Shown piece after piece: positions 1 through 64,000 of a DNA stretch of 64,000 nucleotides (positions within the stretch are counted from its first letter, which is position 1; the number at the start of each line of letters is the position of its first letter). The stretch is from Gemmatimonadales bacterium. GTDB lineage: Bacteria; Gemmatimonadota; Gemmatimonadetes; Gemmatimonadales; GWC2-71-9. The stretch is from NCBI GenBank assembly GCA_036555275.1, contig DATBLR010000107.1, forward strand, positions 24,717-88,716, in the 5' to 3' direction. The notes under the pieces were generated by a model. That model saw nothing but the letters and a program-made list of their open reading frames with translations. It was not told where the DNA came from and ran no database searches. The translations under genes and the position numbers were made by a program.

Positions 1-25
1 AGCACAGCTTTGAGTGAGGGCAGAA

Positions 26-116
26 GGCTATCGGCTATCAGCTATCGGCTATCGACCGAAGGACACCGTGGACGCCCTCGACCGCCCCGACGACCGATAG
101 CCGATAGCCGATAGCC
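26..116. repeat. Array-hairpin element, GGCTATC class: 4 tandem heptamers (26-54), 40-nt spacer, 3 reverse-complement heptamers CGATAGC (95-116)
   Basis: Read directly: ggctatc ggctatc agctatc ggctatc g ... cgatagc cgatagc cgatagc c. Ends 9 nt before the panC start. Confidence 0.85.
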
Positions 117-125
117 AACGGCCCG

Positions 126-980
126 ATGCTCGAATTCTCCGACATCCCGCCTCTCCGCACCTGGCTCGCCGACCAGCGGAGCGCCGGCCGGCGGATCGCC
201 CTGGTGCCTACCATGGGCGCGCTGCATGAGGGTCACCTCTCACTGGTGGATGAAGCCCGCCGCCGCGCCGACGCAGTGGTCCTGAGCATCTTCGTCAACC
301 CGCTGCAGTTCGGTCCCCACGAGGACTTTCAGCGCTACCCCCGCGACCTGCAGCGGGACCGTGCCCGCTCGGCGGAGCGAGGAGTCGCCGCGCTGTTCGT
401 TCCTGCGCTGGAGCTGATGTATCCGCCAGGGTCGGAGACCCGGGTTGTGCCGGGAGCGACGGCGGAGCGCTGGGAAGGCGCGATGCGTCCGGGGCACTTC
501 ATCGGGGTCCTGACCGTGGTCGCGAAGCTGTTCCATGTTGTCGCGCCCGACGTCGCGGTGTTCGGGCAGAAAGACATTCAACAGGCCACGCTGGTGCGAC
601 GCATGGTGCGGGATCTCGATTTTGCGGTGGAGCTGGTGATCGCGCCGACGATCCGGGAATCGGATGGTCTGGCGTTGAGCAGCCGCAACGCCTACCTCAA
701 CCCACCCCAACGGCGCCAGGCATTGGCACTCTCGACCGCCCTCCGGACCGCCGAAATGGCATGGCGCGGTGGGGAACAGGATGCCGCGATTCTGGAGCAC
801 CGGATGTGGGAGCAATTCCATACCTTTTCAGGAGTTACGGTAGACTATATTGCCATTGTGGACCCCGATCGCTTGCAGCCTGTCAAAACCGCCGTCCGTG
901 GCACGATCGTCGCAGTTGCTTGCCACGTCGGGCCCACCAGGCTGATCGATAACCACATCCTCGGCATGGAGTTTCGCTGA
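126..980 (+). CDS. panC: Pantoate--beta-alanine ligase
   Basis: 284-aa ORF. PTMGALHEGHLSLV HIGH-type nucleotidyltransferase motif and PanC-like sequence throughout. Confidence 0.93.
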   Translation: MLEFSDIPPLRTWLADQRSAGRRIALVPTMGALHEGHLSLVDEARRRADAVVLSIFVNPLQFGPHEDFQRYPRDLQRDRARSAERGVAALFVPALELMYPPGSETRVVPGATAERWEGAMRPGHFIGVLTVVAKLFHVVAPDVAVFGQKDIQQATLVRRMVRDLDFAVELVIAPTIRESDGLALSSRNAYLNPPQRRQALALSTALRTAEMAWRGGEQDAAILEHRMWEQFHTFSGVTVDYIAIVDPDRLQPVKTAVRGTIVAVACHVGPTRLIDNHILGMEFR

Positions 981-982
981 AC

Positions 983-1564
983 GTGATTCACGAGATGCGT
1001 AGCGCGCCATCGGGTTTGCGACCGACGTTGCCGGAATGGGCGATGGTCTCGCCCATGCGGCTCGCCCACATCGAGCGAGTGGCGCAGCTGGTGGCGCAGT
1101 GGGCCGAGGAGATGGGTGTGCCGGACAGCGAACGCAACCGCTGGCTGCGCTCGGTCTGGCTGCACGATGCCATGCGCGACGCGCCCGACGCGGAGCTGGA
1201 GCGCTGGGCACCGTCGGTGCCCGGGCCCGCCGCGCTGCGGCACGGTCCCGCGAGCGCGGCCCGCGCCAAGGCAGACGGTGAGACCGATCGCGGCGTGCTT
1301 GACGCGGTGCGCTATCACAGCGTCGGCCTCGCCGAATGGGACATGGTGGGGCGGGTGCTGTATTGCGCCGACTTTCTGGAGCCAGGGCGGGACCACTCGC
1401 CCGCCGAACGCGCGGCCCTGGCGCGGCGATTCCCGCGCGACTCGAGCTCTGTGCTCCGCGAGGTCGCCCGGGCCCGGCTGAGCCATGCGATCGTGTCGGG
1501 CTGGCCGCTTCCCGATCCTACGGTGCGCTTTTGGAACTCGCTCCAGGGACTCGCCGCGCGCTGA
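983..1564 (+). CDS. HD-domain phosphohydrolase, YqeK-like
   Basis: 193-aa ORF starting 3 nt after the panC stop. Shows the WLHDAMRD ... RYHSVG ... YCADFLEPGR pattern of YqeK-type HD hydrolases. Confidence 0.7.
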   Translation: MIHEMRSAPSGLRPTLPEWAMVSPMRLAHIERVAQLVAQWAEEMGVPDSERNRWLRSVWLHDAMRDAPDAELERWAPSVPGPAALRHGPASAARAKADGETDRGVLDAVRYHSVGLAEWDMVGRVLYCADFLEPGRDHSPAERAALARRFPRDSSSVLREVARARLSHAIVSGWPLPDPTVRFWNSLQGLAAR

Positions 1565-1962
1565 TCGGCGCCGGCGTCGTGTTCGCCGGCATCGCCATTG
1601 TCCTGCTGGCCCGCACCTTCCGGCGTGACCGGGTCGAAGGCCACGCCTTTCCCATTCCATCCCGCGACCAGCGCGTCATCGTCGAAGTGCTGAACGGCAC
1701 CGACCGGAACGGCCTGGCCCGACTGGGCGCACGCCGCCTCCGGCGTCAGGGATTCGATGTCGTCTCTTTCGGCAATGCCGAATCACCCGGCGTCGATACC
1801 ACGACCGTGCTGGTGCGCCGGGGGAGTGCCGAGCCGGCGGAACGGGTGCGGTCGGCGCTCGGCGTGGGCACTGTGGTGGCGCGGAAGGACACCCTGCGGC
1901 GGGTGGATGTGACCGTGATCCTCGGCTCCGACTTCCGGCCTGACGAGGATGGCCGGCCGTAG
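1531..1962 (+). CDS. LytR_C (LytR/CpsA/Psr C-terminal) domain protein with one N-terminal TM helix
   Basis: Distal part of ORF 1336..1962: TM segment LIGAGVVFAGIAIVLLA, then a VIVEVLNGT..GLA...L..QGFDVVSFGNA block. The upstream part of the ORF overlaps the previous gene. Start is uncertain; TTG 1531 was chosen. Confidence 0.6.
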   Translation: MELAPGTRRALIGAGVVFAGIAIVLLARTFRRDRVEGHAFPIPSRDQRVIVEVLNGTDRNGLARLGARRLRRQGFDVVSFGNAESPGVDTTTVLVRRGSAEPAERVRSALGVGTVVARKDTLRRVDVTVILGSDFRPDEDGRP

Positions 1963-1990
1963 GGGCCGCATGCATGCGGCCCCTACGGCC
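1955..1990. terminator. Perfect 36-bp palindrome centred on GCATGC between convergent genes (bidirectional terminator candidate); extra copy of the right half at 1999-2017
   Basis: ggccgtaggggccgcatg|catgcggcccctacggcc is exactly self-complementary. 1999-2017 is the exact reverse complement of 1951-1969. Confidence 0.7.
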
Positions 1991-2005
1991 GCAGGTACGC
2001 GGCCC

Positions 2006-3358
2006 CTACGGCCGGCCAGGCACCAGCCCCAGAACCAGGTCCATCACGTTGGTTCCGGTCATTCCCGTCTTGAAGAGCGCTCCTGCCGCCGCCAGCGCAT
2101 CGTAGCCATGGTGGGTCTGGAGGTCGCGTGCGGGGTCGCGCCCCGCGCGTCGGATGGCGTCCCAGGTGCCGGCCTCCGCAAACCCGCCCGCGGCGTCGGT
2201 AGGCCCGTCCCGCCCATCCGTCCCAGCCGCTAACAAGACCAGCCGCCGAGTCGCCGAGCCGTCGAGCCGTCGAGCCGCTTCGTCAAGAACTCCGGCGGCG
2301 GCAAGGGCCAGCTCCTGGGACCGCCCGCCCAGGCCGGCGTCGGGCGTGAGGGTAACAGTGGTCTCTCCGCCCCAGATCAGGACCGTATCTTTATTCACTC
2401 CGCTGGCTTGCGCGGCCGCGAGCTTTGTGGCATCATATGCCAGCAAGGTCGTGGCGAGCCGCCTGCCCACGTCGGCCGCCTCGCCGGTCAGGGCGGCGTC
2501 CAGCAGCAAGGGCTCCAGTCCCAGTTCCCGGGCCCGCGCCGCAGTGGCTTCAAGGGCCAGCCGGTTGCTGGCGATGAGAATCGTCTGAGTGCTTCGGAAG
2601 GCGGGATCGCCCGGCTTCGGTGTCTCGGGTGCGTCGCCCCGGATCACCGCCTCGAGGTGGTCGCGGAGCTCTGCTGGGATCTTCTCCCACAGGCTGTCGG
2701 TTTCGAGCATGGCTCGGATCTCGGCGGCTCTCGACGGATCTGGAATACAGGGACCTGAGCCGATTGAACCCAGGTCGTCACCGATTACGTCGGAGATTGT
2801 GAAATTTTTCACGTGCGCCGGATGGAGGGCGGCGGCGAGGCGTCCGCCGCCCCAGCGCGCGAACCGTTTGCGGATCCGGTTCATGGCAGTTATATCGAGC
2901 CCGGATCCCAGCAGGAGCCGGAATAACTCGGTGAAATCCGTCGGTCGGAGCCCAGGCAATGGGGCGCCGACGAGGCTCGTCGTGCCCCCCGAGAGGAGTA
3001 CCCACACCTCATCGTCGGGGCCCACGCGGGCTACTGCTTGGCCCACCAGCTCGGCGGCGGCGAATGAACCGGGCCCGGGTTGGGGATGGTCGCCTACCCC
3101 GACAACCAGGCGTGGGTGGGGTGAGGGCGCGGCTTCGGGCAGGACCAGCACTCCTCCTGCGGGCGCGGTTCCCCGGTCGGCCAGGACTTGAACCGCAGCC
3201 TGGGCCATCGGAAGCGAGGCCTTGCCGAGGGCGAACAGATGCACCCGACGGCTGGTGGGGTGCGCGGCGAGCGCCGCCCTCAGGGCGGGCGCCGGTGCCG
3301 CGGCATGGACCGCCGCCCAGTACAGCTCGGTGAGCAGGGTGCGCGGATCAGCCGACAT
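2006..3358 (-). CDS. Glycerate 2-kinase family protein (DUF4147 + MOFRL; TtuD/hydroxypyruvate-reductase-like annotation class)
   Basis: ORF 2006..3583 trimmed to ATG 3358 (MSADPRTLL...). GGETTV and GTDGRDGPTDAAG blocks are present. Confidence 0.85.
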   Translation of the reverse strand: MSADPRTLLTELYWAAVHAAAPAPALRAALAAHPTSRRVHLFALGKASLPMAQAAVQVLADRGTAPAGGVLVLPEAAPSPHPRLVVGVGDHPQPGPGSFAAAELVGQAVARVGPDDEVWVLLSGGTTSLVGAPLPGLRPTDFTELFRLLLGSGLDITAMNRIRKRFARWGGGRLAAALHPAHVKNFTISDVIGDDLGSIGSGPCIPDPSRAAEIRAMLETDSLWEKIPAELRDHLEAVIRGDAPETPKPGDPAFRSTQTILIASNRLALEATAARARELGLEPLLLDAALTGEAADVGRRLATTLLAYDATKLAAAQASGVNKDTVLIWGGETTVTLTPDAGLGGRSQELALAAAGVLDEAARRLDGSATRRLVLLAAGTDGRDGPTDAAGGFAEAGTWDAIRRAGRDPARDLQTHHGYDALAAAGALFKTGMTGTNVMDLVLGLVPGRP

Positions 3359-3401
3359 GGCGGGCGTGGTCAGGCAGGGTCCGGATGATGGTAGCAGGCA
3401 T

Positions 3402-3430
3402 GCGGGCGGTATGAACATACAGCCGCCCGC
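3402..3430. promoter_or_regulatory. 29-bp near-perfect palindrome in the divergent glycerate-kinase <-> sga control region (candidate operator)
   Basis: gcgggcggtatg aa catacagccgcccgc: outer 8 bp are perfect and the core is TATGAACATA. A second inverted repeat, cgagagc-ccgga-gctctcg, follows at about 3441-3465. Confidence 0.35.
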
Positions 3431-3493
3431 GAGCATTCGCGCGAGAGCCCGGAGCTCTCGCTCCGTGTTGTCTTCAGCGCAGAGGGTGATGCC

Positions 3494-4732
3494 ATGCCAG
3501 GCCGCAATTTCCTGTTCGTCCCCGGTCCCACGAATTCGCCCGACCGCATCCTCAGGGCGATGCATGTGCCCATGGAGGACCACCGGTCGTCATCGTTCCC
3601 CGGGCTCACCGGACCGATCTTCCGCGACCTGAAGCGGGTCTTCCAAAGCGAAACCGGGACGCCCTTCATCTTCCCGGGCACCGGGACCGGCGGCTGGGAG
3701 TCCGCGCTGGTTAACACCCTCTCCCCCGGCGACAAGGTGCTGTCGTTCCGCTATGGCCAGTTCAGTCACCTGTGGATCGACATGATGCAGCGGATGGGGC
3801 TCGACGTGACCGCGATCGACGTCGAATGGGGCGAAGGCGCGCCGCCGGAGACCATTCATGACATCCTGGCCAAGGACGCCAAGCATGGGTACAAGGCCGT
3901 CTGCGTAGTCCACAACGAGACCGCTACCGGGGTGACCAGCGACGTCGCGGCGGTGCGCAAGGCGATGGACGCCGCCAAACATCCCGCCTTCCTGTTCGTG
4001 GACAGCGTCTCGGGCCTCGCCAGCATCGATTTCCGGATGGATGAATGGCGAGTCGATATGGCCGTGACCGGATCCCAGAAGGGCTTCATGCTGCCGGCCG
4101 GTGCGGGCATCGTCTGCGTCAGCCCCCGGGCCCTGGAGGCCGGCAAGACGGCGAAGCTGCCGCGCTGCTACTGGAGCTTCGAGGACATGATCAAGGCGAA
4201 CGCGACGGGTTATTTCCCCTACACGCCGTCCGTGCCGATGCTGTACGGCTTGCGCGAGGCGCTCGACATGCTGTTCGAGGAGGGACTCGAGAACGTGTTC
4301 GCCCGGCACCACCGGCTGGCGGAAGGGTGCCGTCGGGCGGCCGCGGCGTGGGGCCTCACCCTGTGCGCCCGGGCGCCCAAGTGGCATTCCGATACCGTGA
4401 GCGCGATCATGGTGCCCGCGGGCGTGAATGCGGCCGACGTGATCGATGTGGCCTACCGGCGCTACAACTTCGCGTTGGGGGCCGGCCTCAACAAAGTCGC
4501 GGGTAAGTTGTTCCGGATCGGCCACCTGGGCGATCTCAACGAGATCACCCTCGCCGCGGGGTTGGCGGGGACGGAGATGGCCATGCGCGATGTCGGGATC
4601 AAGGTCGAGTTCGGCAAGGGCGTCGCCGCGGCGCAGCAGTACTGGATCGAGACCCAGACTCCGCTGCCGCCCAAGACCGTGGCGGGTCCCGCCGAGGCGG
4701 CGGTGGCGCGCAAGCCGGCGGGCGTCGCGTGA
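3494..4732 (+). CDS. sga: Serine--glyoxylate (alanine--glyoxylate) aminotransferase, class V PLP enzyme
   Basis: 412 aa. N-terminus MPGRNFLFVPGPTNSPDRIL and the SQKGFMLPAG PLP-lysine block. Gene context fits (mcl, mtkAB, hprA, ppc). Confidence 0.85.
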   Translation: MPGRNFLFVPGPTNSPDRILRAMHVPMEDHRSSSFPGLTGPIFRDLKRVFQSETGTPFIFPGTGTGGWESALVNTLSPGDKVLSFRYGQFSHLWIDMMQRMGLDVTAIDVEWGEGAPPETIHDILAKDAKHGYKAVCVVHNETATGVTSDVAAVRKAMDAAKHPAFLFVDSVSGLASIDFRMDEWRVDMAVTGSQKGFMLPAGAGIVCVSPRALEAGKTAKLPRCYWSFEDMIKANATGYFPYTPSVPMLYGLREALDMLFEEGLENVFARHHRLAEGCRRAAAAWGLTLCARAPKWHSDTVSAIMVPAGVNAADVIDVAYRRYNFALGAGLNKVAGKLFRIGHLGDLNEITLAAGLAGTEMAMRDVGIKVEFGKGVAAAQQYWIETQTPLPPKTVAGPAEAAVARKPAGVA

Positions 4733-5670
4733 GCCACACCCGCTACGAGCCGGCTCGCCCCCGGCTGCAGCGGAGCGAGCTGGCCGTACCGGGCTCCAAT
4801 CCGGCCATGTTCGAGAAGGCCCTCGCCAGCGCCGCGGACTACGTCTTCCTGGACCTGGAGGACTCGGTCGCGCCAGCGGACAAGGAACAGGCGAGGATCA
4901 ACGTCATTCGGGGGCTGAACCAGCACGACTGGCGGGGTCATGGCAAGACCATCTGCGTTCGGGTAAACGGGATCGACACCCACTACTACTACCGCGATAT
5001 GGTGGACGTGGTGGAGCAGGCCGGTGAGAAGGTGGAGGTGGTGCTGGTCCCCAAGGTCGGGGTGCCGGGAGACGTGTACCTCACTGACGCCCTGCTGACC
5101 CAGATCGAAGCCGCCAAGGGGATCACCCAGCGGATCGGCATCGACGTGCTCATCGAGACCGCGCTGGGAATGGCGAACGTGGAGGCCATCGCCCAGAGCT
5201 CGAAGCGCCTGGAGGCGATGCACTTCGGGGTGGCCGACTACGCCGCCAGCATGCGGGCGCGGACGGTCTCGATCGGCGGGCTCAACCCCGACTATCCCGG
5301 CGACCAGTGGCATGCCTCTCTCACCCGCATGATCGTGGCGTGCCGGGCCTACGGGCTCAGGCCGATCGACGGGCCGTTCGGGGACTTCAAGGATCCGGAT
5401 GCCTATCTCGCCGCGGCCCGTCGCGGTGCGGCGCTGGGCATCGAGGGGAAGTGGGCGATCCATCCCAGCCAGATCGAGCTGGCGAATCAGGTCTTCACGC
5501 CGCCGGAGGCCGAGGTGACCCGGGCCCGGCGGATCCTTGAGGCGCTGGAGCAGGCCGCGCGAGACGGAAAGGGGGCCGCCCAGCTGGATGGCAAGATGAT
5601 CGACGCCGCCAGTGCGCGCATGGCGCAGAACGTAGTGGAGATGGCGAAGGCGATCGGGGCGAAGCGGTGA
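4729..5670 (+). CDS. mcl: L-malyl-CoA/beta-methylmalyl-CoA lyase (HpcH/HpaI-CitE fold)
   Basis: 313 aa. SELAVPGSNPAMFEKA...DYVFLDLEDSVAP and the KWAIHPSQIE block. GTGA start/stop overlap with sga. Confidence 0.85.
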   Translation: MSHTRYEPARPRLQRSELAVPGSNPAMFEKALASAADYVFLDLEDSVAPADKEQARINVIRGLNQHDWRGHGKTICVRVNGIDTHYYYRDMVDVVEQAGEKVEVVLVPKVGVPGDVYLTDALLTQIEAAKGITQRIGIDVLIETALGMANVEAIAQSSKRLEAMHFGVADYAASMRARTVSIGGLNPDYPGDQWHASLTRMIVACRAYGLRPIDGPFGDFKDPDAYLAAARRGAALGIEGKWAIHPSQIELANQVFTPPEAEVTRARRILEALEQAARDGKGAAQLDGKMIDAASARMAQNVVEMAKAIGAKR

Positions 5671-5681
5671 GAGGGGCCGCC

Positions 5682-5785
5682 GGCTATCGGCTATCAGCTA
5701 TCGGCTGTCGGAGCTTGGGACGAGGTCAGGAGCCCGTCTCGGGCCCCGACGTTAGGGCCGATAGCTGATAGCCGATAGCTGACCA
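5682..5785. repeat. Array-hairpin element, GGCTATC class, in the mcl|mtkA intercistronic gap
   Basis: Left arm ggctatc ggctatc agctatc ggctgtc gg (5682-5711). Right arm gccgata gctgata gccgata gctgacc (5757-5785). The first 25 nt of the left arm are identical to the element at 26-116. Confidence 0.85.
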
Positions 5786-5817
5786 TTCGTCCCGGCATTC
5801 ATCAGCGGAGACCACCC

Positions 5818-6990
5818 GTGGACATCCACGAATACCAATCCAAAGAACTCCTCGCCAACTTCGGCGTCGCCGTCCCGCGGGGCGGGGTGGCCTACAGTGC
5901 CGAGCAGGCGGTCTACCGGGCCGCGGAAATCGGCGGCTCGCGGTGGGCCGTCAAGGCGCAGATCCACTCCGGGGCCCGGGGCAAGGCCGGCGGCATCAAG
6001 TTATGCACCACCGAGGATGAGGTGCGCAAGGCCGCCAACGAGCTGCTCGGCAAGCGCCTGGTCACCCACCAGACCGGGCCCGACGGCAAGGTCGTGCACC
6101 GGTTATATGTCGAGGCCGCAGTGCCCATCGAACGGGAGCTGTACGTCGGCTTCGTTCTGGACCGGAAGAGCGAGCGGATCATGATGGTGGCTCACCCGCA
6201 TGGCGGCATGGAGATCGAGGAGATCGCCAAGAGCGAGCCCGAGACCATCCTCCGCCAGACCATGGAGCCGGCCGTCGGCATGCAGTCGTTTCAGGCGCGC
6301 GAGGTCGCCTTCGGGCTGGGGCTGCCTGCCGCCGCGGTGAACCGGATGGTGAACACGCTGATGGGCTGCCACCGGGCGTTCCGGGAGCTGGACGCCACGA
6401 TGGTGGAGATCAACCCGCTGGTGCTGACCCGGGACGGGCAGCTGCTCGCCCTCGACGCCAAGATGGCCTTCGATGACAACGCCCTGTTCCGGCGCCCCAA
6501 TGTCACCGAGCTCCGCGACCATGCCGAAGAGGACCCCCGCGAGGCACAGGCGTCCGAGCACGGGCTCAACTATGTGGCGCTGGATGGGGAGATCGGCTGC
6601 ATCATCAACGGCGCCGGGTTGGCCATGGCGACCATGGACATGATCAAGCACGCCGGCGGCTCCCCGGCCAACTTCCTCGACGTGGGCGGGGGGGCATCGC
6701 CGGAACGGGTCGCCATGGCGTTCAAGCTGGTGCTGCAGGATCGCAAAGTCGGCGCCATGCTGGTCAACATCTTCGCGGGTATCAACCGCTGCGACTGGGT
6801 GGCCAAGGGCGTGGTGCAGGCTGTGAAGGAAGTCGGGGTGAACGTGCCCCTGGTGGTTAGGCTCGCCGGCACCAATGTGGAGGAAGGCCGCAAGATCATT
6901 CAGGAGTCGGGCCTGCCCATCATCTCGGCGGAGTCGCTTGAGGACGCCGCGGACAAGGTGGTGGCGGCGTGGAAGAAGGCCAAGAAATAG
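5818..6990 (+). CDS. mtkA: Malate--CoA ligase (malate thiokinase) beta subunit; succinyl-CoA ligase beta is the alternative
   Basis: 390 aa with an ATP-grasp N-terminus, [12 protein letters not shown]...[19 protein letters not shown]. Assigned to Mtk rather than SucC from context only. Confidence 0.75.
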
Positions 6991-7065
6991 GGGGAACGGG
7001 GAACCGGGAACGGGGAACGGGCACTGCCTCCTCCCCGTTCTCCGTTCCCCGTTCTCCCATTCCCC
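6991..7065. repeat. Array-hairpin element, GGGGAAC class, in the mtkA|mtkB intercistronic gap
   Basis: ggggaac ggggaac cgggaac ggggaac ggg - 11-nt loop - ccccgtt ctccgtt ccccgtt ctcccat tcccc. Begins on the nucleotide after the mtkA stop. Confidence 0.88.
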
Positions 7066-7090
7066 AAATCGCGCTGGAGATGGAATCGTC

Positions 7091-8005
7091 ATGGCCATCA
7101 TGATCAACGAGCTGACCCGCATCATCGTCCAGGGCATCACGGGCGATAAGGCGACCTTCCACTCCCAGAAGATGATCGAGTACGGGGCGAAGGTGGTCGG
7201 CGGAGTCACACCGGGGAAGGGTGGGCAAAACCATATCGGGCTGCCGGTGTTCAACACCGTGAAGGAGGCGGTGGACGCCGTCTATCCCGACGCGAGCATC
7301 ATCTTCGTGCCGGCGGCCTTCTGCGCCGACGCGATCATGGAAGCGGCGGACGCGGGAATCAAGCTGGTCTGCTGCATCACCGACGGGATCCCAGCGCAGG
7401 ACATGATGATGGTGAAGCGCTACCTGCGGCGGTACCCGAAGGAGAAGCGCACCACCCTGGTCGGGCCCAATTGCGCCGGTCTCATCAGCCCGGGCAGATC
7501 GATGCTGGGCATCATGCCCGGGCACATCTACATGCCGGGACGGGTCGGGCTGGTGACCCGTTCCGGCACCCTGGGGTACGAGGCGGCGAGCCAGATGAAG
7601 GAGCTGGGCATCGGGGTCTCCACGAGCGTCGGGATCGGTGGCGACCCGATCAACGGGTCGAGCTTCCTGGATGTGCTGGCTCTGTTCGAGCGTGACCCGG
7701 AGACCGAGGCGGTCATGATGATCGGCGAGATCGGCGGGCCGCAGGAGGCGGAGGCCGCCATGTGGGTGAAGCAGAACATGACCAAGCCGGTCATCGGGTA
7801 CGTTGCGGGGCTTACCGCCCCCAAGGGCCGCCGCATGGGGCACGCGGGGGCCATCATCTCGGCGTTCGGAGACACAGCCGCCGAGAAGGCGGAGATCATG
7901 CGCTCGCTGGGGCTGCACGTCGCCCCCAGCCCGGCGGAGTTGGGCCGGGCAGTGGCCGAGGCGCTGGCCAAGAAGCCGGCCAAGAAGCGGATGGCGAGCC
8001 GATGA
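7091..8005 (+). CDS. mtkB: Malate--CoA ligase alpha subunit (SucD-family)
   Basis: ORF 6875..8005 trimmed to ATG 7091 (MAIMINELTRIIVQGITGDKATFH), preceded by GGAGATGGA. SRSGTLGYE and GHAGAII phosphohistidine loop are present. Confidence 0.78.
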   Translation: MAIMINELTRIIVQGITGDKATFHSQKMIEYGAKVVGGVTPGKGGQNHIGLPVFNTVKEAVDAVYPDASIIFVPAAFCADAIMEAADAGIKLVCCITDGIPAQDMMMVKRYLRRYPKEKRTTLVGPNCAGLISPGRSMLGIMPGHIYMPGRVGLVTRSGTLGYEAASQMKELGIGVSTSVGIGGDPINGSSFLDVLALFERDPETEAVMMIGEIGGPQEAEAAMWVKQNMTKPVIGYVAGLTAPKGRRMGHAGAIISAFGDTAAEKAEIMRSLGLHVAPSPAELGRAVAEALAKKPAKKRMASR

Positions 8006-8976
8006 CCGCCCGCCCGCGGGTCATCATCACCCGGAAGATCCCGGCGGCATGTGAAGCGGAGGCGGAGCGGCGGTTTGACGCCGTGGTCAACCGGGACGAT
8101 GTGCCCCTGAGTGCCGACCAGCTGCGGGAGGCGCTGCGCAACGCCGACGGGCTCCTGCCGACGGTCACCGATAAGGTCACCGCCGAGGTGCTGGCGGTCG
8201 CGCCGCGGCGGGCGAAGATCATCGCCAATTTCGGGGTCGGGTTCAACAACATCGACATCGCGGCCGCCGGGGCGCAGGGCCTCACCGTCACCAACACGCC
8301 CGACGTCCTCACCGATGACACGGCGGATATCGCCATGACACTGCTGCTCATGGTGGCACGCCGCGCCGGGGAGGGCGAACGTCAGGTCCGCGCCAGGCAG
8401 TGGACCGGCTGGCGGCCGACGCACATGCTCGGGGCCAAGGTGAGCGGGAAGACACTGGGCCTGATCGGCTTCGGCCGGATCGCGAAGGCGGTGGCCCGGC
8501 GGGCGCACCACGGCTTCGGCATGCGGATCCTCTATACCGACCCGTTCCCGCCAAAGCCGGAGGAGGCGAAGGCGGTGAATGCGGAGGCGCGGGCCTCGGT
8601 GGAGGACGTACTGCGGGAGGCGGATTTCATATCGCTCCATTGCCCCGCGACGCCCGAGACCCGGCACCTGATCAACCGGGAGCGGCTGGCGGTCATGCGG
8701 CCGCACGCCTTCCTGATCAACACCGCGCGCGGCGACGTGGTGGAGGAGGCGGCGCTGGTGGCCGCGCTCAAGGCCGGCGGCATCGCGGGGGCGGGGCTCG
8801 ACGTGTTCGAGAAGGAGCCCACTGTGGCCCCCGAGCTGCTCGCCATGGAGAACGTGGTCCTGCTTCCCCACCTGGGCAGCGCCACCCAGGAAACCCGGGT
8901 TGCGATGGGTATGCGGGCCATCGAGAACCTCTCGCTCTTCTTTGCCGGGCAGCCGGTCCGCGACAAGGTCGTGTGA
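8002..8976 (+). CDS. hprA: Hydroxypyruvate/glyoxylate reductase (D-isomer-specific 2-hydroxyacid dehydrogenase)
   Basis: ORF 7762..8976 trimmed to ATG 8002 (ATGA overlap with mtkB). Motifs GLIGFGRIAKAV (NAD fold), INTARGDVV and PHLGSAT. Confidence 0.85.
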   Translation: MTARPRVIITRKIPAACEAEAERRFDAVVNRDDVPLSADQLREALRNADGLLPTVTDKVTAEVLAVAPRRAKIIANFGVGFNNIDIAAAGAQGLTVTNTPDVLTDDTADIAMTLLLMVARRAGEGERQVRARQWTGWRPTHMLGAKVSGKTLGLIGFGRIAKAVARRAHHGFGMRILYTDPFPPKPEEAKAVNAEARASVEDVLREADFISLHCPATPETRHLINRERLAVMRPHAFLINTARGDVVEEAALVAALKAGGIAGAGLDVFEKEPTVAPELLAMENVVLLPHLGSATQETRVAMGMRAIENLSLFFAGQPVRDKVV

Positions 8977-11750
8977 CCCAGGACTATCTCGCTCCGTTTA
9001 CTGCCGGCGCGCTCCCTTCCTCTCCTGATCCGCTCGCAGCCAGCGCCGCCCAATACGCGACCGAGGTAGCGGAGCACCTCTTCTCGCTCCTGGTTGGCGT
9101 CGTCAAGGTCCGACACCCCTACCTCGAGTCGGCCCTCGCGGGCGGGCCGATGGATCCCGGCTGGACCACCGACCAGCTGGAGGCGTGCCTCCGCGCCCAG
9201 GGAATCTGGTTTCAGCTCCTCTCTATCGCCGAGCAGAACGCCGGCATGCGGCGCCGTCGCCAGACTGAGACCGAGCGAGGGGCCGAGCACGTCAAGGGCA
9301 CCCTGAGTCAGGTGCTGCACGACCTGGTCCGCGACGGGATCGCCGAGCCCGACGGCGTGCGGCGCCTGCTTCACGACCTGCGCGTCCGGCCGACCATTAC
9401 GGCCCATCCCACCGAGGCCAAGCGGGTGACGGTGCTGGAAAAGCAGCGCCGCATCTACCGCAAACTCGTGGACCTGGAGTCGCCCCGCTGGACTCCGCGG
9501 GAGCGGGCCCAGCTCACCGAAGCGCTCCGCACCGATATCGAGCTCCTGTGGATGACGGGCGAGCTTCGGCTCGAGAAGCCCACGGTGCCCCAGGAGGTCT
9601 ACTGGGGGCTGCACTTCTTCAGCGAAACCCTGTTCGAGGCCGTGACCGAGACCGCCGAGAAGCTCGAGCGGCTGCTGGCACAGATCTGGCCCGAGGAACG
9701 ATTCGAGATTCCGCCATTCTTCCAGTTCGGTTCCTGGATCGGAGGCGATCGGGACGGGAATCCGTTCGTGACCAACGAGGTCACCCGACGGACGCTGTGC
9801 GAGAACCGGATGGCGAGCCTGCATCGCTATCGCCAGCGACTGGTCGAGCTGCTCAAGACGCTGAGCATCACCGAGCGGGCCGTGACGGTGACGCCCGCCT
9901 TCCGGGCCGCCCTGGACCGCGCCCTGGGAGAGAGCGGCGATGGCCCCGGGATCATCTCCCGCAACCCCGGCGAGATTTTTCGCCAGTATCTCGCCTGCAT
10001 GATGCACAAGCTCGAGGGCGCGATTCGGCATGCCGAGCGGGGAGGCAAGGCCCTGGCGGGCGACGGCTACGGCTCGGCCGACGAGCTGCTGACCGATCTG
10101 CGCATCCTCGAGAATGCGCTCCGGGACGGAGGCAGCGCCACGCTCGCGAGCCAGCTCTTGCGGCCGGTGCGGCGCGAGGTCGAGACCTTTCGCTTCAGTA
10201 CCGTCCGGCTCGATCTCCGGGAAAATACGGCCCGCCTGACCGAGGCGCTGGTGGCACTCTGGCGCATCACGACGGGCCAGGGCGGCGACCCGCCGGCGCT
10301 GGCTTCGGATGAGTGGAAGGGCTGGCTCCTGGGGGAGCTGGCCCGGCCCCGCCGGGGCGACCGGCCGCCGGAGGCGTTCCCGCCGGGGGTGCGGGAGACC
10401 ATCGGCATGTTTCGGCTCGTGGGGGAAATGCGGGCCGGGCTGGATCGGGAGGCCTTCGGCGCCTTCATCCTCAGCATGACCCGCGAGGTTGCCGATGTGC
10501 TCGGTGTTTACCTCCTGGCCAAGGTGGCGGGCCTCTTCGCCGACGAGTCGGGGGTGGAGAGCTGCACTCTCCCCATTGTCCCGCTGTTCGAGACCATTGA
10601 CGACCTGCACCGCGCACCCGGGATGATGCGGGAGCTCCTTAGCATCCCGGTGGTGCGGCGGACGGTGCGGGCTCTCGGCGGAGCCCAGGAAGTGATGATC
10701 GGTTATTCGGACAGCAACAAGGATGGCGGCTACTTGTCCTCCAACTGGGAGCTGTCCAAAGCCCAGACCCGACTCACCCGGCTGGGCGAGGAGCTTGGGG
10801 TCCCGATCAGCTTCTTCCACGGGCGAGGCGGGTCGGTAAGCCGGGGAGGCGCGCCGCTGGGCCGATCTATCGCGGCCCAGCCTGCCGGATCCATCCGGGG
10901 CCGGATGCGGGTGACAGAGCAGGGGGAGGTTGTCTCGCTCAAATACGCCAACCGGGGCACCGCGCAGTACCAGGTGGAGCTCCTTGCCGCGAGCGTGATC
11001 GAGCATTCCTTCCGCTCCGAGCAGGAGGCGGCCCTCGCCCCGACCAGCGAATTCGACGAGGCCATGGAGGCTCTCTCCGGCGCGGCCCAGGCGGCCTACC
11101 GCCGCTTCGTCGAGCGCCCCGATCTGATCGGCTACTTCACTGCCGCGAGCCCGCTGGAGGAGCTCACCCTGCTGAACATCGGCTCCCGGCCGGCACGCCG
11201 CACTGGCGCCCGGACCCTGGCCGATCTGCGGGCGATTCCCTGGGTGTTCGCCTGGTCGCAGAACCGGCACTTCATCACCGGCTGGTACGGGATGGGAAGC
11301 GGGCTCCAGACCTTCATGCAGATCCGGGGCGAGCGGGGGGAGAAGCTGCTCAAACGAATGCTGGAAGGCTCGCGACTGTTCCAGCTGCTGCTCGATGAGG
11401 TGGAGAAGACCCTGGCCTATGTCGATCTCGACATCGCCCGCATGTATGCGGAGCTGGTCCCCGAGGCAACCTGCCGGGACGCGATCTTCGGCTTGGTGGA
11501 GGAGGAGCACCATCGCACCGTCGAGGCCGTCCTGCGAGTGAGCGGGGCCTCGGAGCTGGCCGAGCGCTTTCCCCGGTTCCGCCGCCGCCTGGCGCGTCGC
11601 ATGGCGACCATCAATCAGGTGAGCCGACAGCAGGTGGAGCTGCTGCGCCGCTTCCGAGCGGCTGCGAGTGAGTCGGAGCGGCAGCGCTACCTCTCCGCAT
11701 TGCTCCTCTCGATCAATTGCATCTCGCTCGGGTTCGGGGCGACGGGGTGA
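8973..11750 (+). CDS. ppc: Phosphoenolpyruvate carboxylase
   Basis: ORF 8400..11750 trimmed to GTG 8973 (GTGTGA overlap with hprA), giving about 925 aa. Motifs TAHPTEAKR and GYSDSNKDGG. Confidence 0.9.
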   Translation: MTQDYLAPFTAGALPSSPDPLAASAAQYATEVAEHLFSLLVGVVKVRHPYLESALAGGPMDPGWTTDQLEACLRAQGIWFQLLSIAEQNAGMRRRRQTETERGAEHVKGTLSQVLHDLVRDGIAEPDGVRRLLHDLRVRPTITAHPTEAKRVTVLEKQRRIYRKLVDLESPRWTPRERAQLTEALRTDIELLWMTGELRLEKPTVPQEVYWGLHFFSETLFEAVTETAEKLERLLAQIWPEERFEIPPFFQFGSWIGGDRDGNPFVTNEVTRRTLCENRMASLHRYRQRLVELLKTLSITERAVTVTPAFRAALDRALGESGDGPGIISRNPGEIFRQYLACMMHKLEGAIRHAERGGKALAGDGYGSADELLTDLRILENALRDGGSATLASQLLRPVRREVETFRFSTVRLDLRENTARLTEALVALWRITTGQGGDPPALASDEWKGWLLGELARPRRGDRPPEAFPPGVRETIGMFRLVGEMRAGLDREAFGAFILSMTREVADVLGVYLLAKVAGLFADESGVESCTLPIVPLFETIDDLHRAPGMMRELLSIPVVRRTVRALGGAQEVMIGYSDSNKDGGYLSSNWELSKAQTRLTRLGEELGVPISFFHGRGGSVSRGGAPLGRSIAAQPAGSIRGRMRVTEQGEVVSLKYANRGTAQYQVELLAASVIEHSFRSEQEAALAPTSEFDEAMEALSGAAQAAYRRFVERPDLIGYFTAASPLEELTLLNIGSRPARRTGARTLADLRAIPWVFAWSQNRHFITGWYGMGSGLQTFMQIRGERGEKLLKRMLEGSRLFQLLLDEVEKTLAYVDLDIARMYAELVPEATCRDAIFGLVEEEHHRTVEAVLRVSGASELAERFPRFRRRLARRMATINQVSRQQVELLRRFRAAASESERQRYLSALLLSINCISLGFGATG

Positions 11751-11752
11751 CG

Positions 11753-11851
11753 GGACGAGGCGAGGAGGCGAAAAGGCCAGCAGGCTAGGTCGACGGTTGC
11801 CGGTGTCCCCCTGCCAGTTGGCCTCCTGGCCTCCTCGCCTGCTGGCCTTCC
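11753..11851. repeat. Purine-rich / pyrimidine-rich complementary segments between convergent ppc and rlmN
   Basis: gaggcgaggagg and ggccagcagg (11753-11785) have complements cctcctcgcc and cctgctggcc (11820-11851). The complements are in the same, not mirrored, order. The right part overlaps the rlmN 3' end. Confidence 0.5.
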
Positions 11852-12891
11852 ACCTCTACCCGCAGCTGCCCGCACGCGGCACTGATGTCGAGCCCGCGAC
11901 TGCGCCGGACGACCGCCTCGACCCCCCGCTGACCGAGCCGAGCGGCGAAGGCGCGGAGCCGGCTCGGCGGGCTGGGCGCGAGATCGGGAGCGCCGCCGGG
12001 GTGCAGCGGCAGCAGGTTCACCAGCGCCCCCGTCTTCCGGGCGAGAGCGGCCAGCTCGTCGGCGTCTCGTTCGCTGTCGTTCAGTCCGGCGATCAGTACG
12101 TACTCGAAGGTGATCCGCTTGCGGAAGGCGGCGGCCGCCGCCAAGACCTCCTTCAGAGGATACTTCTTCTCGACCGGCATGAGCGGCCGACGGCGGGCCG
12201 CGCTCGCGGCGTGGAGGGAGATCGCCAGCCGGAACTGTTCCGGCCGTTTGGCGAGCTGCTTCATGCCGGGAATGATCCCCACGGTTGAGACGGTAATGTG
12301 CCGCGCGCCGATGCCGAATCCCTCGGCACTATTCAGGACGGTGAGGGCGACGTCCACCGCGGGCCAGTTGAGCAGCGGCTCGCCCATGCCCATGAACACG
12401 ACATTGGTCGGCTTGTCAGCTGGGTCGCGAAGCACCAGCTCGCGGACCTGCCCCAGGATCTCTGAGGGCCGAAGGTTGCGTCGGAAGCCCATCTGGCCCG
12501 TGGCACAGAACCGGCAGCCGAGGGCGCAGCCCGCCTGGGAGGAGATGCACAACGTGCGGCGGGCGCCGGAAGGGATGAGGACCGATTCGACAAGCTCTCC
12601 GTCATCGAGACGCCACAGCTGTTTTCGGGTGCCGTCCTGCGAGCGCTGTTCGGTAGCCAGGGTGAGACGGGGGAGGGGCCAGTCCCGCTGCAGGAGCACC
12701 CGCAATTCCGCCGGAAGCTCGGTGGCCTCGGCCCACTGCCCGATCGGTCGCTGCCACAGCCGAGGCAGCAGCTGCCGCAGTCGAAATCGGGGCAGTCCGA
12801 GATTCCCCACCCAGCTTTCGAGGCGGGCCGACGCCTCCCGCGGCGGAAGGTCGAGCAGGGTGGCGGTTACGACGCCAGGACCGGCGGCCAT
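11785..12891 (-). CDS. rlmN: 23S rRNA/tRNA adenine-C2 methyltransferase, radical SAM (RlmN/Cfr family)
   Basis: ORF 11785..13230 trimmed to ATG 12891 (MAAGPGVV...). GCALGCRFCATG CxxxCxxC cluster. The C-terminal tail runs into the repeat at 11820-11851. Confidence 0.85.
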   Translation of the reverse strand: MAAGPGVVTATLLDLPPREASARLESWVGNLGLPRFRLRQLLPRLWQRPIGQWAEATELPAELRVLLQRDWPLPRLTLATEQRSQDGTRKQLWRLDDGELVESVLIPSGARRTLCISSQAGCALGCRFCATGQMGFRRNLRPSEILGQVRELVLRDPADKPTNVVFMGMGEPLLNWPAVDVALTVLNSAEGFGIGARHITVSTVGIIPGMKQLAKRPEQFRLAISLHAASAARRRPLMPVEKKYPLKEVLAAAAAFRKRITFEYVLIAGLNDSERDADELAALARKTGALVNLLPLHPGGAPDLAPSPPSRLRAFAARLGQRGVEAVVRRSRGLDISAACGQLRVEVEGQQARRPGGQLAGGHRQPST

Positions 12892-12975
12892 GGACCAAAG
12901 ATACATGCAGGGGGCCCGGCCGCGGCGCCGGACATCGCCGTCTCCAGCCCGCCTAACCTTCGCTGCCTGAATCGG

Positions 12976-13004
12976 TTGCCCTGCTCTCCGACGCTCATTA
13001 GGTT
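12976..13004 (+). promoter_or_regulatory. Sigma70-type promoter candidate TTGCCC-N17-TAGGTT for ptsN-aspS
   Basis: -35 at 12976-12981 and -10 at 12999-13004. The same -35 hexamer and spacing recur at 45722 and 47814. Confidence 0.4.
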
Positions 13005-13032
13005 TGGCCACATCATTCGTCCCGATCCAGGA

Positions 13033-13488
13033 TTGCTGCTCACCGAACTCCTCACGCCAGACCGCATCAGGGTACCCATCGCGGCTGTCGACAAGCCCGG
13101 CGTTCTCCGCGAGTTGACCCAGTTGCTCGCCGAGCGCGCCGGGACCGCCGTCGAGCCGCTCCTGACCGCGGTGACCGAGCGGGAACGGGTGCTGTCCACC
13201 GGCATCGGTCACGGCATCGCGATTCCCCACGCCAAATCACCGCTGGTCGCGGACCTCGCCCTCGTCGGCGGCAGTGCCCCGGCCGGCATCCCGTTCGAAG
13301 CGCTGGACGGGGAGCCGGTTCGCCTGTTCTTTCTGCTCATAGGCCCTGACAGCGCCGCCGGGCTCCACGTCAAGGCGCTGTCCCGTATCGCTCGACTGGT
13401 GCGTCGGGAAAGTGTGCGGGACGCGCTGCTCGCGGCCAAGACCCCCGAGGCGTTCCATCAGGTGCTGGTCGAGGCCGAGGAGCGATGA
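13033..13488 (+). CDS. ptsN: PTS EIIA-Ntr type nitrogen regulatory protein
   Basis: GIGHGIAIPHAK phospho-His block and LFFLLIGP. The track start, TTG 12976, coincides with the putative -35 box, so TTG 13033 (LLLTELLTPDRI) is preferred. Start remains uncertain. Confidence 0.75.
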   Translation: MLLTELLTPDRIRVPIAAVDKPGVLRELTQLLAERAGTAVEPLLTAVTERERVLSTGIGHGIAIPHAKSPLVADLALVGGSAPAGIPFEALDGEPVRLFFLLIGPDSAAGLHVKALSRIARLVRRESVRDALLAAKTPEAFHQVLVEAEER

Positions 13489-15278
13489 CCGACGCCACTT
13501 CGCTCCGCACCCATCGCGCCGGCAGTCTCCGTCGCCAGCATGCGGGACTGGCCGTGCGACTCGGGGGGTGGGTCCATCGGGTGCGGGACCTGGGCGGGGT
13601 CATCTTCATGGACCTGCGGGACCGGGACGGGCTGGTCCAGTTGTCCTTCGATCCCAAGTGGACTCCCGCGGACGTTCTGGCCCTCGCGGGAACGGTGGGC
13701 CAGGAGACGGTGATCATGGTCGACGGCACGGTGCAGCTTCGCCCGGAGACCGCTCGGGATACCGCGCTCCCCTCGCGCGACGTGGAGGTCCGGGTCTCCA
13801 GGCTCCAGATCGCCGGGCCGGCGCAAACGCCCGCGATTCCAGTCTCCCGGAAGGAGGGAGAGGACCTCCCCGCCGAAGAGCTCCGGCTCAAGCACCGGGT
13901 GCTGGATCTGCGTCGTCCGGAGCTGCAGCAAAACCTCATCCTCCGTCATCGCCTGTTGCAGCGGGCCAGGCGCACCCTGGCCGATCTGGGCTTTCTGGAG
14001 ATCGAAACGCCGATCCTCACCAAGCCGACCCCCGAGGGAGCGCGCGACTACCTGGTGCCCAGCCGGGTGCATGTCGGGGAGTTCTACGCCCTGCCGCAGT
14101 CGCCACAGATCTACAAGCAGCTGCTGATGGTGGCGGGCTTTGACCGCTACTTCCAGATCGCCCGGTGCTTCCGTGACGAGGATCTCCGGGCCGACCGGCA
14201 GCCGGAGTTCACCCAGATCGACCTCGAGTCTTCGTTCGTCGGGCAGGAGGACGTACAGGGTTACGTCGAGGCCGTGCTGGTGGCGCTGTGGGACGAGGCG
14301 GGCCAACCGGTCAAGGCTCCCTTTCCCCGGCTCGCCTACCGCGATGCGATGGAGCGCTACGGCATCGACAAACCCGATCTCCGATTCGGTCTTGAGCTTC
14401 AGGATTTCTCCTCGGCCGCGCGGGGTGATGCGGCCGAGTTCGTCACCGCGGCGATCGCGGCGGGGGGACGGCTGCGAGGCATTCTCGCAGAGGGGGCGGG
14501 GAATGCCAGCCGCAAGGAGCTGGACGCGCTGACCGCGGTGGCCAAATCCGCCCGGGCCGGCGGCCTCCTCTGGGCTCGGCGGGCGCCGACCGGCTGGGAA
14601 GGACAGGGCGTCAAGGCGTTCGGCGCGGAGGGGCTCGGAACACTGCCGGCTCGCGAGGGGGATCTGCTCCTTGCAGTGGTCGGCAAGGACGAGGTCACGA
14701 GCCCCGCTCTCCACGCGGTACGCATGGAGCTGGTGAAACGGGCCGGGACACCCGTTTCCACCAGGCATGCCTTCTGCTGGATCGTGGACTTTCCGCTATT
14801 CGAGCAGGATCCGGAGACGAAACAGTGGGTCTTCGTGCACCACCCCTTCACCTCACCGCACCCCGACGATCTCGGGAAGCTGGAAAGCGATCCCTGGCAC
14901 TGCCGGGCGCTCCACTATGACGCGGTCTATAACGGCACCGAGCTGGGCAGCGGTTCGATCCGGATCACCGATCCTGAAGTGCAGCGCACCGTGTTCCGGC
15001 TGCTGGGTACCGGTCCCGAGGAAATCCGGCGGCGTTTCGGATTCCTGCTCGATGGGTTGGCGGCCGGGGCTCCTCCGCATGGCGGTTTCGCGCTGGGCTT
15101 CGACCGTATTTCGATGCTGCTCGCCGGTGCGACCAGCTTGCGCGACGTGATCGCGTTCCCGAAGACCACCGCCGCGCGCGCGCTGTTCGAGGGCGCACCG
15201 ACGCGAGTGAGTGACGAAGAGCTGAGGGCGTTGCATCTGCAACTGCGGGACGAGGGAACGGGGAACGGGGAACGGTAG
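13485..15278 (+). CDS. aspS: Aspartate--tRNA ligase
   Basis: 597 aa. Class II motifs FQIARCFRDEDLRADRQPEFTQID and GGFALGFDRISMLL. The last 8 codons (EGTGNGER) are the left arm of a GGGGAAC hairpin. Confidence 0.93.
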   Translation: MTDATSLRTHRAGSLRRQHAGLAVRLGGWVHRVRDLGGVIFMDLRDRDGLVQLSFDPKWTPADVLALAGTVGQETVIMVDGTVQLRPETARDTALPSRDVEVRVSRLQIAGPAQTPAIPVSRKEGEDLPAEELRLKHRVLDLRRPELQQNLILRHRLLQRARRTLADLGFLEIETPILTKPTPEGARDYLVPSRVHVGEFYALPQSPQIYKQLLMVAGFDRYFQIARCFRDEDLRADRQPEFTQIDLESSFVGQEDVQGYVEAVLVALWDEAGQPVKAPFPRLAYRDAMERYGIDKPDLRFGLELQDFSSAARGDAAEFVTAAIAAGGRLRGILAEGAGNASRKELDALTAVAKSARAGGLLWARRAPTGWEGQGVKAFGAEGLGTLPAREGDLLLAVVGKDEVTSPALHAVRMELVKRAGTPVSTRHAFCWIVDFPLFEQDPETKQWVFVHHPFTSPHPDDLGKLESDPWHCRALHYDAVYNGTELGSGSIRITDPEVQRTVFRLLGTGPEEIRRRFGFLLDGLAAGAPPHGGFALGFDRISMLLAGATSLRDVIAFPKTTAARALFEGAPTRVSDEELRALHLQLRDEGTGNGER

Positions 15279-15320
15279 CACAGCCGCGCCCGTTCCCCGT
15301 TCCCTGTTCCCTTTTCCCCA
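15252..15320. repeat. Array-hairpin element, GGGGAAC class, aspS|phoH junction
   Basis: gagggaac ggggaac ggggaac gg - tagcacagccgcgc - ccgttcc ccgttcc ctgttcc cttttcc cc. Ends 14 nt before the phoH start. Confidence 0.85.
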
Positions 15321-15334
15321 GCAGGGGAGGCTGA

Positions 15335-16285
15335 ATGACCGATGACGTTCAACACCGCATCTCCACCGAGGGCGCCGATCCACTGCTGTTCACCGGTGTG
15401 AACGACGCCAATCTGTTCGAGCTGCAGCGGGCGACGGGGGTCCGGGCCACGCTGCGCGGCGATACTCTCACCCTGGGTGGCTCGCTGGAGCAGGTTGAGC
15501 GGGCCGCCCCGGTGGTGCAGGGGATGTTGGAGCTGGCCCGCATGGGCGAGACGGTGACGCCCGAGGATGTGGCCCGCCTGGTGGCGGCCGGGGTGGCGCA
15601 CGAGCCGCTGGGAACCGTCGACTACAAGATCATCCTCCCCGGGCTGCGGCGCGTGATCGCGCCCAAGACGCCCGGCCAGCGCGAATACCTGCAGGCCATC
15701 GCGACCCATGACATCGTGGTCAGCATCGGGCCGGCCGGCACCGGCAAGACCTATCTCGCCGTCGCCAAGGCGGTCGAGGCGCTGGCCCGGAAGCGCGTGC
15801 GGCGGATGATACTGGCCCGCCCCGCGGTGGAGGCCGGTGAATCGCTCGGCTTCCTGCCGGGCGACCTGCAGGCGAAGGTGGATCCGTACCTCCGCCCGCT
15901 GTACGATGCCCTCGAGGACATGATGCCCCACGACCGGGTGCAGAAGGCCCTGGAATCGCGGATCATCGAAATCGCCCCGCTCGCCTACATGCGGGGACGC
16001 ACGCTTGCCGACGCGTTCATCATCCTCGATGAGGCCCAGAACGCCACGGGCGCACAGATGAAGATGTTCCTTACCCGGCTTGGCGTGAACAGCAAGGTGG
16101 TGGTGACCGGCGACAAGACCCAGATCGACCTGCCCAGCCGCGAGGATTCCGGGCTGGTGCAGATCGAGCGGATCCTTCCCGGCGTGGATGGCGTCGCCTT
16201 CTGTTATCTGGACGAAAGCGACGTCCTCCGGCATCGGCTGGTCCGCGAGATCATAAAGGCTTACGCGGAGGACCAGCACGGTTGA
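15335..16285 (+). CDS. phoH: PhoH-like ATPase
   Basis: 316 aa with GPAGTGKTYLAV Walker A. Conserved phoH-ybeY-corC neighbourhood. Confidence 0.9.
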   Translation: MTDDVQHRISTEGADPLLFTGVNDANLFELQRATGVRATLRGDTLTLGGSLEQVERAAPVVQGMLELARMGETVTPEDVARLVAAGVAHEPLGTVDYKIILPGLRRVIAPKTPGQREYLQAIATHDIVVSIGPAGTGKTYLAVAKAVEALARKRVRRMILARPAVEAGESLGFLPGDLQAKVDPYLRPLYDALEDMMPHDRVQKALESRIIEIAPLAYMRGRTLADAFIILDEAQNATGAQMKMFLTRLGVNSKVVVTGDKTQIDLPSREDSGLVQIERILPGVDGVAFCYLDESDVLRHRLVREIIKAYAEDQHG

Positions 16286-17661
16286 AGATCGGCGGCCCCG
16301 CGCTCGGCCATGCTGCGCGCTGGGCGTTTCTCCTGCTCCCCGCCATCGCCGCCGGGCTCCCCGCGCCCCGTCCGGCGATCCTCCTGTTGCACGCCTTCTT
16401 CCTCAGCTTCTTCTGGCTGGTGCTCCTGTTCTTTCGTCCGGAGAGCTACCGGACGATGCGGGAGCTGACTTTCTTCGCGCTGCTCTTCGCGCTGACCCTG
16501 GGGCTGGGAGCAGTGATCGCCCGGCTGGCGCCGGAGTGGCCGGTCCTGCTGCCGGTGCCGATGGCGGCACTGCTGATCACCCTTCTCTATAACGGCCGGC
16601 TGGCGATGACCGCCGCGGCCGTGCTGTCGCTGGTGCTGGCGACTGCAAGTCACACCCTTGCTCTCGGCGCGCTGACCTTCGGGTTGGCCGGGGGAGTGCC
16701 GGCTGCACTTAGTCTTCGGCGGGTCCGGCGGCGAAGTGACCAGTATCGGGCCGTCCTGGCCGTCGCGGGTGGCAATCTGATCGGTGCCTTGGTCTTCGGA
16801 CTCGCCGCGAAACTCCCTCCACCCGTGACGGCTCAGCTGGCCGCGCTGGGCCTCGGCGTTGCGGCCGCGTTGGTGGCGACCTCCATGTTGGTGCTGCCGG
16901 GAGCGGAAGCGCTCACCCGTCGCACCACTGACTTCACCCTCCTGGAGCTGGCCGATCCGACCCGGCCGCTTCTGGCCCGGCTCGCTCGCGAAGCCCCGGG
17001 AACCTGGGCCCACAGCCTGGTCGTGGCTAATCTGTGCGAAGCGGCGTGCAACGCGATCGGCGCGAACGGGCTCCTGGCGCGGGTGGGCGGGTTCTACCAC
17101 GATGTGGGGAAGCTGGCGGCGCCGGCGTTGTTCGTGGAAAACCAGAACCAAGACATCAATCCCCTCTCCGCCTTGCCGCCGAGGGACTCGGCGCGAGCGG
17201 TGCGCGATCACGTCAGCGCCGGACTGGCCCTGGCCGCCAAGGCCGGTCTTCCTTCCGTGGTGCGTGATTTTATCCCCGAGCATCACGGCACCATGGCGCT
17301 CGACTACTTCGTCGCTCGGCTGGATCCTGCCGAGCAGGCGGACGCCGCGATGCAGGACGACTTTCGCTATCCCGGACCCCGGCCCCGGTCGCGGGAGACC
17401 GCGGTGGCCATGCTCGCAGACGCGGCGGAAGCCGCGGTGCACGTACTGGAAGAGCGATCGCAGGAGCGGGTACGCGAGGTCGTCACCCACCTGATCCGGC
17501 AGCGCCTGGACGCTGGCCAGCTCTCGGAGGCGCCGCTCACGGTCGGCGACCTGGAACGGGTCACCGACGCCTTCGTGCCACTGTTGGCCGGCATTCACCA
17601 CAGCCGGCTCGACTATCCTAGGAGCATTGGTGGGATCACGAAAGACTTTGGGCGGGAATAG
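16282..17661 (+). CDS. Membrane HD/HDIG phosphohydrolase (7TM-HD, PgpH/YqfF-like), short form
   Basis: 459 aa with multiple TM helices, then YHDVGK ... EHHGT HD motifs. Lacks the long N-terminal extracellular domain seen in many family members. Confidence 0.75.
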   Translation: MKIGGPALGHAARWAFLLLPAIAAGLPAPRPAILLLHAFFLSFFWLVLLFFRPESYRTMRELTFFALLFALTLGLGAVIARLAPEWPVLLPVPMAALLITLLYNGRLAMTAAAVLSLVLATASHTLALGALTFGLAGGVPAALSLRRVRRRSDQYRAVLAVAGGNLIGALVFGLAAKLPPPVTAQLAALGLGVAAALVATSMLVLPGAEALTRRTTDFTLLELADPTRPLLARLAREAPGTWAHSLVVANLCEAACNAIGANGLLARVGGFYHDVGKLAAPALFVENQNQDINPLSALPPRDSARAVRDHVSAGLALAAKAGLPSVVRDFIPEHHGTMALDYFVARLDPAEQADAAMQDDFRYPGPRPRSRETAVAMLADAAEAAVHVLEERSQERVREVVTHLIRQRLDAGQLSEAPLTVGDLERVTDAFVPLLAGIHHSRLDYPRSIGGITKDFGRE

Positions 17662-18172
17662 CCGGCTCGGCGGCTCGGCGACTCGTCGGCTCGGCAGGAG
17701 GAGCTCGGCGACGCCCGGCCGGTCTTCGCAGCTGACGGTCCGGGTGGCGGGCGACCGGGTCCGCCTGCCGCTCTCGGCCGGGCGTGTACGCCGGGTCGTC
17801 AGGGCTGTATGGTCTGCCGAGGGCCGAGCCGCCGAACCGCCGAGCCGGCAAGCCGACGTCAGCATCGTGTTCGTTGGCCCGGCGCGTATGCGGCTCCTCA
17901 ACCGCGCCTGGAAACGCCACGACCGTGCGACCGATGTGCTGGCCTTCACGCTGCACTCGCCGGGGGGCGGGCTGACAGGAGAGGTGTACATTTGTGCCGC
18001 AATCGCCCGCGCGGCAGCCCGGGAGCACGGGGTCCCGGCGCAGGAAGAGCTGGTTCGGCTGGTGGTGCACGGCACCCTGCACCTGCTGGGCTACGACCAC
18101 CCCGAGAGTGCGGCCCGGACCCGCTCGCCGATGTGGCGGCGGCAAGAACGCTTCGTAGAGGCGCTCGCGTGA
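17627..18172 (+). CDS. ybeY: rRNA maturation endoribonuclease YbeY
   Basis: HGTLHLLGYDH zinc-binding motif and TDVLAF block. The start is ambiguous: TTG 17627 overlaps the previous gene and would translate both repeat arms. Confidence 0.8.
   Translation: MVGSRKTLGGNSRLGGSATRRLGRRSSATPGRSSQLTVRVAGDRVRLPLSAGRVRRVVRAVWSAEGRAAEPPSRQADVSIVFVGPARMRLLNRAWKRHDRATDVLAFTLHSPGGGLTGEVYICAAIARAAAREHGVPAQEELVRLVVHGTLHLLGYDHPESAARTRSPMWRRQERFVEALA
17662..17858. repeat. Octamer-array inverted repeat (TCGGCGGC class): left arm 17662-17695, right arm 17823-17858
   Basis: c tcggcggc tcggcgac tcgtcggc tcggcagg ... gccgagcc gccgaacc gccgagcc ggcaagcc. The left arm starts on the nucleotide after the 7TM-HD stop. 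The right arm lies inside the ybeY reading frame. Confidence 0.75.
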
Positions 18173-19368
18173 TCGCAACCCTTCATCTGCTCATCACCCC
18201 GCTGGCGACGCTGGTCTTCGCGCTGTGGGCTGCGTGGTTGTCACTGGCTGCGGAGGCAGGCGGCGAAGTGCCCCGCATCCTGGCGGACCAACAGCTCGTC
18301 GAGGGCCGCCGGCTGCCCCCGGCCCGGGCGCTGTACGTCGGTCACCTCGCGCTTCTGGTCCTGGCCGGGGCCGCCGCGGGTACCGCGGACACCTGGTGGG
18401 CCTGGGAGCCGTTCGGCGCCGTCGGCCGCCTGCTGCTGTCGGTCATGCTGGTCTGGGTGGTGGGGACGGTTCTTCCCCGGGTGCTGGCGGCTGTCGCTCC
18501 GGAGCTGCCGCCGCTGGTCCATCCCGGGGCGCTGCGCTCCATCAGGGTCCTGAGTCCGTTGCTGGGGCTCATCGCCTGGGCCGACAGCCGGTTCCGACCC
18601 GCGGCGGCGCCCCCCAGCCGGGAAGGCGGCCAGGTGCGGCGTGACATGCTGCTTGGCCTGTTCTCGCTTGCCGACATGACCGTGGCCGAAGTCATGACCC
18701 CCCGGATCGACATCATCGCGGTGCACAGCGGTGCGGACAGGGACGAGGTGATCGCAACCCTGCGACGCTCGGAGCACGCCCGCATTCTGGTCTACGACGA
18801 GCACCCCGATGCGGTGGCCGGCGTGCTCTACGCCAAGGACATGCTCCCCAGTCTCTCGGAGGGCGAAGAGGCCCCGGAGTGGAATACGCTTATTCGGCCG
18901 GCGGCATTCGTGCCCGAGGGCAAGACTCTGGACCGGCAGCTACGCGACTTCAAGCGCGGCCCCAGCCACCTCGCCGTGGTCGTCGATGAGTTCGGCGGCA
19001 CCGCCGGTCTCATAACCCTGGAGGACATCTTCGAAGAGATCGTCGGCGAGATCCAGGACGAGCACGACACCGACGAAGTCAAACCGGTCGTGGACGACGG
19101 GCAGGGCCACCTGTCGGTCGAGGGCAGCGTGCCCATCGCTGAGCTCGAGGCCCTGCTGGGCCACAGCTTCAACCGGGAAGACGTCAGCACCGTGGGAGGC
19201 CTCGTGCTCGATGCGTTCGGGCGGGTGCCCCGCAGCGGCGAGCGCACTGAAATCGACGGCGTCGAGGTGGCCGTGGAGCAGGTGGCCCGGCGGCGAGTGC
19301 GGCGCGTGGTCGTGACTCGACCCGCGCGGGCCAGCACCCCCGGGTCCGCCGACGAGGGTACGCCGTGA
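18169..19368 (+). CDS. CNNM/CorC-HlyC family protein (TM region + CBS pair + CorC_HlyC domain)
   Basis: ORF 17809..19368 trimmed to GTG 18169 (GTGA overlap with ybeY). Blocks MTPRIDI, LAVVVDEFGGTAGLITLEDI and EIVGEI. Confidence 0.8.
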   Translation: MIATLHLLITPLATLVFALWAAWLSLAAEAGGEVPRILADQQLVEGRRLPPARALYVGHLALLVLAGAAAGTADTWWAWEPFGAVGRLLLSVMLVWVVGTVLPRVLAAVAPELPPLVHPGALRSIRVLSPLLGLIAWADSRFRPAAAPPSREGGQVRRDMLLGLFSLADMTVAEVMTPRIDIIAVHSGADRDEVIATLRRSEHARILVYDEHPDAVAGVLYAKDMLPSLSEGEEAPEWNTLIRPAAFVPEGKTLDRQLRDFKRGPSHLAVVVDEFGGTAGLITLEDIFEEIVGEIQDEHDTDEVKPVVDDGQGHLSVEGSVPIAELEALLGHSFNREDVSTVGGLVLDAFGRVPRSGERTEIDGVEVAVEQVARRRVRRVVVTRPARASTPGSADEGTP

Positions 19369-20573
19369 CCTGGACGGTTCTCAGTATCGGGTTGGTCCTC
19401 GCCATCTTCGGCGCGGTCTCGGGGACGGCGCTCGTGTCACTGAGCCGGCTGGAACTGACCCGGGCAGTCGCGGGCCAGCTTCGGGGCGGCCCCGGGTCGC
19501 TGTCCTGGTTGGCCGAGATGGACCAGTATCTGGGTGTTACGGCCGTGCTCACTTCGTTGGGGGTGATCGTGGTGGGGGCGGCGATCCCGGCGTTCCTGGG
19601 CGGGTTCACCCTGGCGGCCCTGGCACTGCTGCTGGTCCTGGTAGCCATGCCGGCGGTGCTGCTCGCCGGCTACCTGATTCCCCGCTGGCTGGTTCGGCCC
19701 CGGGCGGAGGCGTTGCGCAACCTGGTGGTCCCCCTGCTGCGCCCGCTGGGCCGGGTGGTCGGCCTCGTTCTTCCTGCTCGGGCGGTGCCGGGCGCCGGCG
19801 AACTTCGAGCCTTCTGGAGGGAAGGCGCCGCTTCCGGCCTGCCGGCCGACGATGAGCTGATCATGGTCGGCGGGGTCATGACGTTCACCGAGCGGCCAGT
19901 GCGGGAGCTCATGACACCGCGCACCGATATCGTCGCGGTCTCGGAGGACGACACCCTCGGAGACATCTCCGCCGTGTTCGCGCAGAGCGGCTACAGCCGC
20001 CTCCCGGTGTACCGGGGGACTCTGGACGAGATCGTCGGCATGCTGCACGCCTTCGATCTCTTCAAGCTCAAGCCGGGGGATCCGCTGCCGATCCGCCCGG
20101 TGGCGAACGCGCCCGCGAGCCGCACCTGCGGCAACCTCCTGCTGGACATGCAGCGCGAGCGGCGGCACCTCGCTGTGGTGCTGGACGAGTTCGGCGGAAC
20201 CCTGGGCATCGTCACCTTCGAGGACCTGCTGGAACAGCTGGTCGGTGAGGTCTTCGACGAGGACGAGGGGACGACGGCGCAGGCCGCGCGGAGCGGACCG
20301 ATTCTCTTCGAGGCCGACGGGGCGCTGCCGATCGCGGCCATTGAGGAGCGCTTCGAGCAGAGCCTTCCCTCGGCGGAGACCAGCACGGCGGGAGGCCTCC
20401 TGGCCGAGCTGGCCGGGCGGATCCCCCTCGCCGGCGAACGCTTCTTGATCCGGGGGCTCGAGTTCGAGGTGCTGCAGGCCTCACCGACTCGGGTGGAGCG
20501 GGTGCTCATCCGGCGCGGTCCACCCTCTCCAATCGTGCTCGCTCCCTCGGTGAGTGGCGAGGAACGGCGGTGA
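19365..20573 (+). CDS. Second CNNM/CorC-HlyC family protein (tandem paralogue)
   Basis: 402 aa. Blocks MTPRTDIV, LAVVLDEFGGTLGIVTFEDLLEQLVGEV and a C-terminal transporter-associated domain. Confidence 0.8.
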   Translation: MTWTVLSIGLVLAIFGAVSGTALVSLSRLELTRAVAGQLRGGPGSLSWLAEMDQYLGVTAVLTSLGVIVVGAAIPAFLGGFTLAALALLLVLVAMPAVLLAGYLIPRWLVRPRAEALRNLVVPLLRPLGRVVGLVLPARAVPGAGELRAFWREGAASGLPADDELIMVGGVMTFTERPVRELMTPRTDIVAVSEDDTLGDISAVFAQSGYSRLPVYRGTLDEIVGMLHAFDLFKLKPGDPLPIRPVANAPASRTCGNLLLDMQRERRHLAVVLDEFGGTLGIVTFEDLLEQLVGEVFDEDEGTTAQAARSGPILFEADGALPIAAIEERFEQSLPSAETSTAGGLLAELAGRIPLAGERFLIRGLEFEVLQASPTRVERVLIRRGPPSPIVLAPSVSGEERR

Positions 20574-21919
20574 TTCACCCGGCGGCGATCGTCCGATCGA
20601 TGCTCGATCTGGTCCGCCGCGGGAACCTGCGGGGTTTCCTGGCGCTCGCCGAGAAGGCCGAACCGGCCGATCTGGGTGACGTACTGTCCTCGCTCGACGA
20701 GGAGCAGCGACTGGAGGTGGTGAAGGCGCTTCCCGCCAAGCTCTCCGGTGCGGCCCTGGTTGAGATGCCGGACGAGAGCCAGGCCGAGGAGACCCTGGAG
20801 CACCTGGCCGCCGAGGCTCCCGAGGCGGCCGGTGAGATCGTCGAAGAGCTCCCCGACGATGAGGCCGCCGACCTGGTCGGCGGCCTCAATCCCGAAGATC
20901 AGGAACGCATCCTGGCCGTAGTCGAGGACCGGGAAGACATCGAGGAGCTGCTTCGCTACGACCCGGAGACGGCCGGCGGGCTGATGACGGCCCACGTGGT
21001 CAAGGTACGCAGTACCGATTCGGCTGGCGAAGCCATTGAGTCGCTGCGGCGGCAAGCCGAAGAGATCGAGGACTTCTCTCAGGTGTACGTCGTGGACGAG
21101 CGCAGCCACCTGCTGGGCGTCCTGCCGATCAAGCGACTGGTGATCAGCCCGGCCGCGCGCCGGGTCGGTGAGATCATGGAGGACACCGATATCCGGGTCG
21201 CGCCCGAGACCGACCAGGAAGAGGTGGCGCGGTTGATGAGCCGATACGACGTGCCGGCCGTCGCGGTGGTCGATGGCGGCGGCAAGCTGCTCGGCCAGGT
21301 CACCTTCGACGATGTCATCGACGTGGTCGAAGCGGAGCAGACCGAGGATCTGCTCCAGTTCGGTGGCACCTCGGCGGACGAGGAGCTGGCGGCGCCGTGG
21401 ACCGGTGCGGTGCGCAGTCGGCTCCCCTGGCTTCTGGTCAACCTGATCACCGCGTTCGCAGCCGGCGCGGTCGCGAGCTACTTCAGCGGCAAGGTCGCCG
21501 CGGTGCGGGGCCTGATCTTCTGGATGCCGGTGATCGCGGGGATGGGCGGGAATGGCGGCACCCAGGCACTCGCGGTGAATGTGCGTCGAGTGGCCCTGGG
21601 ACTGGTGCCGGTGGGGAAGGCGGTGCCGATCATCGGCAAGGAAATGCTGGCCGGATGCGCCAACGGCGCGGTCAACGGGATCGCCGCAGCCGTCGTCGCG
21701 TTCGGGCTGGGCCATGGCGCGAATCTGGGCCTGGTGGTGTTCCTTGCGATGACCGGCAATCTGTTCGTCGCGGGATTCGCCGGCGCCTTCATCCCGCTCT
21801 TGCTCAATCGGCTGGGCGTCGATCCGGCGGTCGCGTCCTCCATCTTCGTCACGACGTTTACCGACGTGTGCGGCTACGCCCTGTTGTTCGGGCTGGCGGG
21901 GTGGTTGCTGGGGGTGTAG
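20570..21919 (+). CDS. mgtE: Magnesium transporter MgtE
   Basis: 449 aa: MgtE N-domain, CBS pair, then C-terminal TM helices with a GNGGTQ-type block. Confidence 0.88.
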   Translation: MIHPAAIVRSMLDLVRRGNLRGFLALAEKAEPADLGDVLSSLDEEQRLEVVKALPAKLSGAALVEMPDESQAEETLEHLAAEAPEAAGEIVEELPDDEAADLVGGLNPEDQERILAVVEDREDIEELLRYDPETAGGLMTAHVVKVRSTDSAGEAIESLRRQAEEIEDFSQVYVVDERSHLLGVLPIKRLVISPAARRVGEIMEDTDIRVAPETDQEEVARLMSRYDVPAVAVVDGGGKLLGQVTFDDVIDVVEAEQTEDLLQFGGTSADEELAAPWTGAVRSRLPWLLVNLITAFAAGAVASYFSGKVAAVRGLIFWMPVIAGMGGNGGTQALAVNVRRVALGLVPVGKAVPIIGKEMLAGCANGAVNGIAAAVVAFGLGHGANLGLVVFLAMTGNLFVAGFAGAFIPLLLNRLGVDPAVASSIFVTTFTDVCGYALLFGLAGWLLGV

Positions 21920-21984
21920 ACGGGCAGGACGGACAGGACGGGCAGGGCGCACTTGACCGTTCTGACCGTCTTGTCCGTCTTTGT
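21919..21984. repeat. Array-hairpin element with 9-nt units (GACGGNCAG) between convergent mgtE and the TonB-dependent receptor gene
   Basis: gacgggcag gacggacag gacgggcag gg - cgcact - tgaccgttc tgaccgtct tgtccgtct. Begins at the mgtE stop codon. Confidence 0.75.
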
Positions 21985-21993
21985 TCGCCCTCG

Positions 21994-24831
21994 TTACCAA
22001 CCCAGCGTCATCTCCACCCTGCTGTACAGGAACCGCCCGTTGAAGCCGAACGGGGAGGCCGCCGCCCAGGGGAAGGTGCCGAAGTTGTTGTTCAGCAGCT
22101 GCGAGGTGTCGCCATCCGAATCGGCGATGACCTGCGAACTGGGCTCGTCCGGATAGACGTCGAACAGATTCCGTGCCCCGATCGCTACTTTCACCTGATT
22201 GAAGCTGTACCCGATCTCCGCATCGATCAGAGTCTTGGCGCCGTACTTCTCGCGACAGAGGTCGCAGAAGCCGAGCTGGGCAGAGGAGAACTTGCCGAAA
22301 TAGGAGGCCCGGCCCAGGGCATGGAAGCGCCCCAGGTCATACTGGGTGGTCAGGGTGCCGCGCCAGTCCGGGCGCTCGTCGGTAATACCGATGTAGGTGA
22401 CGGAGTCGATCAGGCCCGGCTCGGTCGAATTCTGCAGGATGGCCGGAATGGGGTCGATGTGGGTGATGGTGTTCTTGGTGTAATTCACCCCCGCATCGAA
22501 CGTGAACGTGCCCGTCGCTCCAGCGGGAACCTGCAGCCTCGCGGTGAGGTCCACTCCCTGGGTCTTGGTATCCAGCCCGTTGGTGAAGTACTGAACCCCG
22601 CTGATCCCGGTGAAGCCTGCCCTGCCGAGGATGGCCAGGGTGGTGTCGTCATCGAACGTGGCGCCGAGCAGGATGCGGTCGTTGATCTTGATGTGAAAGA
22701 CGTCCAAGGTCACCGTGAAGTTGTCTCTGGGTGTGACCGCCAGGCCTCCGCTCAGATTCAGCGAGGTTTCCTCTTTGAGCGGCTTCGCCCCCAGCAGCTT
22801 GGACACGGGGTGATCGGTTGGGTAGTTACCGATCTCGACCAGCTGCCCGGCGATGAAGCTGGTCGTAATGTGGCTGAAGAAACTCTGGCTCAGGCCAGGG
22901 GCCCTGAAGCCGGTGCTGGCCGCCCCGCGGAAGACGATCCGGCGGGTGGGCTGGAAGCGGAGGGCCAGCTTGCCGGACACTCTGGAGCCGAAGTCACTGT
23001 AGTGCTCGAACCGGCCGGCGACATTGCCGAGGAGCTGGGTGGACAGGTCGGTCTCCAGCTCCGTGTAGACGCCGTAGTTGGTGCGGTGATGGTCGCTGGC
23101 GTCGCTCGGAGCGAAGCCGGAGAAGACCGAGGAGCCTCCGGGCGCCGGGCCGCTGGAATCCTGAGCCAGGTGATTACCGTTGACCCAGGACGCGAACTCG
23201 CCGGACTCGATCTTGAACTGCTCCCGCCGCACCGCCCCGCCGACGGCCACGTGCACCGGGTTCGGAAGGCCTACACGCACCTCCCGCGCGAAATTGATCG
23301 CCCCGAGCGCTTCCCTTCGGAGCAGCCGCCCCGCGAAGAAGGATAGCTGGTTAGGGATATTGGGGTCGTCGGCGAAGGCGGGATCGCCGGGACCGGTGCC
23401 GAGGACCCCATCAGCACCCGGCGCGCAGGGCGTGTCCAGACACGGTCCCAGCGACGCGTTGAGGGTGTTCCGCAGGTTGTAGTCGAATCGGCTCACGCCG
23501 TAGCTGCCGCCGAAGTCGATGGCCCAGCCGGCCGCGCTGGTGCGGAAGCCGCCGACGGCCGAGACGTCTTCCAGGAACGGGTGGAACTCCGGCAGAAAGC
23601 CCTGGGGGTAGATCTCGGGCCAGTTGCGCTCGCTGTCGAAGTAGCGCCAGAAGCCATTCCCGGTACCGACCCGGCGGCTGTAGCCGCCGAAGGCGTATAC
23701 CTCGCTGGTCCCGGCCGCTCCCAGAGGCATCCGGAAGTTGGCAAAGCTCATGGCGTTCTGCTCCAGGCCATCTCCGAAGTGCAGGTTCGGCTGTGGGAGA
23801 GTGTTTCGCTTGACGATGACCTGGCCGTTGTCGGGGTTGATGGAATCGGCAATGCCGGCGGGGTCCACGAGGGAAGCATCGGCCCACGCACGGTTGGTCT
23901 TGTCGCGCTGTTGAAATTCACCGAACAGCGCAAGGGAACCGCGCCCGAGCCCAATCCCCAGCCCCCCATTCAGATCGACCGTGGTCCCGTCGTTCGGATA
24001 CCCCTTTCCGGTCACGTACTGACCCGCGTTCGCATTCAGAAAGGGGGAGAACTGGCCCTCTTTCAGCACCACATTCACTACCCCGGCGATGGCGTCCGAG
24101 CCGTACTGCGCCGAGGCGCCGTCACGCAGCACCTCGATGCGATCCACCGCGCCGCCCGGGATGGCATTCAGGTCCACTCCGGAGGACCCGGCGCCCGTTC
24201 CGAAGGCGAAGGTATTGACCACCGCCATCTGGTGTCGGCGCCAGCCGTTCAGTAGGACCAGCGTGTGGTCCGGGGAGAGGCCGCGCAGGGTGAAGGGCCG
24301 GGCGATATCGTTGGCGTCGGTGATGGTCTGATGGGGGAAATTCACCGAGGGGGACAGGGCCTGGAGGATCTGGCTGGTCTCGGTTGTCCCCTGCTGTTGA
24401 ATGTCCTCCGCCGTGTAAACGTCCACCGGCACCGCCAGCTCCTCGGCGGCGGTGTGCCGGGCCCGCGATCCGATCACTACGTCAATCGGCGCCAGCTCCA
24501 CCGCCGATCGGGACAGCGTGAAGTCCTGCTCCACGACGTCCGAGGCAGCGACGCTCACTTCCAGGGAGACCGGTGTATATCCGATGGCCCGCACCCGGAG
24601 GGTGCGGGGGCCCGCGGGCACTCCCCGCAGGGTATACCGGCCCCCTGCGGTCGTAAGAGCACGCAGGGTCGTCCCGTCTACCGAAACGATCGCCCCGATA
24701 ATCGCGGCGCCGCTGCTGTCGCTGACGATTCCCTTCACGGAGCCCGACTGGGCGGCGAGCGGCGCGCTGCCGAGAACGGCTGCGGCGAGGACCCAGGTGA
24801 CACCCATGGCGCGAACCAGGGAGAGCTGCAT
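21994..24831 (-). CDS. TonB-dependent receptor with N-terminal carboxypeptidase-regulatory-like domain
   Basis: 945 aa: signal peptide, GSVKGIVSDSSGAAIIGAIVSV CarbopepD_reg-like segment, plug, beta-barrel, and C-terminal aromatic residue (..TLGW). Confidence 0.88.
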   Translation of the reverse strand: MQLSLVRAMGVTWVLAAAVLGSAPLAAQSGSVKGIVSDSSGAAIIGAIVSVDGTTLRALTTAGGRYTLRGVPAGPRTLRVRAIGYTPVSLEVSVAASDVVEQDFTLSRSAVELAPIDVVIGSRARHTAAEELAVPVDVYTAEDIQQQGTTETSQILQALSPSVNFPHQTITDANDIARPFTLRGLSPDHTLVLLNGWRRHQMAVVNTFAFGTGAGSSGVDLNAIPGGAVDRIEVLRDGASAQYGSDAIAGVVNVVLKEGQFSPFLNANAGQYVTGKGYPNDGTTVDLNGGLGIGLGRGSLALFGEFQQRDKTNRAWADASLVDPAGIADSINPDNGQVIVKRNTLPQPNLHFGDGLEQNAMSFANFRMPLGAAGTSEVYAFGGYSRRVGTGNGFWRYFDSERNWPEIYPQGFLPEFHPFLEDVSAVGGFRTSAAGWAIDFGGSYGVSRFDYNLRNTLNASLGPCLDTPCAPGADGVLGTGPGDPAFADDPNIPNQLSFFAGRLLRREALGAINFAREVRVGLPNPVHVAVGGAVRREQFKIESGEFASWVNGNHLAQDSSGPAPGGSSVFSGFAPSDASDHHRTNYGVYTELETDLSTQLLGNVAGRFEHYSDFGSRVSGKLALRFQPTRRIVFRGAASTGFRAPGLSQSFFSHITTSFIAGQLVEIGNYPTDHPVSKLLGAKPLKEETSLNLSGGLAVTPRDNFTVTLDVFHIKINDRILLGATFDDDTTLAILGRAGFTGISGVQYFTNGLDTKTQGVDLTARLQVPAGATGTFTFDAGVNYTKNTITHIDPIPAILQNSTEPGLIDSVTYIGITDERPDWRGTLTTQYDLGRFHALGRASYFGKFSSAQLGFCDLCREKYGAKTLIDAEIGYSFNQVKVAIGARNLFDVYPDEPSSQVIADSDGDTSQLLNNNFGTFPWAAASPFGFNGRFLYSRVEMTLGW

Positions 24832-24940
24832 CCAAACCTCCGGGGAATGTGTAGTCTTGGCTGCAGGGAGGAATCTCGCTGGCGAGCTTACGGCCCGGAG
24901 CGGAAGTCGTCAAGGTGGGTTGTGAAACGGCGCCACAAGG

Positions 24941-24972
24941 AAAACCGCCTGCCGGGCGAGCCCGACAGGCGG
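24941..24972 (-). terminator. Rho-independent terminator downstream of the ComEA-like gene
   Basis: On the minus strand: ccgcctgtcggg-ctcg-cccggcaggcgg followed by tttt. Confidence 0.6.
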
Positions 24973-25034
24973 TGAAACGCGGAGCTGGGAGGGAACCTAT
25001 GCCGTGTGCGCTCCGCGGGGAGTAAGGCGACTGC

Positions 25035-25397
25035 TCAGCTTTGCTTCTTGGCGATGACCGAGTAGCGGACCTTCTTGTAGGCCGCCGCGGGGATGATCTT
25101 CTTGCGCATCAGTTCACTCTTTGACTTGAACGGCCGGGCCTTGATGATCGCGTCGGCGTAGGTCTCGCCGATCCCTGGCAGGGCGACCAGCTGTTCGCGG
25201 GTCGCGGTGTTGAGATCGACCAGCTCCTTCTGCGTGGTGGTTGCGGCGGCCGGCTTGGCTGGCGCGGGCTTGGCCGCCGGCTGCTGTGCCGTCTCCTTCG
25301 CCTTGGGTGTCGCAGGCGCGGTGGCCTGGGCGTACGCCGCTGGAGCAGCGAGCAGTCCAAGGGTCGCAAGGGTTGCGAGCATCAACGAACGGTTCAT
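25035..25397 (-). CDS. ComEA-like helix-hairpin-helix DNA-binding protein, secreted
   Basis: ORF 25035..25625 trimmed to ATG 25397 (GGAGGA RBS). Signal peptide, Ala/Pro/Lys-rich linker, then VDLNTATREQLVALPGIGETYADAII HhH motif. Confidence 0.75.
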   Translation of the reverse strand: MNRSLMLATLATLGLLAAPAAYAQATAPATPKAKETAQQPAAKPAPAKPAAATTTQKELVDLNTATREQLVALPGIGETYADAIIKARPFKSKSELMRKKIIPAAAYKKVRYSVIAKKQS

Positions 25398-25603
25398 GAC
25401 TTCCTCCAGAACGGTGGGCAGCTGCGGAACGGAACTCCGCGATCTTGCTGACGGCGCCGGGAGAGGCAATCGACGTGCCGCGTCGAAGCGCGGGCAAAAG
25501 GCGCAGAATGAGGCGGAAACGGGGTGATGCGGGCGGTGGTCCTGGACACTCTGGCGCGGCCGGAGACAGAATGACCAGCCGACTTGTCTTTCGCGGATAG
25601 ATC

Positions 25604-27025
25604 CTAGGCCGCGCCCGGCGTCCAATGCCAGCGCTGGATCATGCGGGTGAGGGTTCGGCGCGAGATGCCGAGCAGGCGCGCGGACTCCTCCCGATTCCCT
25701 CCGGTGGCCGCGAGAACCCGGAACACATGTCGCCGGTCCAGTTCGTCGAGCGTGACCAGCCCCGCGTCCGGCGGAGCGGATTCCCCGGGAATGGTGGCCG
25801 GCAGCGCGGTCGGCCGCGGGGGTGCGGCGCAGGCGCGGAAATTCTCAGGCAGATGCTCCGGTCCGATGACGTCGAGTTCGGCCAGCACCATGGCCCGCTC
25901 CAACACGTTCTCCAGCTCGCGCACGTTCCCGGGCCATTCCCAGGCGAGCAGCAGGGCCTGGGCGGCGGGGTCTATCGCTACCGGGCCGCGGCCGTGGCGG
26001 GCCGCCAGCCGCGTGAGGAAGTGATCGATGAGAAGCGGGATGTCCTGCTTTCGCTCCCGGAGCGGCGGGAGCTGGATCGTCACCACGTTCAGCCGGTAGA
26101 ACAGGTCTTCCCGGAACTTATTGTCTCGTACCATGGCGGCGAGATCGCGATGCGTGGCCGCGATCACCCGGACATCCACTTTCACCGGGGTCTCGGCACC
26201 CACCGGCACGATCTCCTGCTCCTGCAGCACGCGGAGAAGGCGCGCCTGAAGGGCCGGTGAGATGTCGCCGATCTCATCCAGGAAGACTGTTCCCCGGTCG
26301 GCTTCCCGGAAGATGCCGGGACGGTTCGCGACGGCGCCCGTGAACGCGCCGCGCATGTGTCCGAAGAGCTCGCTCTCCAGGAGTCCTTCCGCCAGAGCCG
26401 AACAGTTCACTGCCACCATCCTCCGTTCGGCGCGCTCCGAGAAGCGGTGAATCGTCCGGGCCACCAGCTCCTTCCCGGTTCCGGTCTCGCCCAGGAGCAG
26501 GACCGAGGCCTGGGTGCTCGCTACTCTCGCCACCTGCTTCATGACCGAGATGATGGCCGGACTGTGGCCGACCAGGCTGGCTGTCCCGGCTCCTTCGCCC
26601 GGGGGCGGCGGGGCGGGACGTTCGAGGCGGGCGGTGGCGAAGCGGCGCCGCTCCAGGGCCCGGGCCAGCGTGCCGCGGAGCTCGACCAGATCATACGGCT
26701 TGCTGATGAAGTCATAGGCACCTGCCCGGATCGCCTCGGCCGCGGCTCCCGCGTCGCCGAACGCCGTCAGGACCAGGACCAGCGCCTCCGAATCGCGCTC
26801 CCGAACGGCGGCCAGCAGGTCGAGACCGCTGGCCTCAGGCATCCTGAGATCGGTCAACACCGCATCGAACGGGCCTTCCCGGTCGTAGAAGGCGAGTGCC
26901 TCGCGGACGGAGAGGGCTCGGAAGACCTGGTAGGATTCCCGCTCCAGCACTTCGCCGAGCATGCGGCAGGCTTCCTCATCGTCATCCACCAGGAGCAGGC
27001 GGGGGCGCCTGCCGGCCCCGGTCAT
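25604..27025 (-). CDS. Sigma54-dependent response regulator (REC-AAA+-Fis HTH, NtrC family)
   Basis: GETGTGKEL Walker A, GAFTGA sigma54-contact loop and a C-terminal HTH. Start set at ATG 27025 (ATGA overlap with the kinase stop). Confidence 0.9.
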   Translation of the reverse strand: MTGAGRRPRLLLVDDDEEACRMLGEVLERESYQVFRALSVREALAFYDREGPFDAVLTDLRMPEASGLDLLAAVRERDSEALVLVLTAFGDAGAAAEAIRAGAYDFISKPYDLVELRGTLARALERRRFATARLERPAPPPPGEGAGTASLVGHSPAIISVMKQVARVASTQASVLLLGETGTGKELVARTIHRFSERAERRMVAVNCSALAEGLLESELFGHMRGAFTGAVANRPGIFREADRGTVFLDEIGDISPALQARLLRVLQEQEIVPVGAETPVKVDVRVIAATHRDLAAMVRDNKFREDLFYRLNVVTIQLPPLRERKQDIPLLIDHFLTRLAARHGRGPVAIDPAAQALLLAWEWPGNVRELENVLERAMVLAELDVIGPEHLPENFRACAAPPRPTALPATIPGESAPPDAGLVTLDELDRRHVFRVLAATGGNREESARLLGISRRTLTRMIQRWHWTPGAA

Positions 27026-28494
27026 CCAGCCCTCGGCGGGGGCAAGGTCAGTCTCCATCGGGTCCCCTTTTCAGTCGGTACATACGCCAGCTCTCCACCC
27101 AGCCTTCGGGCGAGGCCACGACTTACGGCAAGTCCAAGGCCGGTTCCGGCCTGGCCCTTCGAGGTGACAAACGGCTGAAACAGCTGGCTGCGGGCTTCCG
27201 GGGAAAGCCCGGGACCGTCATCGGCGACCTCGATGAAGACCTGGGCATCCTCCCGGCCGGTGGAAAGCGTGATCCGGCCGCCGGGTGACAGGGCCTCGAT
27301 CGCATTCTTGAGGAGATTGAGCAGGACCTGGTCGACCAGGTCGGGATCGGTCTCCGCCACCAGCGTGCTATCCTTGGCGGGCACCACCTCGGCTGTCACG
27401 CCGGCGCTGGTCAGGGAGGGCTCCAGAAAACGCAGCATCGCGGCGGCGCGGGCGCGGAGGTCGGTCGGGATTGCCCGCGGCTGTGGCCACGCGGCGCGAC
27501 CCAGCCCGCCTCGTACGATCGTCGCCACCCGGTCCAGCTGGGCAAGAACCAGGGCGACCCGTTCCGCGGCAGCAACGTCGCCGGTGCGACGCAGGTCCTC
27601 CTTCAGCAGCTGCAGATGGCCGTTGGTAGTGCTCAGCGGGGTCCCGATCTCATGGGCAAAGCTCGCGGCGATCTCTTCTGTCTGGGCCTGGCGATCCAGT
27701 TCCCGGGCCCGCTCTCCCAGCGCCAGCAGTCCTGCCCGCGCCGCACTCTCCTGCTCCCGGGCCGCCAGTGCCGCACGCAACTCGTTGTATCCGCGAGCGA
27801 CGGCTCTGAACTCCCGTGGCCCGACCTCCCGAGCGACCGGCCCGCTTTCCGCTCCACCGTGGGCACCCTGCATCGCCCGCAGTAATGACCGGAGGGGAAC
27901 GCCCACCCACCGGCTGGTGAGAATTCCCACCCCGATCGAAAGCAGAATGGCGGCGGCCAGCGCGAAGCTATAGGCCCGTCGCCGTTCCTGGCGGGCCCAG
28001 TCCTCCAGCCGGCCGGTGTCCACTCTCACATCCAGCACCGCGCGCCACCGAGCCCCTCCCAGCGGCACGGCCACTTGCCAGGCAGGATGAGGTGATTCCC
28101 GGAACTGCACCCCGACCACGCTAAGCTCCAGCGCATCGGCATCGAAGTCGTCCGCCGCCCGGGTCACGGTGCTATCGCTCGCGGCCGCGAGCAGCAACTG
28201 GTCTCCTTGCCGGAGGAACACCGCCGCGGTCGTCTCGGTCAGATGCCGGCGGCTCCACTGGTTGACGCCGACTCTGAGCGCGCTCGGATCTCCGGTCGGC
28301 GCGATTCGGGTGAGATACGCGGCGAGTGTGGTGGCGAGATCCACCGATTCCTTGCGCAGGTCCTCAAGCCGCGAGCGCTCCGCCAGAGACAGCGTCAGTT
28401 CGGTTGCGCCGGCAACCAGCAGGACGGCGAGGAGCGCCGTGATCGCCGCGAGTCTGCGGGGAAGGGCAAGCTGCCGGATGACGGAAACGGGCAC
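27022..28494 (-). CDS. Sensor histidine kinase (2 TM, HAMP, HisKA, HATPase_c)
   Basis: 490 aa. H-box SFAHEIGTPL, N-box LLNLLKNAIEA and G2 GTGLGLAVS. Confidence 0.88.
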   Translation of the reverse strand: MPVSVIRQLALPRRLAAITALLAVLLVAGATELTLSLAERSRLEDLRKESVDLATTLAAYLTRIAPTGDPSALRVGVNQWSRRHLTETTAAVFLRQGDQLLLAAASDSTVTRAADDFDADALELSVVGVQFRESPHPAWQVAVPLGGARWRAVLDVRVDTGRLEDWARQERRRAYSFALAAAILLSIGVGILTSRWVGVPLRSLLRAMQGAHGGAESGPVAREVGPREFRAVARGYNELRAALAAREQESAARAGLLALGERARELDRQAQTEEIAASFAHEIGTPLSTTNGHLQLLKEDLRRTGDVAAAERVALVLAQLDRVATIVRGGLGRAAWPQPRAIPTDLRARAAAMLRFLEPSLTSAGVTAEVVPAKDSTLVAETDPDLVDQVLLNLLKNAIEALSPGGRITLSTGREDAQVFIEVADDGPGLSPEARSQLFQPFVTSKGQAGTGLGLAVSRGLARRLGGELAYVPTEKGTRWRLTLPPPRAG

Positions 28495-28573
28495 TCGGAA
28501 CGCCTTCTCAGGGGTCGGGGAGGGTAAACTTATACGCGGGTTTCCTGGTCTCGCACGCGCCGATCATTCGTCC

Positions 28574-29137
28574 ATGAGCGACCTGCAGCCATTTCTCTCC
28601 CAGCACGGCCTGGTGGCGCTGTTCTTCGTTGCCACCGTGGAGGGGGACGTGAGCCTCCTCGTCGCCGGCGTGCTCGCGCACCTGGGTGTCCTGCCTCTGC
28701 CGGGCGCGATGGTCGCCGGTGGCTTGGGCAACCTGGCCGGCGATTCCGTCTGGTTCACCCTCGGACACCTGCATAGCGAGCGGATCCGATCGACCCGCTT
28801 CTACCGCGCCGTTGGCCCCCGGATCGAACGACTGACCCGGAGACTCGGCCCCTGGCAATTGCTGGCGGCCAGGGTGGTGTACGGCACGCGCAACGCCAGC
28901 ATGCTCTTCTGGGGTCAGTTGCGGCTGCCGGTTACCCGCTTCCTCGCCATCGATGCCCTGGGATGCGCGATTGCCGCGGCAGGCTTCACCTTGCTGGGGT
29001 ACGCCGTGGGCCAAGGCACCGAGGCCCTCACCGGTGAGTTGCGGCGGATCGAGCACTGGCTCCTGCTGGCGCTTGGGGCCGGGATGGTCTTGGTCTGGGG
29101 AATCAGCCACCTGGTTCGCCGCAAGCTCAGGGCCTAG
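28574..29137 (+). CDS. DedA/SNARE-associated family membrane protein
   Basis: ORF 28169..29137 trimmed to ATG 28574 (MSDLQPFLSQHGLVALFFVATVEGD...). The upstream part is antisense to the kinase gene. Confidence 0.75.
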   Translation: MSDLQPFLSQHGLVALFFVATVEGDVSLLVAGVLAHLGVLPLPGAMVAGGLGNLAGDSVWFTLGHLHSERIRSTRFYRAVGPRIERLTRRLGPWQLLAARVVYGTRNASMLFWGQLRLPVTRFLAIDALGCAIAAAGFTLLGYAVGQGTEALTGELRRIEHWLLLALGAGMVLVWGISHLVRRKLRA

Positions 29138-29167
29138 CGCTCAGGTACCGTAGCCGGCACCTCAAAG

Positions 29168-29196
29168 TTGCGTAGGTGCTTCGCCCATGTGAAGTT
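29168..29196 (+). promoter_or_regulatory. Weak promoter candidate TTGCGT-N17-GAAGTT. It would place the TSS at ATG 29203, making meaB leaderless.
   Basis: Hexamers read directly. The -10 is poor. Confidence 0.25.
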
Positions 29197-29202
29197 ACAT
29201 TC

Positions 29203-30243
29203 ATGGTACCATCACATCTCGTGGCCGACCTCAAGGCCCGCAGGACCCCAGCGGTCGCGCGGGCCATTTCGCTGGTCGAGAACGCCAGGCCTGGCTTCGA
29301 GGAGCTACTTTCCACCATCCACTCCACCCTCGGGCACGCCCAGAGGATCGGAATTACCGGCCCCCCTGGGGCAGGCAAATCCACCCTGACCGGGCAGCTG
29401 GTCCAGGCGTTGCGCGCCCGGGGCCTGACAGTTGCGGTCGTAGCGGTCGATCCCACCAGCCCGTTCACCGGCGGGGCCGTCCTGGGGGACCGGATCCGTA
29501 TGGAGTCGGTCGCTCTGGACCCCGGGGTGTTCATCCGCTCCATGGCGACCCGTGGCTCGCTGGGGGGGCTGGCGACGACCACCCGCGAGGTCTGCGATGT
29601 CCTGGATGCCGGCGGCTTTGACCGGATCCTGATAGAGACGGTGGGGGTTGGCCAGTCGGAGCTCGACGTAGCTCAGAGCGCGGATTCCACCGTCCTGGTG
29701 CTGGTCCCGGAATCGGGCGACGGCATCCAGACCCTGAAATCCGGGGTGATGGAAATCGGCGACATCTTCGTGGTCAACAAGGCGGACCGCCCAGGTGCCG
29801 ACCGCCTGCGCCAGGAGATCGAGATCACTCTTGGAATCCGGAGCGGTACGACCTTTCGGCATGTCCGGCCCCACCACGGCGCGCGATCGACCGACGAGGG
29901 CCGGGTCGCCGAGCCAGCGAGCCGCCGAGCGGTCGAATGGAAGCATCCGGTGCTCGCCACCGTCGCCGCCAGGGGTGAGGGCACCGTCGAACTGGTAACG
30001 GCGCTGGATCTTCACCATGAGTACCTGACGGCGTCGGGAGAGCTGATCGAACGGCGACGGCGCCGTATGTACCAGCGTACCCGCGAGGTGGTGAATCGCG
30101 CGACCCGACAGTGGATCTGGCAGGAAACCGGCGCGGAGCAGGTGATTCGCGATCGCATGGACGACGTAGTCGCAGGACGGCTCAGCCCCTACGAGGTGGC
30201 GGCCGAGGTGCTGGATGCACTCAAGCAGGGGTCTCGGGTATGA
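29203..30243 (+). CDS. meaB: Methylmalonyl-CoA-mutase-associated G3E GTPase (MeaB/ArgK)
   Basis: [10 protein letters not shown]-loop, ETVGVGQSE and VVNKAD. An alternative GTG start lies at 29176. Confidence 0.9.
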
Positions 30244-31952
30244 CGATTTCCGAGCCGGACGCGGTGAAAACGCTGGCGGAGCGTGTGGAAGCCCAGGCAC
30301 AGGAGCTGGAGCGGCTCCGCGCCGAGGTCGCGCGCTGGCGCCGGGAGGTGGCCGCCCTGCCGGTGCGCGACGAGGTGGAGTTCACCAGCATCTCGGGACG
30401 CGGCCTGCAGCCCGTGTACACGGCGCTGGATCTGCCGGAGCACCATGCTGTTGCGTCCGGGCTGCCAGGGGAATTCCCCTATCTTCGGGGCATCCATCCG
30501 ACGATGTACCGCGGGCGGCTGTGGACCATGCGACAGTTCGCCGGCTTCGGCACGGCGAAGGACACCAACGCGCGTTATCACTTTCTGCTGGCCCGCGGTC
30601 AGACCGGGCTGTCGGTCGCCTTCGATTTCCCCACCCTGATGGGATACGACTCCGATCATCCGCGTGCCGAAGGGGAGGTCGGGAAGTGCGGGGTCGCCAT
30701 CTCCAGCCTGAAGGACATGGAAGACCTGTTCGAGGGCATCCCGCTCGATCAGGTATCCACCTCCATGACGATCAACGGGCCCGCGGCGATCGTGTTCTGC
30801 TTCTATGTCGCGGCGGCCGAGCGCCAGGGCGTGGACCCGAGCCGGCTCCATGGCACGATCCAGAACGACATGCTGAAGGAGTACATGGCACAGCATGCTT
30901 GGATCTTCCCGGTGGAACCGGCCCTCAAGGTGATCGTGGACCTGTTCGAGTGGGGCTCGGCCCATACCCCGAAGTGGAACACCATCTCGATCTCTGGCTA
31001 TCACATTCGGGAAGCGGGAGCCAGCGCGGCTCAGGAGCTGGCCTTCACCCTGGCCAACGGCTTCTGCTATGTGGAACACGGCATCGCCCGGGGGCTGGAC
31101 GTGGACAGCTTTGCGCCCCGGCTCTCGTTCTTCTGGGATGTCCACAATGATTTCTTCGAGGAGATTGCCAAGCTGCGGGCCGCGCGGCGGATCTGGGCCC
31201 GCACCATGCGGGACCGGTACGGCGCCCGCAATCCGCGCAGCTGGCAGATGCGGTTCCACTGCCAGACCGCGGGCGTCTCCCTGACCGCCCAGCAGCCCCA
31301 CAACAACATTGTGCGCGTCGCGTACCAGGCGCTCGCTGCGGCGCTCGGGGGCACCCAGTCCCTGCACACCAACGCGCTCGACGAAACGCTCGCCCTGCCG
31401 ACCGAAGAATCGGTTCGCATTGCCCTTCGGACCCAGCAGATCCTGGCCTACGAGACCGGCTTGCCGAACGTCGCGGATCCCCTCGGCGGGTCGTACTATG
31501 TCGAAGCATTGACGGACGGCCTGGAGCGCGAGGCTGCTGGGCTGTTCGCCGAGATCGAGGCCCAGGGCGGCGTGGTCCCGGCGATCGAGTCGGGCTGGTT
31601 CCAGCGGCAGATTGCCCAGTCCGCGGCCCGGTTCCAGAGCGAGATGGAGGCACACCGGCGAATCATTGTCGGGGTGAACGAGTTTGTCGAAGATGGGGAG
31701 CCGCCGGTCGAGATCCTCCGGGTGGGCAACGCGGCCGAAGCGCAGCAGCGCGAACGGATGGCTGCCTTGCGCGCCTCCCGGGACGGCGCCCTGGTGGACG
31801 CCCGGCTCGAGACTTTGCGTCAGGCGGCTCTGGAAGGGCGCAACCTGATTCCCGCGATGCTCGACTGTGCTCGCGCCTATGCCACTCTGTACGAGATCCG
31901 GCACGTGCTCGAACGAGTGTACGGGACGTACCGGGAACCGGTGTTTTTCTAG
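30240..31952 (+). CDS. Coenzyme-B12-dependent acyl-CoA mutase, large (substrate-binding TIM-barrel) subunit; substrate class unresolved
   Basis: ORF 30111..31952 trimmed to ATG 30240 (ATGA overlap with meaB), 570 aa. Blocks [40 protein letters not shown] and [12 protein letters not shown]. No B12-binding domain. Confidence 0.9.
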
Positions 31953-31967
31953 CGTGGGCTTTCGTAA

Positions 31968-32096
31968 CTGGTACCGGGTACCGCGTATCGCGTACCGGTT
32001 CCCGTGGGGCATATACCGGATGCCCGGTCGCCGCATATCGGTCGATTCCTTACCCGTACTCGGTACGCGGTACTGGGTACTCGGCACCAGGTACTC
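31968..32096. repeat. Array-hairpin element, GGTACCG class, between the mutase large subunit and the eRF1-like gene
   Basis: ct ggtaccg ggtaccg cgtatcg cgtaccg g - 54-nt spacer - ccgtact cggtacg cggtact gggtact cggcacc aggtact c. Ends 14 nt before ATG 32111. Confidence 0.85.
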
Positions 32097-32110
32097 ACCC
32101 AGATTCCAGA

Positions 32111-33262
32111 ATGAATCCCGACATCACCAAACTGCTGGCGAAGCTGACCCGGCTCCGGACCGACGATCACCGCATCGTCACCTGTTATCTCAAGATCGAG
32201 CCGCGCGATCGGGCCCGGGGCAAATATCTGATCAAGCTCAAGAACCGGATCCGCGAGGTCGAACACGCGCTGGACCGGCTCGACTTCCCCCGGCAGGTGC
32301 GCGAGGAGGTGAGCGCGGATCTGCGCCGGATTCACGATCAGCTGCGGGAGCCGGCCCGACTGCCCGGAACCCAGGGACTGGCCATTTTCGCCTGCGGGCC
32401 GCTGAAGCTGTTCGAGCTGGTGGGACTCCCCAGTGTGCACCGCTCCCGTCTGGCCGTGGAACGCACCCCGCTGGTGCGGGAGCTGGCCTCGGTGGAGGAC
32501 GAGATCGGCACCCTGCTCACCGTGGTACTGGATCGGACGGCCGGGCGGATCTTCGAGGTGACCGCTTTCGGCGCCGCGGAGCTGGATGGCATCCGGTCCA
32601 ACAGCACCCGCGGCGGCCGCTTCCACAGCGATCGGGCGGACGCTCCTGGCAAGGGCGAGCACACCTACCACAACCGAATTCGCGAAGAGAAGCAACGGCA
32701 CTTCGCCACCATCGCCGAACGGCTGTTCGAGCTGCATCGGCGTCGGCCGGTGCACGGGGTCGTGCTGGCGGGTCCGGGCCGGGAAGCGGGCGCCGTCGCG
32801 GCTTTCCTGCACCCCTACCTCGCGGACCGTTTGATGGGGGTCGTGAGTTTGAACCCGAAGGAGGCCCGGGCCGCCGTCGTGCACACGGCGACGCTCGCCA
32901 CCCGGGCCGAGTTCGAGCGCGAGTCGGAGCGCTCCATTGTCCTGGGCCTGGAGGGTGCGCTCGGAGAAGGTTGGGCGGTGGATGGGGTGGAGGACACCCT
33001 GCGGGCGCTGAGTCGGGGACAGGTGCGGACCCTGCTGGTGGACGGTGATGCCCAGGCTTCCGGATTTCATTCGGCGACGTCCGGCCGAATCGCCGCCCGT
33101 GAGGCCGAGTTGCGCGCCGAGGGTGAGGTCTATCCGGTGCTCGATCTGATAGACGAGGCCATCGAGGAGGCGCTGCGCCAGCGGGTCGAAGTCGAGGTCC
33201 TCTACGACACCGCCGCCCGCGGTGTGATCCACACGCTGGCGGGCCTGCTGCGCTTCCGGTGA
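32111..33262 (+). CDS. eRF1/Pelota-fold protein (bacterial baeRF-type release-factor-like), GGQ loop replaced by GGR
   Basis: 383 aa. STRGGRFHS...HNRIREEKQRHFATIAERLF..VHGVVLAGPG and VDGVEDTLRALSRGQVRTLLV parallel eukaryotic eRF1 [31 protein letters not shown] and [20 protein letters not shown]. Confidence 0.75.
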   Translation: MNPDITKLLAKLTRLRTDDHRIVTCYLKIEPRDRARGKYLIKLKNRIREVEHALDRLDFPRQVREEVSADLRRIHDQLREPARLPGTQGLAIFACGPLKLFELVGLPSVHRSRLAVERTPLVRELASVEDEIGTLLTVVLDRTAGRIFEVTAFGAAELDGIRSNSTRGGRFHSDRADAPGKGEHTYHNRIREEKQRHFATIAERLFELHRRRPVHGVVLAGPGREAGAVAAFLHPYLADRLMGVVSLNPKEARAAVVHTATLATRAEFERESERSIVLGLEGALGEGWAVDGVEDTLRALSRGQVRTLLVDGDAQASGFHSATSGRIAAREAELRAEGEVYPVLDLIDEAIEEALRQRVEVEVLYDTAARGVIHTLAGLLRFR

Positions 33263-33942
33263 CATTTCGGGCGGTCATTTTCGACGCGGGCAACACGCTG
33301 CTTTTCCTCGACTATGCCCGGCTGGCCCCCGCGATGGCGGTGGCGACGGGGGTGCCCCTCACCGCAGCCGGGCTCGAAGCCCAGGCCCGTGCCGCGGCCC
33401 TCGCGCTGGAGCGGAGCGATGGCACCGATCGGGAACGTGCTTCCCGCTATCTCGAGACGCTGTTCCGCCTGGCCGGTGTGCCGGAGGGTCACACCGACGT
33501 AGTGCGTGAGACCCTGTTCGCCCTGCACCGGGAAAAGCACCTGTGGGGCGGCCTCAAACCGGGCACCCGCGAGGCCTTGGATCGGCTGCGTGAAGCGGGC
33601 TACCGGCTGGCCGTGATCTCCAACAGCGACGGCCGGGCCGAGGAAGCGCTGGTCGCAGCCGGGCTCCGGGACTGCTTCGAGCTGGTAATCGACTCCGAGT
33701 TGGTTGGGTTTGAGAAGCCCGACCCACGCATCTTCCACGTCGCGCTGCGGCGCATGGGGCTTGGCCCCGCCGATGTGCTGTACGTGGGGGACATCTACGA
33801 GGTGGACGTCATCGGGGCCCGCCGGGCGGGCATGGATGTGGTGCTGCTTGATCCGCTCGACAAGCACCCGAGCCGCGATGTCCGTACTGCGCGAACCCTC
33901 ACCGAGGTCGTGGAGATGGTCCTGCACGGAAGGAGCGGATAG
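33259..33942 (+). CDS. HAD-superfamily hydrolase (subfamily IA)
   Basis: 227 aa. Motif I VIFDAGNTLL, motif II VISNSD, motif IV YVGDIYEVDVIGA. GTGA overlap with the preceding gene. Confidence 0.8.
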   Translation: MTFRAVIFDAGNTLLFLDYARLAPAMAVATGVPLTAAGLEAQARAAALALERSDGTDRERASRYLETLFRLAGVPEGHTDVVRETLFALHREKHLWGGLKPGTREALDRLREAGYRLAVISNSDGRAEEALVAAGLRDCFELVIDSELVGFEKPDPRIFHVALRRMGLGPADVLYVGDIYEVDVIGARRAGMDVVLLDPLDKHPSRDVRTARTLTEVVEMVLHGRSG

Positions 33943-34377
33943 ATGGTCGCCACAGTCGCTCGCAAACCCCGCGCACGCCCGATTCGGGTCCTGGTCGCCA
34001 AGCCCGGTCTGGACGGGCATGACCGGGGGGCCAAGGTGGTCGCCGCGGCGCTTCGCGATGCGGGTATGGAAGTGATCTATACCGGGCTGCACCAGACCCC
34101 GGAGATGATTGCCACCGCTGCGGTGCAGGAAGACGTGGACGTGGTGGGGCTGTCGATTCTCTCCGGGGCCCATATGACCCTGTTTCCCAGAGTCCGCCGG
34201 CTGCTCGACGAAGCCGGCCGCACCGACCTCCTGCTTACGGGCGGCGGGATCATCCCCCGCGAGGACATGGAGGCGCTGGAGCAACAGGGCGTGGGCAAGC
34301 TGTTCGGCCCCGGTACCCCGACGGGAGACCTGGTGAGCTATATCGAGTCCTGGGCCGCCCAGCATCTCACCAGCTGA
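33943..34377 (+). CDS. Acyl-CoA mutase small subunit (B12-binding domain)
   Basis: 144 aa. [19 protein letters not shown] (DxHxxG base-off/His-on motif) and GGGIIP. Starts on the nucleotide after the HAD stop. Confidence 0.9.
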
Positions 34378-34386
34378 GGGCGGCCG

Positions 34387-36015
34387 GTGACTACGACGAC
34401 TCCTCCCCGGAACTCGCGGCTCAGGAGCCTGACCGAGGAATATCTCGCCCTCGCGGCAAAGCTCCGGGAAGGTGGTGGGGCCAAGCGGGTGGCGAGGATG
34501 CACCAGAAAGGGCAGCTCTCCCCACGCGAGCGGGTTCACGGGCTGCTCGATCCGGGGACCCCCTGGCTCGAGATAGGCCTGCTGGTCGCGTACGACCAAT
34601 ACGACGGCCAGGCGCCCGGCGCGGGGGTGGTTACGGGGCTCGGGGTGGTCGAGGGACACGAAGTCGTGATCGTCGCCAACGATGCCACGGTCAAGGCGGG
34701 CTCCTGGTGGCCCGAGACGATCCGGAAGATCCTGCGGGCACAGGAGATCGCGATGCGCCAGCGGATCCCGATCATCTACCTGGTGGATTCGGCCGGGGTA
34801 AACCTCCCCTATCAGGGCGGCGTGTTCCCGGGACAATACGGGGCCGCCCGAATCTTCTACTACAACTCGCTGATGCGGCGCTACCTGAACGTGCCCCAGA
34901 TCAGCGCGGTCATGGGAAGCTGCATCGCCGGCGGCGCGTACCTCCCGGCGCTGTCCGATGTGATCTTCATGGTCGAAGGCACCAGCTTCATGGGCCTCGG
35001 CGGGCCCAACCTGGTCAAGGGCGCCACTGGCCAGATGGTGGACCCCGATACGCTCGGCGGCGCCGCCATGCACACCTCCGTCTCCGCCGTCGCGCACTAT
35101 CGCGCCGCGACCGATGCGGAATGCCTCAAGATGATCCGCGGCTACGTGGCCCGGTTGCCCAGCCTCCGAGCCGTCGAGCCGCCGAGCCCTCGTGTCTCCG
35201 AGCCGCCCAGCCGGCCCGCCACCGATCTCTACGACCTTCTTCCCACTGACCACCGCATGTCCTACGACATGCACGCACTGCTTGGGTGCTTTCTCGATGG
35301 CGGGAGGCTGGATGAATTCCAGCCGGACATCGCGCGGGAACTGCTCTGCGGTCACGCCTGGATCGAGGGGAGACCGGTCGCGATCCTGGCCAACGCCCGA
35401 ACGGTGATCAAGGGGAAGTCAGGGCAGATGCCGCGGATCGGCGGAATCGTCTACACGGAAAGCGCCGAGAAGGCGGCCTACTTTATCGAAACGGCGAGTC
35501 GGCAGCGGATCCCGCTGCTCTTCGTGCAGGACGTCAGCGGTTTCATGGTCGGCAGCGAGGCGGAGCAGTCAGGCATCATCCGGGCCGGTGCGCGCTTCGT
35601 CGAGGCGATGGCGACCGCAGTCGTCCCCAAACTGGTGTTGACGGTCAACCATGCGTCGGGTGCCGGGTATTACGCCATGGCAGGGCAGGGATTCGACCCC
35701 GACTTCATTCTCAGCTGGCCCACGGGCCGTATGGCTGTCATGGAAGGAGAGTCGGCCGTGGAGGCGGTCCACGGGGTGGAGTTGGCACGGTCCCGCGCGG
35801 AAAAGCGGGCGCCCGCAAAGGAAGTACAGGCCTCCGCCGCCAGCATGCGAGCCGATTACGAGCACCAGCTCGACGCGAAGTATGCGGCAGCGCGCGGCTT
35901 CGTGGACGCCATCGTGACGGTCGAGGAGACCCGCGAGGTACTTGCCTTCCTGCTGCGAACGACGTCGGGCTTCGGCGGCCCGCATATCGGACCCTTCGTG
36001 CTGCCGCCGCTATGA
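34387..36015 (+). CDS. Acyl-CoA carboxylase carboxyltransferase (beta) subunit, methylcrotonyl-/geranyl-CoA carboxylase-like
   Basis: 542 aa. Blocks LSPRERVHGLLDPGTPWLEI, IVANDATVKAGSWWP and AVMGSCIAGGAYLPA. No biotin-carboxylase partner is present in the window. Confidence 0.85.
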   Translation: MTTTTPPRNSRLRSLTEEYLALAAKLREGGGAKRVARMHQKGQLSPRERVHGLLDPGTPWLEIGLLVAYDQYDGQAPGAGVVTGLGVVEGHEVVIVANDATVKAGSWWPETIRKILRAQEIAMRQRIPIIYLVDSAGVNLPYQGGVFPGQYGAARIFYYNSLMRRYLNVPQISAVMGSCIAGGAYLPALSDVIFMVEGTSFMGLGGPNLVKGATGQMVDPDTLGGAAMHTSVSAVAHYRAATDAECLKMIRGYVARLPSLRAVEPPSPRVSEPPSRPATDLYDLLPTDHRMSYDMHALLGCFLDGGRLDEFQPDIARELLCGHAWIEGRPVAILANARTVIKGKSGQMPRIGGIVYTESAEKAAYFIETASRQRIPLLFVQDVSGFMVGSEAEQSGIIRAGARFVEAMATAVVPKLVLTVNHASGAGYYAMAGQGFDPDFILSWPTGRMAVMEGESAVEAVHGVELARSRAEKRAPAKEVQASAASMRADYEHQLDAKYAAARGFVDAIVTVEETREVLAFLLRTTSGFGGPHIGPFVLPPL

Positions 36016-36089
36016 CAGGAGCCGCGGGCTGGGCCGGGTCCCCGGAACCTGCTCGTCTGGGTGGGTGGGCGCTGCCAGGGAGTTCCAGA

Positions 36090-38909
36090 ATGCCGCGTAG
36101 ATCCGTCAGTTCACTGGAAATGACCGCGGCAGTGGCTGCAATGCTGGCTGCCTGCGCGGCCCCGAGCCGGCCTGCGGCACCGGCCCCCCAGCCAGCCCCG
36201 GCCGGGTCGTCCAACGGGAGGGCCGTGCCGGAACCGCTTCCGCTTTTGCCGCCCCGGGAGGCCTGGCTGCGCGGCTGGATGCCGCTCAAACCCACCGGGG
36301 TGGACGAGTTCCTCAAGCTTCACCCGACCTTCGACGGCCGGGGCGTGCTGATCGGAATACTCGACGGCGGTCTCGATCCCGGCGTCGCCGGCCTGCGAAC
36401 GACCACCACCGGAGAAAAGAAACTGTTGGACCTGCGGGATTTCTCCGGTGAAGGAGTCGTGGCCCTCGCACCGGCCGCGATGCAGGGCGACCAGATCTCG
36501 GTGGCGGGCCGGATCCTGGCTGGGGCCTCGCGCCTCCGGGCGCTGGCGGTCGGGAACGCCGTTTTCGGCGGCGCGGTCGCGGAGCGCCCGCTGGGTGAGA
36601 TGCCGGCGTCGGATCTGAACGGCGATCGGGACGACACGGACACTCTCGCCGTCGTGGTCGTTCGGGCCAGCGACGGGTGGGTGCTCTTCGCCGATACCGA
36701 CGGGGACGGCTCGCTCGCCAACGAGAAGCCGGTACACGACTACCTGGTAGCCCGGGAGACGTTCGCCTGGCACTCCGGCGGCCGGCAGCCGACCATTACC
36801 CTGGCCGCGAACTTCCGTGAGGAGCGGGGCACGCCAAAGCTGGACCTCTTCTTCGATACCAGTGCACATGGTTCCCACGTGGCCGGTATTGCCGCCGGGA
36901 ACAACCTGTACGGTGTCAGCGGCTTCACCGGCGTAGCGCCGGGTGCCTATCTGCTCGGATTGAAAATCGCGAACAACGCCCAGGGTGAAATCAGCACGAC
37001 CGGAAGCATGGTGGCGGCAATGGCCTACGCGATCGGCTTTGCGCGGGCCCGCCGATTGCCGCTGGTCCTGAACCTGAGCTTTGGGGTGGGGAATGAGAGC
37101 GAAGGGAGCGCCCGGATTGACGCCGTGGTGGATTCGGTCCTGGCGGCCAATCCGGACGTGGTCTTCGCCATCAGCGCCGGGAATGACGGCCCCGGGCTGA
37201 CCACCATGCAGTATCCCGGGTCCGCCACCAGGGCCGTCACGGTGGGGGCGACTTTTCCTTCGGTGTTTCTGGGCGCCGCCGGGAAGGGAGGCGACCCCAT
37301 CGCCTACTTCAGCTCACGCGGCGGGGAGCTCGCCAAGCCGGACATCGTGGCTCCCGGCCTTGCCTACTCGACGGTGCCGCGCTGGAACACCGGGGACGAG
37401 CGCAAGGGCGGGACCAGCATGGCCGCTCCCCACGCGGCGGGGCTTGCCGCGCTGCTGGTCTCCGGGCTGATCCAGGAAAAACGCCGTATCGAAGCTCGGT
37501 TGATCCGGCAAGCTCTCATGGTGACGGCGCGCCCCCTCGCGACGGTCAACTACCTCGACGACGGGACCGGTCAGCCCAACGTGGCCGCAGCCTGGCGATG
37601 GTTGGCGGCGGCCAGGCCGGTCCCCGAAATCGCCGTCCGGGCGGTACACAATGGAGTCACTGCGGCCTTCCAGGAGCGGGAACTCGGCGTGCCGGTGGAC
37701 ACTCAGCAGGTCTTCGAAGTCGGTCTCGCCCCTGACGCGGCCGAGACCGAGGTCGCGGTGCGCTCGAACCGGCTCTGGCTGCGCGCCCCAGCGCGTCTGC
37801 GGCTTCGGAGTGGGGCGAACCGGGTCAACCTCACCTATCAGGCCTCGGCCCTCTCCCGGCCCGGTGTATACACAGGCGTGGTGACCGGCTGGATCAGCGA
37901 CACCCTGGCGGGGCCAGTGTTCCGACTGGTGAACACCGTTGTCGTCGCGGACACAGGGAACCCGATCATCGCCAGAGTCAGCGCCATCCCGGCGGGCGGC
38001 GAAGGGCGGGTCTTTTTTGCGGCCACGACCGGACGGCCCTTCGCGGTGTCCTTCGCAACCCAGGCGGCCGGAGAGCAGGTCCTGGCATACCTCCACGAGC
38101 CAGGGGGACAGCCCTACCGTGAGGAGAACGGCATTGGCGCGGGCCATGACGACCAGGCCGGGGTCTACGTCGTTGATGCCCGCGACGTCGTCTCCGGGCT
38201 GTATGAGGCGGTGGCCGTCGCGCCCCCACTGAATGGAGCGTCCGCCACGATTTCAGTGCAACAGAGTCCCCTGACGATCGGCGTGGACCATACCCCTGAC
38301 GGGCTGGCGGTGCGGCTCGGGAATATGAGCACTGCAACAGTCACCAGCCAGCCGTTCGTGGTGCTGGTCGGCGCGGCACGTGAGGAGCGCCTTGCCGCCC
38401 AGGGTTCCGACCGGCGGCACATCCGATTCCGGCTTCCCGATTGGGCCGTCCACGCGACGGTCGATGTGGAGATGGATCGGGCCCAGTGGCCGACATTCAC
38501 GGATTTCGGCGTGACCATGCTGGCTGGGGATGGACGGAAGCTGGGAAAGGCGCCGCTCAACTACGCGTTCGGTCGGCTCCACGTGGATCTCCCCCGGGGC
38601 GCAGCGGCGCCGGCGGAAGCGGAGGTCGTGCTCTCTCCCGGCTTCGCCGACCCGCAGCGCGATCAGCGCTGGGCCGCCACAGTCTCGATCCGGCTCTATG
38701 CCGACTCGGCCCACGTCAACCGGCTCGCCGGCCAGTCGGTCAGCGTGGCTCCCGGGGCGACCGGCGCCGTGGTCTTTCCACTCACGGCGTCGGCACTGCA
38801 ACTGGGGGAGGCCTTTGCCCCCCTGGGGATCGTGGTGGTGCCGGAGGGAGAGCGGACCTGGACCCGCGAGGCCACGCTGCAGCCGGCCGACATGACGCGC
38901 CGTCGATGA
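36090..38909 (+). CDS. S8 subtilase lipoprotein with tripeptidyl-peptidase-II-like architecture
   Basis: ORF 36012..38909 trimmed to ATG 36090 (lipobox LAAC). Asp ILDGGLDPG, about 175-aa insert, His [13 protein letters not shown], Asn AISAGNDGP, Ser [12 protein letters not shown]. Long C-terminal beta-rich extension. Confidence 0.8.
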
Positions 38910-40282
38910 GCGGCCGCATCGTCCGGGTCGCGGCTGGCCAGGGCTTCTGGGGTGACTGGCTCGAGGCGCCGGTCCGTCAGGTACGGGGCGGGCCGATCGA
39001 CTATCTGATGATGGACTATCTCGCGGAAGTGACCATGTCCATCATGCAGAAACAGAAGTCGCGTGATCCACGCCTCGGCTATGCCCGCGACTTCGTCCCC
39101 TTGATGGAGCGGATTCTGCCGGACCTCGCGGCCCTCGGGGTCAGGGTCACCAGCAACGCCGGCGGCGTGAACCCCCGGTCGTGCGCCGAAGCCGTCCGGG
39201 ACGCCGCGCGCAAGCTCGGGCTGAGCGATCGGGTGCGCATAGCCCTGGTCACCGGGGATGACATCCTGCCGCGCCTCGATGCCCTCCTGCAGTCCGGTCA
39301 CCAGCTGAAGGACCTCGACACCGGCCGGCCGCTCAGCGACATCCGCGATGCAGTGCTCTCCGCGAACGCCTATCTGGGGATGGCCCCGATCGTTGAGGCG
39401 CTGCGCCGTGGCGCGCACGTCGTGGTCACTGGACGGGTGACCGACACGGGGCTTACTCTGGGACCTTTGTTCCACGAGTTCGGGTGGGCCACCGACGATT
39501 GGGACAAGGTTGCCGCCGGCACCGTCGCCGGACACATCATCGAATGTGGCGCTCAGTCCTCCGGCGGCAATCTGCTGAAGGATTGGCGGTCGGTGAAGGG
39601 GCTGGAGAACCCCGGCTTTCCCATCGTCGAGGCAACGGCTGATGGCAGCTTCGTGGTCACCAAGCACCCGGGGACGGGGGGAACCGTCAGCGTCGCGAGC
39701 GTCACTGAACAGCTGGTGTACGAAATGGGCGACCCACACTCCTATATCACTCCCGACGGCATTGCCGACTTCACCACGATCCAGCTGCGCCAGGTGGGCA
39801 GGGACCGGGTCAGGGTGAGCGGAATCCGGGGACGCCCCCGCACTGACCAGCTCAAGGTTTCGATCGCGTATTTCTACGGGTACAAGGCCATCGGAACGCT
39901 GGTATACAGCTGGCCCGAAGCCTACGACAAGGCCAGGGCGGCCGACCGGATCCTCCGGGCCCGGTTGCAGGACCTGGGCCTCGCATTCGAGCAGATCCTG
40001 ACCGAGTTTGTGGGTGTTGACGCCACCCACGGCCCCCTCGCTGGACCGCCGCATCCCGACATCCCGGAGGTGCAGCTTCGGGTCGGTGTGCGGTCGAAGG
40101 ACAAGGCGGCGGTGGAGCGGTTCACCCGGGAGATCGCGCCGCTGGTGCTGACTGGCCCGCCGAGCGTCACCGGTTTTGCCGGGGGCCGCCCGGAGGTGCA
40201 GGAGGTCATCGCGTACTGGCCCGCGCTGATCGATCGGACGGCCGTCGAGCCGTTCGTCAAGGTGGAGGTCCTCGACCCATGA
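38906..40282 (+). CDS. AtuA-family protein (DUF1446, acyclic-terpene-utilisation protein A-like)
   Basis: ORF 38441..40282 trimmed to ATG 38906 (ATGA overlap with the S8 gene). Blocks [11 protein letters not shown]...[17 protein letters not shown] and [14 protein letters not shown]. Confidence 0.75.
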
Positions 40283-40337
40283 GGCGTCACCGACGGCCTC
40301 AGCGTCCCTGGTCGGGGCCTGCCGTAGCCCAGCATGA

Positions 40338-40401
40338 GGCCCGGTGGGTGGGGCGAGCGGGCGCTGCGCTATGGCACGCCCCGAGCCCCACCCATCGGGC
40401 C
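40338..40401 (+). other. 17-bp stem / 30-nt loop hairpin in the AtuA | partner intercistronic gap
   Basis: ggcccggtgggtggggc (40338-40354) pairs with gccccacccatcgggcc (40385-40401), with one G-A mismatch. Confidence 0.5.
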
Positions 40402-40439
40402 GCTGCCGACCCACGAGACAACAACGGGACAGCAACCGA

Positions 40440-40811
40440 ATGAAAGCAGCTGCGCGCCGCTCGCCGACTCGGTTCATCCAGCTCCGTTACCTCGCTCACG
40501 CCCGCTCCGGCGATAAGGGCGACACCGCCAACGTGGGGCTCATCGCCCTCGAGCCGGCCTACTATCCCCTCCTCGTGAAGCAGGTCACCCGCGCCCGGGT
40601 GAAGCGCCACTTCCGCGGCATGGTGAGAGACGTAGACCGCTTTGAGCTGCCGAATCTCAACGCGCTGAACTTTCTGCTGCACGGCGCCCTCGACGGCGGC
40701 GGCACCATCTCCCTGAAGACCGATGCCCAGGGGAAGGTCTACTCTACGGCCCTGCTGCGCATGGAGGTCCCCGTACCCGCGGCGCTGGCGCGCAAGGTCC
40801 GGGCACGATGA
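40440..40811 (+). CDS. Small AtuA-partner protein (DUF4387-like)
   Basis: ORF 40344..40811 trimmed to ATG 40440. LAHARSGDKGDTANVGLIA ... LNFLLHGALDGGG pattern. Paired with AtuA-family genes by recollection. Confidence 0.6.
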   Translation: MKAAARRSPTRFIQLRYLAHARSGDKGDTANVGLIALEPAYYPLLVKQVTRARVKRHFRGMVRDVDRFELPNLNALNFLLHGALDGGGTISLKTDAQGKVYSTALLRMEVPVPAALARKVRAR

Positions 40812-41560
40812 CCGTCCGGACAGACCTTGCCGAGGGGATTCTGACCGTGACCCTCGACCGCCCGGAGAAGCGGAACGCCCTCGACTCGGGAACCGTCGAG
40901 GCGCTTCACCACGCGCTGGAGCGTGCGGAGCTGGATCCCGAGGTCCGGGTGATCGCCCTTCGCGGGGCAGGGAAGGACTTCTGCGCCGGCGCCGATCTCG
41001 AAGAATTGCTCACATCCGCGGGCTTGCCACCCGAGGAAAACGAGCGGTCTGCGCTCCGGCTTGGGAAGTTGTTCCTGCGGATCCGTGACCTTCCCAAACC
41101 GGTCCTGGCCGCCGTGCAGGGGCGGGCCCTTGCGGGAGGAGCAGGCCTGGCCACCGCCTGCGATCTTCTGGTCGCGCAGGAGAGCGCACAGCTGGGCTAT
41201 CCCGAGATTCAGCGAGGGTTCGTCCCTGCGATGGTGATGACCGTCCTGCGGCGTCAGCTCGGGGAGCGGCGCGCATTTGACCTGGCGGCTACAGGTCGGC
41301 TCCTTTCGGCGCACGAGGCTTGTGAGGCGGGCCTGGTGTCGCGGGTAGTGCCCGATCGCGAATTCGAGGCAACCGTCGCCGGTCTCCTCGCTCAGCTCTC
41401 GGCCAGCAGTGGCTCGGCCCTGGCGCTGATCAAGCGTCTCCTCTACCAGCTCGACGGCTGTTCCTTCGCCGACGGCATCGCCCTCGGCGCGAAGGTCAAC
41501 GCGCTCGCACGCATTCACCCGGATTTCCAGACGGCCGTCGCCGCGTTCCTGCGGGCATGA
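40808..41560 (+). CDS. Enoyl-CoA hydratase/isomerase (crotonase fold)
   Basis: 250 aa. Blocks LDRPEKRNAL, GAGKDFCAGADL and AAVQGRALAGGAGLA. ATGA overlap with the preceding gene. Confidence 0.88.
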   Translation: MTVRTDLAEGILTVTLDRPEKRNALDSGTVEALHHALERAELDPEVRVIALRGAGKDFCAGADLEELLTSAGLPPEENERSALRLGKLFLRIRDLPKPVLAAVQGRALAGGAGLATACDLLVAQESAQLGYPEIQRGFVPAMVMTVLRRQLGERRAFDLAATGRLLSAHEACEAGLVSRVVPDREFEATVAGLLAQLSASSGSALALIKRLLYQLDGCSFADGIALGAKVNALARIHPDFQTAVAAFLRA

Positions 41561-41733
41561 GACGACTGAAGCTCTTTCTGGCGGTTCTCGGTTTTACTCT
41601 GGCGCTGGCCGGAATTGCGCTCGACCAGCGGCCGGTGGTCTGGGCCGCGATAATCGTCCTCGCCGCGGCCCTGGCGCTCCGCCTCTGGGAGCGACGACGC
41701 AGCACGGGCGCCAGCCCGCGGGACTCCGCGTAG
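41557..41733 (+). CDS. 58-aa two-TM micro-protein, below the ORF-track length cut-off
   Basis: My translation: MRRLKLFLAVLGFTLALAGIALDQRPVVWAAIIVLAAALALRLWERRRSTGASPRDSA. ATGA overlap with the hydratase stop. Confidence 0.4.
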   Translation: MRRLKLFLAVLGFTLALAGIALDQRPVVWAAIIVLAAALALRLWERRRSTGASPRDSA

Positions 41734-41796
41734 ATCCGAACCGCTCCCGGTCATTCCGCACCGGGGTTCCGATGATCAGGTCGCTAGAGTCGGTGC

Positions 41797-43197
41797 ATGC
41801 CTCCCCTCGCCGACCGAATTGCCGAAGCTCGTCGCCTGCTCCACGGCTATTACGGGTTCCGCGACTTCCGTCCTCTCCAGCGGCGCGTCGTCCAATCGGT
41901 TCTGGCCGGACGAGACACCCTCGCGATTCTGCCGACCGGAGGTGGAAAGTCGATCTGCTTCCAAGTGCCCGCCCTGGTGCAGGGAGGGCTGACTATCGTC
42001 GTCTCTCCGCTGCTCGCCCTCATGCAGGACCAGGTGGCGGCGCTGTCCCGTCGGGGGGTGGCGGCCGAGACCCTCAATTCCCTGACAGCCGGCCCGGACC
42101 AGGAGCGAATCCACGCCCAGATCGCAGCAGGGCAACTGCGGCTGCTATACGTCTCGCCGGAACGGGCCCCCAGGCTGGGCCTGGATCTGGTGCGTCTCGG
42201 GGCCAAGCCGGGGCTGCTGGCGATCGATGAGGCTCACTGCATCAGCGAATGGGGCCACGATTTCCGGCCTGCCTATCGGGACCTGGCATTGTTTCGCACC
42301 GAGCTGGGGCACCCTCCCACCATCGCGCTGACTGGCAGCGCCACGCTCCCGGTGCGCGAGGACATCGTGCAATCACTGGCGCTCCGGCGCCCCGACGTGC
42401 ACGTGGGCTCCTTCGATCGACCTAACCTGGCCTTCGCGGTCCATGCCCTGCGCGGACCGTCGGCCCGGCTTCCCCGGGTGCGACACCTGCTCGCGTCTCG
42501 GCCTGGATTGTCCATCGTCTACGTGCCTACGAGGAATAGCGCCGATGCACTGGCACAGGCCCTCTGGTTTGCGGGACATCGCTCCGCTCCCTATCATGCC
42601 GGGCTCACCCGTGAGCGCCGCGCCGAGGTATTGCGCCGCTTCCTGGCCGAGGATCTCGATGTAGTCGTGGCGACCTCAGCCTTCGGGATGGGCATCGACG
42701 CCCCCCGGGTGCGGCTGGTGGTGCATTGGGGTATGCCGGCGACCCCGGAGGCGTACTACCAGGAGGCGGGACGCGCCGGCAGGGACGGCCAGTCGGCGCG
42801 GTGCGAGCTGCTGTACCATCCCTCGGATGCCGGTATTCACCGGCGTCAACTGGACGCGACCTTCCCGCCGCGCCGGGTGGTTGAGCAATTGTGGAGTAAT
42901 CCCGATCTCCGCCGTCGTCACCCGGACAGCGTCGTCGCGTCCGCGGAGCGGCTGCGCGCCGAGCTCGGGCCGACTCCCGGTCCACGGGATTGGCAACGGG
43001 TGCTCAAACGGAAGGGCGCGGCACTCAGGCGACTGCGAGTCATGGAACGGTACGCTTCGCTTCGCCGGTGTCGCCGTCAGGCATTGCTGGGGTACTTCGG
43101 TGAGACCCGCGTGACGTGCGCCGACTGCGACGTGTGTCTGACAAAGCGCCGGATGCTTCACCGCGTCACCAGTGCGCTCAAGCGCTCGGTGACCTGA
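41797..43197 (+). CDS. recQ: RecQ-family ATP-dependent DNA helicase, short form without HRDC
   Basis: 466 aa. Blocks LPTGGGKSICFQ, DEAHCISEWGHDFRPAY and a C-terminal Cys cluster CRRQ...CADCDVC. Confidence 0.85.
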   Translation: MPPLADRIAEARRLLHGYYGFRDFRPLQRRVVQSVLAGRDTLAILPTGGGKSICFQVPALVQGGLTIVVSPLLALMQDQVAALSRRGVAAETLNSLTAGPDQERIHAQIAAGQLRLLYVSPERAPRLGLDLVRLGAKPGLLAIDEAHCISEWGHDFRPAYRDLALFRTELGHPPTIALTGSATLPVREDIVQSLALRRPDVHVGSFDRPNLAFAVHALRGPSARLPRVRHLLASRPGLSIVYVPTRNSADALAQALWFAGHRSAPYHAGLTRERRAEVLRRFLAEDLDVVVATSAFGMGIDAPRVRLVVHWGMPATPEAYYQEAGRAGRDGQSARCELLYHPSDAGIHRRQLDATFPPRRVVEQLWSNPDLRRRHPDSVVASAERLRAELGPTPGPRDWQRVLKRKGAALRRLRVMERYASLRRCRRQALLGYFGETRVTCADCDVCLTKRRMLHRVTSALKRSVT

Positions 43198-43213
43198 TCG
43201 GTCGATTTCCAGG

Positions 43214-44392
43214 CTACTGCAGTGCGACCCGATAGATCCGCCCGGAAGCCATCACAACATACACTTCGCCGCCCGCATCCTCTCCGAAGCTGACCACGTT
43301 GTCGTTCACCAGCGGGGCCGCGACCGGCGTATAGGCGAGGTTGAGGTTGCTCCCGACCATCCGGACCGCTCGCACCCAGCCGCCGCAATAATCGCCGTAC
43401 AGGTATGTCCCGCGAAGGGCGGGGAAGCGTTGCCCACGATACACGTTGCCACCCGTCACGGAGCAGGACGGGCTGTGCTGGTACTCGATGACCGGGAGCA
43501 CCAGCCCCGCGGTCGGGCAGCCGTTCGCCGGGATGAAGCAGTGCGTCCCTTCCATGACGGGCCACCCGAAGTTGTTGCCGCCGATGGGAGGCGCCGGCAG
43601 GTAGTTCACTTCCTCCCACAGATCCTCCCCGACGTCGCTCAGCCACAGGTCGCCAGTCACTCGGTCGAAGCTCCAGCGCCACGGGTTGCGAAGCCCGAGC
43701 TGCCAGATCTCCCCCAGCCAGCCGGAGCGAGTGACGTAGGGATTGTCGGGCGGGATCGTGTAGGGCGAGGCGCCGTCGACGTCGATGCGGAGCATCTTGC
43801 CCAGCAGCACGGTACTGTCCTGGGCGGCCTGGGTCGGAGAGTTGGTCGGGCTGCCGTCTCCAAGACCGAGGTAGAGCATCCCATCTCGGCCAAAGCCGAT
43901 GGTTCCGCCGTAGTAGACGGTGTTGGGGTCCTGGGACTGGCTCAGAATAGTTTGACGACTGGTCGGGTCGGCGAAGTCGAAGCTCGGATCCGCAAGATAC
44001 TCGGCGAGCTGACTGTCGCCGTTCAGGTCGGCATAGTACACGAACAGTCGCCGGTTGCTCGAATACTGCGGGTGGAAAGCCAGGCTGTAGACCCCGTACT
44101 CGCCGGTGGCGGGATTGGTCAACGCCGTGAGGTTGAGAAAGGCGGAGTCTTGGAGGACGCCGTTCCGCCGCAGCCGGATCCGGCCGCCTCGCTCAACGAT
44201 GAACAACCGGGATTGATCGGCTGGCGGAGCGGTGACGAATACCGGGAAGTCGTAACCGCTGTCGATCGGGACCAGCGCGAGGGCGTTCCCGGGACCCGGG
44301 CCGCTCGAGTCCCCACACGCGGCCACGACGCTCGCGACCACCAGCGCCCCCAACCGTCGAGCCACCATCGATTCTGCCGCGTCCATGCGCAT
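43214..44392 (-). CDS. PQQ-dependent sugar (glucose/sorbosone) dehydrogenase-like beta-propeller lipoprotein
   Basis: Lipobox VAAC. LAFHP, GGTIGFGRDGMLYLGLGDG and WQLGLRNPWRWSFD blocks. Start chosen at ATG 44392 (AGGTGA RBS); ATG 44419 and 44368 are alternatives. Confidence 0.75.
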   Translation of the reverse strand: MRMDAAESMVARRLGALVVASVVAACGDSSGPGPGNALALVPIDSGYDFPVFVTAPPADQSRLFIVERGGRIRLRRNGVLQDSAFLNLTALTNPATGEYGVYSLAFHPQYSSNRRLFVYYADLNGDSQLAEYLADPSFDFADPTSRQTILSQSQDPNTVYYGGTIGFGRDGMLYLGLGDGSPTNSPTQAAQDSTVLLGKMLRIDVDGASPYTIPPDNPYVTRSGWLGEIWQLGLRNPWRWSFDRVTGDLWLSDVGEDLWEEVNYLPAPPIGGNNFGWPVMEGTHCFIPANGCPTAGLVLPVIEYQHSPSCSVTGGNVYRGQRFPALRGTYLYGDYCGGWVRAVRMVGSNLNLAYTPVAAPLVNDNVVSFGEDAGGEVYVVMASGRIYRVALQ

Positions 44393-44501
44393 GCGCTCAC
44401 CTGTTGTCGTTGGTTGCATAAAGATAAGAGCCAGTCAGTTCTGGAGAACCTGGGCTATATTTTCGGGCAGCCCTCGCCGACCTTTCGCACGAGCCTCCGC
44501 C

Positions 44502-45719
44502 ATGGATCTCTCGCTCTACTTCACCGAGCAGCACTACCAGGTGCGTGACATGGTGCGGGAGTTCGCCGCCCAGCATGTCGCCCCGGTTGCCCGCGAGCTG
44601 GATCGAACTCAGGCCTTCCCCTGGGAAAACGTTAAGCGGATGGGAGAGCTCGGCCTCCTCGGCGTGCCTTGGCCGGAAGAGCTCGGCGGAGCGGGGATGG
44701 ATCAGCTGTCCTACTACGTTGCCCTGCACGAGCTGGCCAAAGTGGACGCCAGTCACTCCCTGACAGTCAGCGCACATACCAATCTCGGCACCTCGCCGAT
44801 CGTGGATTTCGGGACTGCCGAGCAGAAGCGGCGCTACGTGCCGCTGCTCGCCGGTGGCAAGGTGCTCGGAGGCTTTGGGCTCACCGAGCCAGGCGCCGGC
44901 AGCGACGCGGGCGGCACCGCGACCACCGCCGTCGACAAGGGTGACCATTACGTACTCAACGGCTCCAAGGTGTTCATCACGCACGCGGGGGTAGGCGAGA
45001 TTTTCGTTGCGACCGCCCGCACCGAACCGGGGAACGGCAACAAGGGCATCACCAGTTTCATCCTGACCAAGGAAACCTGCGACCTGGCAACCTGCCGCCA
45101 GGTCGGTGTTGGACATCAGGAGGACCTGCCGCGTATCAAGGGATTCCGCGCCGGAAAGAAGGAAGAAAAGATGGGGTGGCGCGCCAGCGACACCCGCGAA
45201 CTGGTGTTCGAAGACGCCGTCGTTCCGAAGGAAAACATGCTGGGGAAGCCAGGGGAGGGATTCATCAACTTCCTCAAGACCCTGGACGGCGGCCGCATTG
45301 GCATCGCCGCGCTCTCCCTGGGGATCGCCGAAGGAGCCTACTTGGAGGCGCTGCGTTACGCCGGGGTCCGCAAGCAGTTCGGCCGGGCGATCGGCAGCTT
45401 TCAGGGCGTGCATTTTCAGTTGGCCGACATGGCAATGGAAATCGAGGCCGGAACCCATCTGCTCTACCACGCTGCCTGGCTCAAGCAGAACGGCAAGTCG
45501 TTCAAGAAGGAAGCGGCAATGGCCAAACTGTTCTGCTCGGAGCTGGCGATGCGCGTGACGACCAAGGCCGTGCAGATCTTCGGGGGCTACGGGTACACTA
45601 CCGAATACCCGGTCGAGCGGATGATGCGCGATGCGAAGGTATGCGAGATCGGGGAAGGGACCTCTGAGATCCAGCGGATCGTGATCGCCCGCCAGATCCT
45701 CGGGGACATCGTTTCCTGA
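44502..45719 (+). CDS. Acyl-CoA dehydrogenase (short/branched-chain type) with a 22-aa Cys-containing insert
   Basis: ORF 44385..45719 trimmed to ATG 44502 (MDLSLYFTEQHYQ). Blocks GFGLTEPGAGSDAGG, GEGTSEIQRIVIAR and YPVERMMRDAK. Confidence 0.88.
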   Translation: MDLSLYFTEQHYQVRDMVREFAAQHVAPVARELDRTQAFPWENVKRMGELGLLGVPWPEELGGAGMDQLSYYVALHELAKVDASHSLTVSAHTNLGTSPIVDFGTAEQKRRYVPLLAGGKVLGGFGLTEPGAGSDAGGTATTAVDKGDHYVLNGSKVFITHAGVGEIFVATARTEPGNGNKGITSFILTKETCDLATCRQVGVGHQEDLPRIKGFRAGKKEEKMGWRASDTRELVFEDAVVPKENMLGKPGEGFINFLKTLDGGRIGIAALSLGIAEGAYLEALRYAGVRKQFGRAIGSFQGVHFQLADMAMEIEAGTHLLYHAAWLKQNGKSFKKEAAMAKLFCSELAMRVTTKAVQIFGGYGYTTEYPVERMMRDAKVCEIGEGTSEIQRIVIARQILGDIVS

Positions 45720-45721
45720 GG

Positions 45722-45750
45722 TTGCCCTAAGCCACCGTCATTCCTATATT
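45722..45750 (+). promoter_or_regulatory. Sigma70-type promoter candidate TTGCCC-N17-TATATT, about 380 nt upstream of the RNase E/G start
   Basis: An AT-rich -10 stands out in 68% GC sequence. The -35 and spacing are identical to the rplU and ptsN candidates. Confidence 0.45.
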
Positions 45751-46132
45751 TAGCCAATGCCTTCGACATGGCTGGGCTGTCCGAACAGAACCTTGGAGGC
45801 CGCCCCCCTTCCCGCGGGACGGCTCGGCTTGGCTCGGCCTGATCTTGCGGAACGGCTCCGGAAGGCGCCCGTTCCGCGCGCTGTACCTCAGCTTCCCCGC
45901 CCCACGCCACGGTGTCCGGATCGCCCCAATGATCCGGCCGGCGTCCAGCGGAACCCCGCAGCACAGTTCTCTCATCCCTCGCCCCGGATTTCCGACCTGT
46001 TGGTCACGGGGCGGTCCCGGCGACGGGTACGGTGTGGTGGCCTGCCAGGCTGCCCGTCGTTCCCAGCCGGGTCCCTGACATTCATGACCGGATCCTCGGG
46101 CTCCCGGCGCGCTGGCGCCGGGGTGTGCCGAC

Positions 46133-47800
46133 ATGGCCCGGTCGAGGTCTTCACGCGTGAAGCGCGAAATTCTGATCACCGGAAGCCAGCGGGAAACCCG
46201 TGTGGCGATCCTCGAGGACGACCGCCTCGTCGAGCTTCTGTTCGACCGTTCCGACCAACGCCGCACCGTCGGTGACATCTACCTGGGCCGGGTGGAGGCG
46301 GTGCTACCCGGCATCCAGGCCGCATTTGTAGACATCGGGCTGGAGAAGAGCGCCTTTCTCCACGCCTCCGACCTTCTCGAGCCGGAAGAGGACGAGGAAC
46401 CGACCGGCGAGGAGGGGGACGAGGCGTTCGAGGAGGCGGAAGAGGGCGACGGGCCCGGTGACGCGGGCCCCCGCCCCAACCGCGGTCGCCGAGGCGAGCC
46501 CAATGGCGGCGGCAACGGAGAGCCGCGCCAGCGCGAAGTCCGCTCCCGTCGGCAACTTCCCGACATCTCCGACATCCTCAAGAAGGGTCAGACTCTCCTG
46601 GTTCAGGTCACCAAGGAGCCTATCTCCACCAAGGGCTGCCGGGTGACCGCCCAGATCTCCCTCCCGGGTCGCTTCCTGGTCTACATGCCCTACGCTTCCA
46701 AGGTGGGGGTGAGCCGAAAGATCGAGAGCAAGGAGCTGCGCGCCCGGCTCCGCGACATGGTCGCGGCCCACCTCCCGAAGGATGCGGGGGGGATGATCGT
46801 CCGCACCGTCGCGGAAGGGGTGACCGAGGAGCACTTCCGGCGGGAAGTGGAGGGCCTCCTCAACCTGTGGCGTAAGATCAACCGGAAGAAGACCTTCGTC
46901 CGCGCACCCGCCCTGGTCCAGCGAGAAACCTCCCTGACCCGGGGCATCATCCGCGATCTGTTCAGCGCCAAGGTCGACGCACTGTACGTGGACTCGAAGG
47001 AGTTGTTCAACGAGATCGAGGCCTATCTGAAGCAAGTGGACCCAGAGCTGCTGGCTCGGGTCAACCTGTACAGCGAGACGGTCCCGCTCTTCGACAAGTT
47101 CGACATCGAAAACGAGATCCGGGATCTCTTCAAGGCCCGCTGCGATCTGCCGACCGGCGGCTACATCATTATTCAGCCCACCGAGGCTCTGGTTTCGATC
47201 GACGTGAACACCGGACGCTACACCGGCAAGAAGGATCCCGAGAAGACCATTCTCAAGACCAATCTCGAGGCGGCACGCGAGATCGCCCGCCAGATCCGGC
47301 TGCGAGACATGGGCGGCATCATCGTCTGCGATTTCATCGACATGGAGAGCCGGCAGAACCGCGACCGGGTACTCCAGGAGCTGCGGACCCACCTGGGGCG
47401 CGACCGCGCCCGGACCAAGGCGTTCGCCGTCTCGGAGCTGGGCCTGGTCGAAATGACCCGGCAGCGGGTACGGCCTTCCCTGTGGCACTCCATGACGACG
47501 GAGTGCCCGGACTGCAAAGGCACCGGCCGGGTCTTCACCCCCGAGGTCGTCGCCCGCCGCCTGGAGCGATCCCTCAAACGGGCCGGGCGGGAACGCCGGG
47601 AACGGCAGCTCGCCGTCCGCCTTCATCCTGAGGTGGCGCTGTACCTGCTTGAAGAGGAGCCCAGGCTGATCCACACCCTGGGCAAGATGACGGGACTGGA
47701 GCTGGAGCTCCGCGACGACCCCATGATGCGCGTCGACGAGTTCCGGCTCATGAGTCGCCCCGGCGGACGAGATGTGACGGACATCTACGCGGTGGCCTGA
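46133..47800 (+). CDS. rng: Ribonuclease E/G family endoribonuclease
   Basis: 555 aa. S1 domain VGDIYLGRVEAVLPGIQAAFVDIG, DNase-I-like/Zn-link region with CPDCKGTGRV. Acidic/Arg-rich insert after the S1 domain. Confidence 0.88.
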   Translation: MARSRSSRVKREILITGSQRETRVAILEDDRLVELLFDRSDQRRTVGDIYLGRVEAVLPGIQAAFVDIGLEKSAFLHASDLLEPEEDEEPTGEEGDEAFEEAEEGDGPGDAGPRPNRGRRGEPNGGGNGEPRQREVRSRRQLPDISDILKKGQTLLVQVTKEPISTKGCRVTAQISLPGRFLVYMPYASKVGVSRKIESKELRARLRDMVAAHLPKDAGGMIVRTVAEGVTEEHFRREVEGLLNLWRKINRKKTFVRAPALVQRETSLTRGIIRDLFSAKVDALYVDSKELFNEIEAYLKQVDPELLARVNLYSETVPLFDKFDIENEIRDLFKARCDLPTGGYIIIQPTEALVSIDVNTGRYTGKKDPEKTILKTNLEAAREIARQIRLRDMGGIIVCDFIDMESRQNRDRVLQELRTHLGRDRARTKAFAVSELGLVEMTRQRVRPSLWHSMTTECPDCKGTGRVFTPEVVARRLERSLKRAGRERRERQLAVRLHPEVALYLLEEEPRLIHTLGKMTGLELELRDDPMMRVDEFRLMSRPGGRDVTDIYAVA

Positions 47801-47813
47801 CCCGGCGGCTCCC

Positions 47814-47842
47814 TTGCCCAAAGCCCAACTCCCCCTTATAGT
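47814..47842 (+). promoter_or_regulatory. Sigma70-type promoter candidate TTGCCC-N17-TATAGT for rplU-rpmA
   Basis: Read directly. The -10 ends 42 nt upstream of the rplU ATG. Confidence 0.5.
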
Positions 47843-47883
47843 TTCGCGCTCTTGAGGTCGGAACTTTGCCACCGCGAGTTGCC

Positions 47884-48198
47884 ATGTACGCGATCATCCG
47901 GACCGCCGGAAAGCAGTTCCGCGCTGAGAAGGGTATGACCCTGCAGCTTCCGCTCATGGAGGCCAAGCCGGGCAGCAAAGTCACCTTCGACGAAGTCCTG
48001 CTCACGTCGGACGGCACCACGGTAAAGGCCGGCACTCCGCTGGTGAAGGGGGCCAAGGTGACCGCGGAAGTGGTGGGAGCGACCAGGGGCCCCAAGCTGT
48101 ACATCTGGAAGTTCAAGCGCCGGAAGAACTATCGTCGCAAGACCGGCCATCGGCAGACATACACGGCAGTGCGCATCACGGACGTCAAGGCAGGATAG
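47884..48198 (+). CDS. rplU: 50S ribosomal protein L21
   Basis: [17 protein letters not shown]... Track ORF trimmed to ATG 47884. Confidence 0.95.
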
Positions 48199-48205
48199 AG
48201 ATTTC

Positions 48206-48475
48206 ATGGCACACAAGAAAGGTGTCGGCTCCAGCCGCAACGGCCGCGACTCCCATCCCCAGTACCTGGGCGTGAAGCGCTACGGGGGGGAACGGGTCAT
48301 TGCGGGCAACATTCTGGTCCGGCAGCGTGGTACCCGGTTCCACGCCGGCAAGAACGTCGGCCGGGGCAACGACGACACCTTGTTCGCGCTGGTGGACGGG
48401 GTGGTGAAGTTCGAGCATAAGGACAAAAAGCGCCTGAAGGTTTCGGTCTATCCGCCGGTGGTTGCGAGTAGTTGA
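48206..48475 (+). CDS. rpmA: 50S ribosomal protein L27
   Basis: [24 protein letters not shown]... Confidence 0.96.
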
Positions 48476-48605
48476 GACCTGCGGCGAGCCTTCAGAGCAG
48501 CTGGCGGAGATGCGGGCCGGGGATGATACCTCGGCCCTTGGTCATTCTGAAACATCGGCGACAGATTGGGCGTTAGGTTTCGCCGACCGGCAGAAGGAGG
48601 AATCG

Positions 48606-48959
48606 ATGGCCCGGATTCTCGAGAGGCTCAACCAGGAGCTGGAGAGTTTTGGCAGGAAGGCGCAGCAGGCGCTGGACGAGGGCAAGCTGCAGCTGGAGCG
48701 CTTCCGGCTTCAGCGGGAGCGGGACGAGGCGGCGCGGCGGCTTGGTTACCTGATCCACCAGCGCGAGCGCGGCCGAACGGTTGATCAGCCGGAAGTCGAC
48801 GCCTGGTTGCAGCGAATGGACGCGCACGACGCCACCATTGCGCGGATCGAACGGGACCTGGCTGCCGTAAAGGGCCAGGCGGTCACCGTCAGTGAGTCCC
48901 CGCCACCCGCCGCCGCGTCCACAGGTGAGGCGGAGGTAGTGAAGGAGCCGGGCGCCTAG
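48606..48959 (+). CDS. Hypothetical coiled-coil protein
   Basis: ORF 48462..48959 trimmed to ATG 48606, preceded by AAGGAGG. Charged heptad-like sequence with no recognisable motif. Confidence 0.5.
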   Translation: MARILERLNQELESFGRKAQQALDEGKLQLERFRLQRERDEAARRLGYLIHQRERGRTVDQPEVDAWLQRMDAHDATIARIERDLAAVKGQAVTVSESPPPAAASTGEAEVVKEPGA

Positions 48960-49267
48960 CCCTTGAGGAGGCGCAAGACCAGCACAGCCTCGATCAACAC
49001 TCCGGAGATGACTGGCGGCGGTACCTGGTATCGCAGGTTCACAGCGAAATAGCCAGCTACCCACACGGCGTTGAACCAGGTCAGCCGCCGCACCAGAGGT
49101 TCGGTCATCTCCGTGGTTCCCGCCGCCATCATCGTGAGCCCACCCAGTGCCGCCGGCAGCACCGAGACGGTACCCGCCAGTGCAAACTGAATTCCGAGAA
49201 GGGAAGGCGCCATCCCGAGTCCCATCGGGGTATGGACCCCGTCCATGGCGCTCATGACCGCGGCCAT
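48956..49267 (-). CDS. Hypothetical small membrane protein (3 predicted TM segments), downstream of arsR
   Basis: 103-aa hydrophobic ORF. Its stop overlaps the stop of the convergent gene (shared CTAG). Confidence 0.5.
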   Translation of the reverse strand: MAAVMSAMDGVHTPMGLGMAPSLLGIQFALAGTVSVLPAALGGLTMMAAGTTEMTEPLVRRLTWFNAVWVAGYFAVNLRYQVPPPVISGVLIEAVLVLRLLKG

Positions 49268-49291
49268 GGATGGGGGGCGGGGGGGATCCGG

Positions 49292-49612
49292 TCATTGCCG
49301 GGTACCTCGTTTGGGTGGAGCGGGATCGGCGGCAGCGTACGCGGCGATGGCATCGTCCCACAACGATTCGACATAGCGACGCAGGTCGGCCAGGCCCTCC
49401 GTACTTGATCGGTAGTAACGCCGGGTGCCTTCCTGGCGGTGGGTGACCAGCCGGGCCTTCTGCAGAATCCGCAGATGCTGGGAGACGCCGGGCTGACTGA
49501 TGCGGACCAGCCGGGCCAGTTCGCCCACGGTGCGGGGGCGGCTCCGGAGCCGCTCGTAGACCGATCGCCGGGTCGGATCGGCCAGCGCAGCCAGGCAATC
49601 TTCATAAGCCAT
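49292..49612 (-). CDS. ArsR/SmtB-family transcriptional regulator
   Basis: 106 aa. LADPTRRSVYERL...VGELARLVRISQPGVSQHLRILQKARLV winged-HTH. Confidence 0.88.
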   Translation of the reverse strand: MAYEDCLAALADPTRRSVYERLRSRPRTVGELARLVRISQPGVSQHLRILQKARLVTHRQEGTRRYYRSSTEGLADLRRYVESLWDDAIAAYAAADPAPPKRGTRQ

Positions 49613-49617
49613 AACTT

Positions 49618-49647
49618 ATATTTGCACTGGCATATGAATGGCGTCAA
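49618..49647 (-). promoter_or_regulatory. Promoter candidate TTGACG-N18-AAATAT. The -10 ends 5 nt before the arsR ATG, implying a leaderless mRNA.
   Basis: Minus-strand reading: cgcTTGACGccattcatatgccagtgcAAATATaagttATG. Confidence 0.35.
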
Positions 49648-49680
49648 GCGGGTTCTGGCCGACGTCCCCGGGGGGCTCGT

Positions 49681-50355
49681 TCAGCGCAGGGCGGTGCGGA
49701 TCCGGTCGGGGTAGTTACCGCAGATGCCATCGACTCCCAGCAAGGCGAGGCGGCGGATCTCGCGCTCGTCATTGGCGGTCCAGGCGACGATCTCAAGGCC
49801 GTCGCCGTGCAGATCGCTGACCAGGGCCTCGTCGATGAGGGACGTCTCCATCCACAGGGTATCCGCTCCGACTCCCCGGAGCACAGGCAAGGTGTCCAGC
49901 AGGTAGGAGGCCAGCAGGATGCCCCGGCGGAGTTCCGGGCGCTGGTTGCCAAGTCGGGCAATGATGCGGTGGTCGAATGCGTGCACCGCGTAGCGCCGGG
50001 GACTCGGCCCGGAATCGAGAATCGCCAGTAACCCGGCATCGCAGGTGGCGGGGAGGGATTTCAGTTCCACCCACACGTCCAGGCCGGCCAGGAGCGACAA
50101 CGCCTCAAGCAGGGTGGGAATTCGCTCCCCGTTTGGGAGCCGGTGATCCGCAAGCGCCGCAGCCGGAAGGTCGCCGATCCGGCCAAGGCCCTTCACCTCC
50201 GGATCGTGGTGCACGATCAGGGTGCCGTCGGCCGTGGCGTGAATGTCGAGCTCGACCGCGTCCGCACCCAGCTCCATTGCCCGCCGGAAGGCCGCGGGAG
50301 AGTTCTCGAAAGCATGACCGGACGCGCCCCGGTGGGCGATGACCGCTGGCGGCAT
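49681..50355 (-). CDS. Glycerophosphodiester phosphodiesterase
   Basis: 224 aa. IAHRGASGHAFENS and ELDIHATADGTLIVHHD blocks. Confidence 0.85.
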   Translation of the reverse strand: MPPAVIAHRGASGHAFENSPAAFRRAMELGADAVELDIHATADGTLIVHHDPEVKGLGRIGDLPAAALADHRLPNGERIPTLLEALSLLAGLDVWVELKSLPATCDAGLLAILDSGPSPRRYAVHAFDHRIIARLGNQRPELRRGILLASYLLDTLPVLRGVGADTLWMETSLIDEALVSDLHGDGLEIVAWTANDEREIRRLALLGVDGICGNYPDRIRTALR

Positions 50356-50361
50356 GACTGG

Positions 50362-51561
50362 TCAGTCCATGCGCTCCACCAGGAGGGCGATGCCTTGGCC
50401 CACCCCGATGCACATCGTAGCGAGGCCGTAGCGGCCCCCGGTCCGGCCCAAGGCGTGGACCAGCGTAGTGAGGATCTTCGCTCCGCTGGCCCCAAGCGGA
50501 TGTCCCAGTGCGATGGCTCCGCCGTAGATGTTGACCTTTGCCGGGTCCAGGCGGAGTTCTCGGATACAGGCGAGCGCCTGGGCCGCGAACGCTTCGTTGA
50601 GCTCGATGAGATCCAGCTGCCCGACGTCCAGCCCGGCACGCTCCAGCACCTTCCGCGTGGCCGGGATCGGACCGAGCCCCATGACCGAAGGGTCAACCCC
50701 GGCCACCGCGCTGGCGACGACCCGGGCGAGCGGCTTCTGCCCCAGCTCCCGGGCCGCCTGCGCGCTCAGAATCGTGAGGGCCGCGGCGCCGTCGTTAATA
50801 CCGCTCGAGCTGCCGGCGGTCACGGTCCCGTCTTTCGTGAATGCGGGCTTCAGCTTGGCGAGACCCTCCAGAGTGACCCCCGGCCTTGGAGGCTCATCGG
50901 TCGTGAACTGGCTCGTGCCCCCCTTGCCGTCCGGAACAGAAACAGGGACCAGTTCGTCCGTGAACACGCACTGGCTGAGGGCAACTTGGGTCCTGCGCTG
51001 GCTCTCCACCGCGAAGGCGTCCTGTTCGGCCCGCGTAATGCCATACTGGGCCGCCACCCGTTCCGCCGTCTCACCCAGCGCGATGGTCCAGTCCCTTGGC
51101 ATTCGGGGATTGGTGAAGCGCCACCCGACCGTTGAGTCGGCGATTGCGGGGGGAATCCGGCTCCAGGCCGTCCCGGTCTTGAGCATCACGTACGGGGCCC
51201 GGGTCATGCTCTCGACCCCGCCTGCGATGAACACCTGCCCTTCGCCGGCGCGCACCGCCTGGGCCGCGCTGGCCACGGCCTGCAGGCCGGAACCGCACAG
51301 ACGGTTCACGGTCTGCCCCGGTACCCCGACCGGCAGACCGGCCAGGAGTGCCGCCATCCTGGCGACGTTGCGGTTGTCCTCCCCAGCCTGGTTGACACAG
51401 CCTAGGATCACGTCCTCGATCCGATCCACGGGGAGGTCGGTCCGGTCTATCAGCCCCCGGAGGGCGATGGCGGCAAGGTCGTCCGCCCGGACCTCGGCGA
51501 GGGCTCCGGCGGCGCGGCCGACCGGGGTACGGACCGCGGCGGTAATGACGACCTCGAGCAC
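50362..51561 (-). CDS. Acetyl-CoA C-acetyltransferase (thiolase II)
   Basis: ORF 50362..52212 trimmed to GTG 51561 ([15 protein letters not shown]). Blocks [26 protein letters not shown] and CIGVGQG. Confidence 0.88.
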
Positions 51562-51690
51562 GGCAGTTCTCGGCGTTCTGGGGTCGGGGGAATCTAGCGC
51601 CCCTCCGCTTGCGGCGGGCACGGCCCCCGCCCATCCTCCGGTGGGGTGCCTACTTAACAACATTCGCCAGAGGCCGTCTCCCTCTCGACA

Positions 51691-52245
51691 ATGCGCGTGC
51701 CGGCCGCCAATGCCCCCGCCTCCACCTCGGACCCGGCTCTTGTTGACGCCTATCGGGCCGGGGACGAGCGCGCCGCGACGGAGCTGGTGACCCGGCACGC
51801 GCTGGCGGTTGGGCGATTCCTGAGTGCGGCCGGTGCCGGGACCTCGGACCTCGACGACCTGGTCCAGGAGACCTTCATCCGGGCTTTTCGAGCTCTGGAC
51901 GGCTGGCGGGGAGAGGCGGCCTTTCGGAGCTGGATCATGGCCATCGCGAGCAACCTGCTCAAGGACCAGTTTCGACGGGCCCGTGGCCGCAGGATGGTTG
52001 CGCTTGAGGATGCCGATCTGGCGGCCCACGATGATCCGGCGGCGACTCTGGACGCGACAGAGGCGGAACGGAGACTCCAGCAGGGATTGGGCAGCCTGCC
52101 CAGGTTGCAGCGGGAAGTCTTCTTGCTGAGGGCCCAGCAAGGGATGGACTACCAGGACATCGCCGATTCCCTCGCGACCACGCCCGGGGCGGCCAGGGTC
52201 CACTATCACCACGCGGTAAAACGGCTGAAGGAGTTGATGTCATGA
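51691..52245 (+). CDS. ECF (group 4) RNA polymerase sigma factor
   Basis: 184 aa. Region 2 [11 protein letters not shown] and a region 4 HTH near the C-terminus. Overlaps the anti-sigma start. Confidence 0.85.
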
Positions 52246-52748
52246 CAGACTGCGAGTCGGTTACCGATCGGATCCCGGTGGTCGCGCTTGGTCGCGACGC
52301 TTGGACCGCCGAGGAGGCGGCACACCTTGCCTCCTGCCCCGCCTGCCAGGCCGAGTGGAAGGTTGTCGAGACGGCTCGGCGGCTCGGCGACTCGGCGGCT
52401 CGCCGTGTCGATCCGGACCGGGTGAACAGCATCGTGATCGCACGGCTGCGCGCAGATCGGCGCTGGAGGCGGGCGGCGTGGATCGGTGCGGTCGCGGTCG
52501 CGGCTGCCATGGCGCTTGTGGTGTGGACCGGTCGGCCGACACACCAGGCTGGCCCGATCGCCACCAGGGGAGCGGTTGGGTTCCACCTGCCGCTTGCCGA
52601 ATTGGACCGCCTCGACAGTGGGCAGCTCGAGCGGATCTTGGAGGATCTGGAGGCTCCGCTCGGCGCCCAGGCGGCGCCGGAGGCTCCGGAGCTGGGCGAC
52701 CTGAAGGATTCGGAACTCGAACGTGTGCTTCGCACCCTGGAGGGTTGA
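52242..52748 (+). CDS. Anti-sigma factor (zf-HC2 N-terminus, one TM helix)
   Basis: HLASCPACQAEW, TM segment AAWIGAVAVAAAMALVVW. Contains an octamer DNA array at about 52372-52407 (ARRLGDSAARR). Confidence 0.7.
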   Translation: MTDCESVTDRIPVVALGRDAWTAEEAAHLASCPACQAEWKVVETARRLGDSAARRVDPDRVNSIVIARLRADRRWRRAAWIGAVAVAAAMALVVWTGRPTHQAGPIATRGAVGFHLPLAELDRLDSGQLERILEDLEAPLGAQAAPEAPELGDLKDSELERVLRTLEG

Positions 52749-52752
52749 ACCT

Positions 52753-53256
52753 GTGCGGACGACATGGTTGGTGCTGGCTTGCCTGGTACTCGGCGCGTTT
52801 CCGCTCATGGCCCAGGACGACGGCGAACTGGAGGCGGGTGGCCGCGCGCTCCGGCTACGGCAGCTGATCGAAGAGCGATTCACCGCCCGGGTCAAGGAGG
52901 AACTGGGCCTGACCGATCCGCAGGCGTCCAAAATGCGGGAGGTTGTGGGTGGCTACTTCGCAAAGCGCCGGGCTCTCGAAGCCGACGAACGGCGCCTGCG
53001 CCAGTCCCTGGCGGGGGAACTGCGCCCAGGGGTGGCTGCGAACAAGGACAACGTGGCCCGGTTGACCGATCAGCTGCTCGAGCTGAAAGTGCGGTATGCC
53101 CAGAGCTACCGGGATGAAGTCCGGGACCTCTCCGGCTTCCTTGACCCGGTTCAGGTGGCCCAGTTTCTCATCCTCAGGGAGCGGCTCCTCGATCGCATCC
53201 GGGAAGTCCGGCAGGACCGGGATCAGGCTCCAGTACGGCGGCGCCAGCAACCCTGA
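52753..53256 (+). CDS. Periplasmic LTXXQ-motif (Spy/CpxP-like) protein
   Basis: Start moved to GTG 52753 (signal peptide VRTTWLVLACLVLGAFPLMAQ). LTDPQ and LDPVQ motifs in a helical, Arg/Glu-rich sequence. Confidence 0.65.
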   Translation: MRTTWLVLACLVLGAFPLMAQDDGELEAGGRALRLRQLIEERFTARVKEELGLTDPQASKMREVVGGYFAKRRALEADERRLRQSLAGELRPGVAANKDNVARLTDQLLELKVRYAQSYRDEVRDLSGFLDPVQVAQFLILRERLLDRIREVRQDRDQAPVRRRQQP

Positions 53257-53286
53257 GGGTTGCTTCCCAGCGGTTCCGGACCTGAA

Positions 53287-53323
53287 AACGCCGCGGGCGG
53301 GTCGGTGACCCGCTCGCGGCGTT
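53287..53323 (+). terminator. GC-rich stem-loop after the LTXXQ gene (terminator candidate, poor U-tract)
   Basis: aacgccgcg-g-gcgggtc-ggt-gacccgc-t-cgcggcgtt. Confidence 0.4.
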
Positions 53324-53386
53324 GTTGCCCCTGCAAAATTGTGTCGCGCGCGCTAGCTTCTCTCAGTGTCAGTGAAGGAGTCCGTG

Positions 53387-54715
53387 ATGCGCATCAGGCT
53401 GGTGGTAGCCGCTTTCCCCCTTGTCGTTGCCTGCGTCGGCTCGGCTGTGGCGCAGGACCGGCCGGCGCTAGTCTATCGACTGGACGTCCACGGGACCATC
53501 GAGAATGGTCTCGCTCCGTACATCGCCAGGACGGTCCGCGAGGCGAACCGCGCGAACGCCGCGGCGATCTATCTGGATCTCGATACGCCGGGCGGGCGGG
53601 TTGATGCTGCCGAGCGGATCGCCGATGCACTCCGCGCCTCGCGAGTCCCCGTCTATGCCTTCGTGAACCCTCGCGCCTACAGCGCCGGTGCCCTGATTGC
53701 CCTGGCCGCCAACGGGATCTACATGCGGTCGGGCGCGGTCCTGGGAGCTGCAACTCCCGTGGACGGCCAGGGCACCAAGGCGCCCGAGAAGTATGTGTCG
53801 GCGATGCGCGGTGAGTTCCGGGCGCTTGCCGAGGAGCGGGGTCTCGACCCGCGCATCGCCGAGGCCATGGTGGACGAGAAGCTGGGCGTGCCGGGCCTTG
53901 CCGAGCCCGGGCAGTTGGTGACACTCAGTACCGCTGAGGCACTCAAGGTCAAGTACGCCAGGGGGCAGGTGGAGAACGAGGCGGAGCTATTGCAGCAGCT
54001 CGGGTTGGCCGGGGCGACAGTCCACCAGGCGGAGATCAACTGGGCCGAGTTGGTGGTCCGGTTCCTGACCAATCCGATCGTCTCGCCGTTGCTGCTGTCG
54101 CTGGGTGTGCTGGCGCTGCTCACTGAGATCAAGGCCGGCGCCCACGGAATCGGACTCCTCATCGGCATGACCTCGCTCGGACTGTTTTTCGGATCGAGCC
54201 TGATCCTCGGGCTGGCCGGCCTGGAGGAAGTGATCCTGCTTGGCCTGGGGGTACTCGCGGTCGCGGTGGAGGTCTTCGTGCTCCCGGGCTTTGGAATCGC
54301 CGGCGTGCTGGGCGCGCTGTTGATCGGCGCGGCGATCGTCCTGGCCATGCTGGGGAACTTCCCCACGGGAGGCGACGTGATCCAGGCATTGGCGGTGCTT
54401 GGTGCCAGCGTGTTCATCACCCTGGCTGTCGCCTTCGCCTGGCTCCGCCACCTGCCCAACAGTCGGCGCTTCAGCGGACTGATTCACCAGGATTCGGTTC
54501 AGGCCGCCGAAGGCTACGTGTCCGCGCTGCCCCGCGCCGACCTGGTCGGGAAGCGCGGAGTCGCGACCACCGATCTCAGGCCTTCCGGCATGGCAAGAAT
54601 CGATGGCGAGAAGATCGACGTAGTGACCGACGGGGAGTATCTCCCGCTCGGCGCTCAGGTAGAGGTGGTGCGTGCCGAAGGCTACCGGCACGTGGTCCGC
54701 TCGGCAAACACCTAA
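53387..54715 (+). CDS. NfeD-family membrane-bound ClpP-class serine protease
   Basis: ATG 53387 preceded by GAAGGAG. Signal peptide, ClpP-like domain ([13 protein letters not shown]), TM block, and C-terminal OB-like NfeD domain. Confidence 0.82.
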
Positions 54716-54729
54716 CGGGGAGTCCCAAC

Positions 54730-55734
54730 GTGGACGAGATCGGCTCACTGGCGCCGGGGCTGGTAGTGGCGCTGTTCTTCATCGCCTTCATCGTTCTTGT
54801 CATCTTCTTCCGGTTCATCCCGCTCGGGCTGTGGATCCAGGCCTGGACCTCGGGCGTGCGGGTGTCGTTTCTGACCCTGTTCGGAATGCGCTTCCGGAAG
54901 GTGAACCCCAGCGGCATCGTCCTGCCTCTCATCAACGCCCACAAAGCGGGACTGGATCAGGTGGGGCTCCGGGAGCTCGAGTCCCACTATCTCTCCGGCG
55001 GCAACGTGAGCCGGGTGGTCAACGCGCTGATCTCGGCCGACAAGGCCGGTATCCCGCTTCCGTTCAAGCAGGCCGCCGCTATCGACCTGGCCGGCCGCGA
55101 CGTCTTTGAAGCGGTCCAAGTCAGCGTCAATCCCAAGGTGATTACGACACCCAAGGTCGCCGCCATGGCCAAGAACGGCATTCAGCTCCTGGCGATCGCC
55201 CGGGTGACGGTTCGAGCCAATATCAACCGACTCGTGGGGGGGGCGGGGGAGGAGACGATCCTCGCCCGCGTGGGCGAAGGCATCGTCACGGCGATCGGCT
55301 CGGCGGAGACCCACAAACAGGTCCTGGAGAACCCCGACATGATCTCCAAGACGGTGCTCGCCAAGGGGCTCGATGCCGGGACCGCCTTCGAGATTCTGTC
55401 GATCGACATCGCCGACGTGGACGTGGGCAAGAACATCGGTGCGGAACTGCAGACCGATCAGGCCGAAGCCGACAAGCGGATCGCCCAGGCCAAGGCCGAG
55501 GAGCGGCGGGCACTGGCGGTGGCGATGGAGCAGGAATACAAGGCGGAGGCGCAGAAGCAGCGGGCCGCGGTGATCTCGGCCGAGGCGCAGATCCCGCTCG
55601 CGATGGCCGACGCTTTCCGGAAGGGAAACATTGGCGTGATGGACTTCCAGCGCTACAAAAACATCCAGGCAGATACGACAATGCGCCAGGCGATCGCCGG
55701 CCAGTCCGATACCTCGACGAGCGGGACCGGGTAA
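54730..55734 (+). CDS. floA: Flotillin-like protein FloA (SPFH family, YqfA-type)
   Basis: 334 aa. The [18 protein letters not shown]...[10 protein letters not shown]-terminus is characteristic of FloA. nfeD-floA pairing. Confidence 0.88.
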
Positions 55735-56430
55735 GTGACGGGCTTTCGCGAAGCGGCGGGGTTCGAAGGCCTCATCGTCCTCGCCATCGTTTATTTCATC
55801 CTGAGCCGGCTGCAGCAGGCAGGGAAGCGTGCGGCTCAGGCGCGCCAACAGAGTCAGCGTCCGCCGCTCGAGGCTCCCCCCGGTGGGACGCCGACCCAGC
55901 AGGAGGGCCTCTCGCTCGAGAGCATTCTGAGGGAGATCGAGCGGGTCAAACAGCAGCGGGAGCAGCCTCCTCGTCCTGCGCCGCTTCCCCGCCGAACCCT
56001 GCCGCAGCCAACACCCTCTCGGCGACTGCCGGCAGCGCGGAAACCGGAGGTGGTTCAGGACGAGCGGGGCCCGATGGGGCGCATGGCTCGGGCACAACTC
56101 GAATCAGCCGAGGACTTCGAGGAGCGGACATCGCTCGAAGAGACAGGGGCCGTGGCAAGGCCCCGCCGCCCGCAGCTGGAGGATGAGGTGGTGCGGGGCG
56201 GACGGGTGATAGTGGATCAGGATGCCGAGGCCGAAGGGGTGGTCGAGAGCCGCATCAGGGCCGCGGAGGCGCGCAACCGGCCGCACGCCGGGCGAGATCA
56301 CGCAGAGTTTGACCAGAAGATCCGTGAGGCGGCGGCGCCAGCCCAGCCGGCCGCTCGCTACGACACCACCCGCCTGCGCGACGCCTTTGTGTGGCGGGAG
56401 ATTCTGGGGCCGCCGAAGGCTTTGGAATAA
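55735..56430 (+). CDS. Hypothetical membrane-anchored Pro/Arg/Gln-rich protein, third gene of the nfeD-floA unit
   Basis: GTG start on the nucleotide after the floA stop. One TM helix (LIVLAIVYFILS), remainder low complexity. Confidence 0.45.
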   Translation: MTGFREAAGFEGLIVLAIVYFILSRLQQAGKRAAQARQQSQRPPLEAPPGGTPTQQEGLSLESILREIERVKQQREQPPRPAPLPRRTLPQPTPSRRLPAARKPEVVQDERGPMGRMARAQLESAEDFEERTSLEETGAVARPRRPQLEDEVVRGGRVIVDQDAEAEGVVESRIRAAEARNRPHAGRDHAEFDQKIREAAAPAQPAARYDTTRLRDAFVWREILGPPKALE

Positions 56431-56470
56431 GCCGCGGGAGGAGCCGCATGCATGCGGCCCCTCCCGCGGC
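56431..56470. terminator. 40-bp GCATGC-centred palindrome exactly filling the gap between convergent genes (bidirectional terminator candidate)
   Basis: gccgcgggaggagccgcatg|catgcggcccctcccgcggc, one mismatch. Shares the core GCCGCATGCATGCGGCCCCT with 1955-1990. Confidence 0.7.
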
Positions 56471-57046
56471 TTAGCGTCGAGGCTTCGTCTTACCCCCAAA
56501 CTTTTTCTTGTACAGCCCCATCGCATGGCTGATGGCCTCGCGGGCCTCCGCCGCGCCTTCGAAGCCCCTGGTCCGCGTCGCCACTCCCTCCAGGTCCTTG
56601 TAGACCTGAAAGAAGTGCTCGATCTCCTTCAAGGAGTGTTGGGGGATGTCGTCCAGCCCGTTGATGCCTTCGGAATAGGGGTCACTCACTGGAACGGCGA
56701 GCACCTTCTCGTCCGCCTTGCCGCGATCGATGAGGTGGAAGAGCCCGATGGGGCGGCACTCTACCAGGCAGCCCACGAATACCGGAATGGTCGTGATGAC
56801 CAGAATATCCAGCGGGTCCCCGTCATCACCCAGGGTGCGGGGGAGAAAGCCGTAGTCGCCAGGGTAGTGAACCGCGCTGTGGAGCACGCGGTCCAGTCGG
56901 AAGATCCCGAGCTCCTTGTCGAGCTCGTACTTGTTGCGCTCGTTGGTGGGAATCTCGATGATGGCGTTGACGACGGCGGGCGGCTTGGTGCCGGTAGGCA
57001 GGTCGTGCCAGGGGTGCAGCCCGCGGAGGGTGACGGGTCTGGGCAT
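56471..57046 (-). CDS. ppa: Inorganic pyrophosphatase (family I)
   Basis: 191 aa. NAIIEIPTNERNKYELD, YPGDYGFLPRT and DGDPLDILV blocks. Confidence 0.93.
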   Translation of the reverse strand: MPRPVTLRGLHPWHDLPTGTKPPAVVNAIIEIPTNERNKYELDKELGIFRLDRVLHSAVHYPGDYGFLPRTLGDDGDPLDILVITTIPVFVGCLVECRPIGLFHLIDRGKADEKVLAVPVSDPYSEGINGLDDIPQHSLKEIEHFFQVYKDLEGVATRTRGFEGAAEAREAISHAMGLYKKKFGGKTKPRR

Positions 57047-57077
57047 GGCAGGGAAGCTAGCAGGGAACGGCGCTTCC

Positions 57078-57106
57078 TTGCATATCCGGCTTCGCGCGAT
57101 GATACT
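57078..57106 (+). promoter_or_regulatory. Promoter candidate TTGCAT-N17-GATACT for tRNA-Leu
   Basis: The -10 ends 10 nt before the mature tRNA 5' end. Confidence 0.45.
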
Positions 57107-57116
57107 CCCCGCGCTC

Positions 57117-57199
57117 GCCCGAGTGGCGGAATGGCAGACGCAGCGGACTCAAAATCCGCCGGGGGCAACCCCGTGCGAGTTCGACTCTCGCCTCGGGCA
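57117..57199 (+). tRNA. tRNA-Leu (anticodon CAA), type II with long variable arm; CCA not encoded
   Basis: Hand-folded. Acceptor gcccgag/ctcgggc, D stem gcg/cgc, anticodon stem gcgga/tccgc with loop ctCAAaa, variable stem gggg-caa-cccc, T arm gcgag-ttcgact-ctcgc, discriminator A. Confidence 0.92.
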
Positions 57200-57558
57200 T
57201 TTCACATCAATACAACAAGTTGCGCGTACGTCGGGACTCGAAGGAAGGCGCGGTGCCGGCACTATCCGTCCCTCGACTCCGGGACCTCCTATCGGATCCT
57301 GCACGATGAAGGGCCGAGCGGCTTCTGGATCGAGGGGTGCGGCGTCGGCGACTCCTCCCTGACCCCTGATTCGTGGTTCGTCTTCGCACACTTCTTTGAC
57401 GTGACCGACGGCTGAGGCCACTCTACTGCGAGGGCCACTTGTCGGATCATCCATGAGAGCAGCGTCGCAAAGATGACCACCCTAGCGCGCTGTGGTACCG
57501 GGCCCCATCTACTGGGCGATTCTCAGTTGCCATGGATCAGGCTACGAAAGGAGCAGCG

Positions 57559-58056
57559 ATGAACGTGGTCAGAACTGCGGGCCTCTTTGCGACGGCTCTT
57601 TACGTGCTAACCGCTTGTGCGCCCCAAGCGCCGGATACCGCTGCCGACGTGGCCACCCTCAAGGCGGAGGCACCGGTTTGGTTCAAGCTCTATAACGCGG
57701 GTGACGCCGCCGGCGTCGCCGCGTTGTACGCGGAAGACGGAGTGGTGCTGGCCCCGGGTACGCCGGCGGTCGTGGGTCGCGCGGCGATACGGGATTTCAT
57801 TGCGTCGGACATCGCGGCATCGAAGGCTGCGGGACTCACCAACACGGGTGGCGACGTAACCGACGTTGGCGTCGCGGGCGACATGGCATGGATCACCGGG
57901 ACCTTCGTCGTCACGGCCGCGTCGGGGGCCACGGTCGACAAGGGCAAGTACGTGACGATCTATCGCCGGGCCAATGGGAAGTGGCTGATCATCCGCGACA
58001 CATGGAACTCGGACATGCCGCCTGCCGCGCCGTCGGCCTCGGCACCGCGCACCTGA
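57559..58056 (+). CDS. SnoaL-like/DUF4440 (NTF2-fold) lipoprotein
   Basis: ATG 57559 preceded by AAAGGAG. Lipobox LTAC. Blocks YNAGDAAGVAALYAEDGVVLAPG...GKWLIIRDTWN. Confidence 0.7.
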   Translation: MNVVRTAGLFATALYVLTACAPQAPDTAADVATLKAEAPVWFKLYNAGDAAGVAALYAEDGVVLAPGTPAVVGRAAIRDFIASDIAASKAAGLTNTGGDVTDVGVAGDMAWITGTFVVTAASGATVDKGKYVTIYRRANGKWLIIRDTWNSDMPPAAPSASAPRT

Positions 58057-58167
58057 TGCCCAAGGATCTGCTCGCGGTAATTGAAGAGCCGCCGGCCCCT
58101 CCGACTGTGCAGAGCGGCTGAGCGAATTCCTTTCGCGTGACAGAGTTCACCCAGAGGGCCCGACTGC

Positions 58168-59706
58168 CTACCCCGGATTCTTCTCGCGCGCCGCCAGCGC
58201 CAGCAGGTCCACCTGTGTTCCCGCCTCGCTCAGCAGGCGCCGGGCACGTTCGAGCTGCAGGTCTCGCCTGGCATCGGAGAGAAAACGCGCGGAATCCGAT
58301 AACACGAAGAGCCCCGCTCGCGCGGCGATCAACCGGTCCAGGTAGTCCGACCCCGCGGCGACCAGCGAATCGGGAATCTGGATTCCGGCGTTCCGCAACC
58401 GTCGCACCAGTTCCACGCGCCAGGCCTCCTGAGATTGAAGCCCTGCGGCCACTTCGGACTCCAGTTCGACTCCGAGACTATCAAGGATGGCAGTGGCGAG
58501 GGCAGCGCGGCTGCCCAAGAGAGTGGCCAGCGCCTGAGGCGCGGGGGCGGCCGGGGTGGCCTCGACCGCAATGTCGGGTACAATCCCGCCGCCACCGTAC
58601 ACGACCCGACCGCTCCGGGAGTGGAAGACTGGCCTGGCCCGGTCACCTTCACTGTCGCTCCGAGTTCGCTGAATCAGTCGGCCGCTCGGCGTGTACCAAT
58701 GGCCGCTGGTGATCCGGAGCCGCCAGTTTCCGGGCAGCCGGTAGACGCCCTGTACCAGTCCCTTGCCATACGACACGGTGCCGACCACCAACGCCCGATC
58801 GCAATCCTGGAGGGAGCCGGCCACGATCTCCGCCGCGGAGGCGGACAGTGAATCCTGCAGGACGACCATGGGAAGACCTGGCGGCAGCACCGGCAGTATG
58901 CTGGTTCGCATGGTGTCCACGGTCCGCCGGTAGCGCACCCGCGCGACCGTCTGTCCGGGCTGCAGGAAAAGGCTTGCGACCGCAACGGCCTGATCGAGAT
59001 CACCTCCCAGATTGCCACGGAGGTCGAGCAGCAGTCCCCGGGCACCGGCGTTGACAAGTCGTCGCACCGATTCGGCCACTTCCAGGGCCGAGTGGTCGCT
59101 GAAGCGCTCCAGCGGCAGGTAGCCAATGCCACCGGCCAGCAGGGTGGCAAACGGGACCGTCGGAGGGCTGATGACCCTGCGGCCGAGACTGTACTCGCGC
59201 CGCTCCCGACCCGGCCCCCGCTCCAGGACAACCCGCACCGTGGTTCCGGGCGTTCCAGTCAGGGCCCGGGATGCCCGGTCGACGCTCCAACCGGCGGTCA
59301 CGCTGTCGTTCACCGCCGCGATCAGGTCGCCGGGGCGGATGCCGGCGATCTCCGCGGCGCCGCCGGGAATGTTCCGCAATACCGCCAGGGCTCCGCGGTG
59401 CTGGATGATCACGACCCCGATGCCGCCATACCGGTTGGCCAGGACCGTTCGACTGTAGCGCTCGAACGCGGCAGAGTCCTGGAGGTCGGCGTAGGGATCG
59501 CCCAGTCGCGCTACCAAGCCCCGCGCCGCCCGTTCGTAGATCTGGTCGGCGTCGAGGCTGTCGACCGCCTCCCGGGCGACGAGATCCGTCACGGAGTTGA
59601 ACAGGCGATAGCCGTCGCCTGGAGTCGCTCTGCCGGCGAGGAATGCGCCGAGGACGATCGGCACGATCAGCAGGGCGCCGATCGACCGGCGGGCGGGCTG
59701 TCCCAT
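58168..59706 (-). CDS. S41 C-terminal processing peptidase (PDZ-containing)
   Basis: 512 aa. PDZ segment GIRPGDLIAAVN, GGIGYLPLERF, and the Ser block SLSASAAEIVAGSLQD. Confidence 0.85.
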   Translation of the reverse strand: MGQPARRSIGALLIVPIVLGAFLAGRATPGDGYRLFNSVTDLVAREAVDSLDADQIYERAARGLVARLGDPYADLQDSAAFERYSRTVLANRYGGIGVVIIQHRGALAVLRNIPGGAAEIAGIRPGDLIAAVNDSVTAGWSVDRASRALTGTPGTTVRVVLERGPGRERREYSLGRRVISPPTVPFATLLAGGIGYLPLERFSDHSALEVAESVRRLVNAGARGLLLDLRGNLGGDLDQAVAVASLFLQPGQTVARVRYRRTVDTMRTSILPVLPPGLPMVVLQDSLSASAAEIVAGSLQDCDRALVVGTVSYGKGLVQGVYRLPGNWRLRITSGHWYTPSGRLIQRTRSDSEGDRARPVFHSRSGRVVYGGGGIVPDIAVEATPAAPAPQALATLLGSRAALATAILDSLGVELESEVAAGLQSQEAWRVELVRRLRNAGIQIPDSLVAAGSDYLDRLIAARAGLFVLSDSARFLSDARRDLQLERARRLLSEAGTQVDLLALAAREKNPG

Positions 59707-59801
59707 GAGGCCTCCGGAATGCAGGGTTGGTGGATCTCCCTACGGACGTGGTCCGGCTCAGGCTACAACCGGGGCGCCGAGGCCCCTAACTTCCTTACCC
59801 C

Positions 59802-60830
59802 ATGGCAATGCTCGACACTGGCCGCCAGCGGGCCACCCTGCTCATCCTGCTGCTGGGGACTGGCCTAGTCCTGGCACTGGCGCCCTATGCATCGGGGCTG
59901 ATCGGCGGGCTGGTCCTGTACGTGATCTTCGTGCCGGTCCACATCCGGCTCACCCGGCGCCTCTCTCCCAGCGTGGCGGCCGGGCTCATGGTGGGGCTCG
60001 CTCTGGTCCTGCTGGTTGGGCCGGTGGTGTCCTTTGCCGGCCTGCTTCTCGATCAGGCGCAGTCCATCGCGACCGGGGTGATGCGCGGCCCCCTGCTGGA
60101 GCGGCTGGCCCAGTTGGAAATCGGCGGGATGGCGGTCGGCCCGAAACTGGCCGTGTTGGGGGAACGGATCGTAGGCTGGCTTGGCTCGAGTGCCTTTGGC
60201 CTGCTGGGCCACGCCACCCGGATCGGACTCAACCTCACGATCTCTCTGTTCGTTCTCTACTATCTGCTGCTGCGGCCGGCGACGACCTGGGAGGCCGTCA
60301 AGCCGTACATCCCATTCTCCCCCGCCAGCGCAGAACTGTTGCGCGAGCGGTTTCGGGACGTCACCGTCTCCACCATAATCGGTACCGGACTCATTGCGGT
60401 GATTCAGGGACTCTTCGTCGCGGCGGGGTTTTGGCTCACGGGTCTCTCCAACGCGCTCTTCTGGGGCGTGGTGACGATGGTGTTCGCCATCCTCCCGGTC
60501 GTAGGATCCGGGCTGGTGTGGGGGCCCGGAGTGCTGACCTTGCTGTTCAGCGGCCGCTATGGTGCCGCGATCGGCCTGGCTCTCCTCGGCATCATCCTCG
60601 TGGGCAATGTGGACGTCATCATCAGGCCCGCCGTCTTCCGTCGCTTCGCGCAGGTGCATCCCCTGGTCACATTGGTGGGTGCGATCGGCGGGGTCGGATA
60701 CTTCGGGCTGCTGGGGATCCTCATCGGGCCGCTCGCCGTTTCGTACTTCTTTGAGCTGATTCGGATGTTCCGGGAGGAATATCTCAGTCCGGTCCAACAG
60801 GCCTCGTCGGTGGCAGACGCGGCGTCCTGA
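59802..60830 (+). CDS. AI-2E family transporter (PerM/UPF0118)
   Basis: 342 aa with about 8 TM helices and a C-terminal GLLGILIGPL block. Confidence 0.78.
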   Translation: MAMLDTGRQRATLLILLLGTGLVLALAPYASGLIGGLVLYVIFVPVHIRLTRRLSPSVAAGLMVGLALVLLVGPVVSFAGLLLDQAQSIATGVMRGPLLERLAQLEIGGMAVGPKLAVLGERIVGWLGSSAFGLLGHATRIGLNLTISLFVLYYLLLRPATTWEAVKPYIPFSPASAELLRERFRDVTVSTIIGTGLIAVIQGLFVAAGFWLTGLSNALFWGVVTMVFAILPVVGSGLVWGPGVLTLLFSGRYGAAIGLALLGIILVGNVDVIIRPAVFRRFAQVHPLVTLVGAIGGVGYFGLLGILIGPLAVSYFFELIRMFREEYLSPVQQASSVADAAS

Positions 60831-61126
60831 TCGCGGCGTCGGCCCGGCGCGGCCCCCGTTGGCTGCAGTACGGTCTCGCGCACCAGGGACCGCAATGCCT
60901 CACGTCGGCGCAGGCGGCGGGGCGAATGCTTGGGAAGGAAGGTGGCATCGGTTTCCGGTGCAGGGGTCGGAGGAAGTTACTCGGGTGTCCCCTGAGATTC
61001 CTCGTCCGCGTTGAGGAGCCCGGCGCCCAGCCAGGCGACCGTGTCCACGTGGGGCCCGGAAACGCCCCGCTCTTCCCGCGCTGAGCGGAGGGGACTAACG
61101 TTCGGCCCACCCTCAACCCCTCCTCA

Positions 61127-62266
61127 ATGAGCGACGGAACCGCTCCCCCGGCCATTCGCGGTCTCGACAACGTCATTGCCCTTCAGTCCTCGGTGTGTCG
61201 GCTCTCCGCCGACGACGGGGGCCTCTCCTACCGTGGCTACGACGTCCGGGAGCTCGGCGAGCGGTCGAGCTACGAAGAAACGGCATTCCTCCTGATTCAC
61301 GGGCACCTGCCGGGAAGCGCCGAGCTCAGGCAGTTCACCGGCGAGCTCAGGGCGGCGCAGAAGCTCAGTCCCCTGATAGTACGCACCATGAAAGGGCTGC
61401 CGCCCGGGGCTGATGCCATGGCCGGACTTCGGGCAGCTCTGGCGGTCCTGGCGATCGAACATCCCGTCAGTGTGCCTCCGTCGCGAGCGGACGCGCTGGT
61501 GCAGGGCACGCGGCTCGTGGCCGTTACCCCGACCATCGTAGCGGCGTGGCATCGGCTCCGCTCCGGCCAGCGGCCCGTGCTGCCCAGAAAGAGCCTGAGC
61601 TTCGCCGCCAATTTCCTGGCTATGACCACGGGAGACCTGCCGCCGCCGGAGTCGGTGCACGCCTTCGACGTCGCCCTGGTTCTCCGGGCCGACAATGAGT
61701 TGAATCCGTCCACGTTTGCCGCCCGCGTCACCGCGGCCACCGGGGCCGACGTCTTCGGTGGTGTGATCGCCGGATGCTCCGCCCTGGCCGGGCCCCGGCA
61801 TGGCTGGCACACTCGCACCGTGATGGCGACGCTGGAGGAGATAGGGTCACCGGAGCGGGTGCCTGACTGGGTTCAGGGACGCCTGGCCGGGCGGAAACCA
61901 ATTGCTGGGTTTGGCCACGTGGTGTATCGCGGCGAGGATCCGCGCACCGAACTGCTCCGGTCCCTCGCGGAGGCCGAGTGCCAGCGCGCCGGGCTAGGGC
62001 CGATGTTCCGCACCGCGCGCGAACTGGAAGTCACCGTGGTGCGTGAAACCGGACAGCACCCGATCGTGGACTTCTATCTGGCGCCGCTTTATCGGGCCCT
62101 CGGGTTTCCGACCGATCTGTTCACTGCGGTCTTTGCGGTGAGCCGGATGTGCGGCTGGGTGGCGCACATTCTGGAGCAGTACACCGACGAGAAGCTGCTT
62201 CGCCCAAGGGCCGAGTATATTGGTCCCGTCGATCTCGCGTACCGGTCCATCCGAAAGCGTCGCTGA
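61127..62266 (+). CDS. Citrate synthase family protein (citrate or 2-methylcitrate synthase, short type)
   Basis: 379 aa. GLSYRGYDVREL, GPRHGW (for GPLHGG), GFGHVVYRGEDPR and VSRMCGWVAHILEQ blocks. Confidence 0.82.
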   Translation: MSDGTAPPAIRGLDNVIALQSSVCRLSADDGGLSYRGYDVRELGERSSYEETAFLLIHGHLPGSAELRQFTGELRAAQKLSPLIVRTMKGLPPGADAMAGLRAALAVLAIEHPVSVPPSRADALVQGTRLVAVTPTIVAAWHRLRSGQRPVLPRKSLSFAANFLAMTTGDLPPPESVHAFDVALVLRADNELNPSTFAARVTAATGADVFGGVIAGCSALAGPRHGWHTRTVMATLEEIGSPERVPDWVQGRLAGRKPIAGFGHVVYRGEDPRTELLRSLAEAECQRAGLGPMFRTARELEVTVVRETGQHPIVDFYLAPLYRALGFPTDLFTAVFAVSRMCGWVAHILEQYTDEKLLRPRAEYIGPVDLAYRSIRKRR

Positions 62267-62271
62267 TCACC

Positions 62272-63756
62272 ATGCCCTTTGCCTCGTCTGTCGTGTCCGC
62301 TCAGCCCGCCGGGTATGCCACCCCCCTTCTGGCCGTCGCGGTGCCGGCGGGAGTGATGCCGCCCTCGCTTGCCTCCCTGGATGCCCAGACGGGTGGTGCG
62401 ATATCGCGAGTGTACGCCTCGAGTGATTTCACCGGGAAGAAGGACGAGCAGGCCCTGCTGCACCCCGGCGGGCCCGCATCGCGGATCCTGCTCCTCGGTC
62501 TCGGCAAGATGGACGAAGCCGGCCGCAATGGCCTTCGGCGGGCGGCGGCCGCCGCCGGCAAGCGTGCCCGGGTGCTCGGCGTGCCGTCCCTGGCCTTTTT
62601 CCTTCCGCCCGAAGGACGGGGAGCTCTGACCGCACGCGACACCGGGCAGCTTATCGCCGAAGGCTTGTCCTTTGGGCAGTGGCACTTTCTGGAGATGAAG
62701 CTGCCGCCCGAGGAGAAGAAGCCCGTCCTCGAGCAAGGTGTAATCCTGGCCCCGACCGACACGTCCGAGGTCACCGCTGGTCATGCCGTGGGGGAAGGGA
62801 TCGCCGCAGGACAGACGTTCACGCGCAACCTCCAGGTATTGCCGGGCAACGTGTGCACCCCGACGTATCTCGCGGCCCAGGCAGGGGAGCTGGCGCGCCG
62901 GCACGGATTCAGGGTCACCGTGCTGGATCTCGCCGCGATCCGGGCGGAAAAGATGGGCGCCCTGCTCGCGGTGGCCCAGGGTGCCGTCGAAGAACCGAAG
63001 TTCATCGTGCTCGAGTACGAGGGCGCGAAAGGGGCCCCGGTGGTGCTGGTGGGGAAGGGCATCACGTTCGATACTGGCGGGATCTCGATCAAGCCCGCGG
63101 ACAAGATGGAGGAGATGAAGTACGATATGTCGGGCGCCGCTGCGGTACTCGGGACCTTCGAGATGCTGGGGCGTGTCAGGCCTAAGGTCCACGTCGTGGG
63201 CGTGGTTCCCGCCACCGAGAACATGCCGAGCGGGACGGCGGTCAAACCGGGTGACGTGGTCAAGAGTCACTTCGGCAAGACCATCGAGATCATCAATACC
63301 GACGCCGAGGGGCGACTGATTCTGTGTGATGCCCTGTCCTACGCCAGGCGGTTCAAGCCCGCCTGTGTGGTTGACGCGGCCACGCTCACCGGGGCGGTGG
63401 TCGTGGCCCTGGGACACGTGGCGACCGGGGTCATGGGAGCGGATGAGGCACTGCTCGAGGAGTTACGCCGGGCGGGGGAACGGGCCGGCGAGCGGATCTG
63501 GCCGCTCCCCATGTGGGAGGAGTATCGCGACCTCATCAAGTCTGACATCGCCGATGTGAAGAACTCCGGTGGCCGTCCTGCCGGCAGCATTACGGCGGGC
63601 TGGTTCCTCCGGGAGTTCGTCGAGGGATTTCCCTGGGCCCATCTGGACATCGCCGGAACCGCGTACAGCGACCGGGAAGACGCCACCCGGGTCAAGGGTC
63701 CCACGGGGATCTGTATGCGGCTGTTCGCGGAGTTCGTGCTGGGCCGGAGCCAGTGA
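62272..63756 (+). CDS. pepA: Leucyl aminopeptidase (M17)
   Basis: ORF 62149..63756 trimmed to ATG 62272. VGKGITFDTGGISIKP and NTDAEGRLILCDAL blocks. Confidence 0.92.
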   Translation: MPFASSVVSAQPAGYATPLLAVAVPAGVMPPSLASLDAQTGGAISRVYASSDFTGKKDEQALLHPGGPASRILLLGLGKMDEAGRNGLRRAAAAAGKRARVLGVPSLAFFLPPEGRGALTARDTGQLIAEGLSFGQWHFLEMKLPPEEKKPVLEQGVILAPTDTSEVTAGHAVGEGIAAGQTFTRNLQVLPGNVCTPTYLAAQAGELARRHGFRVTVLDLAAIRAEKMGALLAVAQGAVEEPKFIVLEYEGAKGAPVVLVGKGITFDTGGISIKPADKMEEMKYDMSGAAAVLGTFEMLGRVRPKVHVVGVVPATENMPSGTAVKPGDVVKSHFGKTIEIINTDAEGRLILCDALSYARRFKPACVVDAATLTGAVVVALGHVATGVMGADEALLEELRRAGERAGERIWPLPMWEEYRDLIKSDIADVKNSGGRPAGSITAGWFLREFVEGFPWAHLDIAGTAYSDREDATRVKGPTGICMRLFAEFVLGRSQ

Positions 63757-63846
63757 GGAGCAGGGGGAAGACGGGGGAACGGGGAACGGGGAGTGGGGCA
63801 GGGCGAGGTCACTCCCGTTCCCCGTTCTCCCGTTCCCTGCTCCCCA
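63757..63846. repeat. Array-hairpin element, GGGGAAC class, immediately after the pepA stop
   Basis: ggagcagggggaagac gggggaac ggggaac ggggagt gggg - loop - cactcc cgttccc cgttctc ccgttcc ctgctcccc. The right arm abuts ATG 63846. Confidence 0.85.
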
Positions 63847-64000
63847 TGTTGCTTTCGCTGGTGCTGGTCGCACGCCTTCCTGCCCAGATCCCCTACGACA
63901 CGCTGCCGCCCGACACGCTCGCCCGGGATACGGTCAACACCACGGAGCGCTACCTCGCGGCGCAGGCCGCGAACTCGATCCGCCTGGCGGTGCTGCCGCT
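63846..64000 (+). CDS. Partial ORF (5' end only), signal-peptide-like N-terminus, function unknown
   Basis: My translation: MLLSLVLVARLPAQIPYDTLPPDTLARDTVNTTERYLAAQAANSIRLAVLP... It runs off the window. Confidence 0.3.
   Translation, partial: MLLSLVLVARLPAQIPYDTLPPDTLARDTVNTTERYLAAQAANSIRLAVLP

Follow-up and report, generated by a model that had tools for sequence, protein, structure and literature searches.

Genes and elements of the window

The window, meaning the whole 64-kb stretch of Gemmatimonadales chromosome that was analyzed, carries housekeeping genes and nine elements of one design. Each is an inverted repeat whose arms are short tandem arrays, most commonly of 7-nt units and next of 8- and 9-nt units. 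All eight loci of the original prediction were recovered by direct reading and with Tandem Repeats Finder, and a looser scan added a ninth, at 11757–11848. Arms at the eight loci hold 2.7–5.9 copies, the spacers measure 1–63 nt (127 nt at the octamer locus), and at least six different units occur within the window. The periodicity had been assigned to the nucleic acid on the grounds that no unit length is a multiple of 3; this assignment is supported, although the argument from unit length fails for the 9-mer, since 9 is such a multiple.

Three elements on the plus strand lie among the panB–panC and mcl–mtk genes. E1 (GGCTATC, 26–116; arms 26–54 and 94–116, spacer 39 nt) separates the panB stop codon (15–17) from the panC ATG (126) and folds at −53.2 kcal/mol (z −7.8). 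E2, with the same unit (5681–5785; arms 5681–5711 and 5757–5785), lies between the mcl stop (5668–5670) and the mtkA GTG (5818) and folds at −80.3 kcal/mol (z −9.1); its spacer also holds a small non-periodic hairpin. E3 (GGGGAAC, 6990–7065; arms 6991–7021 and 7032–7065) follows the mtkA stop (6988–6990), with the mtkB ATG at 7091, and folds at −59.1 kcal/mol (z −7.6).

The ninth element, a weakly periodic 8-mer hairpin at 11735–11850 (arms 11757–11789 and 11813–11848; no strand assigned), occupies the convergent junction of ppc and a radical-SAM gene. Its first 8-mers overlap the conserved last ppc codons, GGGGCGACGGG, and its fold of −69.8 kcal/mol has a z of only −2.2, the weakest of the nine. 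E5 (GGGGAAC, plus strand, 15247–15320; arms 15252–15275 and 15289–15319) overlaps the last eight codons of aspS, the stop codon of which (15276–15278) sits in the loop; the element ends in CCCTTTTCCCC, 14 nt before the phoH ATG at 15335, and folds at −61.6 kcal/mol (z −9.4). The octamer pair E6 (unit CGGCTCGG, plus strand, 17663–17855; arms 17663–17695 and 17823–17855) begins 1 nt past the stop codon of a 7TM-HD gene (17659–17661) and folds at −135.7 kcal/mol (z −4.7). It is an atypical member because its right arm lies inside the ybeY coding sequence, where it encodes AAEPPSRQA and is covered by the alignment of YbeY to PDB entry 1oz9.

E7, a 9-mer hairpin (unit GACGGGCAG, 21919–21984; arms 21919–21946 and 21957–21984; no strand assigned), lies at the second convergent junction, between the mgtE stop (21917–21919) and a minus-strand TonB-dependent receptor gene ending at 21994. 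It folds at −49.6 kcal/mol on the plus strand and −35.3 on the minus strand, and CTTTGTT follows it. E8 (GGTACCG-like, plus strand, 31964–32096; arms 31970–31998 and 32056–32096; −71.5 kcal/mol, z −4.2) separates the stop codon of a methylmalonyl-CoA mutase gene (31950–31952) from the ATG of a baeRF-like gene (32111). E9 (GGGGAAC, plus strand, 63757–63846; arms 63757–63792 and 63812–63846; −70.4 kcal/mol, z −6.8) fills the entire gap between the pepA stop (63754–63756) and the ATG of the next ORF (63847), and the outer stem of its predicted fold pairs stop-codon bases with start-codon bases.

When arm positions were judged against Pfam-supported genes, the proposal of one architecture with differing units adjoining stop codons was borne out: the first arm adjoins or overlaps a stop codon in nine of nine elements, starting at the stop or at most about 15 nt away. 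The accompanying claim that the second arm ends 0–32 nt before the next start holds for panC, mtkA, mtkB, phoH, the baeRF-like gene, and the ORF at 63847, but fails for the octamer inside ybeY. All nine occupy co-directional or convergent junctions of the window (two of them convergent), and none a divergent one. Where units are skewed, about 24 of 25 elements have their purine-rich arm on the 5′ side.

Folding and array statistics

A detector reported 13 seed arrays in the window and matched 11 of these to a reverse-complement partner; 40 dinucleotide-preserving shuffles averaged 0.75 arrays, none of which was partnered. These elements make up the majority of the strongest inverted repeats of the window, and the folding check yielded stable stem-loops for all nine, with eight at −50 to −136 kcal/mol and z −4.2 to −9.4. 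G-U pairs modestly favor the sense strand (37 on the plus strand vs 26 on the minus strand), yet E1 folds better antisense (−69.1 vs −53.2 kcal/mol). The idea that periodic stems tolerate unit-sized slippage agrees with in silico perturbation. Removing one unit from one arm cost 1 to 16 kcal/mol, compared with 15 to 31 kcal/mol in non-periodic control hairpins, and duplicating one unit was neutral or stabilizing (−2 to −10 kcal/mol vs +0.3 to +6.4 in controls).

Equally common partnerless arrays would count against the original prediction, and outside the heptamers they partly do. Three or four further octamer arrays in the window lack a partner and lie inside coding sequences. One (CGCCGAGC-type, 2244–2277, minus strand; best partner score only 7) is kin to the E6 unit but forms no hairpin, and falls where glycerate kinase carries residues that are absent from PDB entry 1x3l. 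Another (GCCGAGCC, about seven units, 35157–35213, plus strand) encodes a variable linker, VEPPSPRVSEPPSRPA, of a carboxyltransferase. A third (CGGCTCGG, 3.9 units, 52372–52402, plus strand; partner score 8) lies in the ORF after an ECF sigma factor gene, and a weaker one at 29907–29930. Likewise, unpaired arrays outnumber paired ones by 156 to 32 in 399 kb of metagenome contigs, a set chosen for GGCTATC arrays. Separately, a GTAG-tagged palindrome is present in the window at 1950–2018.

Such unpaired arrays, also found in coding loops, would be expected if the hairpins were functionless self-folding by-products of a habit of duplicating 7–9-nt units in this lineage, surviving only where they do no harm. 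Rapid turnover between species, the many relatives that do well with empty junctions, and the frequently unequal arm lengths fit the same account. It is nevertheless improbable: complementarity stays high in nine of nine window hairpins, whether heptamer, 9-mer, or 8-mer; the strong polarity of the arms suggests constraint; and some elements hold the same junction across species in which the genes on either side share only about 72% DNA identity.

Distribution among relatives

The design is lineage-wide in the Gemmatimonadales, common in the order, and built from many units, including AGTCGCC, TCGAAGG, and GTGAAAC. The search of related genomes invited by the original prediction covered 227 kb of Gemmatimonadales loci and gave eight paired arrays there; proteobacterial loci, 1172 kb in all, gave a single false hit. 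At panB–panC, the GGCTATC element is also present in L204–206, with 7 and 2.5 units in its arms compared with 4 and 3.3 in the window; L202 and L004 keep single-unit remnants, and the L001 site is empty. The mcl–mtkA junction of relatives carries other units or none. E3 is missing from every relative examined; instead, a single GGGGAAC or GGGAACGG lies at the mtkA–mtkB stop/start overlap. Periodic hairpins with other units occur at the ppc/radical-SAM junction in L003, L004, and L008. The aspS–phoH junction is empty in L003 and holds a hairpin of four to nine GTGA(A/G)AA (GTGARAA) units in L004, L007, and L009. The E6 pair is conserved in L204/L205 (20917–21085).

Thus, some elements persist at one junction across species with differing unit counts, while near relatives often have a different unit there, a change that, to judge from the sequences, looks more like replacement than gradual drift. 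Three assemblies 99.91% identical carry identical elements with unchanged unit numbers. The predicted tunability of stem length is not seen on short time scales; unit number does vary between species, as at panB–panC. Where a species lacks the element, the stop codon overlaps the start codon (TGATG at panB–panC, ATGA at mtkA–mtkB, ATGGCTGA at aspS–phoH), so that the elements have been inserted between tightly coupled genes.

Clean presence or absence between relatives, and the different units of near relatives at one junction, are also what small non-autonomous mobile elements (MITE- or REP-like) would leave if each unit were a family inserting at stop codons by means of an enzyme encoded elsewhere. 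One unit recurs at several loci of the genome (GGCTATC twice, GGGGAAC three times), and GGCTATC/AGCTATC arrays are found in more than 120 unrelated metagenome contigs with GC contents from 0.44 to 0.73. However, neither target-site duplications nor conserved termini were seen in the flanks that were read, copies with the same unit have unrelated spacers, and unit numbers vary between arms and between copies. The E3 unit, moreover, equals ancestral local coding sequence, and a scan of roughly 50 window proteins turned up no domain typical of a transposase, a reverse transcriptase, or a REP-associated transposase. We consider mobility of this kind unlikely. E1 and E2 have a G/A alternation in common, which was also considered as a sign of copying and rejected, since it is general to the GGCTATC unit everywhere.

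Comparison with known systems

The original prediction knew of no described family combining heptamer arrays with a position at stop codons; such a family exists. In two Xanthomonas genomes, those of X. campestris and X. axonopodis, 70–75 convergent pairs of GGGAATC arrays have been described, with 2–26 and most often four units, at a mean of 28 nt from the upstream ORF and sometimes overlapping the stop codon (Rehm et al., 2015, PLoS One 10:e0144275; PMC4692102). These pairs are 89–93% intergenic, lie mostly between genes of the same direction and rarely at divergent ones, and the majority of the repeats are transcribed (PMC4692102). Xanthomonas 7-nt arrays vary in single-repeat steps (PMC6459536). 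In both systems a heptamer array is followed nearby by its reverse complement, the first arm is 0–50 bp away from the stop codon or overlaps it, and unit number and sequence vary between related species. The elements are the Gemmatimonadales counterpart of the Xanthomonas pairs. They differ in belonging to another phylum, in having overlapping stop/start codons as their empty sites and one unit traceable to local ancestral sequence, and in unit range: Xanthomonas has one G-rich family, read by its authors as quadruplex-forming, whereas the window alone has at least six units and its relatives many more, most of them without G-runs.

G-quadruplex or i-motif formation in DNA or RNA, as proposed for GGGAATC, is an account to be weighed here. 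GGGAATC oligonucleotides form quadruplexes in vitro (Rehm et al., PMC4692102), and GGGGAAC arrays offer three to four G-tracts. Most units, though, are free of G-runs (GGCTATC, GGTACCG, and CGGCTCGG in the window; AGTCGCC, TCGAAGG, and GTGAAAC in relatives), and the complement that matches each array favors a duplex stem. As a general explanation quadruplexes are unlikely, and for these elements we hold the idea to be very improbable.

Other heptamer repeats are more distant. Cyanobacterial STRR arrays, Nostoc GGGGA(C/T)T, and Beggiatoaceae TAACTGA are likewise tandem heptamers, plentiful in intergenic DNA near start or stop codons, but by far the most of them are direct arrays that lack a complementary partner: only a few complementary pairs occur in Nostoc, and a Beggiatoa genome has one inverted case among 170 sets. 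Heptanucleotide simple sequence repeats are in excess across bacteria, for which polymerase slippage was proposed (Mrazek et al., 2007, as cited in PMC4679880 and PMC4692102). The predominance of 7-nt units is common to both; as represented in those citations, that work concerns direct arrays only and does not address hairpin pairing or stop-codon position.

Proposed origin and function

One GGGGAAC or GGGAACGG lies precisely at the junction, in the MtkA C-terminus, of element-free species (chance about 0.002 per 30 nt), the sole GGGCTATCGG in 227 kb sits at panB–panC of L004, and the opening 8-mers of the ninth element coincide with the conserved end of ppc. The match of the E3 unit to ancestral local sequence suggests that the element grew in place. 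Replication slippage may have amplified a short seed at the end of a gene, with the second arm made and kept complementary by fold-back template switching, selection, or both, so that 70–200 nt came to be inserted between genes with originally overlapping stop and start codons. The periodicity would then be mainly a legacy of formation, with the side effect that the stem shifts its register, and does not break, when a single unit is gained or lost. Slippage is not fast, because unit number is the same in all three 99.9%-identical assemblies.

The hairpins are probably transcribed within operon mRNAs, judging from gene spacing: the gaps of 25 nt from E3 to mtkB and 0 nt from E9 to the next ORF leave no room for a promoter, so that these hairpins would be transcribed through. 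This spacing also bears on whether the elements are two-way terminators or attenuators, in which a strong stem and a pyrimidine-rich 3′ arm would make the polymerase pause or release. Their place at gene 3′ ends, including the two convergent junctions and excluding divergent ones in the window, suits that role, and the purine-rich 5′ and pyrimidine-rich 3′ arms resemble the A-tract, hairpin, and U-tract layout of two-way terminators; the CTTTGTT after E7 and the 3′ end of E5 fit as well. Also on this side, a scan of the first 40 kb showed no enrichment of classical hairpin-plus-T-run terminators (11 found vs 7.7 expected, and 11 vs 8.4). Yet the same scan of the first 40 kb reported none of the nine elements, and most lack a T-run. 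The genes on either side of E1, E3, and E9 belong to one pathway or one enzyme, and a new promoter would not fit between them; if termination at these sites were efficient, panC, mtkB, and the ORF that follows pepA would be silenced. A terminator role is thus doubtful.

Origin by slippage and fold-back, together with transcription as operon-mRNA hairpins, is the best explanation as a whole, and we give it about an even chance. It leaves unexplained the purine-rich 5′ arm, the recurrence of one unit at several loci of one genome, and its presence in so many unrelated metagenome contigs. The frequent differences in unit between close relatives, the constant unit number of the near-identical assemblies, and the modest sense-strand preference, with E1 stronger antisense, also speak against it.

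Enterobacterial REP/BIME elements are extragenic palindromes at gene 3′ ends in operons, transcribed as stem-loops, and in E. coli REPs shield upstream mRNA from 3′ exonucleases. The window elements share this position, but lack a conserved sequence or tag and have internally periodic arms; REPs are palindromes of 20–40 nt with a conserved sequence that bear a GTAG or CGTC tag and are accompanied by a transposase (PMC3733652). The design itself was already known, for one unit, in Xanthomonas; new are the lineage, the strong 5′ bias of the purine-rich arm, and the variety of units, most of which cannot form quadruplexes. Within operon mRNAs the elements would fold as stems of 25–35 bp. A REP-like role is possible by analogy, the stem acting as a barrier to 3′ exonucleases, an RNase III substrate, or a leaky terminator, and folding would hold the upstream stop codon near the downstream start, so that gene coupling may survive the insertion.

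Paired tandem arrays in the window

All eight loci of the original prediction were borne out by direct reading and Tandem Repeats Finder (TRF), each consisting of a unit array, a spacer, and an array of the reverse complement, with 2.7–5.9 units per arm (TRF and our own detector). This detector found 13 seed arrays in the window, of which 11 are matched by a reverse-complement array (partner scores of 11–26). In 40 dinucleotide-preserving shuffles, it found on average 0.75 arrays, none of them partnered. Looser thresholds yielded exactly nine paired elements, namely the eight claimed and a weakly periodic 8-mer hairpin at 11757–11848, at the junction of ppc and a radical-SAM gene. The unit is a 7-mer in six of the nine, an 8-mer in two, and a 9-mer in one. 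The folding check proposed with the prediction gave predicted RNA folds of −50 to −136 kcal/mol, with z-scores of −4.2 to −9.4 for eight elements and a weak −2.2 for the ninth. The strongest inverted repeats of the window are mostly these elements, and no Rfam family matches any of them. Overall, the original observation is confirmed, and its interpretation proved only partly right.

Position relative to genes and operons

According to Pfam annotation, the window is an ordinary housekeeping region, containing panB-panC; a serine-cycle cluster (glycerate kinase, sga, mcl, mtkA, mtkB, and ppc); aspS, phoH, a 7TM-HD gene, ybeY, and a CorC-type gene; mgtE and a TonB-dependent receptor gene; meaB, methylmalonyl-CoA mutase, and carboxyltransferase genes; and genes for RNase E/G, ribosomal protein L21, and citrate synthase, with pepA. 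No transposase or reverse transcriptase was found among the ~50 window proteins (Pfam). MtkA relatives place the window in Gemmatimonadales, the nearest protein in large collections being 95% identical. The serine-cycle-type cluster of this genome (2006–11750) is complete—with glycerate kinase, serine-glyoxylate aminotransferase, malyl-CoA lyase, both subunits of malate thiokinase, and PEP carboxylase—and its synteny is conserved across the order; the orthologue in relatives of a further gene in it (8010–8976) is a 2-hydroxyacid dehydrogenase. A tRNA-Leu gene (anticodon CAA, 57117–57199) is the sole RNA gene found in the window by Rfam and ARAGORN.

Seven of the nine elements lie between co-directional genes, two between convergent genes, and none between divergent genes. 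Close to the 0–15 nt predicted, the first arm lies 0–17 nt from the upstream stop codon or overlaps it, and the proposed overlap with the end of aspS was also found, with the aspS stop codon located in the hairpin loop. The further claim that the second arm ends 0–32 nt ahead of the next start codon holds generally and fails at the octamer locus, where the right arm lies inside ybeY. E3, the GGGGAAC hairpin between mtkA and mtkB, ends 25 nt before the mtkB start, and E9, the GGGGAAC hairpin after pepA, ends on the base preceding the next ATG. A promoter does not fit in either gap, and from this spacing we infer that both hairpins are transcribed within the operon mRNA. Directly 3′ of the methylmalonyl-CoA mutase gene and E8, the GGTACCG-like hairpin, lies a gene (32111–33262) that matches baeRF family 10 and family 2, which are bacterial archaeo-eukaryotic release-factor-like families.

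The octamer locus, E6, fits the class imperfectly. The ybeY gene is a frame 2 ORF (17627–18172), and YbeY aligns to the Aquifex YbeY structure over residues 43–165, ungapped at residues 66–77, which are encoded by the octamer right arm (17823–17855), so that this arm is part of the coding sequence. Unpaired arrays of the same octamer occur within three other genes as well, at variable protein loops. The pair at ybeY is nevertheless kept in a 94%-identical relative and so may still be meaningful. Coding arrays of the octamer (GCCGAGCC / CGGCTCGG) were observed at 2244–2277, 35157–35213, 52372–52402, and 17823–17855, and also at 29907–29930; the encoded peptides, for example EPPSR and GSATRRL, are short and of low complexity and fall in variable loops of glycerate kinase, carboxyltransferase, YbeY, and the product of an ORF after an ECF sigma factor gene. 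Between phoH and ybeY, the window has an intact 7TM-HD gene (16282–17661); the gene is missing in L202 (20390–20609) and fragmented in L204 and L205 (L204 20479–21118), the L-numbers denoting comparison loci from other genomes.

Junction comparisons between species

At sites without an element, stop and start codons overlap or abut, as at panB/panC in L001 (GAGTGATGCCC), at mtkA/mtkB in most species (...GGGAACGG...CCATGAGC), and at aspS/phoH in L003 (GCGATGGCTGACGAC), indicating that the elements were inserted at junctions where coupling was tight. The GGCTATC element at panB/panC, whose window copy has arms of 4 and 3.3 units separated by a 39-nt spacer, is also present in L204–206, with 7 and 2.5 units (L204) and a loop of ~9 nt (CTATCGGAT), in keeping with the proposal that the arrays can gain or lose units. 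At the same junction, one GATAGCC is left in L202, and one GGGCTATCGG—the only copy within 227 kb—is left in L004. A hairpin with a GTGARAA unit at aspS/phoH is common to L004, L007, and L009, with differing unit counts.

Units are also replaced at a fixed junction. At mcl/mtkA, the unit is GGCTATC in the window, GGTGAGC in L204, GTGAAAC in L201 and L202, AGTCGCC in L004, and TCGAAGG in L008, while L003 and L006 carry a non-periodic hairpin and L001 and L203 carry nothing. Similarly, four different periodic hairpins occupy the ppc/radical-SAM junction in the window, L003, L004, and L008, and nothing is found there in L007 and L009. The L008 element at this junction (15884–16101) is large, with 9-mer arms (GGCGCAGAA / GGACGCAGA) and a loop region holding four copies of a 19-nt repeat (GGCCGCGGGAGACGCAGAG). 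The non-periodic hairpin, GTCATCCTGAGCGAAGCGAAGGAGCC...GGCTCCTTCGCTTCGCTCAGGATGAC, lies at ~9900–9990 in L003 and ~9900–9980 in L006, and is nested within the loop of the periodic ppc/radical-SAM hairpin in L004 (15950–16070); this hairpin seems to represent a further repeat family that competes for these junctions.

Short-term change in unit number, for which the prediction had suggested comparing strains, was not seen: among three 99.91%-identical assemblies the elements are identical, with 0 indels in 21 kb. Moreover, L201 and L202 are 96–98% identical overall, and differences inside their elements are as this background divergence predicts, so the elements were rejected as a mutation hot spot.

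In L004 (9820–9980), the mcl frame reads across the entire periodic hairpin to a stop codon, giving a predicted protein ~45 residues longer, and a stop codon lies inside the first arm in L008 and, for aspS, in L004. The elements rewrite protein C-termini; since they displace stop codons and lengthen ORFs, gene callers and assemblers will be misled on metagenome-derived Gemmatimonadota genomes.

Spread and unit diversity

The predicted architecture, with differing units, recurs in related Gemmatimonadales, in which 15 loci syntenic with the window (227 kb) contain eight paired arrays. By comparison, 65 proteobacterial loci (1172 kb) gave a single paired array, the match in the Methylobacterium locus L035, which lies inside coding sequence and was discarded as a false positive. 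Units of the relatives include AGTCGCC, TCGAAGG, GACTCCC, CGCCCGAC, GCGGGGCA, and GGCGCAGAA, as well as GTGAGAA, GTGAAAC, GGGAATC, GGTGAGC, and AGTACCG; among paired arrays, a unit length of 7 nt is dominant, followed by 8 and 9 nt.

A metagenome scan for the GGCTATC array matched at least 120 contigs, of which 80 loci among the matches listed (399 kb) were kept for analysis. These GGCTATC-selected loci contain 32 paired arrays, with many units, versus 156 unpaired arrays, contrary in part to the expectation that arrays lacking a partner would be the rarer kind. Because the matches are mostly unpaired GGCTATC arrays from varied organisms, the scan gauges the spread of the GGCTATC unit and was rejected as a copy count of the element family.

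Comparison with known repeat systems

The original prediction knew of no described family that joins REP-like position to heptamer-array composition, but paired arrays in Xanthomonas already do so (Rehm et al., 2015; PMC4692102). X. campestris and X. axonopodis each carry ~185 GGGAATC arrays, including 70–75 cases in which two of them converge on opposite strands. Of the arrays, 89–93% are intergenic; they lie a mean of 28 nt from the upstream ORF and are mostly found between same-direction and rarely between divergent genes. Most are transcribed, they differ between the two species, and the study found no function for them (Rehm et al., 2015; PMC4692102). The window elements likewise have tandem arrays of at least two units, with a nearby reverse-complement array in convergent order and the G-rich arm first; are intergenic, with the first arm within ~50 bp of a stop codon and mostly between same-direction genes; and vary in unit number between related genomes. 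Thus, they share every structural feature of the Xanthomonas class, the unit sequence being the exception. Literature searches on Gemmatimonadota repeat elements and stop-adjacent tandem-repeat hairpins turned up nothing closer.

For the GGGAATC arrays, G-quadruplex formation was favored (Rehm et al., 2015; PMC4692102). The Xanthomonas unit is of the GGGNATC type, with quadruplex-capable G-tracts, whereas only GGGGAAC (three loci) is similar here: G-tracts of three or more are lacking in GGCTATC, GGTACCG, CGGCTCGG, and the ppc-junction 8-mers, and the 9-mer GACGGGCAG has one GGG. One relative, L018, does use GGGAATC/GGGGAAT. With many unrelated units, most of which in the window cannot form quadruplexes, this explanation is ruled out as a general one.

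Other classes—REP/BIME, MITE, STRR, and intrinsic terminators—each fail in at least one defining feature tested. REP/BIME elements are multicopy, conserved 20–40-nt palindromes that bear a GTAG or CGTC tag, whereas the nine elements have no common sequence beyond their own unit and no GTAG tag; a REP-specific (Y1, IS200-like) transposase was absent from the ~50 window proteins, to which the Pfam scan was confined. A different repeat family is present at 1950–2018 and 56399–56502, as near-perfect palindromes around GGGGCCGCATGCATGCGGCCCC; the former, at the convergent junction of a LytR_C gene and the glycerate kinase gene, has GTAG...CTAC ends, is partly triplicated with a period of 23, and looks like a classical GTAG-tagged REP. 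MITEs have terminal inverted repeats, a target-site duplication, and whole-element similarity of copies, unlike the window elements, for which comparison of filled and empty sites by reading revealed no flanking direct repeats and the spacers of same-unit copies are unrelated. STRRs, which occur in cyanobacteria, are heptamers of particular sequences in direct tandem arrays; the arrays in this Gemmatimonadales window are paired instead, with units unlike the cyanobacterial ones.

An intrinsic (rho-independent) terminator was taken as a GC-rich stem with a 3–8-nt loop and then a T-run. The consensus scan of window positions 1–40000 found no excess of classical terminators over shuffles and flagged none of the elements; partial T-rich tails occur only in E7, the 9-mer hairpin at mgtE, and E5, the aspS/phoH hairpin. 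One of the few classical terminators in the 40 kb scanned, at 24944–24973 on the minus strand after a helix-hairpin-helix (ComEA-like) gene, has a 13-bp GC-rich stem followed by TTTTCCTT, showing that the organism can use ordinary terminators.

Origin, slippage, and polarity

In species lacking E3, the last mtkA codons contain GGGGAAC or GGGAACGG exactly at the junction (L001, L003, L004, L008, L203, and L204), for which the chance is ~0.002 per 30 nt, and E3 is an array of this type of unit. In the ninth element, too, the first 8-mers coincide with the conserved terminal codons of ppc, GGGGCGACGGG. Together, these findings point to in-place amplification of a local seed at the gene end. Fold-back template switching, a known route from imperfect to perfect palindromes, may then make the second arm and keep the arms matched.

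In Xanthomonas, 7-nt arrays, GGGAATC among them, change in single-repeat steps (PMC6459536). In silico, loss of one unit from one arm cost +1 to +16 kcal/mol, versus +15 to +31 kcal/mol in non-periodic control hairpins, and duplication of one unit changed the energy by −2 to −10 kcal/mol, versus +0.3 to +6.4 kcal/mol. Periodic stems are thus predicted to survive slippage better than non-periodic ones, as had been proposed. The idea that E1 was copied from E2 or the reverse—the GGCTATC hairpins at panB/panC and mcl/mtkA have a common AGCTATC third unit—was dropped, as GGCTATC arrays in many unrelated contigs often alternate between G and A at that position.

The arms show a polarity not expected from simple slippage. 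In ~24 of 25 paired arrays with a purine-skewed unit, it is the purine-rich arm that lies 5′, and over all 47 pairs this arm is 5′ rather than 3′ by 32 to 14 (p = 0.01); in GGCTATC elements, the GGCTATC arm is nearly always first. Since an inverted repeat is identical on both strands, this polarity is independent of gene direction. It is conceivable, although we consider it very improbable, that a dedicated, directional process, and not chance slippage, generates the hairpins and that they are a widespread operon punctuation in soil bacteria, with a repeat-recognizing factor. For example, if both 3′ ends at a DNA break or stalled fork were extended on a template, the product would be N copies of a unit, filler, and N copies of its reverse complement, with the purine-rich strand inward. 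Such a process would explain, as slippage does not, the ~24:1 polarity, the replacement of units at a fixed junction, and the recurrence of a few units (GGCTATC and GGGAATC/GGGGAAC) across unrelated lineages; the same unit does recur within one genome and across unrelated metagenome contigs.

Possible function and implications

On our preferred account of function, the elements are stem-loops transcribed as part of operon mRNAs; they would hold the upstream stop and downstream start codons close together, and may act as a decay barrier, an RNase III site, or a leaky terminator. G-U pairs provide a modest sense-strand signal (37 vs 26), and the sense strand folds only slightly better overall, with E1 folding more stably as antisense; the G-U asymmetry was therefore rejected as proof of RNA-level selection.

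The elements belong to a known, if little-studied, kind of repeat, which they extend to multiple units and to another phylum; the comparison between species adds insertion into coupled junctions, growth of at least one element from a local seed, and a strong polarity. Among simple repeats, heptamers show the greatest over-representation in many bacteria; in this lineage, strong intergenic hairpins are predominantly their paired form, which sits exactly where translationally coupled genes meet. The elements thereby offer a clean system for studying how new RNA structure is created inside bacterial operons, how an operon junction absorbs 100 nt and still works, and whether arm polarity marks a mutational process or a function.

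Follow-up and report, generated by a model that had tools for sequence, protein, structure and literature searches.

Rickettsia palindromic elements (RPEs), which Ogata and coworkers reportedly described in 2000 as in-frame selfish DNA within protein-coding genes, are discrete elements of about 100–150 bp, conserved in sequence, whose translation products are tolerated on the surface of proteins. Cyanobacteria carry short tandemly repeated repetitive (STRR) heptamers, reportedly noticed by Mazel and coworkers in 1990; these can sit in a structural gene, that of RNase P RNA, as a hairpin extension, and we know of no description of their translation within protein genes. RPEs are mentioned in PMC1779305 and PMC10969869, STRR in PMC2858038 and PMC4692102. 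Dispersed G-rich heptamer tandem repeats have been reported in Xanthomonas (GGGAATC) and Nostoc (GGGGA[C/T]T) by Rehm et al. 2015 (PMC4692102): Xanthomonas arrays are mostly located past ORFs, often as convergent pairs, and in both genera positions are conserved between relatives, length and sequence are variable, and 7–11% of the arrays are intragenic. In Geobacter metallireducens, four tandem GGGACCG heptamers occur at 49 inter- or intragenic sites, and octamer sites, GTTGCTYN, form pairs on opposite strands whose spacing varies (Aklujkar et al. 2009, PMC2700814). Finally, in Borg elements, tandem repeats within ORFs create intrinsically disordered regions (PMC9879509).

The sequence analyzed here, referred to as the window, is a stretch of 64,000 nt from an uncultured soil and wetland bacterium of the order Gemmatimonadales, and contains six arrays of the octamer CGAGCCGN. 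Five of them lie in frame within genes, coding for glycerate kinase, YbeY, MeaB, an acyl-CoA carboxyltransferase and a probable anti-sigma factor, while the sixth, outside this set, is found directly 3' of a stop codon and is the inverted partner of the YbeY array. Tandem Repeats Finder detects the period of 8 at 2241–2278 (4.8 copies, 86% matches), 17663–17695 and 17823–17855 (4.1 copies each), 29907–29930 (3.0 copies), 35157–35213 (7.1 copies, 69% matches) and 52372–52402 (3.9 copies, 91% matches). In 272 units from 75 arrays of Gemmatimonad sequences, the N position is occupied by C in 238 and by T in 26, and the canonical octamer is CGAGCCGC; the unit proposed by the initial annotation, GCCGCCGA, turned out to be a mere rotation of the commonest variant. 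A three-unit pattern, with up to 3 mismatches, is matched 14 times, always within the six arrays, against 0.05 matches expected from shuffles, and a two-unit pattern, with up to 1 mismatch, 17 times in the window against 0.34 expected. The single octamer is not enriched outside the arrays: 19 matches, about half of which inside arrays, were found, and 13.6 were expected. Tandem Repeats Finder, shuffles, Pfam and NCBIfam searches and structure alignments all indicate that the in-frame arrays originally noticed in five genes are real; four hosts (glycerate 2-kinase, YbeY, MeaB and Carboxyl_trans) were confirmed by both Pfam and NCBIfam.

The octamer can be read in all six frames without meeting a stop codon, whatever the base at N, and all three frames of an array read the same cyclic peptide, RAAEPPSR or AARRLGGS depending on orientation. 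The peptides quoted in the initial annotation are correct, and its remark that each orientation is tied to one peptide type holds, though trivially so, because 8 and 3 are coprime. Its view of the period as a property of the DNA, and not of a peptide repeat, also stands, since for most arrays the 8–13 residues encoded make up roughly a single period of the peptide; for the carboxyltransferase array the residues are about 18. The idea that the frame is kept by steps of 24 nt had instead to be abandoned: when net length changes were determined against orthologues and structures for glycerate kinase, YbeY, MeaB and carboxyltransferase, increments were not multiples of 24 nt: ybeY gained 21 nt and the carboxyltransferase gene 3 nt. 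Between species, 58 of 82 third codon positions are identical inside arrays, a fraction of about 0.5 being found elsewhere. This hints at a DNA- or RNA-level constraint, or at homogenisation, neither foreseen if arrays are neutral passengers; codon bias could contribute.

In the glycerate 2-kinase gene (2006..3358, minus strand; DUF4147 and MOFRL domains, assigned by Pfam, NCBIfam and alignment to solved structures), about 5 units of CGAGCCGN at 2239..2278 on the plus strand read AARRLDGSATRRL on the minus, coding strand. They correspond to a 9–10 aa insertion relative to the solved glycerate kinases 1x3l and 2b8n. The loop hosting them measures 52 aa, more than nearly all of 137 representatives, which typically have 42–47 aa, and the net gain is about +5 to +10 aa.

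The ybeY gene (17744..18172, plus strand) was identified by Pfam, NCBIfam, alignment to the solved structure 1oz9 and the N-termini of orthologues; its start codon is uncertain, either GTG at 17744 or TTG/GTG at 17627–17648. The array at 17823..17858 (plus strand, from pattern matches), encoding GRAAEPPSRQ, is a 7-aa (21-nt) insertion with respect to most Gemmatimonadales YbeY proteins (…GERRxADV…), restricted to the clade of the window, and the ancestral DNA, GAGCGACGG, resembles the octamer unit. In an inverted pair of arrays, this one provides the 3' arm; the 5' arm, in the CGGCTCG orientation, was located by pattern matches and arm complementarity at 17663..17695 (minus strand), 2 nt past the TAG which ends the upstream 7TM-HD gene. 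An equivalent arm is also found immediately 3' of the stop in orthologues L127 and L128. The 5' arm belongs to the ybeY leader or, if translation starts at 17627/17630, to an N-terminal extension, and is translated in several orthologue gene calls, e.g. MARRPGGSAARF. The two 33-nt arms are 85% complementary, are spaced by 127 nt, and are predicted to form the outer stem of the minimum-free-energy RNA fold (-135.7 kcal/mol, z = -4.7).

The meaB gene (29221..30243, plus strand; Pfam/NCBIfam and structure alignment), coding for the methylmalonyl-CoA mutase-associated GTPase, contains a degenerate array at 29902..29937 (plus strand; Tandem Repeats Finder and pattern matches), in the hypervariable loop between HHG and W-x-PVL. 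Among 120 orthologues this loop is 10–45 aa long and contains, depending on lineage, AEPPSRR, RRLGGSA or both, so that both array orientations occupy one loop, which in P0041/L121 includes a full hairpin. Mapping the array on a structural model, as had been suggested, places it in a long low-confidence coil: in the AlphaFold2 prediction residues 208–243 are coil, pLDDT is below 50 at residues 211–236, and block means across array residues 228–239 are 35 and 52. Four of the 8 substitutions separating meaB from a 99.2%-identical strain fall inside the array, and a perfect 8-unit array is found upstream of meaB in L123.

The gene for the acyl-CoA carboxylase beta subunit (34387..36015, plus strand; Carboxyl_trans match and structure alignment) features a degenerate array, SLRAVEPPSPRVSEPPSRP, in the inter-domain linker (35159..35213, plus strand; Tandem Repeats Finder and pattern matches). 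The linker has equal length (+1 aa) in all orthologues and solved homologues, which rules out an insertion; array-free orthologues carry LPRPQGVQHRITQAEPPARP, lacking the 8-nt period, and the array must therefore have overwritten pre-existing residues. Octamer DNA is found in this linker only in the clade of the window. Insertions are found in YbeY (+7 aa) and glycerate kinase, but not in the carboxyltransferase. The last array, TARRLGDSAARR, at 52372..52410 (minus strand, CGGCTCG orientation on the coding strand), sits just 3' of the HxxxCxxC motif of a probable zinc-binding anti-sigma factor (52242..52748, plus strand; sub-threshold NCBIfam anti-sigma matches and motifs). Since the matches are sub-threshold, this label is inferred from the motif, from the hydrophobic segment which follows it and from the 4-nt overlap of the gene with the stop of a clearly matched ECF sigma factor gene (51691–52245). 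Arrays had been supposed to fall in variable loops; variable loops or linkers do host those of glycerate kinase, YbeY, MeaB and carboxyltransferase, as compared with orthologues, and probably also that of the anti-sigma factor.

Outside the window, Gemmatimonad MAGs account for 43 of the 119 genome stretches containing an array, the others including Actinomycetota, Chloroflexota and Myxococcota: the octamer family is common in Gemmatimonadales and is present in other GC-rich soil bacteria. According to our own codon-model gene caller, 33 of 70 Gemmatimonad arrays fall in called genes, and the same arrays are common in non-coding DNA. Ten additional hosts were confirmed by Pfam: DnaE, AcrB, DinB, two Ser/Thr kinases, two amidases, an aldehyde dehydrogenase fusion, a Zn-ADH and a solute-binding protein. 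The array lies at a domain boundary or just beyond it in 7 of them, and inside the domain match in DnaE (HHH_6), AcrB and the solute-binding protein. Compared with the Pfam profile, apparent insertions are seen in DnaE HHH_6 (+29 aa) and Zn-ADH (about +15 aa), and no net insertion in AcrB and the solute-binding protein. Arrays of 10–11 units with few mismatches, together with the perfect array of L123, indicate recent expansion. More generally, Gemmatimonadales genomes contain many 7–8-nt tandem arrays, mostly inverted pairs right after stop codons at gene junctions, such as the GGGGAAC, GGCTATC and GGTACCG hairpins of the window.

These data establish that the periodicity resides in the DNA, that the arrays are in frame and that they are present in a lineage-specific manner at variable sites; they also establish the occurrence of both orientations, of whole hairpins within ORFs and of perfect, recently expanded copies elsewhere. 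We consider it rather probable that the arrays represent a dispersed, slippage-prone family of short tandem repeats, with CGAGCCGC as the unit, tolerated in disordered loops. The octamer, unlike most other units, also persists inside ORFs because it is stop-free in six frames, because each orientation is read as one peptide in all of its frames, because its codons are GC-rich ones in common use in the genome, and because Pro, Ser, Arg, Ala and Glu abound in its peptides. Slippage from random local seeds, however, fails to explain why one unit recurs at many unrelated loci and genomes, and why all 10 independent inverted pairs share a polarity. Copy number, the comparison of which among related strains and MAGs had been proposed, is stable: no polymorphism of in-gene arrays was seen among near-identical strains and metagenome assemblies, so that ongoing slippage at in-gene copies can only be presumed.

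A trivial origin from chimeric, repeat-induced joins during metagenome assembly or binning is scarcely credible for the set as a whole, and is refuted for four arrays. In four independent runs of public metagenome data, those of glycerate kinase, YbeY, MeaB and carboxyltransferase are spanned by single contigs, with 0–1 differences and no indels; in alignments to solved structures, one frame and the homology continue unbroken through them, and orthologues from other samples have arrays at the same sites. Array k-mers are indeed highly repeated in the communities, up to a depth of about 500-fold, and de Bruijn DNA contigs break on the repeat at the anti-sigma array; yet arrays are found in sparse metatranscriptome contigs, one of which spans the anti-sigma array with flanks identical to window positions 52342–52371 and 52403–52432. 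That selection acts on the peptide, AEPPSRR or RRLGGSA serving as a linear motif or a flexible linker with an incidental 8-nt period, is already disfavoured and appears highly improbable: the encoded peptides are disorder-prone and lie in linkers, and EPPARP is present in the ancestral carboxyltransferase linker, but the DNA period is 8, neither 3 nor 24, opposite orientations place unrelated peptides in the same MeaB loop, the same arrays are common outside genes, and synonymous positions track the unit.

More substantial, though on balance doubtful, is the hypothesis of a small mobile palindromic element (RPE-, REPIN- or MITE-like), organized as (NCGGCTCG)n-loop-(CGAGCCGN)n and moved in trans by some enzyme, of which the arrays would be the arms; it would insert both in genes and between them, and single in-gene arrays would be hairpins minus one arm. 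Complete in-frame hairpins within ORFs of AcrB (L029), DinB (L001) and MeaB (L121) speak in its favour, as do the common polarity of 10 out of 10 independent pairs, 5'-(NCGGCTCG)n-loop-(CGAGCCGN)n-3', the recurrence of one canonical unit at many loci with the k-mer depth mentioned above, and the plus, minus or double arrays of MeaB, which would fit one old hairpin followed by differential arm loss. However, loops share no sequence similarity, measure 10 to about 140 nt and in some cases (ybeY, L038, L110, L124) include native gene starts; arms vary from 3 to 11 units; array flanks share no conserved motif beyond the decaying repeat, no conserved element ends were found, and no target-site duplications were seen by eye. 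Moreover, the carboxyltransferase and ybeY sites resemble local conversion of unit-like sequence already there, and the same arrays occur in Actinomycetota, Chloroflexota and Myxococcota, so that a convergent origin is favoured. It seems distinctly unlikely that junction hairpins owe their existence to a function in RNA or DNA, as terminators, transcript stabilisers or translation attenuators; equally unlikely are its corollaries, that the ybeY pair hides the ribosome-binding site and start codon in the loop of a stem of about 30 bp, and that in-gene singletons are by-products or long-range pairing partners. Such a function would agree with first arms starting 0–20 nt past stop codons throughout the window, with pairs on either side of the next gene's start region in the window (ybeY), L127, L038, L110 and L124, with the predicted ybeY outer stem, with hairpins which stay at orthologous junctions in different species although their units differ, and with the higher conservation of synonymous sites in arrays. 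Against it, 4 of the 5 in-gene arrays lack any inverted partner closer than 350 nt, no Rfam family matches the arrays, no run of T follows the junction hairpins of the window, and mid-gene copies in loops are left unexplained.

If a slippage-prone repeat family is indeed at work, arrays would be born at sites already resembling the unit, would grow and be homogenised through replication slippage, and could acquire second arms by template switching between nearby partial complements. Copies with a net change multiple of 3 would survive only in loops, linkers between domains, N-terminal leaders and the n-regions of signal peptides, where they would be translated as unstructured surface segments, the peptide itself probably being without function; junction hairpins, among them the pair bracketing the ybeY start, may work through the RNA. 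By this route a non-triplet DNA repeat would be able to introduce new stretches, translated as floppy peptides at the surface, into conserved proteins.

Among known systems, RPEs, put forward as the closest precedent, are a fair analogy because whole hairpins sit inside ORFs here too, as in-frame palindromic repeats of conserved genes. The likeness does not extend to their structure: the present arrays are octamer arrays of variable length, with unrelated loops, no conserved ends and frequent single arms, and the carboxyltransferase site is an overwrite rather than an insertion. Borg repeats similarly add disordered segments to proteins through recent tandem repetition of DNA within ORFs, but in long perfect arrays of units multiple of 3 nt, whereas ours are short, decayed, based on 8 nt, and yield a fixed peptide per orientation. 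Phase-variable simple sequence repeats of contingency loci are also non-triplet tandem repeats within coding sequences; here, in contrast, arrays are imperfect, unit number is not polymorphic among strains or samples, and the host genes encode housekeeping enzymes rather than surface or restriction-modification functions. The 7–8-nt tandem families of Xanthomonas, Nostoc and G. metallireducens are closer precedents than RPEs. STRR share the organization in dispersed tandem heptamers, with several unit families per genome, but are AT-richer and belong to another phylum. Geobacter features both genome-dispersed tandem 7–8-mers and octamer inverted pairs with variable spacing; there, different units were catalogued only, as putative regulatory sites, without analysis of frames or orthologues. 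Xanthomonas and Nostoc repeats share with those described here short non-triplet units, tandemly arranged at many loci, mostly intergenic near the 3' end of the upstream ORF and often in convergent inverted pairs capable of forming stem-loops, and the heptamer hairpins of the window fit their description. The present unit differs in being 8 nt long, not G4-prone and from another phylum; about half of its copies lie within ORFs, against about 10% there, and orthologues reveal how the arrays alter conserved proteins.

Tandem Repeats Finder recognizes in the window six arrays with a period of 8, at 2241–2278 (4.8 copies), 17663–17695 (4.1 copies), 17823–17855 (4.1 copies), 29907–29930 (3.0 copies), 35157–35213 (7.1 copies) and 52372–52402 (3.9 copies). 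Their unit is CGAGCCGN, where N is C in 238 of 272 units from 75 Gemmatimonad arrays. A search pattern of three consecutive units, allowing 3 mismatches at most, is matched 14 times in the window against 0.05 expected, and all 14 matches fall inside the six arrays. Outside the arrays the single octamer is not enriched in the window: the special feature is thus the tandem arrangement, not the word, and an uptake-sequence-like word was ruled out on this ground. Known families of dispersed 7–8-nt repeats consist of at least three head-to-tail copies of a 7–9-nt unit, as do all six arrays with their 8-nt unit; and as in those families, one unit is shared by many unlinked places in the genome and in its relatives, six of them within these 64 kb. 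The window has a G+C content of 67%, its proteins are 73–98% identical to those of uncultured Gemmatimonadales, and over 20 metagenome runs from wetland, peat and soil contain near-identical DNA. An Rfam scan of the window at the gathering threshold returned a tRNA only (57117–57199), leaving the arrays unmatched.

All six frames of the unit are free of stop codons, whatever N is. Because 8 and 3 are coprime, the three frames of one orientation encode the same cyclic octapeptide, RAAEPPSR, that of the opposite orientation being AARRLGGS. Five of the arrays are read in frame within genes, as the initial annotation had observed. Pfam and NCBIfam confirm four of the hosts: a glycerate 2-kinase with DUF4147 and MOFRL domains (2006–3358, minus strand), YbeY, MeaB and an acyl-CoA carboxyltransferase. 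The fifth, a probable anti-sigma factor, reaches sub-threshold scores only against anti-sigma models; its gene and the stop of an ECF sigma factor gene overlap, and in its product an HxxxCxxC motif precedes a hydrophobic segment.

The same annotation had interpreted the arrays as DNA-level repeats that entered genes, or expanded within them, at variable loops of the host proteins. The core of this interpretation holds, and some of its details do not: both array flanks can be aligned in one frame to solved structures, and comparison with orthologues reveals in-frame insertions at sites where these lack them in YbeY, glycerate kinase and the MeaB loop, but not in the carboxyltransferase. Most YbeY orthologues read …GERRxADV…, while …AEGRAAEPPSRRADI…, longer by 7 residues, is found in the window's clade only; in the DNA, 30 nt of array take the place of 9 nt (CGACGGTCA), and the ancestral ybeY sequence, GAGCGACGG, resembles the octamer unit. 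A metagenome scan for relatives of ybeY returned one locus, 49% identical. In glycerate kinase the array amounts to an insertion of 9–10 residues with respect to the structures 1x3l and 2b8n, in a loop exceeding in length nearly all of 137 representatives.

Solved actinobacterial MeaB proteins have 23–36 residues fewer at the array loop. In 120 Gemmatimonadales orthologues the segment running from HHG to W-x-PVL is 10–45 residues long and contains, depending on the lineage, AEPPSRR-type peptides, RRLGGSA-type peptides, or both; the gene encoding one such protein (P0041, from stretch L121) holds the whole hairpin, (NCGGCTCG)n-loop-(CGAGCCGN)n. On the AlphaFold2 model the MeaB array maps to a coil of low confidence: residues 208–243 are modelled as coil, with pLDDT below 50 over 211–236, and block means over the array residues, 228–239, are 35 and 52. 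Just before the meaB array, at 29880–29905, inspection by eye gave no convincing similarity to a decayed minus arm. The carboxyltransferase inter-domain linker, instead, hardly varies in length: solved homologues and the 120 orthologues all agree to within one residue (+1 aa). Linkers without the array read LPRPQGVQHRITQAEPPARPVTDLY, from DNA without an 8-nt period, and those of the window's clade read RRAVEPPSRRAAEPPSRP, from octamer DNA; the array is an overwrite of a linker already holding the unit-like AEPPARP, not an insertion.

Within the window, only ybeY features a palindromic pair of CGAGCCGN arrays. The other four in-gene arrays are single arms, with no inverted partner within 350 nt, and hairpins lying wholly within ORFs occur in other MAGs. 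The ybeY minus arm begins 2 nt past the upstream stop codon and the plus arm is located in the α1-β2 loop; between the two arms, a loop of 127 nt contains the start region. In the minimum-free-energy fold (z = -4.7) the pair forms the closing stem. Within the CGAGCCGN family all 10 independent inverted pairs, namely window 17663–17855 and those of stretches L001, L017, L029, L038, L071, L078, L099, L110 and L121 from other genomes, have the polarity 5'-(NCGGCTCG)n-loop-(CGAGCCGN)n-3', and the reverse was never seen, an outcome with a two-sided chance of about 0.002 if both arrangements were equally likely.

Inverted pairs that behave like that of ybeY are also formed by other short units. Seven intergenic pairs of different 7–8-mers (GGCTATC, GGGGAAC, GGTACCG and others) lie in the window 0–20 nt past stop codons. 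Hairpins with tandem heptamer arms are found at 26–54/94–116, 5681–5711/5760–5782, 6991–7021/7032–7065, 15254–15275/15289–15319, 31970–31998/32056–32096 and 63774–63792/63814–63845, and an octamer pair, CGGGGCGA/GAGGCGAG (11735–11789) and TGGCCTCC (11819–11848), is located between convergent genes, its arms overlapping the last codons of genes 8973–11750 (plus strand) and 11785–13230 (minus strand). In all three GGGGAAC hairpins the G-rich arm comes first, (GGGGAAC)4 being a motif of the G-quadruplex type, and the first GGGAACG arm, at 15254–15275, supplies the C-terminal codons of gene 13581–15278. Intrinsic terminators combine a GC-rich hairpin with a T or U run behind it; the junction hairpins have long GC-rich stems with no T tract after them, and do not fit this description. 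The 32-nt near-perfect palindrome at 1950–2018, with a 23-nt periodicity, between two genes that converge, with ends at 1962 and 2006, is of a kind other than the arrays, an ordinary bidirectional terminator-like hairpin.

Two junctions could be compared across related stretches. Past the methylmalonyl-CoA mutase stop, a hairpin is built of GGTACCG in the window (31952–32111), of GGCTATC in L123 (7517–7599) and of GGCCATC in L125 (7613–7673): its position is conserved, and its unit has turned over. The gene at 32111–33262, of baeRF family 10/2 (bacterial archaeo-eukaryotic release-factor-like), belongs to the meaB-mutase-HAD-B12-binding-carboxyltransferase cluster and keeps the same position in L123 and L125. 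The AtuA/ferredoxin-like junction has in L124 (6481–6621) inverted octamer arrays, GGCGGACN/NGTCCGCC, that flank the ribosome-binding site and ATG. In L123 (15861–15949) and L125 (15837–15905), where the ATG overlaps the upstream stop, the translated arrays extend the protein at its N-terminus by about 30 residues; in the window (40282–40440) no clear array was seen at this junction.

The arrays of glycerate kinase, YbeY, MeaB and the carboxyltransferase are spanned by contigs from four independent runs with 0–1 differences and no indels, and are accordingly not assembly artefacts. At the anti-sigma array DNA contigs break, array k-mers reaching about 500 times the flank depth, and an RNA-derived contig spans it. 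In four metagenomes, from wetland, peat and soil, the k-mer depth summed over 52360–52407, 17653–17703 and 2242–2273, arrays at which short-read contigs end, exceeds the flank depth by a factor of 15 to about 500: these communities contain the canonical array at hundreds of places, and their assemblies are fragmented by it. The sparse metatranscriptome contigs include both the ybeY leader and the anti-sigma array.

The number of units varies between species at orthologous sites, with no variation among near-identical strains. No copy-number polymorphism was seen in the contigs of the four DNA runs, although low-frequency variants may exist, as assembled contigs drop rare ones, and a 99.16% identical strain (L120) differs in meaB by substitutions only, 8 in all within 100 nt, 4 of them in the 31-nt array; a phase-variable contingency repeat was rejected on these two grounds. 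Between species, third codon positions are identical at 58 of 82 sites inside arrays and at about 0.5 of sites in the remainder of these genes, a difference that might stem from homogenisation, from constraint or from codon bias alike.

In the genome collection, CGAGCCGN arrays were found in at least 119 stretches; Gemmatimonad MAGs account for 43 of the matches listed, a single MAG for ten of these, and the remaining ones come from Actinomycetota, Thermoanaerobaculia, Chloroflexota and others. Among the Gemmatimonad sequences listed, 33 of 70 arrays fall within genes as called by a codon model trained on the window. Ten further hosts were confirmed by Pfam: DnaE, AcrB, a solute-binding protein, two Ser/Thr kinases, DinB, two amidases, an aldehyde dehydrogenase fusion and a Zn-ADH. 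In seven of the ten the array lies at or just past a domain boundary, directly past the kinase domain in both kinases. In three it lies inside the domain match: the HHH_6 match of DnaE is 29 residues longer than the profile, and neither the whole hairpin of AcrB (near residues 488–512) nor the array of the solute-binding protein causes a net insertion with respect to the profile.

In L123 a perfect (CCGCCGAG)x8 array (4676–4740) begins 12 nt past the stop of a VTT-domain gene, and the meaB ATG follows about 35 nt behind it. The array has the look of a recent expansion, and the matching spot of the window is free of arrays. Another L123 array (20297–20328) is translated as the lipoprotein signal-peptide n-region of a PQQ-type sugar dehydrogenase (MRHHNDGLGGSAARRLGTLVLAAGLVAC), whose positive charges come from it. 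According to the same window-trained codon model, the octamer arrays of stretches L006, L007, L023, L092 and L103 are read in frame in ORFs of Nonomuraea, as DEPTSRRADEPTSRR, of Chloroflexota MAGs, as GESATRRLGDSA and GESASRRVSES, and of a deltaproteobacterial MAG, so that the phenomenon is not confined to Gemmatimonadota.

A dispersed simple-sequence repeat with a long unit fits the arrays better than a discrete mobile element does. Arm lengths are variable, spanning 3 to 11 units; perfect or nearly perfect arrays of 8–11 units exist, such as the perfect one of 8 units in L123; hairpin loops are unrelated sequences of 10–140 nt; and in the flanks, where neither conserved element ends nor target-site duplications were found, nothing is conserved beyond decaying repeat. 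Moreover, pre-existing unit-like sequence was converted at two sites, in the carboxyltransferase and ybeY. Arrays may thus nucleate at unit-like sequence, be enlarged and homogenised by slippage, and acquire complementary arms via template switching, selection presumably leaving only frame-keeping copies at tolerant sites. Two observations do not agree with slippage, namely the occurrence of one canonical unit at many unrelated loci and the single polarity of the 10 pairs, and they keep a mobile hairpin unit, or a dedicated mechanism, alive as rivals of the dispersed repeat.

The most far-reaching form of these rivals, which we regard as improbable, is that in Gemmatimonadales, and perhaps in other soil phyla, an active, orientation-specific process builds or spreads hairpins of tandem 7–8-mers, as RNA elements of operon junctions that spill over into ORFs. 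It could involve a single-strand transposase or nuclease recognizing hairpins, or a dedicated template-switching repair route. The spill-over would then regularly provide DnaE, AcrB, MeaB, YbeY and other conserved proteins with new loops, linkers, N-terminal leaders and signal-peptide n-regions. Fixed pair polarity, the recurrent canonical unit and the raised conservation of synonymous sites inside arrays are hints in this direction. Should the polarity reflect a dedicated mechanism, a major soil phylum would harbor an undescribed system generating or spreading repeats.

Also with a dispersed, slippage-prone repeat as the preferred explanation, a tandem repeat whose unit is not a triplet can extend or rewrite parts of conserved proteins, essential ones included, and do so without disrupting them, provided that it is free of stops in six frames and that the net change in length is a multiple of three. 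The arrays offer a concrete, datable way to follow the origin of disordered loops and linkers in bacteria. In Gemmatimonadota MAGs they also interrupt de Bruijn assemblies, make N-terminal extensions seem longer and displace the start codons called.

We found no description of such arrays in Gemmatimonadota in the literature. The classical in-frame selfish DNA is that of the Rickettsia palindromic elements, discrete and conserved, which the initial annotation had taken as the closest precedent: the analogy is apt for in-frame insertion into conserved genes and fails for the element itself, since the arrays, in contrast, are not a discrete conserved sequence with defined ends. REP/REPIN sequences, mobilised by RAYT transposases, are imperfect palindromes of 20–40 nt that bear a conserved tetranucleotide at the 5' end and are accompanied by a RAYT gene; no such tetranucleotide is seen in the flank profile of the arrays. 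Contingency repeats switch the reading frame by unit-number polymorphism within populations, whereas the arrays behave otherwise. Closer parallels are the heptamer arrays of Xanthomonas and Nostoc, located just past ORFs, often as convergent pairs, and intragenic in about 10% of cases (PMC4692102), and the 49 GGGACCG arrays within and between genes of Geobacter metallireducens, which also has paired octamer sites at variable spacing (PMC2700814). Borg tandem repeats also make disordered regions, but their units are multiples of three, and not 8 nt as here (PMC9879509). The arrays are of a known kind, within which the new form is an 8-nt repeat family open in six frames, about half of whose copies are translated, documented site by site against orthologues.

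Follow-up and report, generated by a model that had tools for sequence, protein, structure and literature searches.

In the 64,000-nucleotide stretch of DNA that was analyzed (hereafter the window), which belongs to an uncultured member of Gemmatimonadales of soil or wetland origin, positions 2006-11750 hold a glycerate kinase gene (gck) on the minus strand facing the gene row sga-mcl-mtkA-mtkB-hprA-ppc (table 1). All seven serine-cycle core genes listed in the initial annotation of this DNA were recovered at those positions by ORF calls and family searches. Four junctions with overlapping start and stop codons had also been claimed; direct reading of the junctions gave three 4-base overlaps, that is, GTGA in sga/mcl, ATGA in mtkB/hprA, and GTGA in hprA/ppc. 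The apparent extra overlap is due to the use of longest-ORF calls (6875 or 3583), and gck probably begins with the ATG at 3358, as opposed to the longest-ORF start at 3583.

Table 1. Genes and Intervening Regions of the Cluster (Window Coordinates).
Feature	Position	Strand	Description
gck	2006-3358	-	Glycerate kinase of glycerate 2-kinase type (MOFRL/DUF4147 class), oriented away from the operon
Intergenic gck/sga	3359-3493		135 bp, divergent; presumed promoter region
sga	3494-4732	+	Serine-glyoxylate aminotransferase; class-V aminotransferase
mcl	4729-5670	+	L-malyl-CoA/beta-methylmalyl-CoA lyase; HpcH/HpaI CitE-like lyase family
Spacer mcl/mtkA	5671-5817		147 bp; opposed tandem-heptamer hairpin, GGCTATC-type arms
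mtkA	5818-6990	+	Malate-CoA ligase (malate thiokinase) beta subunit
Spacer mtkA/mtkB	6991-7090		100 bp; GGGGAAC-type opposed-repeat hairpin
mtkB	7091-8005	+	Malate-CoA ligase alpha subunit
hprA	8002-8976	+	Hydroxypyruvate/glyoxylate reductase (GRHPR type); D-2-hydroxyacid dehydrogenase family
ppc	8973-11750	+	PEP carboxylase

The mcl/mtkA spacer has a folding energy of -89 kcal/mol (z -8.2; none of 200 shuffles was as good) and the mtkA/mtkB spacer one of -60 kcal/mol (z -6.2). The former ranges from 20 to 136 bp across 12 Gemmatimonadota loci. The mtkA/mtkB junction measures -10 to 53 bp across 13 such loci, which is an indication that the 100-bp insert is specific to the present lineage. A sigma-70 consensus scan of positions 1900-12000 returned no promoter-like site.

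Gene identities, operon structure, genome-wide content, co-distribution, and the occurrence of these sequences in RNA libraries were established by homology and sequence comparison, and the enzyme specificities are predicted from these. Gck carries the Pfam domains DUF4147 (186.6 bits) and MOFRL (104 bits), and scores 158.9 and 126 bits on the NCBIfam models of archaeal glycerate 2-kinases, under their cut-offs (158.9 vs. 550); homologues with 35-39% identity lie beside sga in Methylocella/Methylocapsa-type clusters. The top solved relative of Sga is a serine-glyoxylate aminotransferase (6pk1, 486 bits). On the NCBIfam BhcA model Sga reaches 593.7 bits, under the cut-off of 650, and the same model gives 550-594 bits for the Sga proteins of the Methylorubrum, Methylocapsa, and Aminobacter clusters, to which the window protein is 59-68% identical. 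HprA scores 319.5 bits on the glyoxylate reductase model NF009714 (cut-off 455), and its PDB matches are archaeal glyoxylate reductases (263-274 bits) and the D-glycerate dehydrogenase 1gdh (237.9 bits). Ppc matches Pfam PEPcase with 788.7 bits and NF000584 with 763.7 bits (cut-off 815). Several family calls, namely those of Ppc, HprA, and Gck, are thus under the curated equivalog cut-offs, and for Sga, Mcl, and MtkB the NCBIfam search matched no model dedicated to these proteins.

None of the 58 + 15 window ORFs scanned matched a C1-oxidation, H4F, or H4MPT gene, in agreement with the initial annotation, which had left the physiological direction of the cluster open and proposed a search of the whole genome. 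This search located XoxF, Fae, FtfL, Fch, an MtdA/B-family dehydrogenase, and GlyA; ccr was not found. In detail, a PQQ dehydrogenase at C3:95608-97449, adjoined by a MoxJ-like gene, matches TIGR03075 with 648.5 bits (cut-off 480), and its top solved relatives are the XoxF structures 6oc5 (710 bits) and 4mae (675 bits), with ethanol dehydrogenases at 336 bits or less. The region C3:98-127 kb contains genes for H4MPT cofactor biosynthesis, Mch, two Fhc/Fwd ABCD sets, Fae, and an Mpt_N dehydrogenase. FtfL (855 bits), two FTCD_C/Fch loci, the MtdA/B-family dehydrogenase, and GlyA are encoded in the same genome. The rest of the genome therefore favors C1 assimilation as the predicted direction of flux. 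With a probability of about 0.78, the cluster would be the serine-cycle assimilatory core of a Gemmatimonadales bacterium that uses methanol or C1 compounds facultatively or obligately, C1 growth being predicted from gene content. Our literature searches found no cultured methylotroph from Gemmatimonadota.

The serine cycle is a pathway making cell carbon from methanol-derived one-carbon units. In the proposed carbon flow, a lanthanide-type XoxF would convert methanol to formaldehyde, Fae and the H4MPT enzymes would take formaldehyde to formate, and FtfL with the Fch-type cyclohydrolase and the MtdA/B-family dehydrogenase would yield methylene-H4F, which GlyA would combine with glycine to form serine. 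Within the cluster, Sga would convert serine and glyoxylate to hydroxypyruvate and glycine, HprA would reduce hydroxypyruvate to glycerate, and Gck would produce 2-phosphoglycerate and, subsequently, PEP. Ppc would then form oxaloacetate from PEP and CO2, leading to malate, which MtkAB would activate to malyl-CoA with ATP and CoA, and Mcl would cleave malyl-CoA to acetyl-CoA and glyoxylate. Acetyl-CoA would most likely be converted, in net terms, to glyoxylate or C4 compounds through the glyoxylate shunt (the ICL+ variant), in which a short divergent homologue of isocitrate lyase (ICL) and malate synthase probably close the cycle; the ethylmalonyl-CoA pathway would have no part in it.

In the respective search for ccr, the best score in the present genome was 111.7 bits against a cut-off of 378.55, and none of the 73 other MtkA-bearing Gemmatimonadota genomes had the gene. 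The thiolase, MeaB, mutase, carboxyltransferase, acyl-CoA dehydrogenase, and hydratase previously reported in the window were all present in the family search of its ORFs. The suggestion that they feed glyoxylate regeneration found no support, given the lack of a ccr match and the 18-40 kb, with housekeeping genes in between, that separate them from the cluster; they resemble a set of the Liu/Atu type (carboxyltransferase, AtuA, hydratase, and acyl-CoA dehydrogenase) accompanied by a split B12 mutase.

Malate synthase is encoded in the genome, and the ICL homologue is a protein of 378 aa, whose gene neighbors (hflX and a UDP-sugar dehydrogenase) are uninformative. In an alignment with solved ICLs, it retains the SGWQ, EAGFGG, GVHxE, CGH, ARTD, and NxSPS stretches, with RTCGH in place of their KKCGH and about 45 residues missing after ARTD, and it is under both ICL cut-offs (190.5 vs. 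562 and 181.4 vs. 275.9). The short homologue was found in 52 and canonical ICL in 90 of the 401 sampled genomes, and never both together, a strict exclusivity that is expected for functional replacement. Of the 69 genomes positive for MtkA, 45 carry the short form, 19 carry canonical ICL, and five lack both. These five genomes, the sub-threshold scores, the altered active-site loop, and the failure to find ccr speak for a tentative alternative, in which the serine cycle runs but is replenished without the short ICL, either through an undescribed route or through co-assimilation of C1 units with multicarbon substrates, where closure would not be needed. This possibility, which deserves consideration, is opposed by the mutual exclusion of the two ICL forms, the retained stretches, and the presence of malate synthase. 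The automatic annotation of the JGI pipelines also calls the 378-aa protein an isocitrate lyase.

Located between panC and rlmN, the cluster is a block of ~9.8 kb with a presence/absence pattern. The order sga-mcl-mtkA-mtkB-hprA-ppc is kept in 14 of 14 Gemmatimonadota loci within contig reach (11 with all six genes), nine of which have a gck homologue in the same divergent position, and the mtkB/hprA and hprA/ppc 4-base overlaps recur in most loci. MtkA exceeded its cut-off in 69 of the 401 sampled Gemmatimonadota genomes and Fae was present in 66 of these, a co-distribution which, tallied by hand from per-genome tables, is largely a clade effect of related, non-independent genomes. In five further genomes MtkA was cut off by a contig end (four of them with Fae), and 13 of the 83 Fae-positive genomes were without MtkA. 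Contigs of four soil metatranscriptome runs from four studies match at 97-100% and jointly touch all seven genes, for instance over 4747-5677 (931 nt, no differences) and over 7877-8615 (739 nt, spanning the mtkB/hprA junction). Contigs of this kind, which cannot prove transcription, cover the neighboring panC region as well.

Less probable than the previous alternative is that the cluster constitutes a C2 module for glyoxylate or glycolate, independent of C1 growth, the role presumed where non-methylotrophs carry this cassette. In that case Sga, HprA, and Gck would take glyoxylate-derived serine and hydroxypyruvate to PEP, with MtkAB and Mcl interconverting malate and acetyl-CoA plus glyoxylate. 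The sga-mcl-mtkAB(-hprA) order also occurs in loci of Mesorhizobium, Rhizobium, Ensifer, and Sinorhizobium, which are not known to be methylotrophs, and thus the cassette can serve other purposes. Similarly, Fae is missing from three MtkA-positive genomes (G139, G347, and G111; G045 has just a 118-bit Fae paralogue), and in G038 the same chromosomal site carries a lone gck/hprA pair, so some of these genes can occur without the others. On the contrary, Fae accompanies MtkA in the great majority of genomes, and the present genome has XoxF, the full H4MPT route, FtfL, and Fch. Moreover, a ppc gene in the operon fits a CO2-fixing C3 to C4 cycle and not simple glyoxylate disposal, and the reaction of glyoxylate with acetyl-CoA is already provided by a separate malate synthase. 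A C2 role is unlikely.

The ligase and lyase assignments agree with the serine-cycle reading. MtkA scores 711.5 bits on the NCBI curated malate-CoA ligase model NF010647, over the cut-off of 604, whereas a second beta subunit of the genome (C79:136143-137270) reaches 381 bits on the MtkA model and 481 on the SucC model. MtkA is 42% identical to this own-genome SucC versus 67-70% to named Methylobacterium/Methylorubrum MtkA, and MtkB 54% identical to the own SucD versus 78% to MtkB of Methylorubrum rhodesianum. In the MtkA tree the window protein falls in a 100* clade with methylotroph (Methylobacterium-type) MtkA, the branch of the own SucC measuring 6.4, and a housekeeping sucC-sucD-ndk locus is present elsewhere on the contig. 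As far as sequences can tell, the ligase is MtkAB, distinct from the cell's SucCD. The initial call of malate thiokinase stands, and the view that it rests on context only does not. Mcl matches malyl-CoA lyase/beta-methylmalyl-CoA lyase 5ugr over its full length (residues 1-312, 426.9 bits) and malyl-CoA lyase 4l9y with 321.6 bits, as opposed to 115 bits or less for citrate lyase beta and CitE chains, which answers the earlier question of a CitE-like specificity. A second succinyl-CoA synthetase combined with a CitE-type lyase of other specificity, hence no serine-cycle unit, is largely rejected by these tests and highly improbable, even though MtkB matches SucD-family models alone, the sole ones available (NF004230, 440.9 bits), and the NCBIfam matches of Mcl (CitE, RipC, and haloarchaeal-mcl) are all sub-cut-off.

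Soil Gemmatimonadetes genomes with XoxF, full H4MPT, an H4F-to-serine route, and a malate-mediated serine pathway were reported by Butterfield et al. (2016; PMC5103831), with cofactor-biosynthesis genes adjoining methanol dehydrogenase and XoxF as the protein of highest abundance in the proteome. In the passages of that article considered here, the gene content matches that of the present C3 island and cluster, and there is no description of how the operon is ordered, how Mtk is told from SucCD, where the cluster is inserted, or how glyoxylate is regenerated in Gemmatimonadetes; in view of this report, the find is solid but largely expected. Gemmatimonadetes were also labeled in 13C-methanol RNA-SIP, according to PMC9258066.

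Methylobacterium/Methylorubrum-type clusters (sga-hprA-...-mtkA-mtkB-ppc-mcl) have the same enzyme set as the window, with identities of 67-70% for MtkA, 72-78% for MtkB, 59-63% for Ppc, 62-64% for Mcl, and 61-68% for Sga, and the MtkA proteins share the starred clade. Unlike that type, the window cluster, hosted by a member of Gemmatimonadota, has mcl upstream of mtkA, hprA between mtkB and ppc, and neither mtdA nor fch, and its HprA is of a different lineage (30-36% identity). The ethylmalonyl-CoA pathway, which is the Methylobacterium solution, would be unavailable here since ccr was not found in the genome. Aminobacter/Mesorhizobium and uncultured Gammaproteobacteria MAGs carry an sga-mcl-mtkA-mtkB-hprA(-ppc/gck) cassette, with the identical six-gene order in eight Gammaproteobacteria MAG loci (L034, L051, L053, L056, L058, L085, L100, and L105) and the same order through hprA in L070, L077, L101, L103, and L104. 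Their HprA is of the window's type (57-68% identity), whereas they fall outside the window's clade in the MtkA tree. A gck located divergently ahead of sga was seen only in the Gemmatimonadota loci; in L070 and L104 it follows hprA on the same strand.

Seven neighboring genes were found between positions 2006 and 11750 in the ORF list and the family scans, the first encoded on the minus strand and the other six on the plus strand, and every serine-cycle gene that the initial annotation had placed there side by side is present. The reading of the cluster as a putative serine-cycle core is supported, and the direction of flux, which that annotation had left open, is largely answered in favor of C1 assimilation by the genome context. 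Only the claim of four overlapping start/stop codons had to be reduced. Three 4-base overlaps exist, at sga/mcl (GTGA), mtkB/hprA (ATGA) and hprA/ppc (GTGA), and the fourth resulted from the use of longest-ORF starts.

Genes of the cluster in the window, with boundaries taken from direct reading of the junctions
Gene	Position	Strand
gck	2006-3358	-
sga	3494-4732	+
mcl	4729-5670	+
mtkA	5818-6990	+
mtkB	7091-8005	+
hprA	8002-8976	+
ppc	8973-11750	+

The spacers on the two sides of mtkA each contain a very stable hairpin of opposed short tandem units. In detail, the mcl/mtkA spacer (147 bp, 5671-5817) folds at -89 kcal/mol (z -8.2) and the mtkA/mtkB spacer (100 bp, 6991-7090) at -60 kcal/mol (z -6.2); in 13 related loci of Gemmatimonadota the latter spacer measures -10 to 53 bp. 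A third hairpin of such units (-40 kcal/mol) is located at 1960-2010, immediately upstream of the gck stop region. The GC content of the cluster (0.66-0.70) equals that of the remainder of the window. A sigma-70 promoter scan of 1900-12000 returned 0 sites, and the terminator-like sites of the same region (5, with 3.4 expected from shuffling) are not above expectation.

The ligase genes, read as malate-CoA ligase MtkAB (EC 6.2.1.9), were weighed against an identity as SucCD. The beta subunit lies over the curated cut-off of the NCBI malate-CoA ligase beta model (711.5 bits, cut-off 604) and scores 555 bits on the SucC model. A separate ligase locus, sucC-sucD-ndk, was found in the genome (contig C79, 136-138 kb); its SucC reaches 481 bits on the SucC model but only 381.2 bits on the MtkA model, and is 42% identical to MtkA. 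By comparison, MtkA and MtkB of the named Methylobacterium/Methylorubrum loci are 67-70% and 72-78% identical to the proteins of the window. No MtkB-specific model matched the alpha subunit in the family scan, and the case for its Mtk type is made by the 78% identity to Methylorubrum MtkB, as opposed to 54% to the genome's own SucD, together with its adjacency to mtkA.

The same separation was obtained in a quick IQ-TREE phylogeny of MtkA, built from the window, the SucC of the genome as outgroup and 78 related loci, 80 rows in all; the remaining two of the 80 loci had a best HSP covering <90% of the query and were left out. The window is placed inside a clade of 47 rows (labelled 100*), which includes all 14 Gemmatimonadota rows and those of the methylotrophs Methylobacterium, Methylocystis, Methylocella, Methylocapsa, Methyloceanibacter and Methylibium. 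SucC stands apart on a branch of length 6.4, and the deeper order of this quick, single-outgroup tree is not to be relied on.

The whole length of Mcl can be aligned with solved malyl-CoA lyases (5ugr, 426.9 bits; 4l9y, 321.6 bits), as against ≤115 bits for citrate lyase beta and CitE chains. By these matches the predicted L-malyl-CoA/beta-methylmalyl-CoA lyase is closer to characterised malyl-CoA lyases (Mcl1 type) than to CitE-like lyases or citrate lyase beta. The aminotransferase is predicted to be a serine-glyoxylate aminotransferase, its best solved match being such an enzyme (6pk1, 486 bits).

Its top NCBIfam match is BhcA (NF045640), the aminotransferase of the beta-hydroxyaspartate cycle, at 593.7 bits. 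This identity was rejected, as the score is under the cut-off of 650 and the Sga proteins of three methylotroph clusters (Methylorubrum rhodesianum 550, Methylocapsa aurea 592 and Aminobacter aganoensis 594 bits) score alike, so the match is a family-level cross-match.

HprA is a GRHPR-type D-2-hydroxyacid dehydrogenase, with 263-274 bits to archaeal glyoxylate reductases and 237.9 bits to the D-glycerate dehydrogenase 1gdh; it falls below the curated glyoxylate reductase cut-off and is therefore matched at the family level only. Gck has the DUF4147 + MOFRL architecture and matches the equivalog models of archaeal glycerate 2-kinases well under their cut-offs; it is a candidate glycerate 2-kinase, and its product may be 2-PG or 3-PG. 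Ppc is a full-length PEP carboxylase (Pfam PEPcase 788.7 bits; NF000584 763.7 bits, just under the cut-off of 815).

Family scans of the window ORFs bore out the earlier remark that C1 genes are missing from the window. They were searched for in the rest of the assembly (3.71 Mb, 126 contigs, 97.5% complete), and xoxF, fae, fch, ftfL, glyA and a gene of the MtdA/B family were all found. Contig C3 encodes a PQQ dehydrogenase that exceeds, at 648.5 bits, the cut-off of the methanol/ethanol family, along with a MoxJ-like partner. The best solved relatives of this dehydrogenase are the lanthanide-dependent XoxF structures 6oc5 (710 bits) and 4mae (675 bits), as against ≤336 bits for ethanol dehydrogenases. 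The same contig carries Mch, two Fhc/Fwd ABCD sets, Fae, an Mpt_N (MtdA/B-family) dehydrogenase and genes for H4MPT cofactor biosynthesis (beta-RFAP synthase, pabAB, DHPS-like and MptN), while FtfL, two Fch-domain loci and GlyA are located on other contigs. The genome is thus predicted to hold a methanol dehydrogenase, formaldehyde oxidation, a formate-to-methylene-H4F route and GlyA, and the C1 input missing from the window would be supplied from elsewhere in the genome.

The formylmethanofuran dehydrogenase/formyltransferase sets of C3 (108-121 kb, fetched locus L022) are in tandem, with the order B-A-D-C twice; one has an extra FwdD-like gene, and the second B subunit scores 308 bits, below the cut-off of 328. 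Two more PQQ dehydrogenase paralogues, at C42:1381-2898 and C24:6496-7917 (437 and 343 bits, respectively), are under the methanol/ethanol-family cut-off. The search for pmoA (PF02461) gave no match in the genome and matched none of the 14 control genomes, and hence is uninformative.

The distribution of the operon was followed in 401 Gemmatimonadota genomes, that of the window included, with cross-tallies made by hand from the search tables. MtkA is over the cut-off in 69 genomes and interrupted by a contig end in 5 more, and all 74 fall in two families of the window's own order. MAGs of Gemmatimonadales and Gemmatimonadaceae hold the closest relatives of the cluster, with MtkA identities of 92-93%. 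Fae, the marker of the formaldehyde module, is over its cut-off in 83 genomes. It is present in 66 of the 69 MtkA-positive genomes (the misses being G139, G347 and G111) and in four of the five with an interrupted MtkA; 13 genomes have Fae without MtkA, and genome G045 holds a Fae paralogue only (118 bits). These counts show that the assimilation operon is almost always nested in genomes holding the formaldehyde-oxidation module, which would be expected if the operon serves C1 assimilation; given the non-independence of related genomes, this describes a pattern without being a statistical test. Four records are unpublished, namely G057 (positive for MtkA, Fae and the short isocitrate lyase (ICL) homologue described below), G181 (canonical ICL) and the MtkA-negative G156 and G097, and without them each distribution count shifts by ≤1.

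Cleavage of malyl-CoA gives back glyoxylate, and net growth requires the assimilation of acetyl-CoA. Malate synthase is present in the genome. A canonical ICL is not found there, the best candidate scoring 190.5 bits against a cut-off of 562 and 181.4 against 275.9. There is, though, a divergent ICL homologue of 378 aa at C80:105545-106678 (L015:1483-2619, minus strand), which is below both ICL cut-offs and scores 153 bits against solved ICLs, as opposed to ≤59 bits against methylisocitrate lyases. In the alignment with solved ICLs the motifs SGWQ, MYPD, EAGFGG, GVHxE(N/D)Q, CGH, ARTD, IWxE and NxSPS are kept; RTCGH replaces the KKCGH of the solved enzymes and about 45 residues are missing after ARTD. 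The JGI pipeline names this protein isocitrate lyase and NCBI an ICL/PEP mutase family protein. In two near-complete relatives (loci L122 and L123) its gene lies between hflX and a UDP-sugar dehydrogenase/oxidoreductase set, neighbors that give no hint of a metabolic role.

The short and the canonical forms are mutually exclusive in the sample: the homologue occurs in 52 of the 401 genomes, canonical ICL in 90, and the two together in none. Of the 69 genomes positive for MtkA, 45 encode the homologue and 19 the canonical ICL, which leaves 5 with neither. Such a distribution fits a scenario in which the short form has displaced ICL in a single clade, namely the Gemmatimonadaceae genera coded g1, g4, g7, g20, g23, g26 and g38, and overall an ICL+ serine cycle.

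The ethylmalonyl-CoA pathway is an unlikely route for the same step, since ccr is absent here (best match 111.7 bits against a cut-off of 378.55, in a genome 97.5% complete) and in all 73 other MtkA-bearing genomes. The suggestion that the acyl-CoA genes of the window regenerate glyoxylate was rejected, as without ccr nothing connects them to the cluster and they look like a Liu/Atu-type set with a split methylmalonyl-type mutase.

These genes (a thiolase, MeaB, the split mutase, a carboxyltransferase, an AtuA-family protein, a hydratase and an acyl-CoA dehydrogenase) are 18-40 kb from the cluster and separated from it by rlmN, aspS, phoH, Mg transporters, a TonB receptor and a two-component system. 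They look like genes for branched-chain or terpenoid acyl-CoA and propionyl-CoA catabolism. The carboxyltransferase, an S8 subtilase (965 aa), the AtuA-family protein and the enoyl-CoA hydratase lie in a row at 34387-41560, as a Liu/Atu-like catabolic set oddly interrupted by the protease gene. Inside the split mutase, between its large-subunit gene and a gene for a HAD hydrolase, there is a baeRF-family (eRF1-like) gene (32111-33262), the product of which matches Pfam baeRF_family10 and baeRF_family2 at 36-38 bits.

Half or more of the sampled words of the stretch were recovered in 15 DNA runs (0.96-0.99), and 7-42% in five soil metatranscriptome runs. RNA contigs from four runs of four studies match the window at 97-100% and together reach all seven genes; for instance, one of 931 nt covers 4747-5677 with 0 differences and one of 739 nt covers 7877-8615, across the mtkB/hprA junction. 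The flanking genes are likewise partly covered. Some bins are uncovered in the four RNA runs, among them stretches of ppc (about 9450-9900), and such gaps prove nothing. Contigs of this kind cannot prove transcription, strand or level, and lend weak support to expression of the cluster.

The pathway is a textbook one, and published reports of it in this phylum go back to 2016. Passages of Butterfield et al. 2016 (PMC5103831) describe soil Gemmatimonadetes genomes with XoxF and the whole H4MPT pathway, cofactor-biosynthesis genes adjoining the methanol dehydrogenase, and an H4F-to-serine route with a malate-mediated serine pathway; there, XoxF ranks first in protein abundance in the proteome and ICL is attributed to Rokubacteria. 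Sections of Voutsinos et al. 2024 (PMC10875860) report Gemmatimonadetes XoxF3 systems and, for most genomes with XoxF, "the entire serine pathway", and an excerpt of PMC9258066 reports Gemmatimonadetes labelled in 13C-methanol RNA-SIP. A literature search pairing "Gemmatimonad" with "malate thiokinase" found nothing. What is added here is modest: the layout of the operon, the polymorphism of the empty site, and the finding that ICL and its short form exclude each other. Soils are rich in Gemmatimonadota, and plants release methanol as a major volatile. A resolved assimilation operon strengthens the case that uncultured members of the phylum make biomass from methanol and do not merely oxidise it, and gives concrete genes for marker design, expression studies and isolation attempts with lanthanide plus methanol. 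The presence or absence of the operon at a fixed site and the mutual replacement of ICL and an ICL-like gene across the phylum are minor results that bear on evolution and biochemistry.

The cluster has the same flanks in seven Gemmatimonadota loci as in the window, namely panC-orf983-orf1336 (LytR_C) on one side and rlmN-aspS-phoH on the other. In three of four MtkA-less genomes of the same family (G001, G004 and G046) orf1336 directly abuts rlmN. The site is thus empty in these three, and the cluster of about 9.8 kb is a presence/absence block at that position. The site of the fourth, G038, has no more than a gck and hprA pair in divergent orientation, 44% and 62% identical, respectively, to the genes of the window (L118, i.e., G038:C11:177000-190000, positions 5745-8249); the seven-gene cluster may have grown from such a pair, or the pair may be what is left of it. 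Taken jointly, the short ICL may have displaced the canonical enzyme in one Gemmatimonadaceae clade and may close an ICL+ serine cycle in soil methylotrophs that are abundant, uncultured and lanthanide-dependent, with the operon having arrived as a block of about 9.8 kb at the fixed panC/rlmN site and perhaps been built onto an earlier gck/hprA pair; we give this tentative combination about two chances in five.

Two layouts were found when the seven window proteins were compared by tblastn with the 80 loci fetched with MtkA. The Methylobacterium/Methylocystis type has the order sga-hprA ... mtkA-mtkB-ppc-mcl, with an hprA that is 30-36% identical to that of the window. All 14 Gemmatimonadota loci share the order sga-mcl-mtkA-mtkB-hprA-ppc of the window as far as their contigs extend, with the six genes complete in 11 and the divergent gck also present in 9. 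The layout of the window is not confined to this phylum: it is found in eight loci of Gammaproteobacteria MAGs and, through hprA, in loci of Aminobacter/Mesorhizobium.
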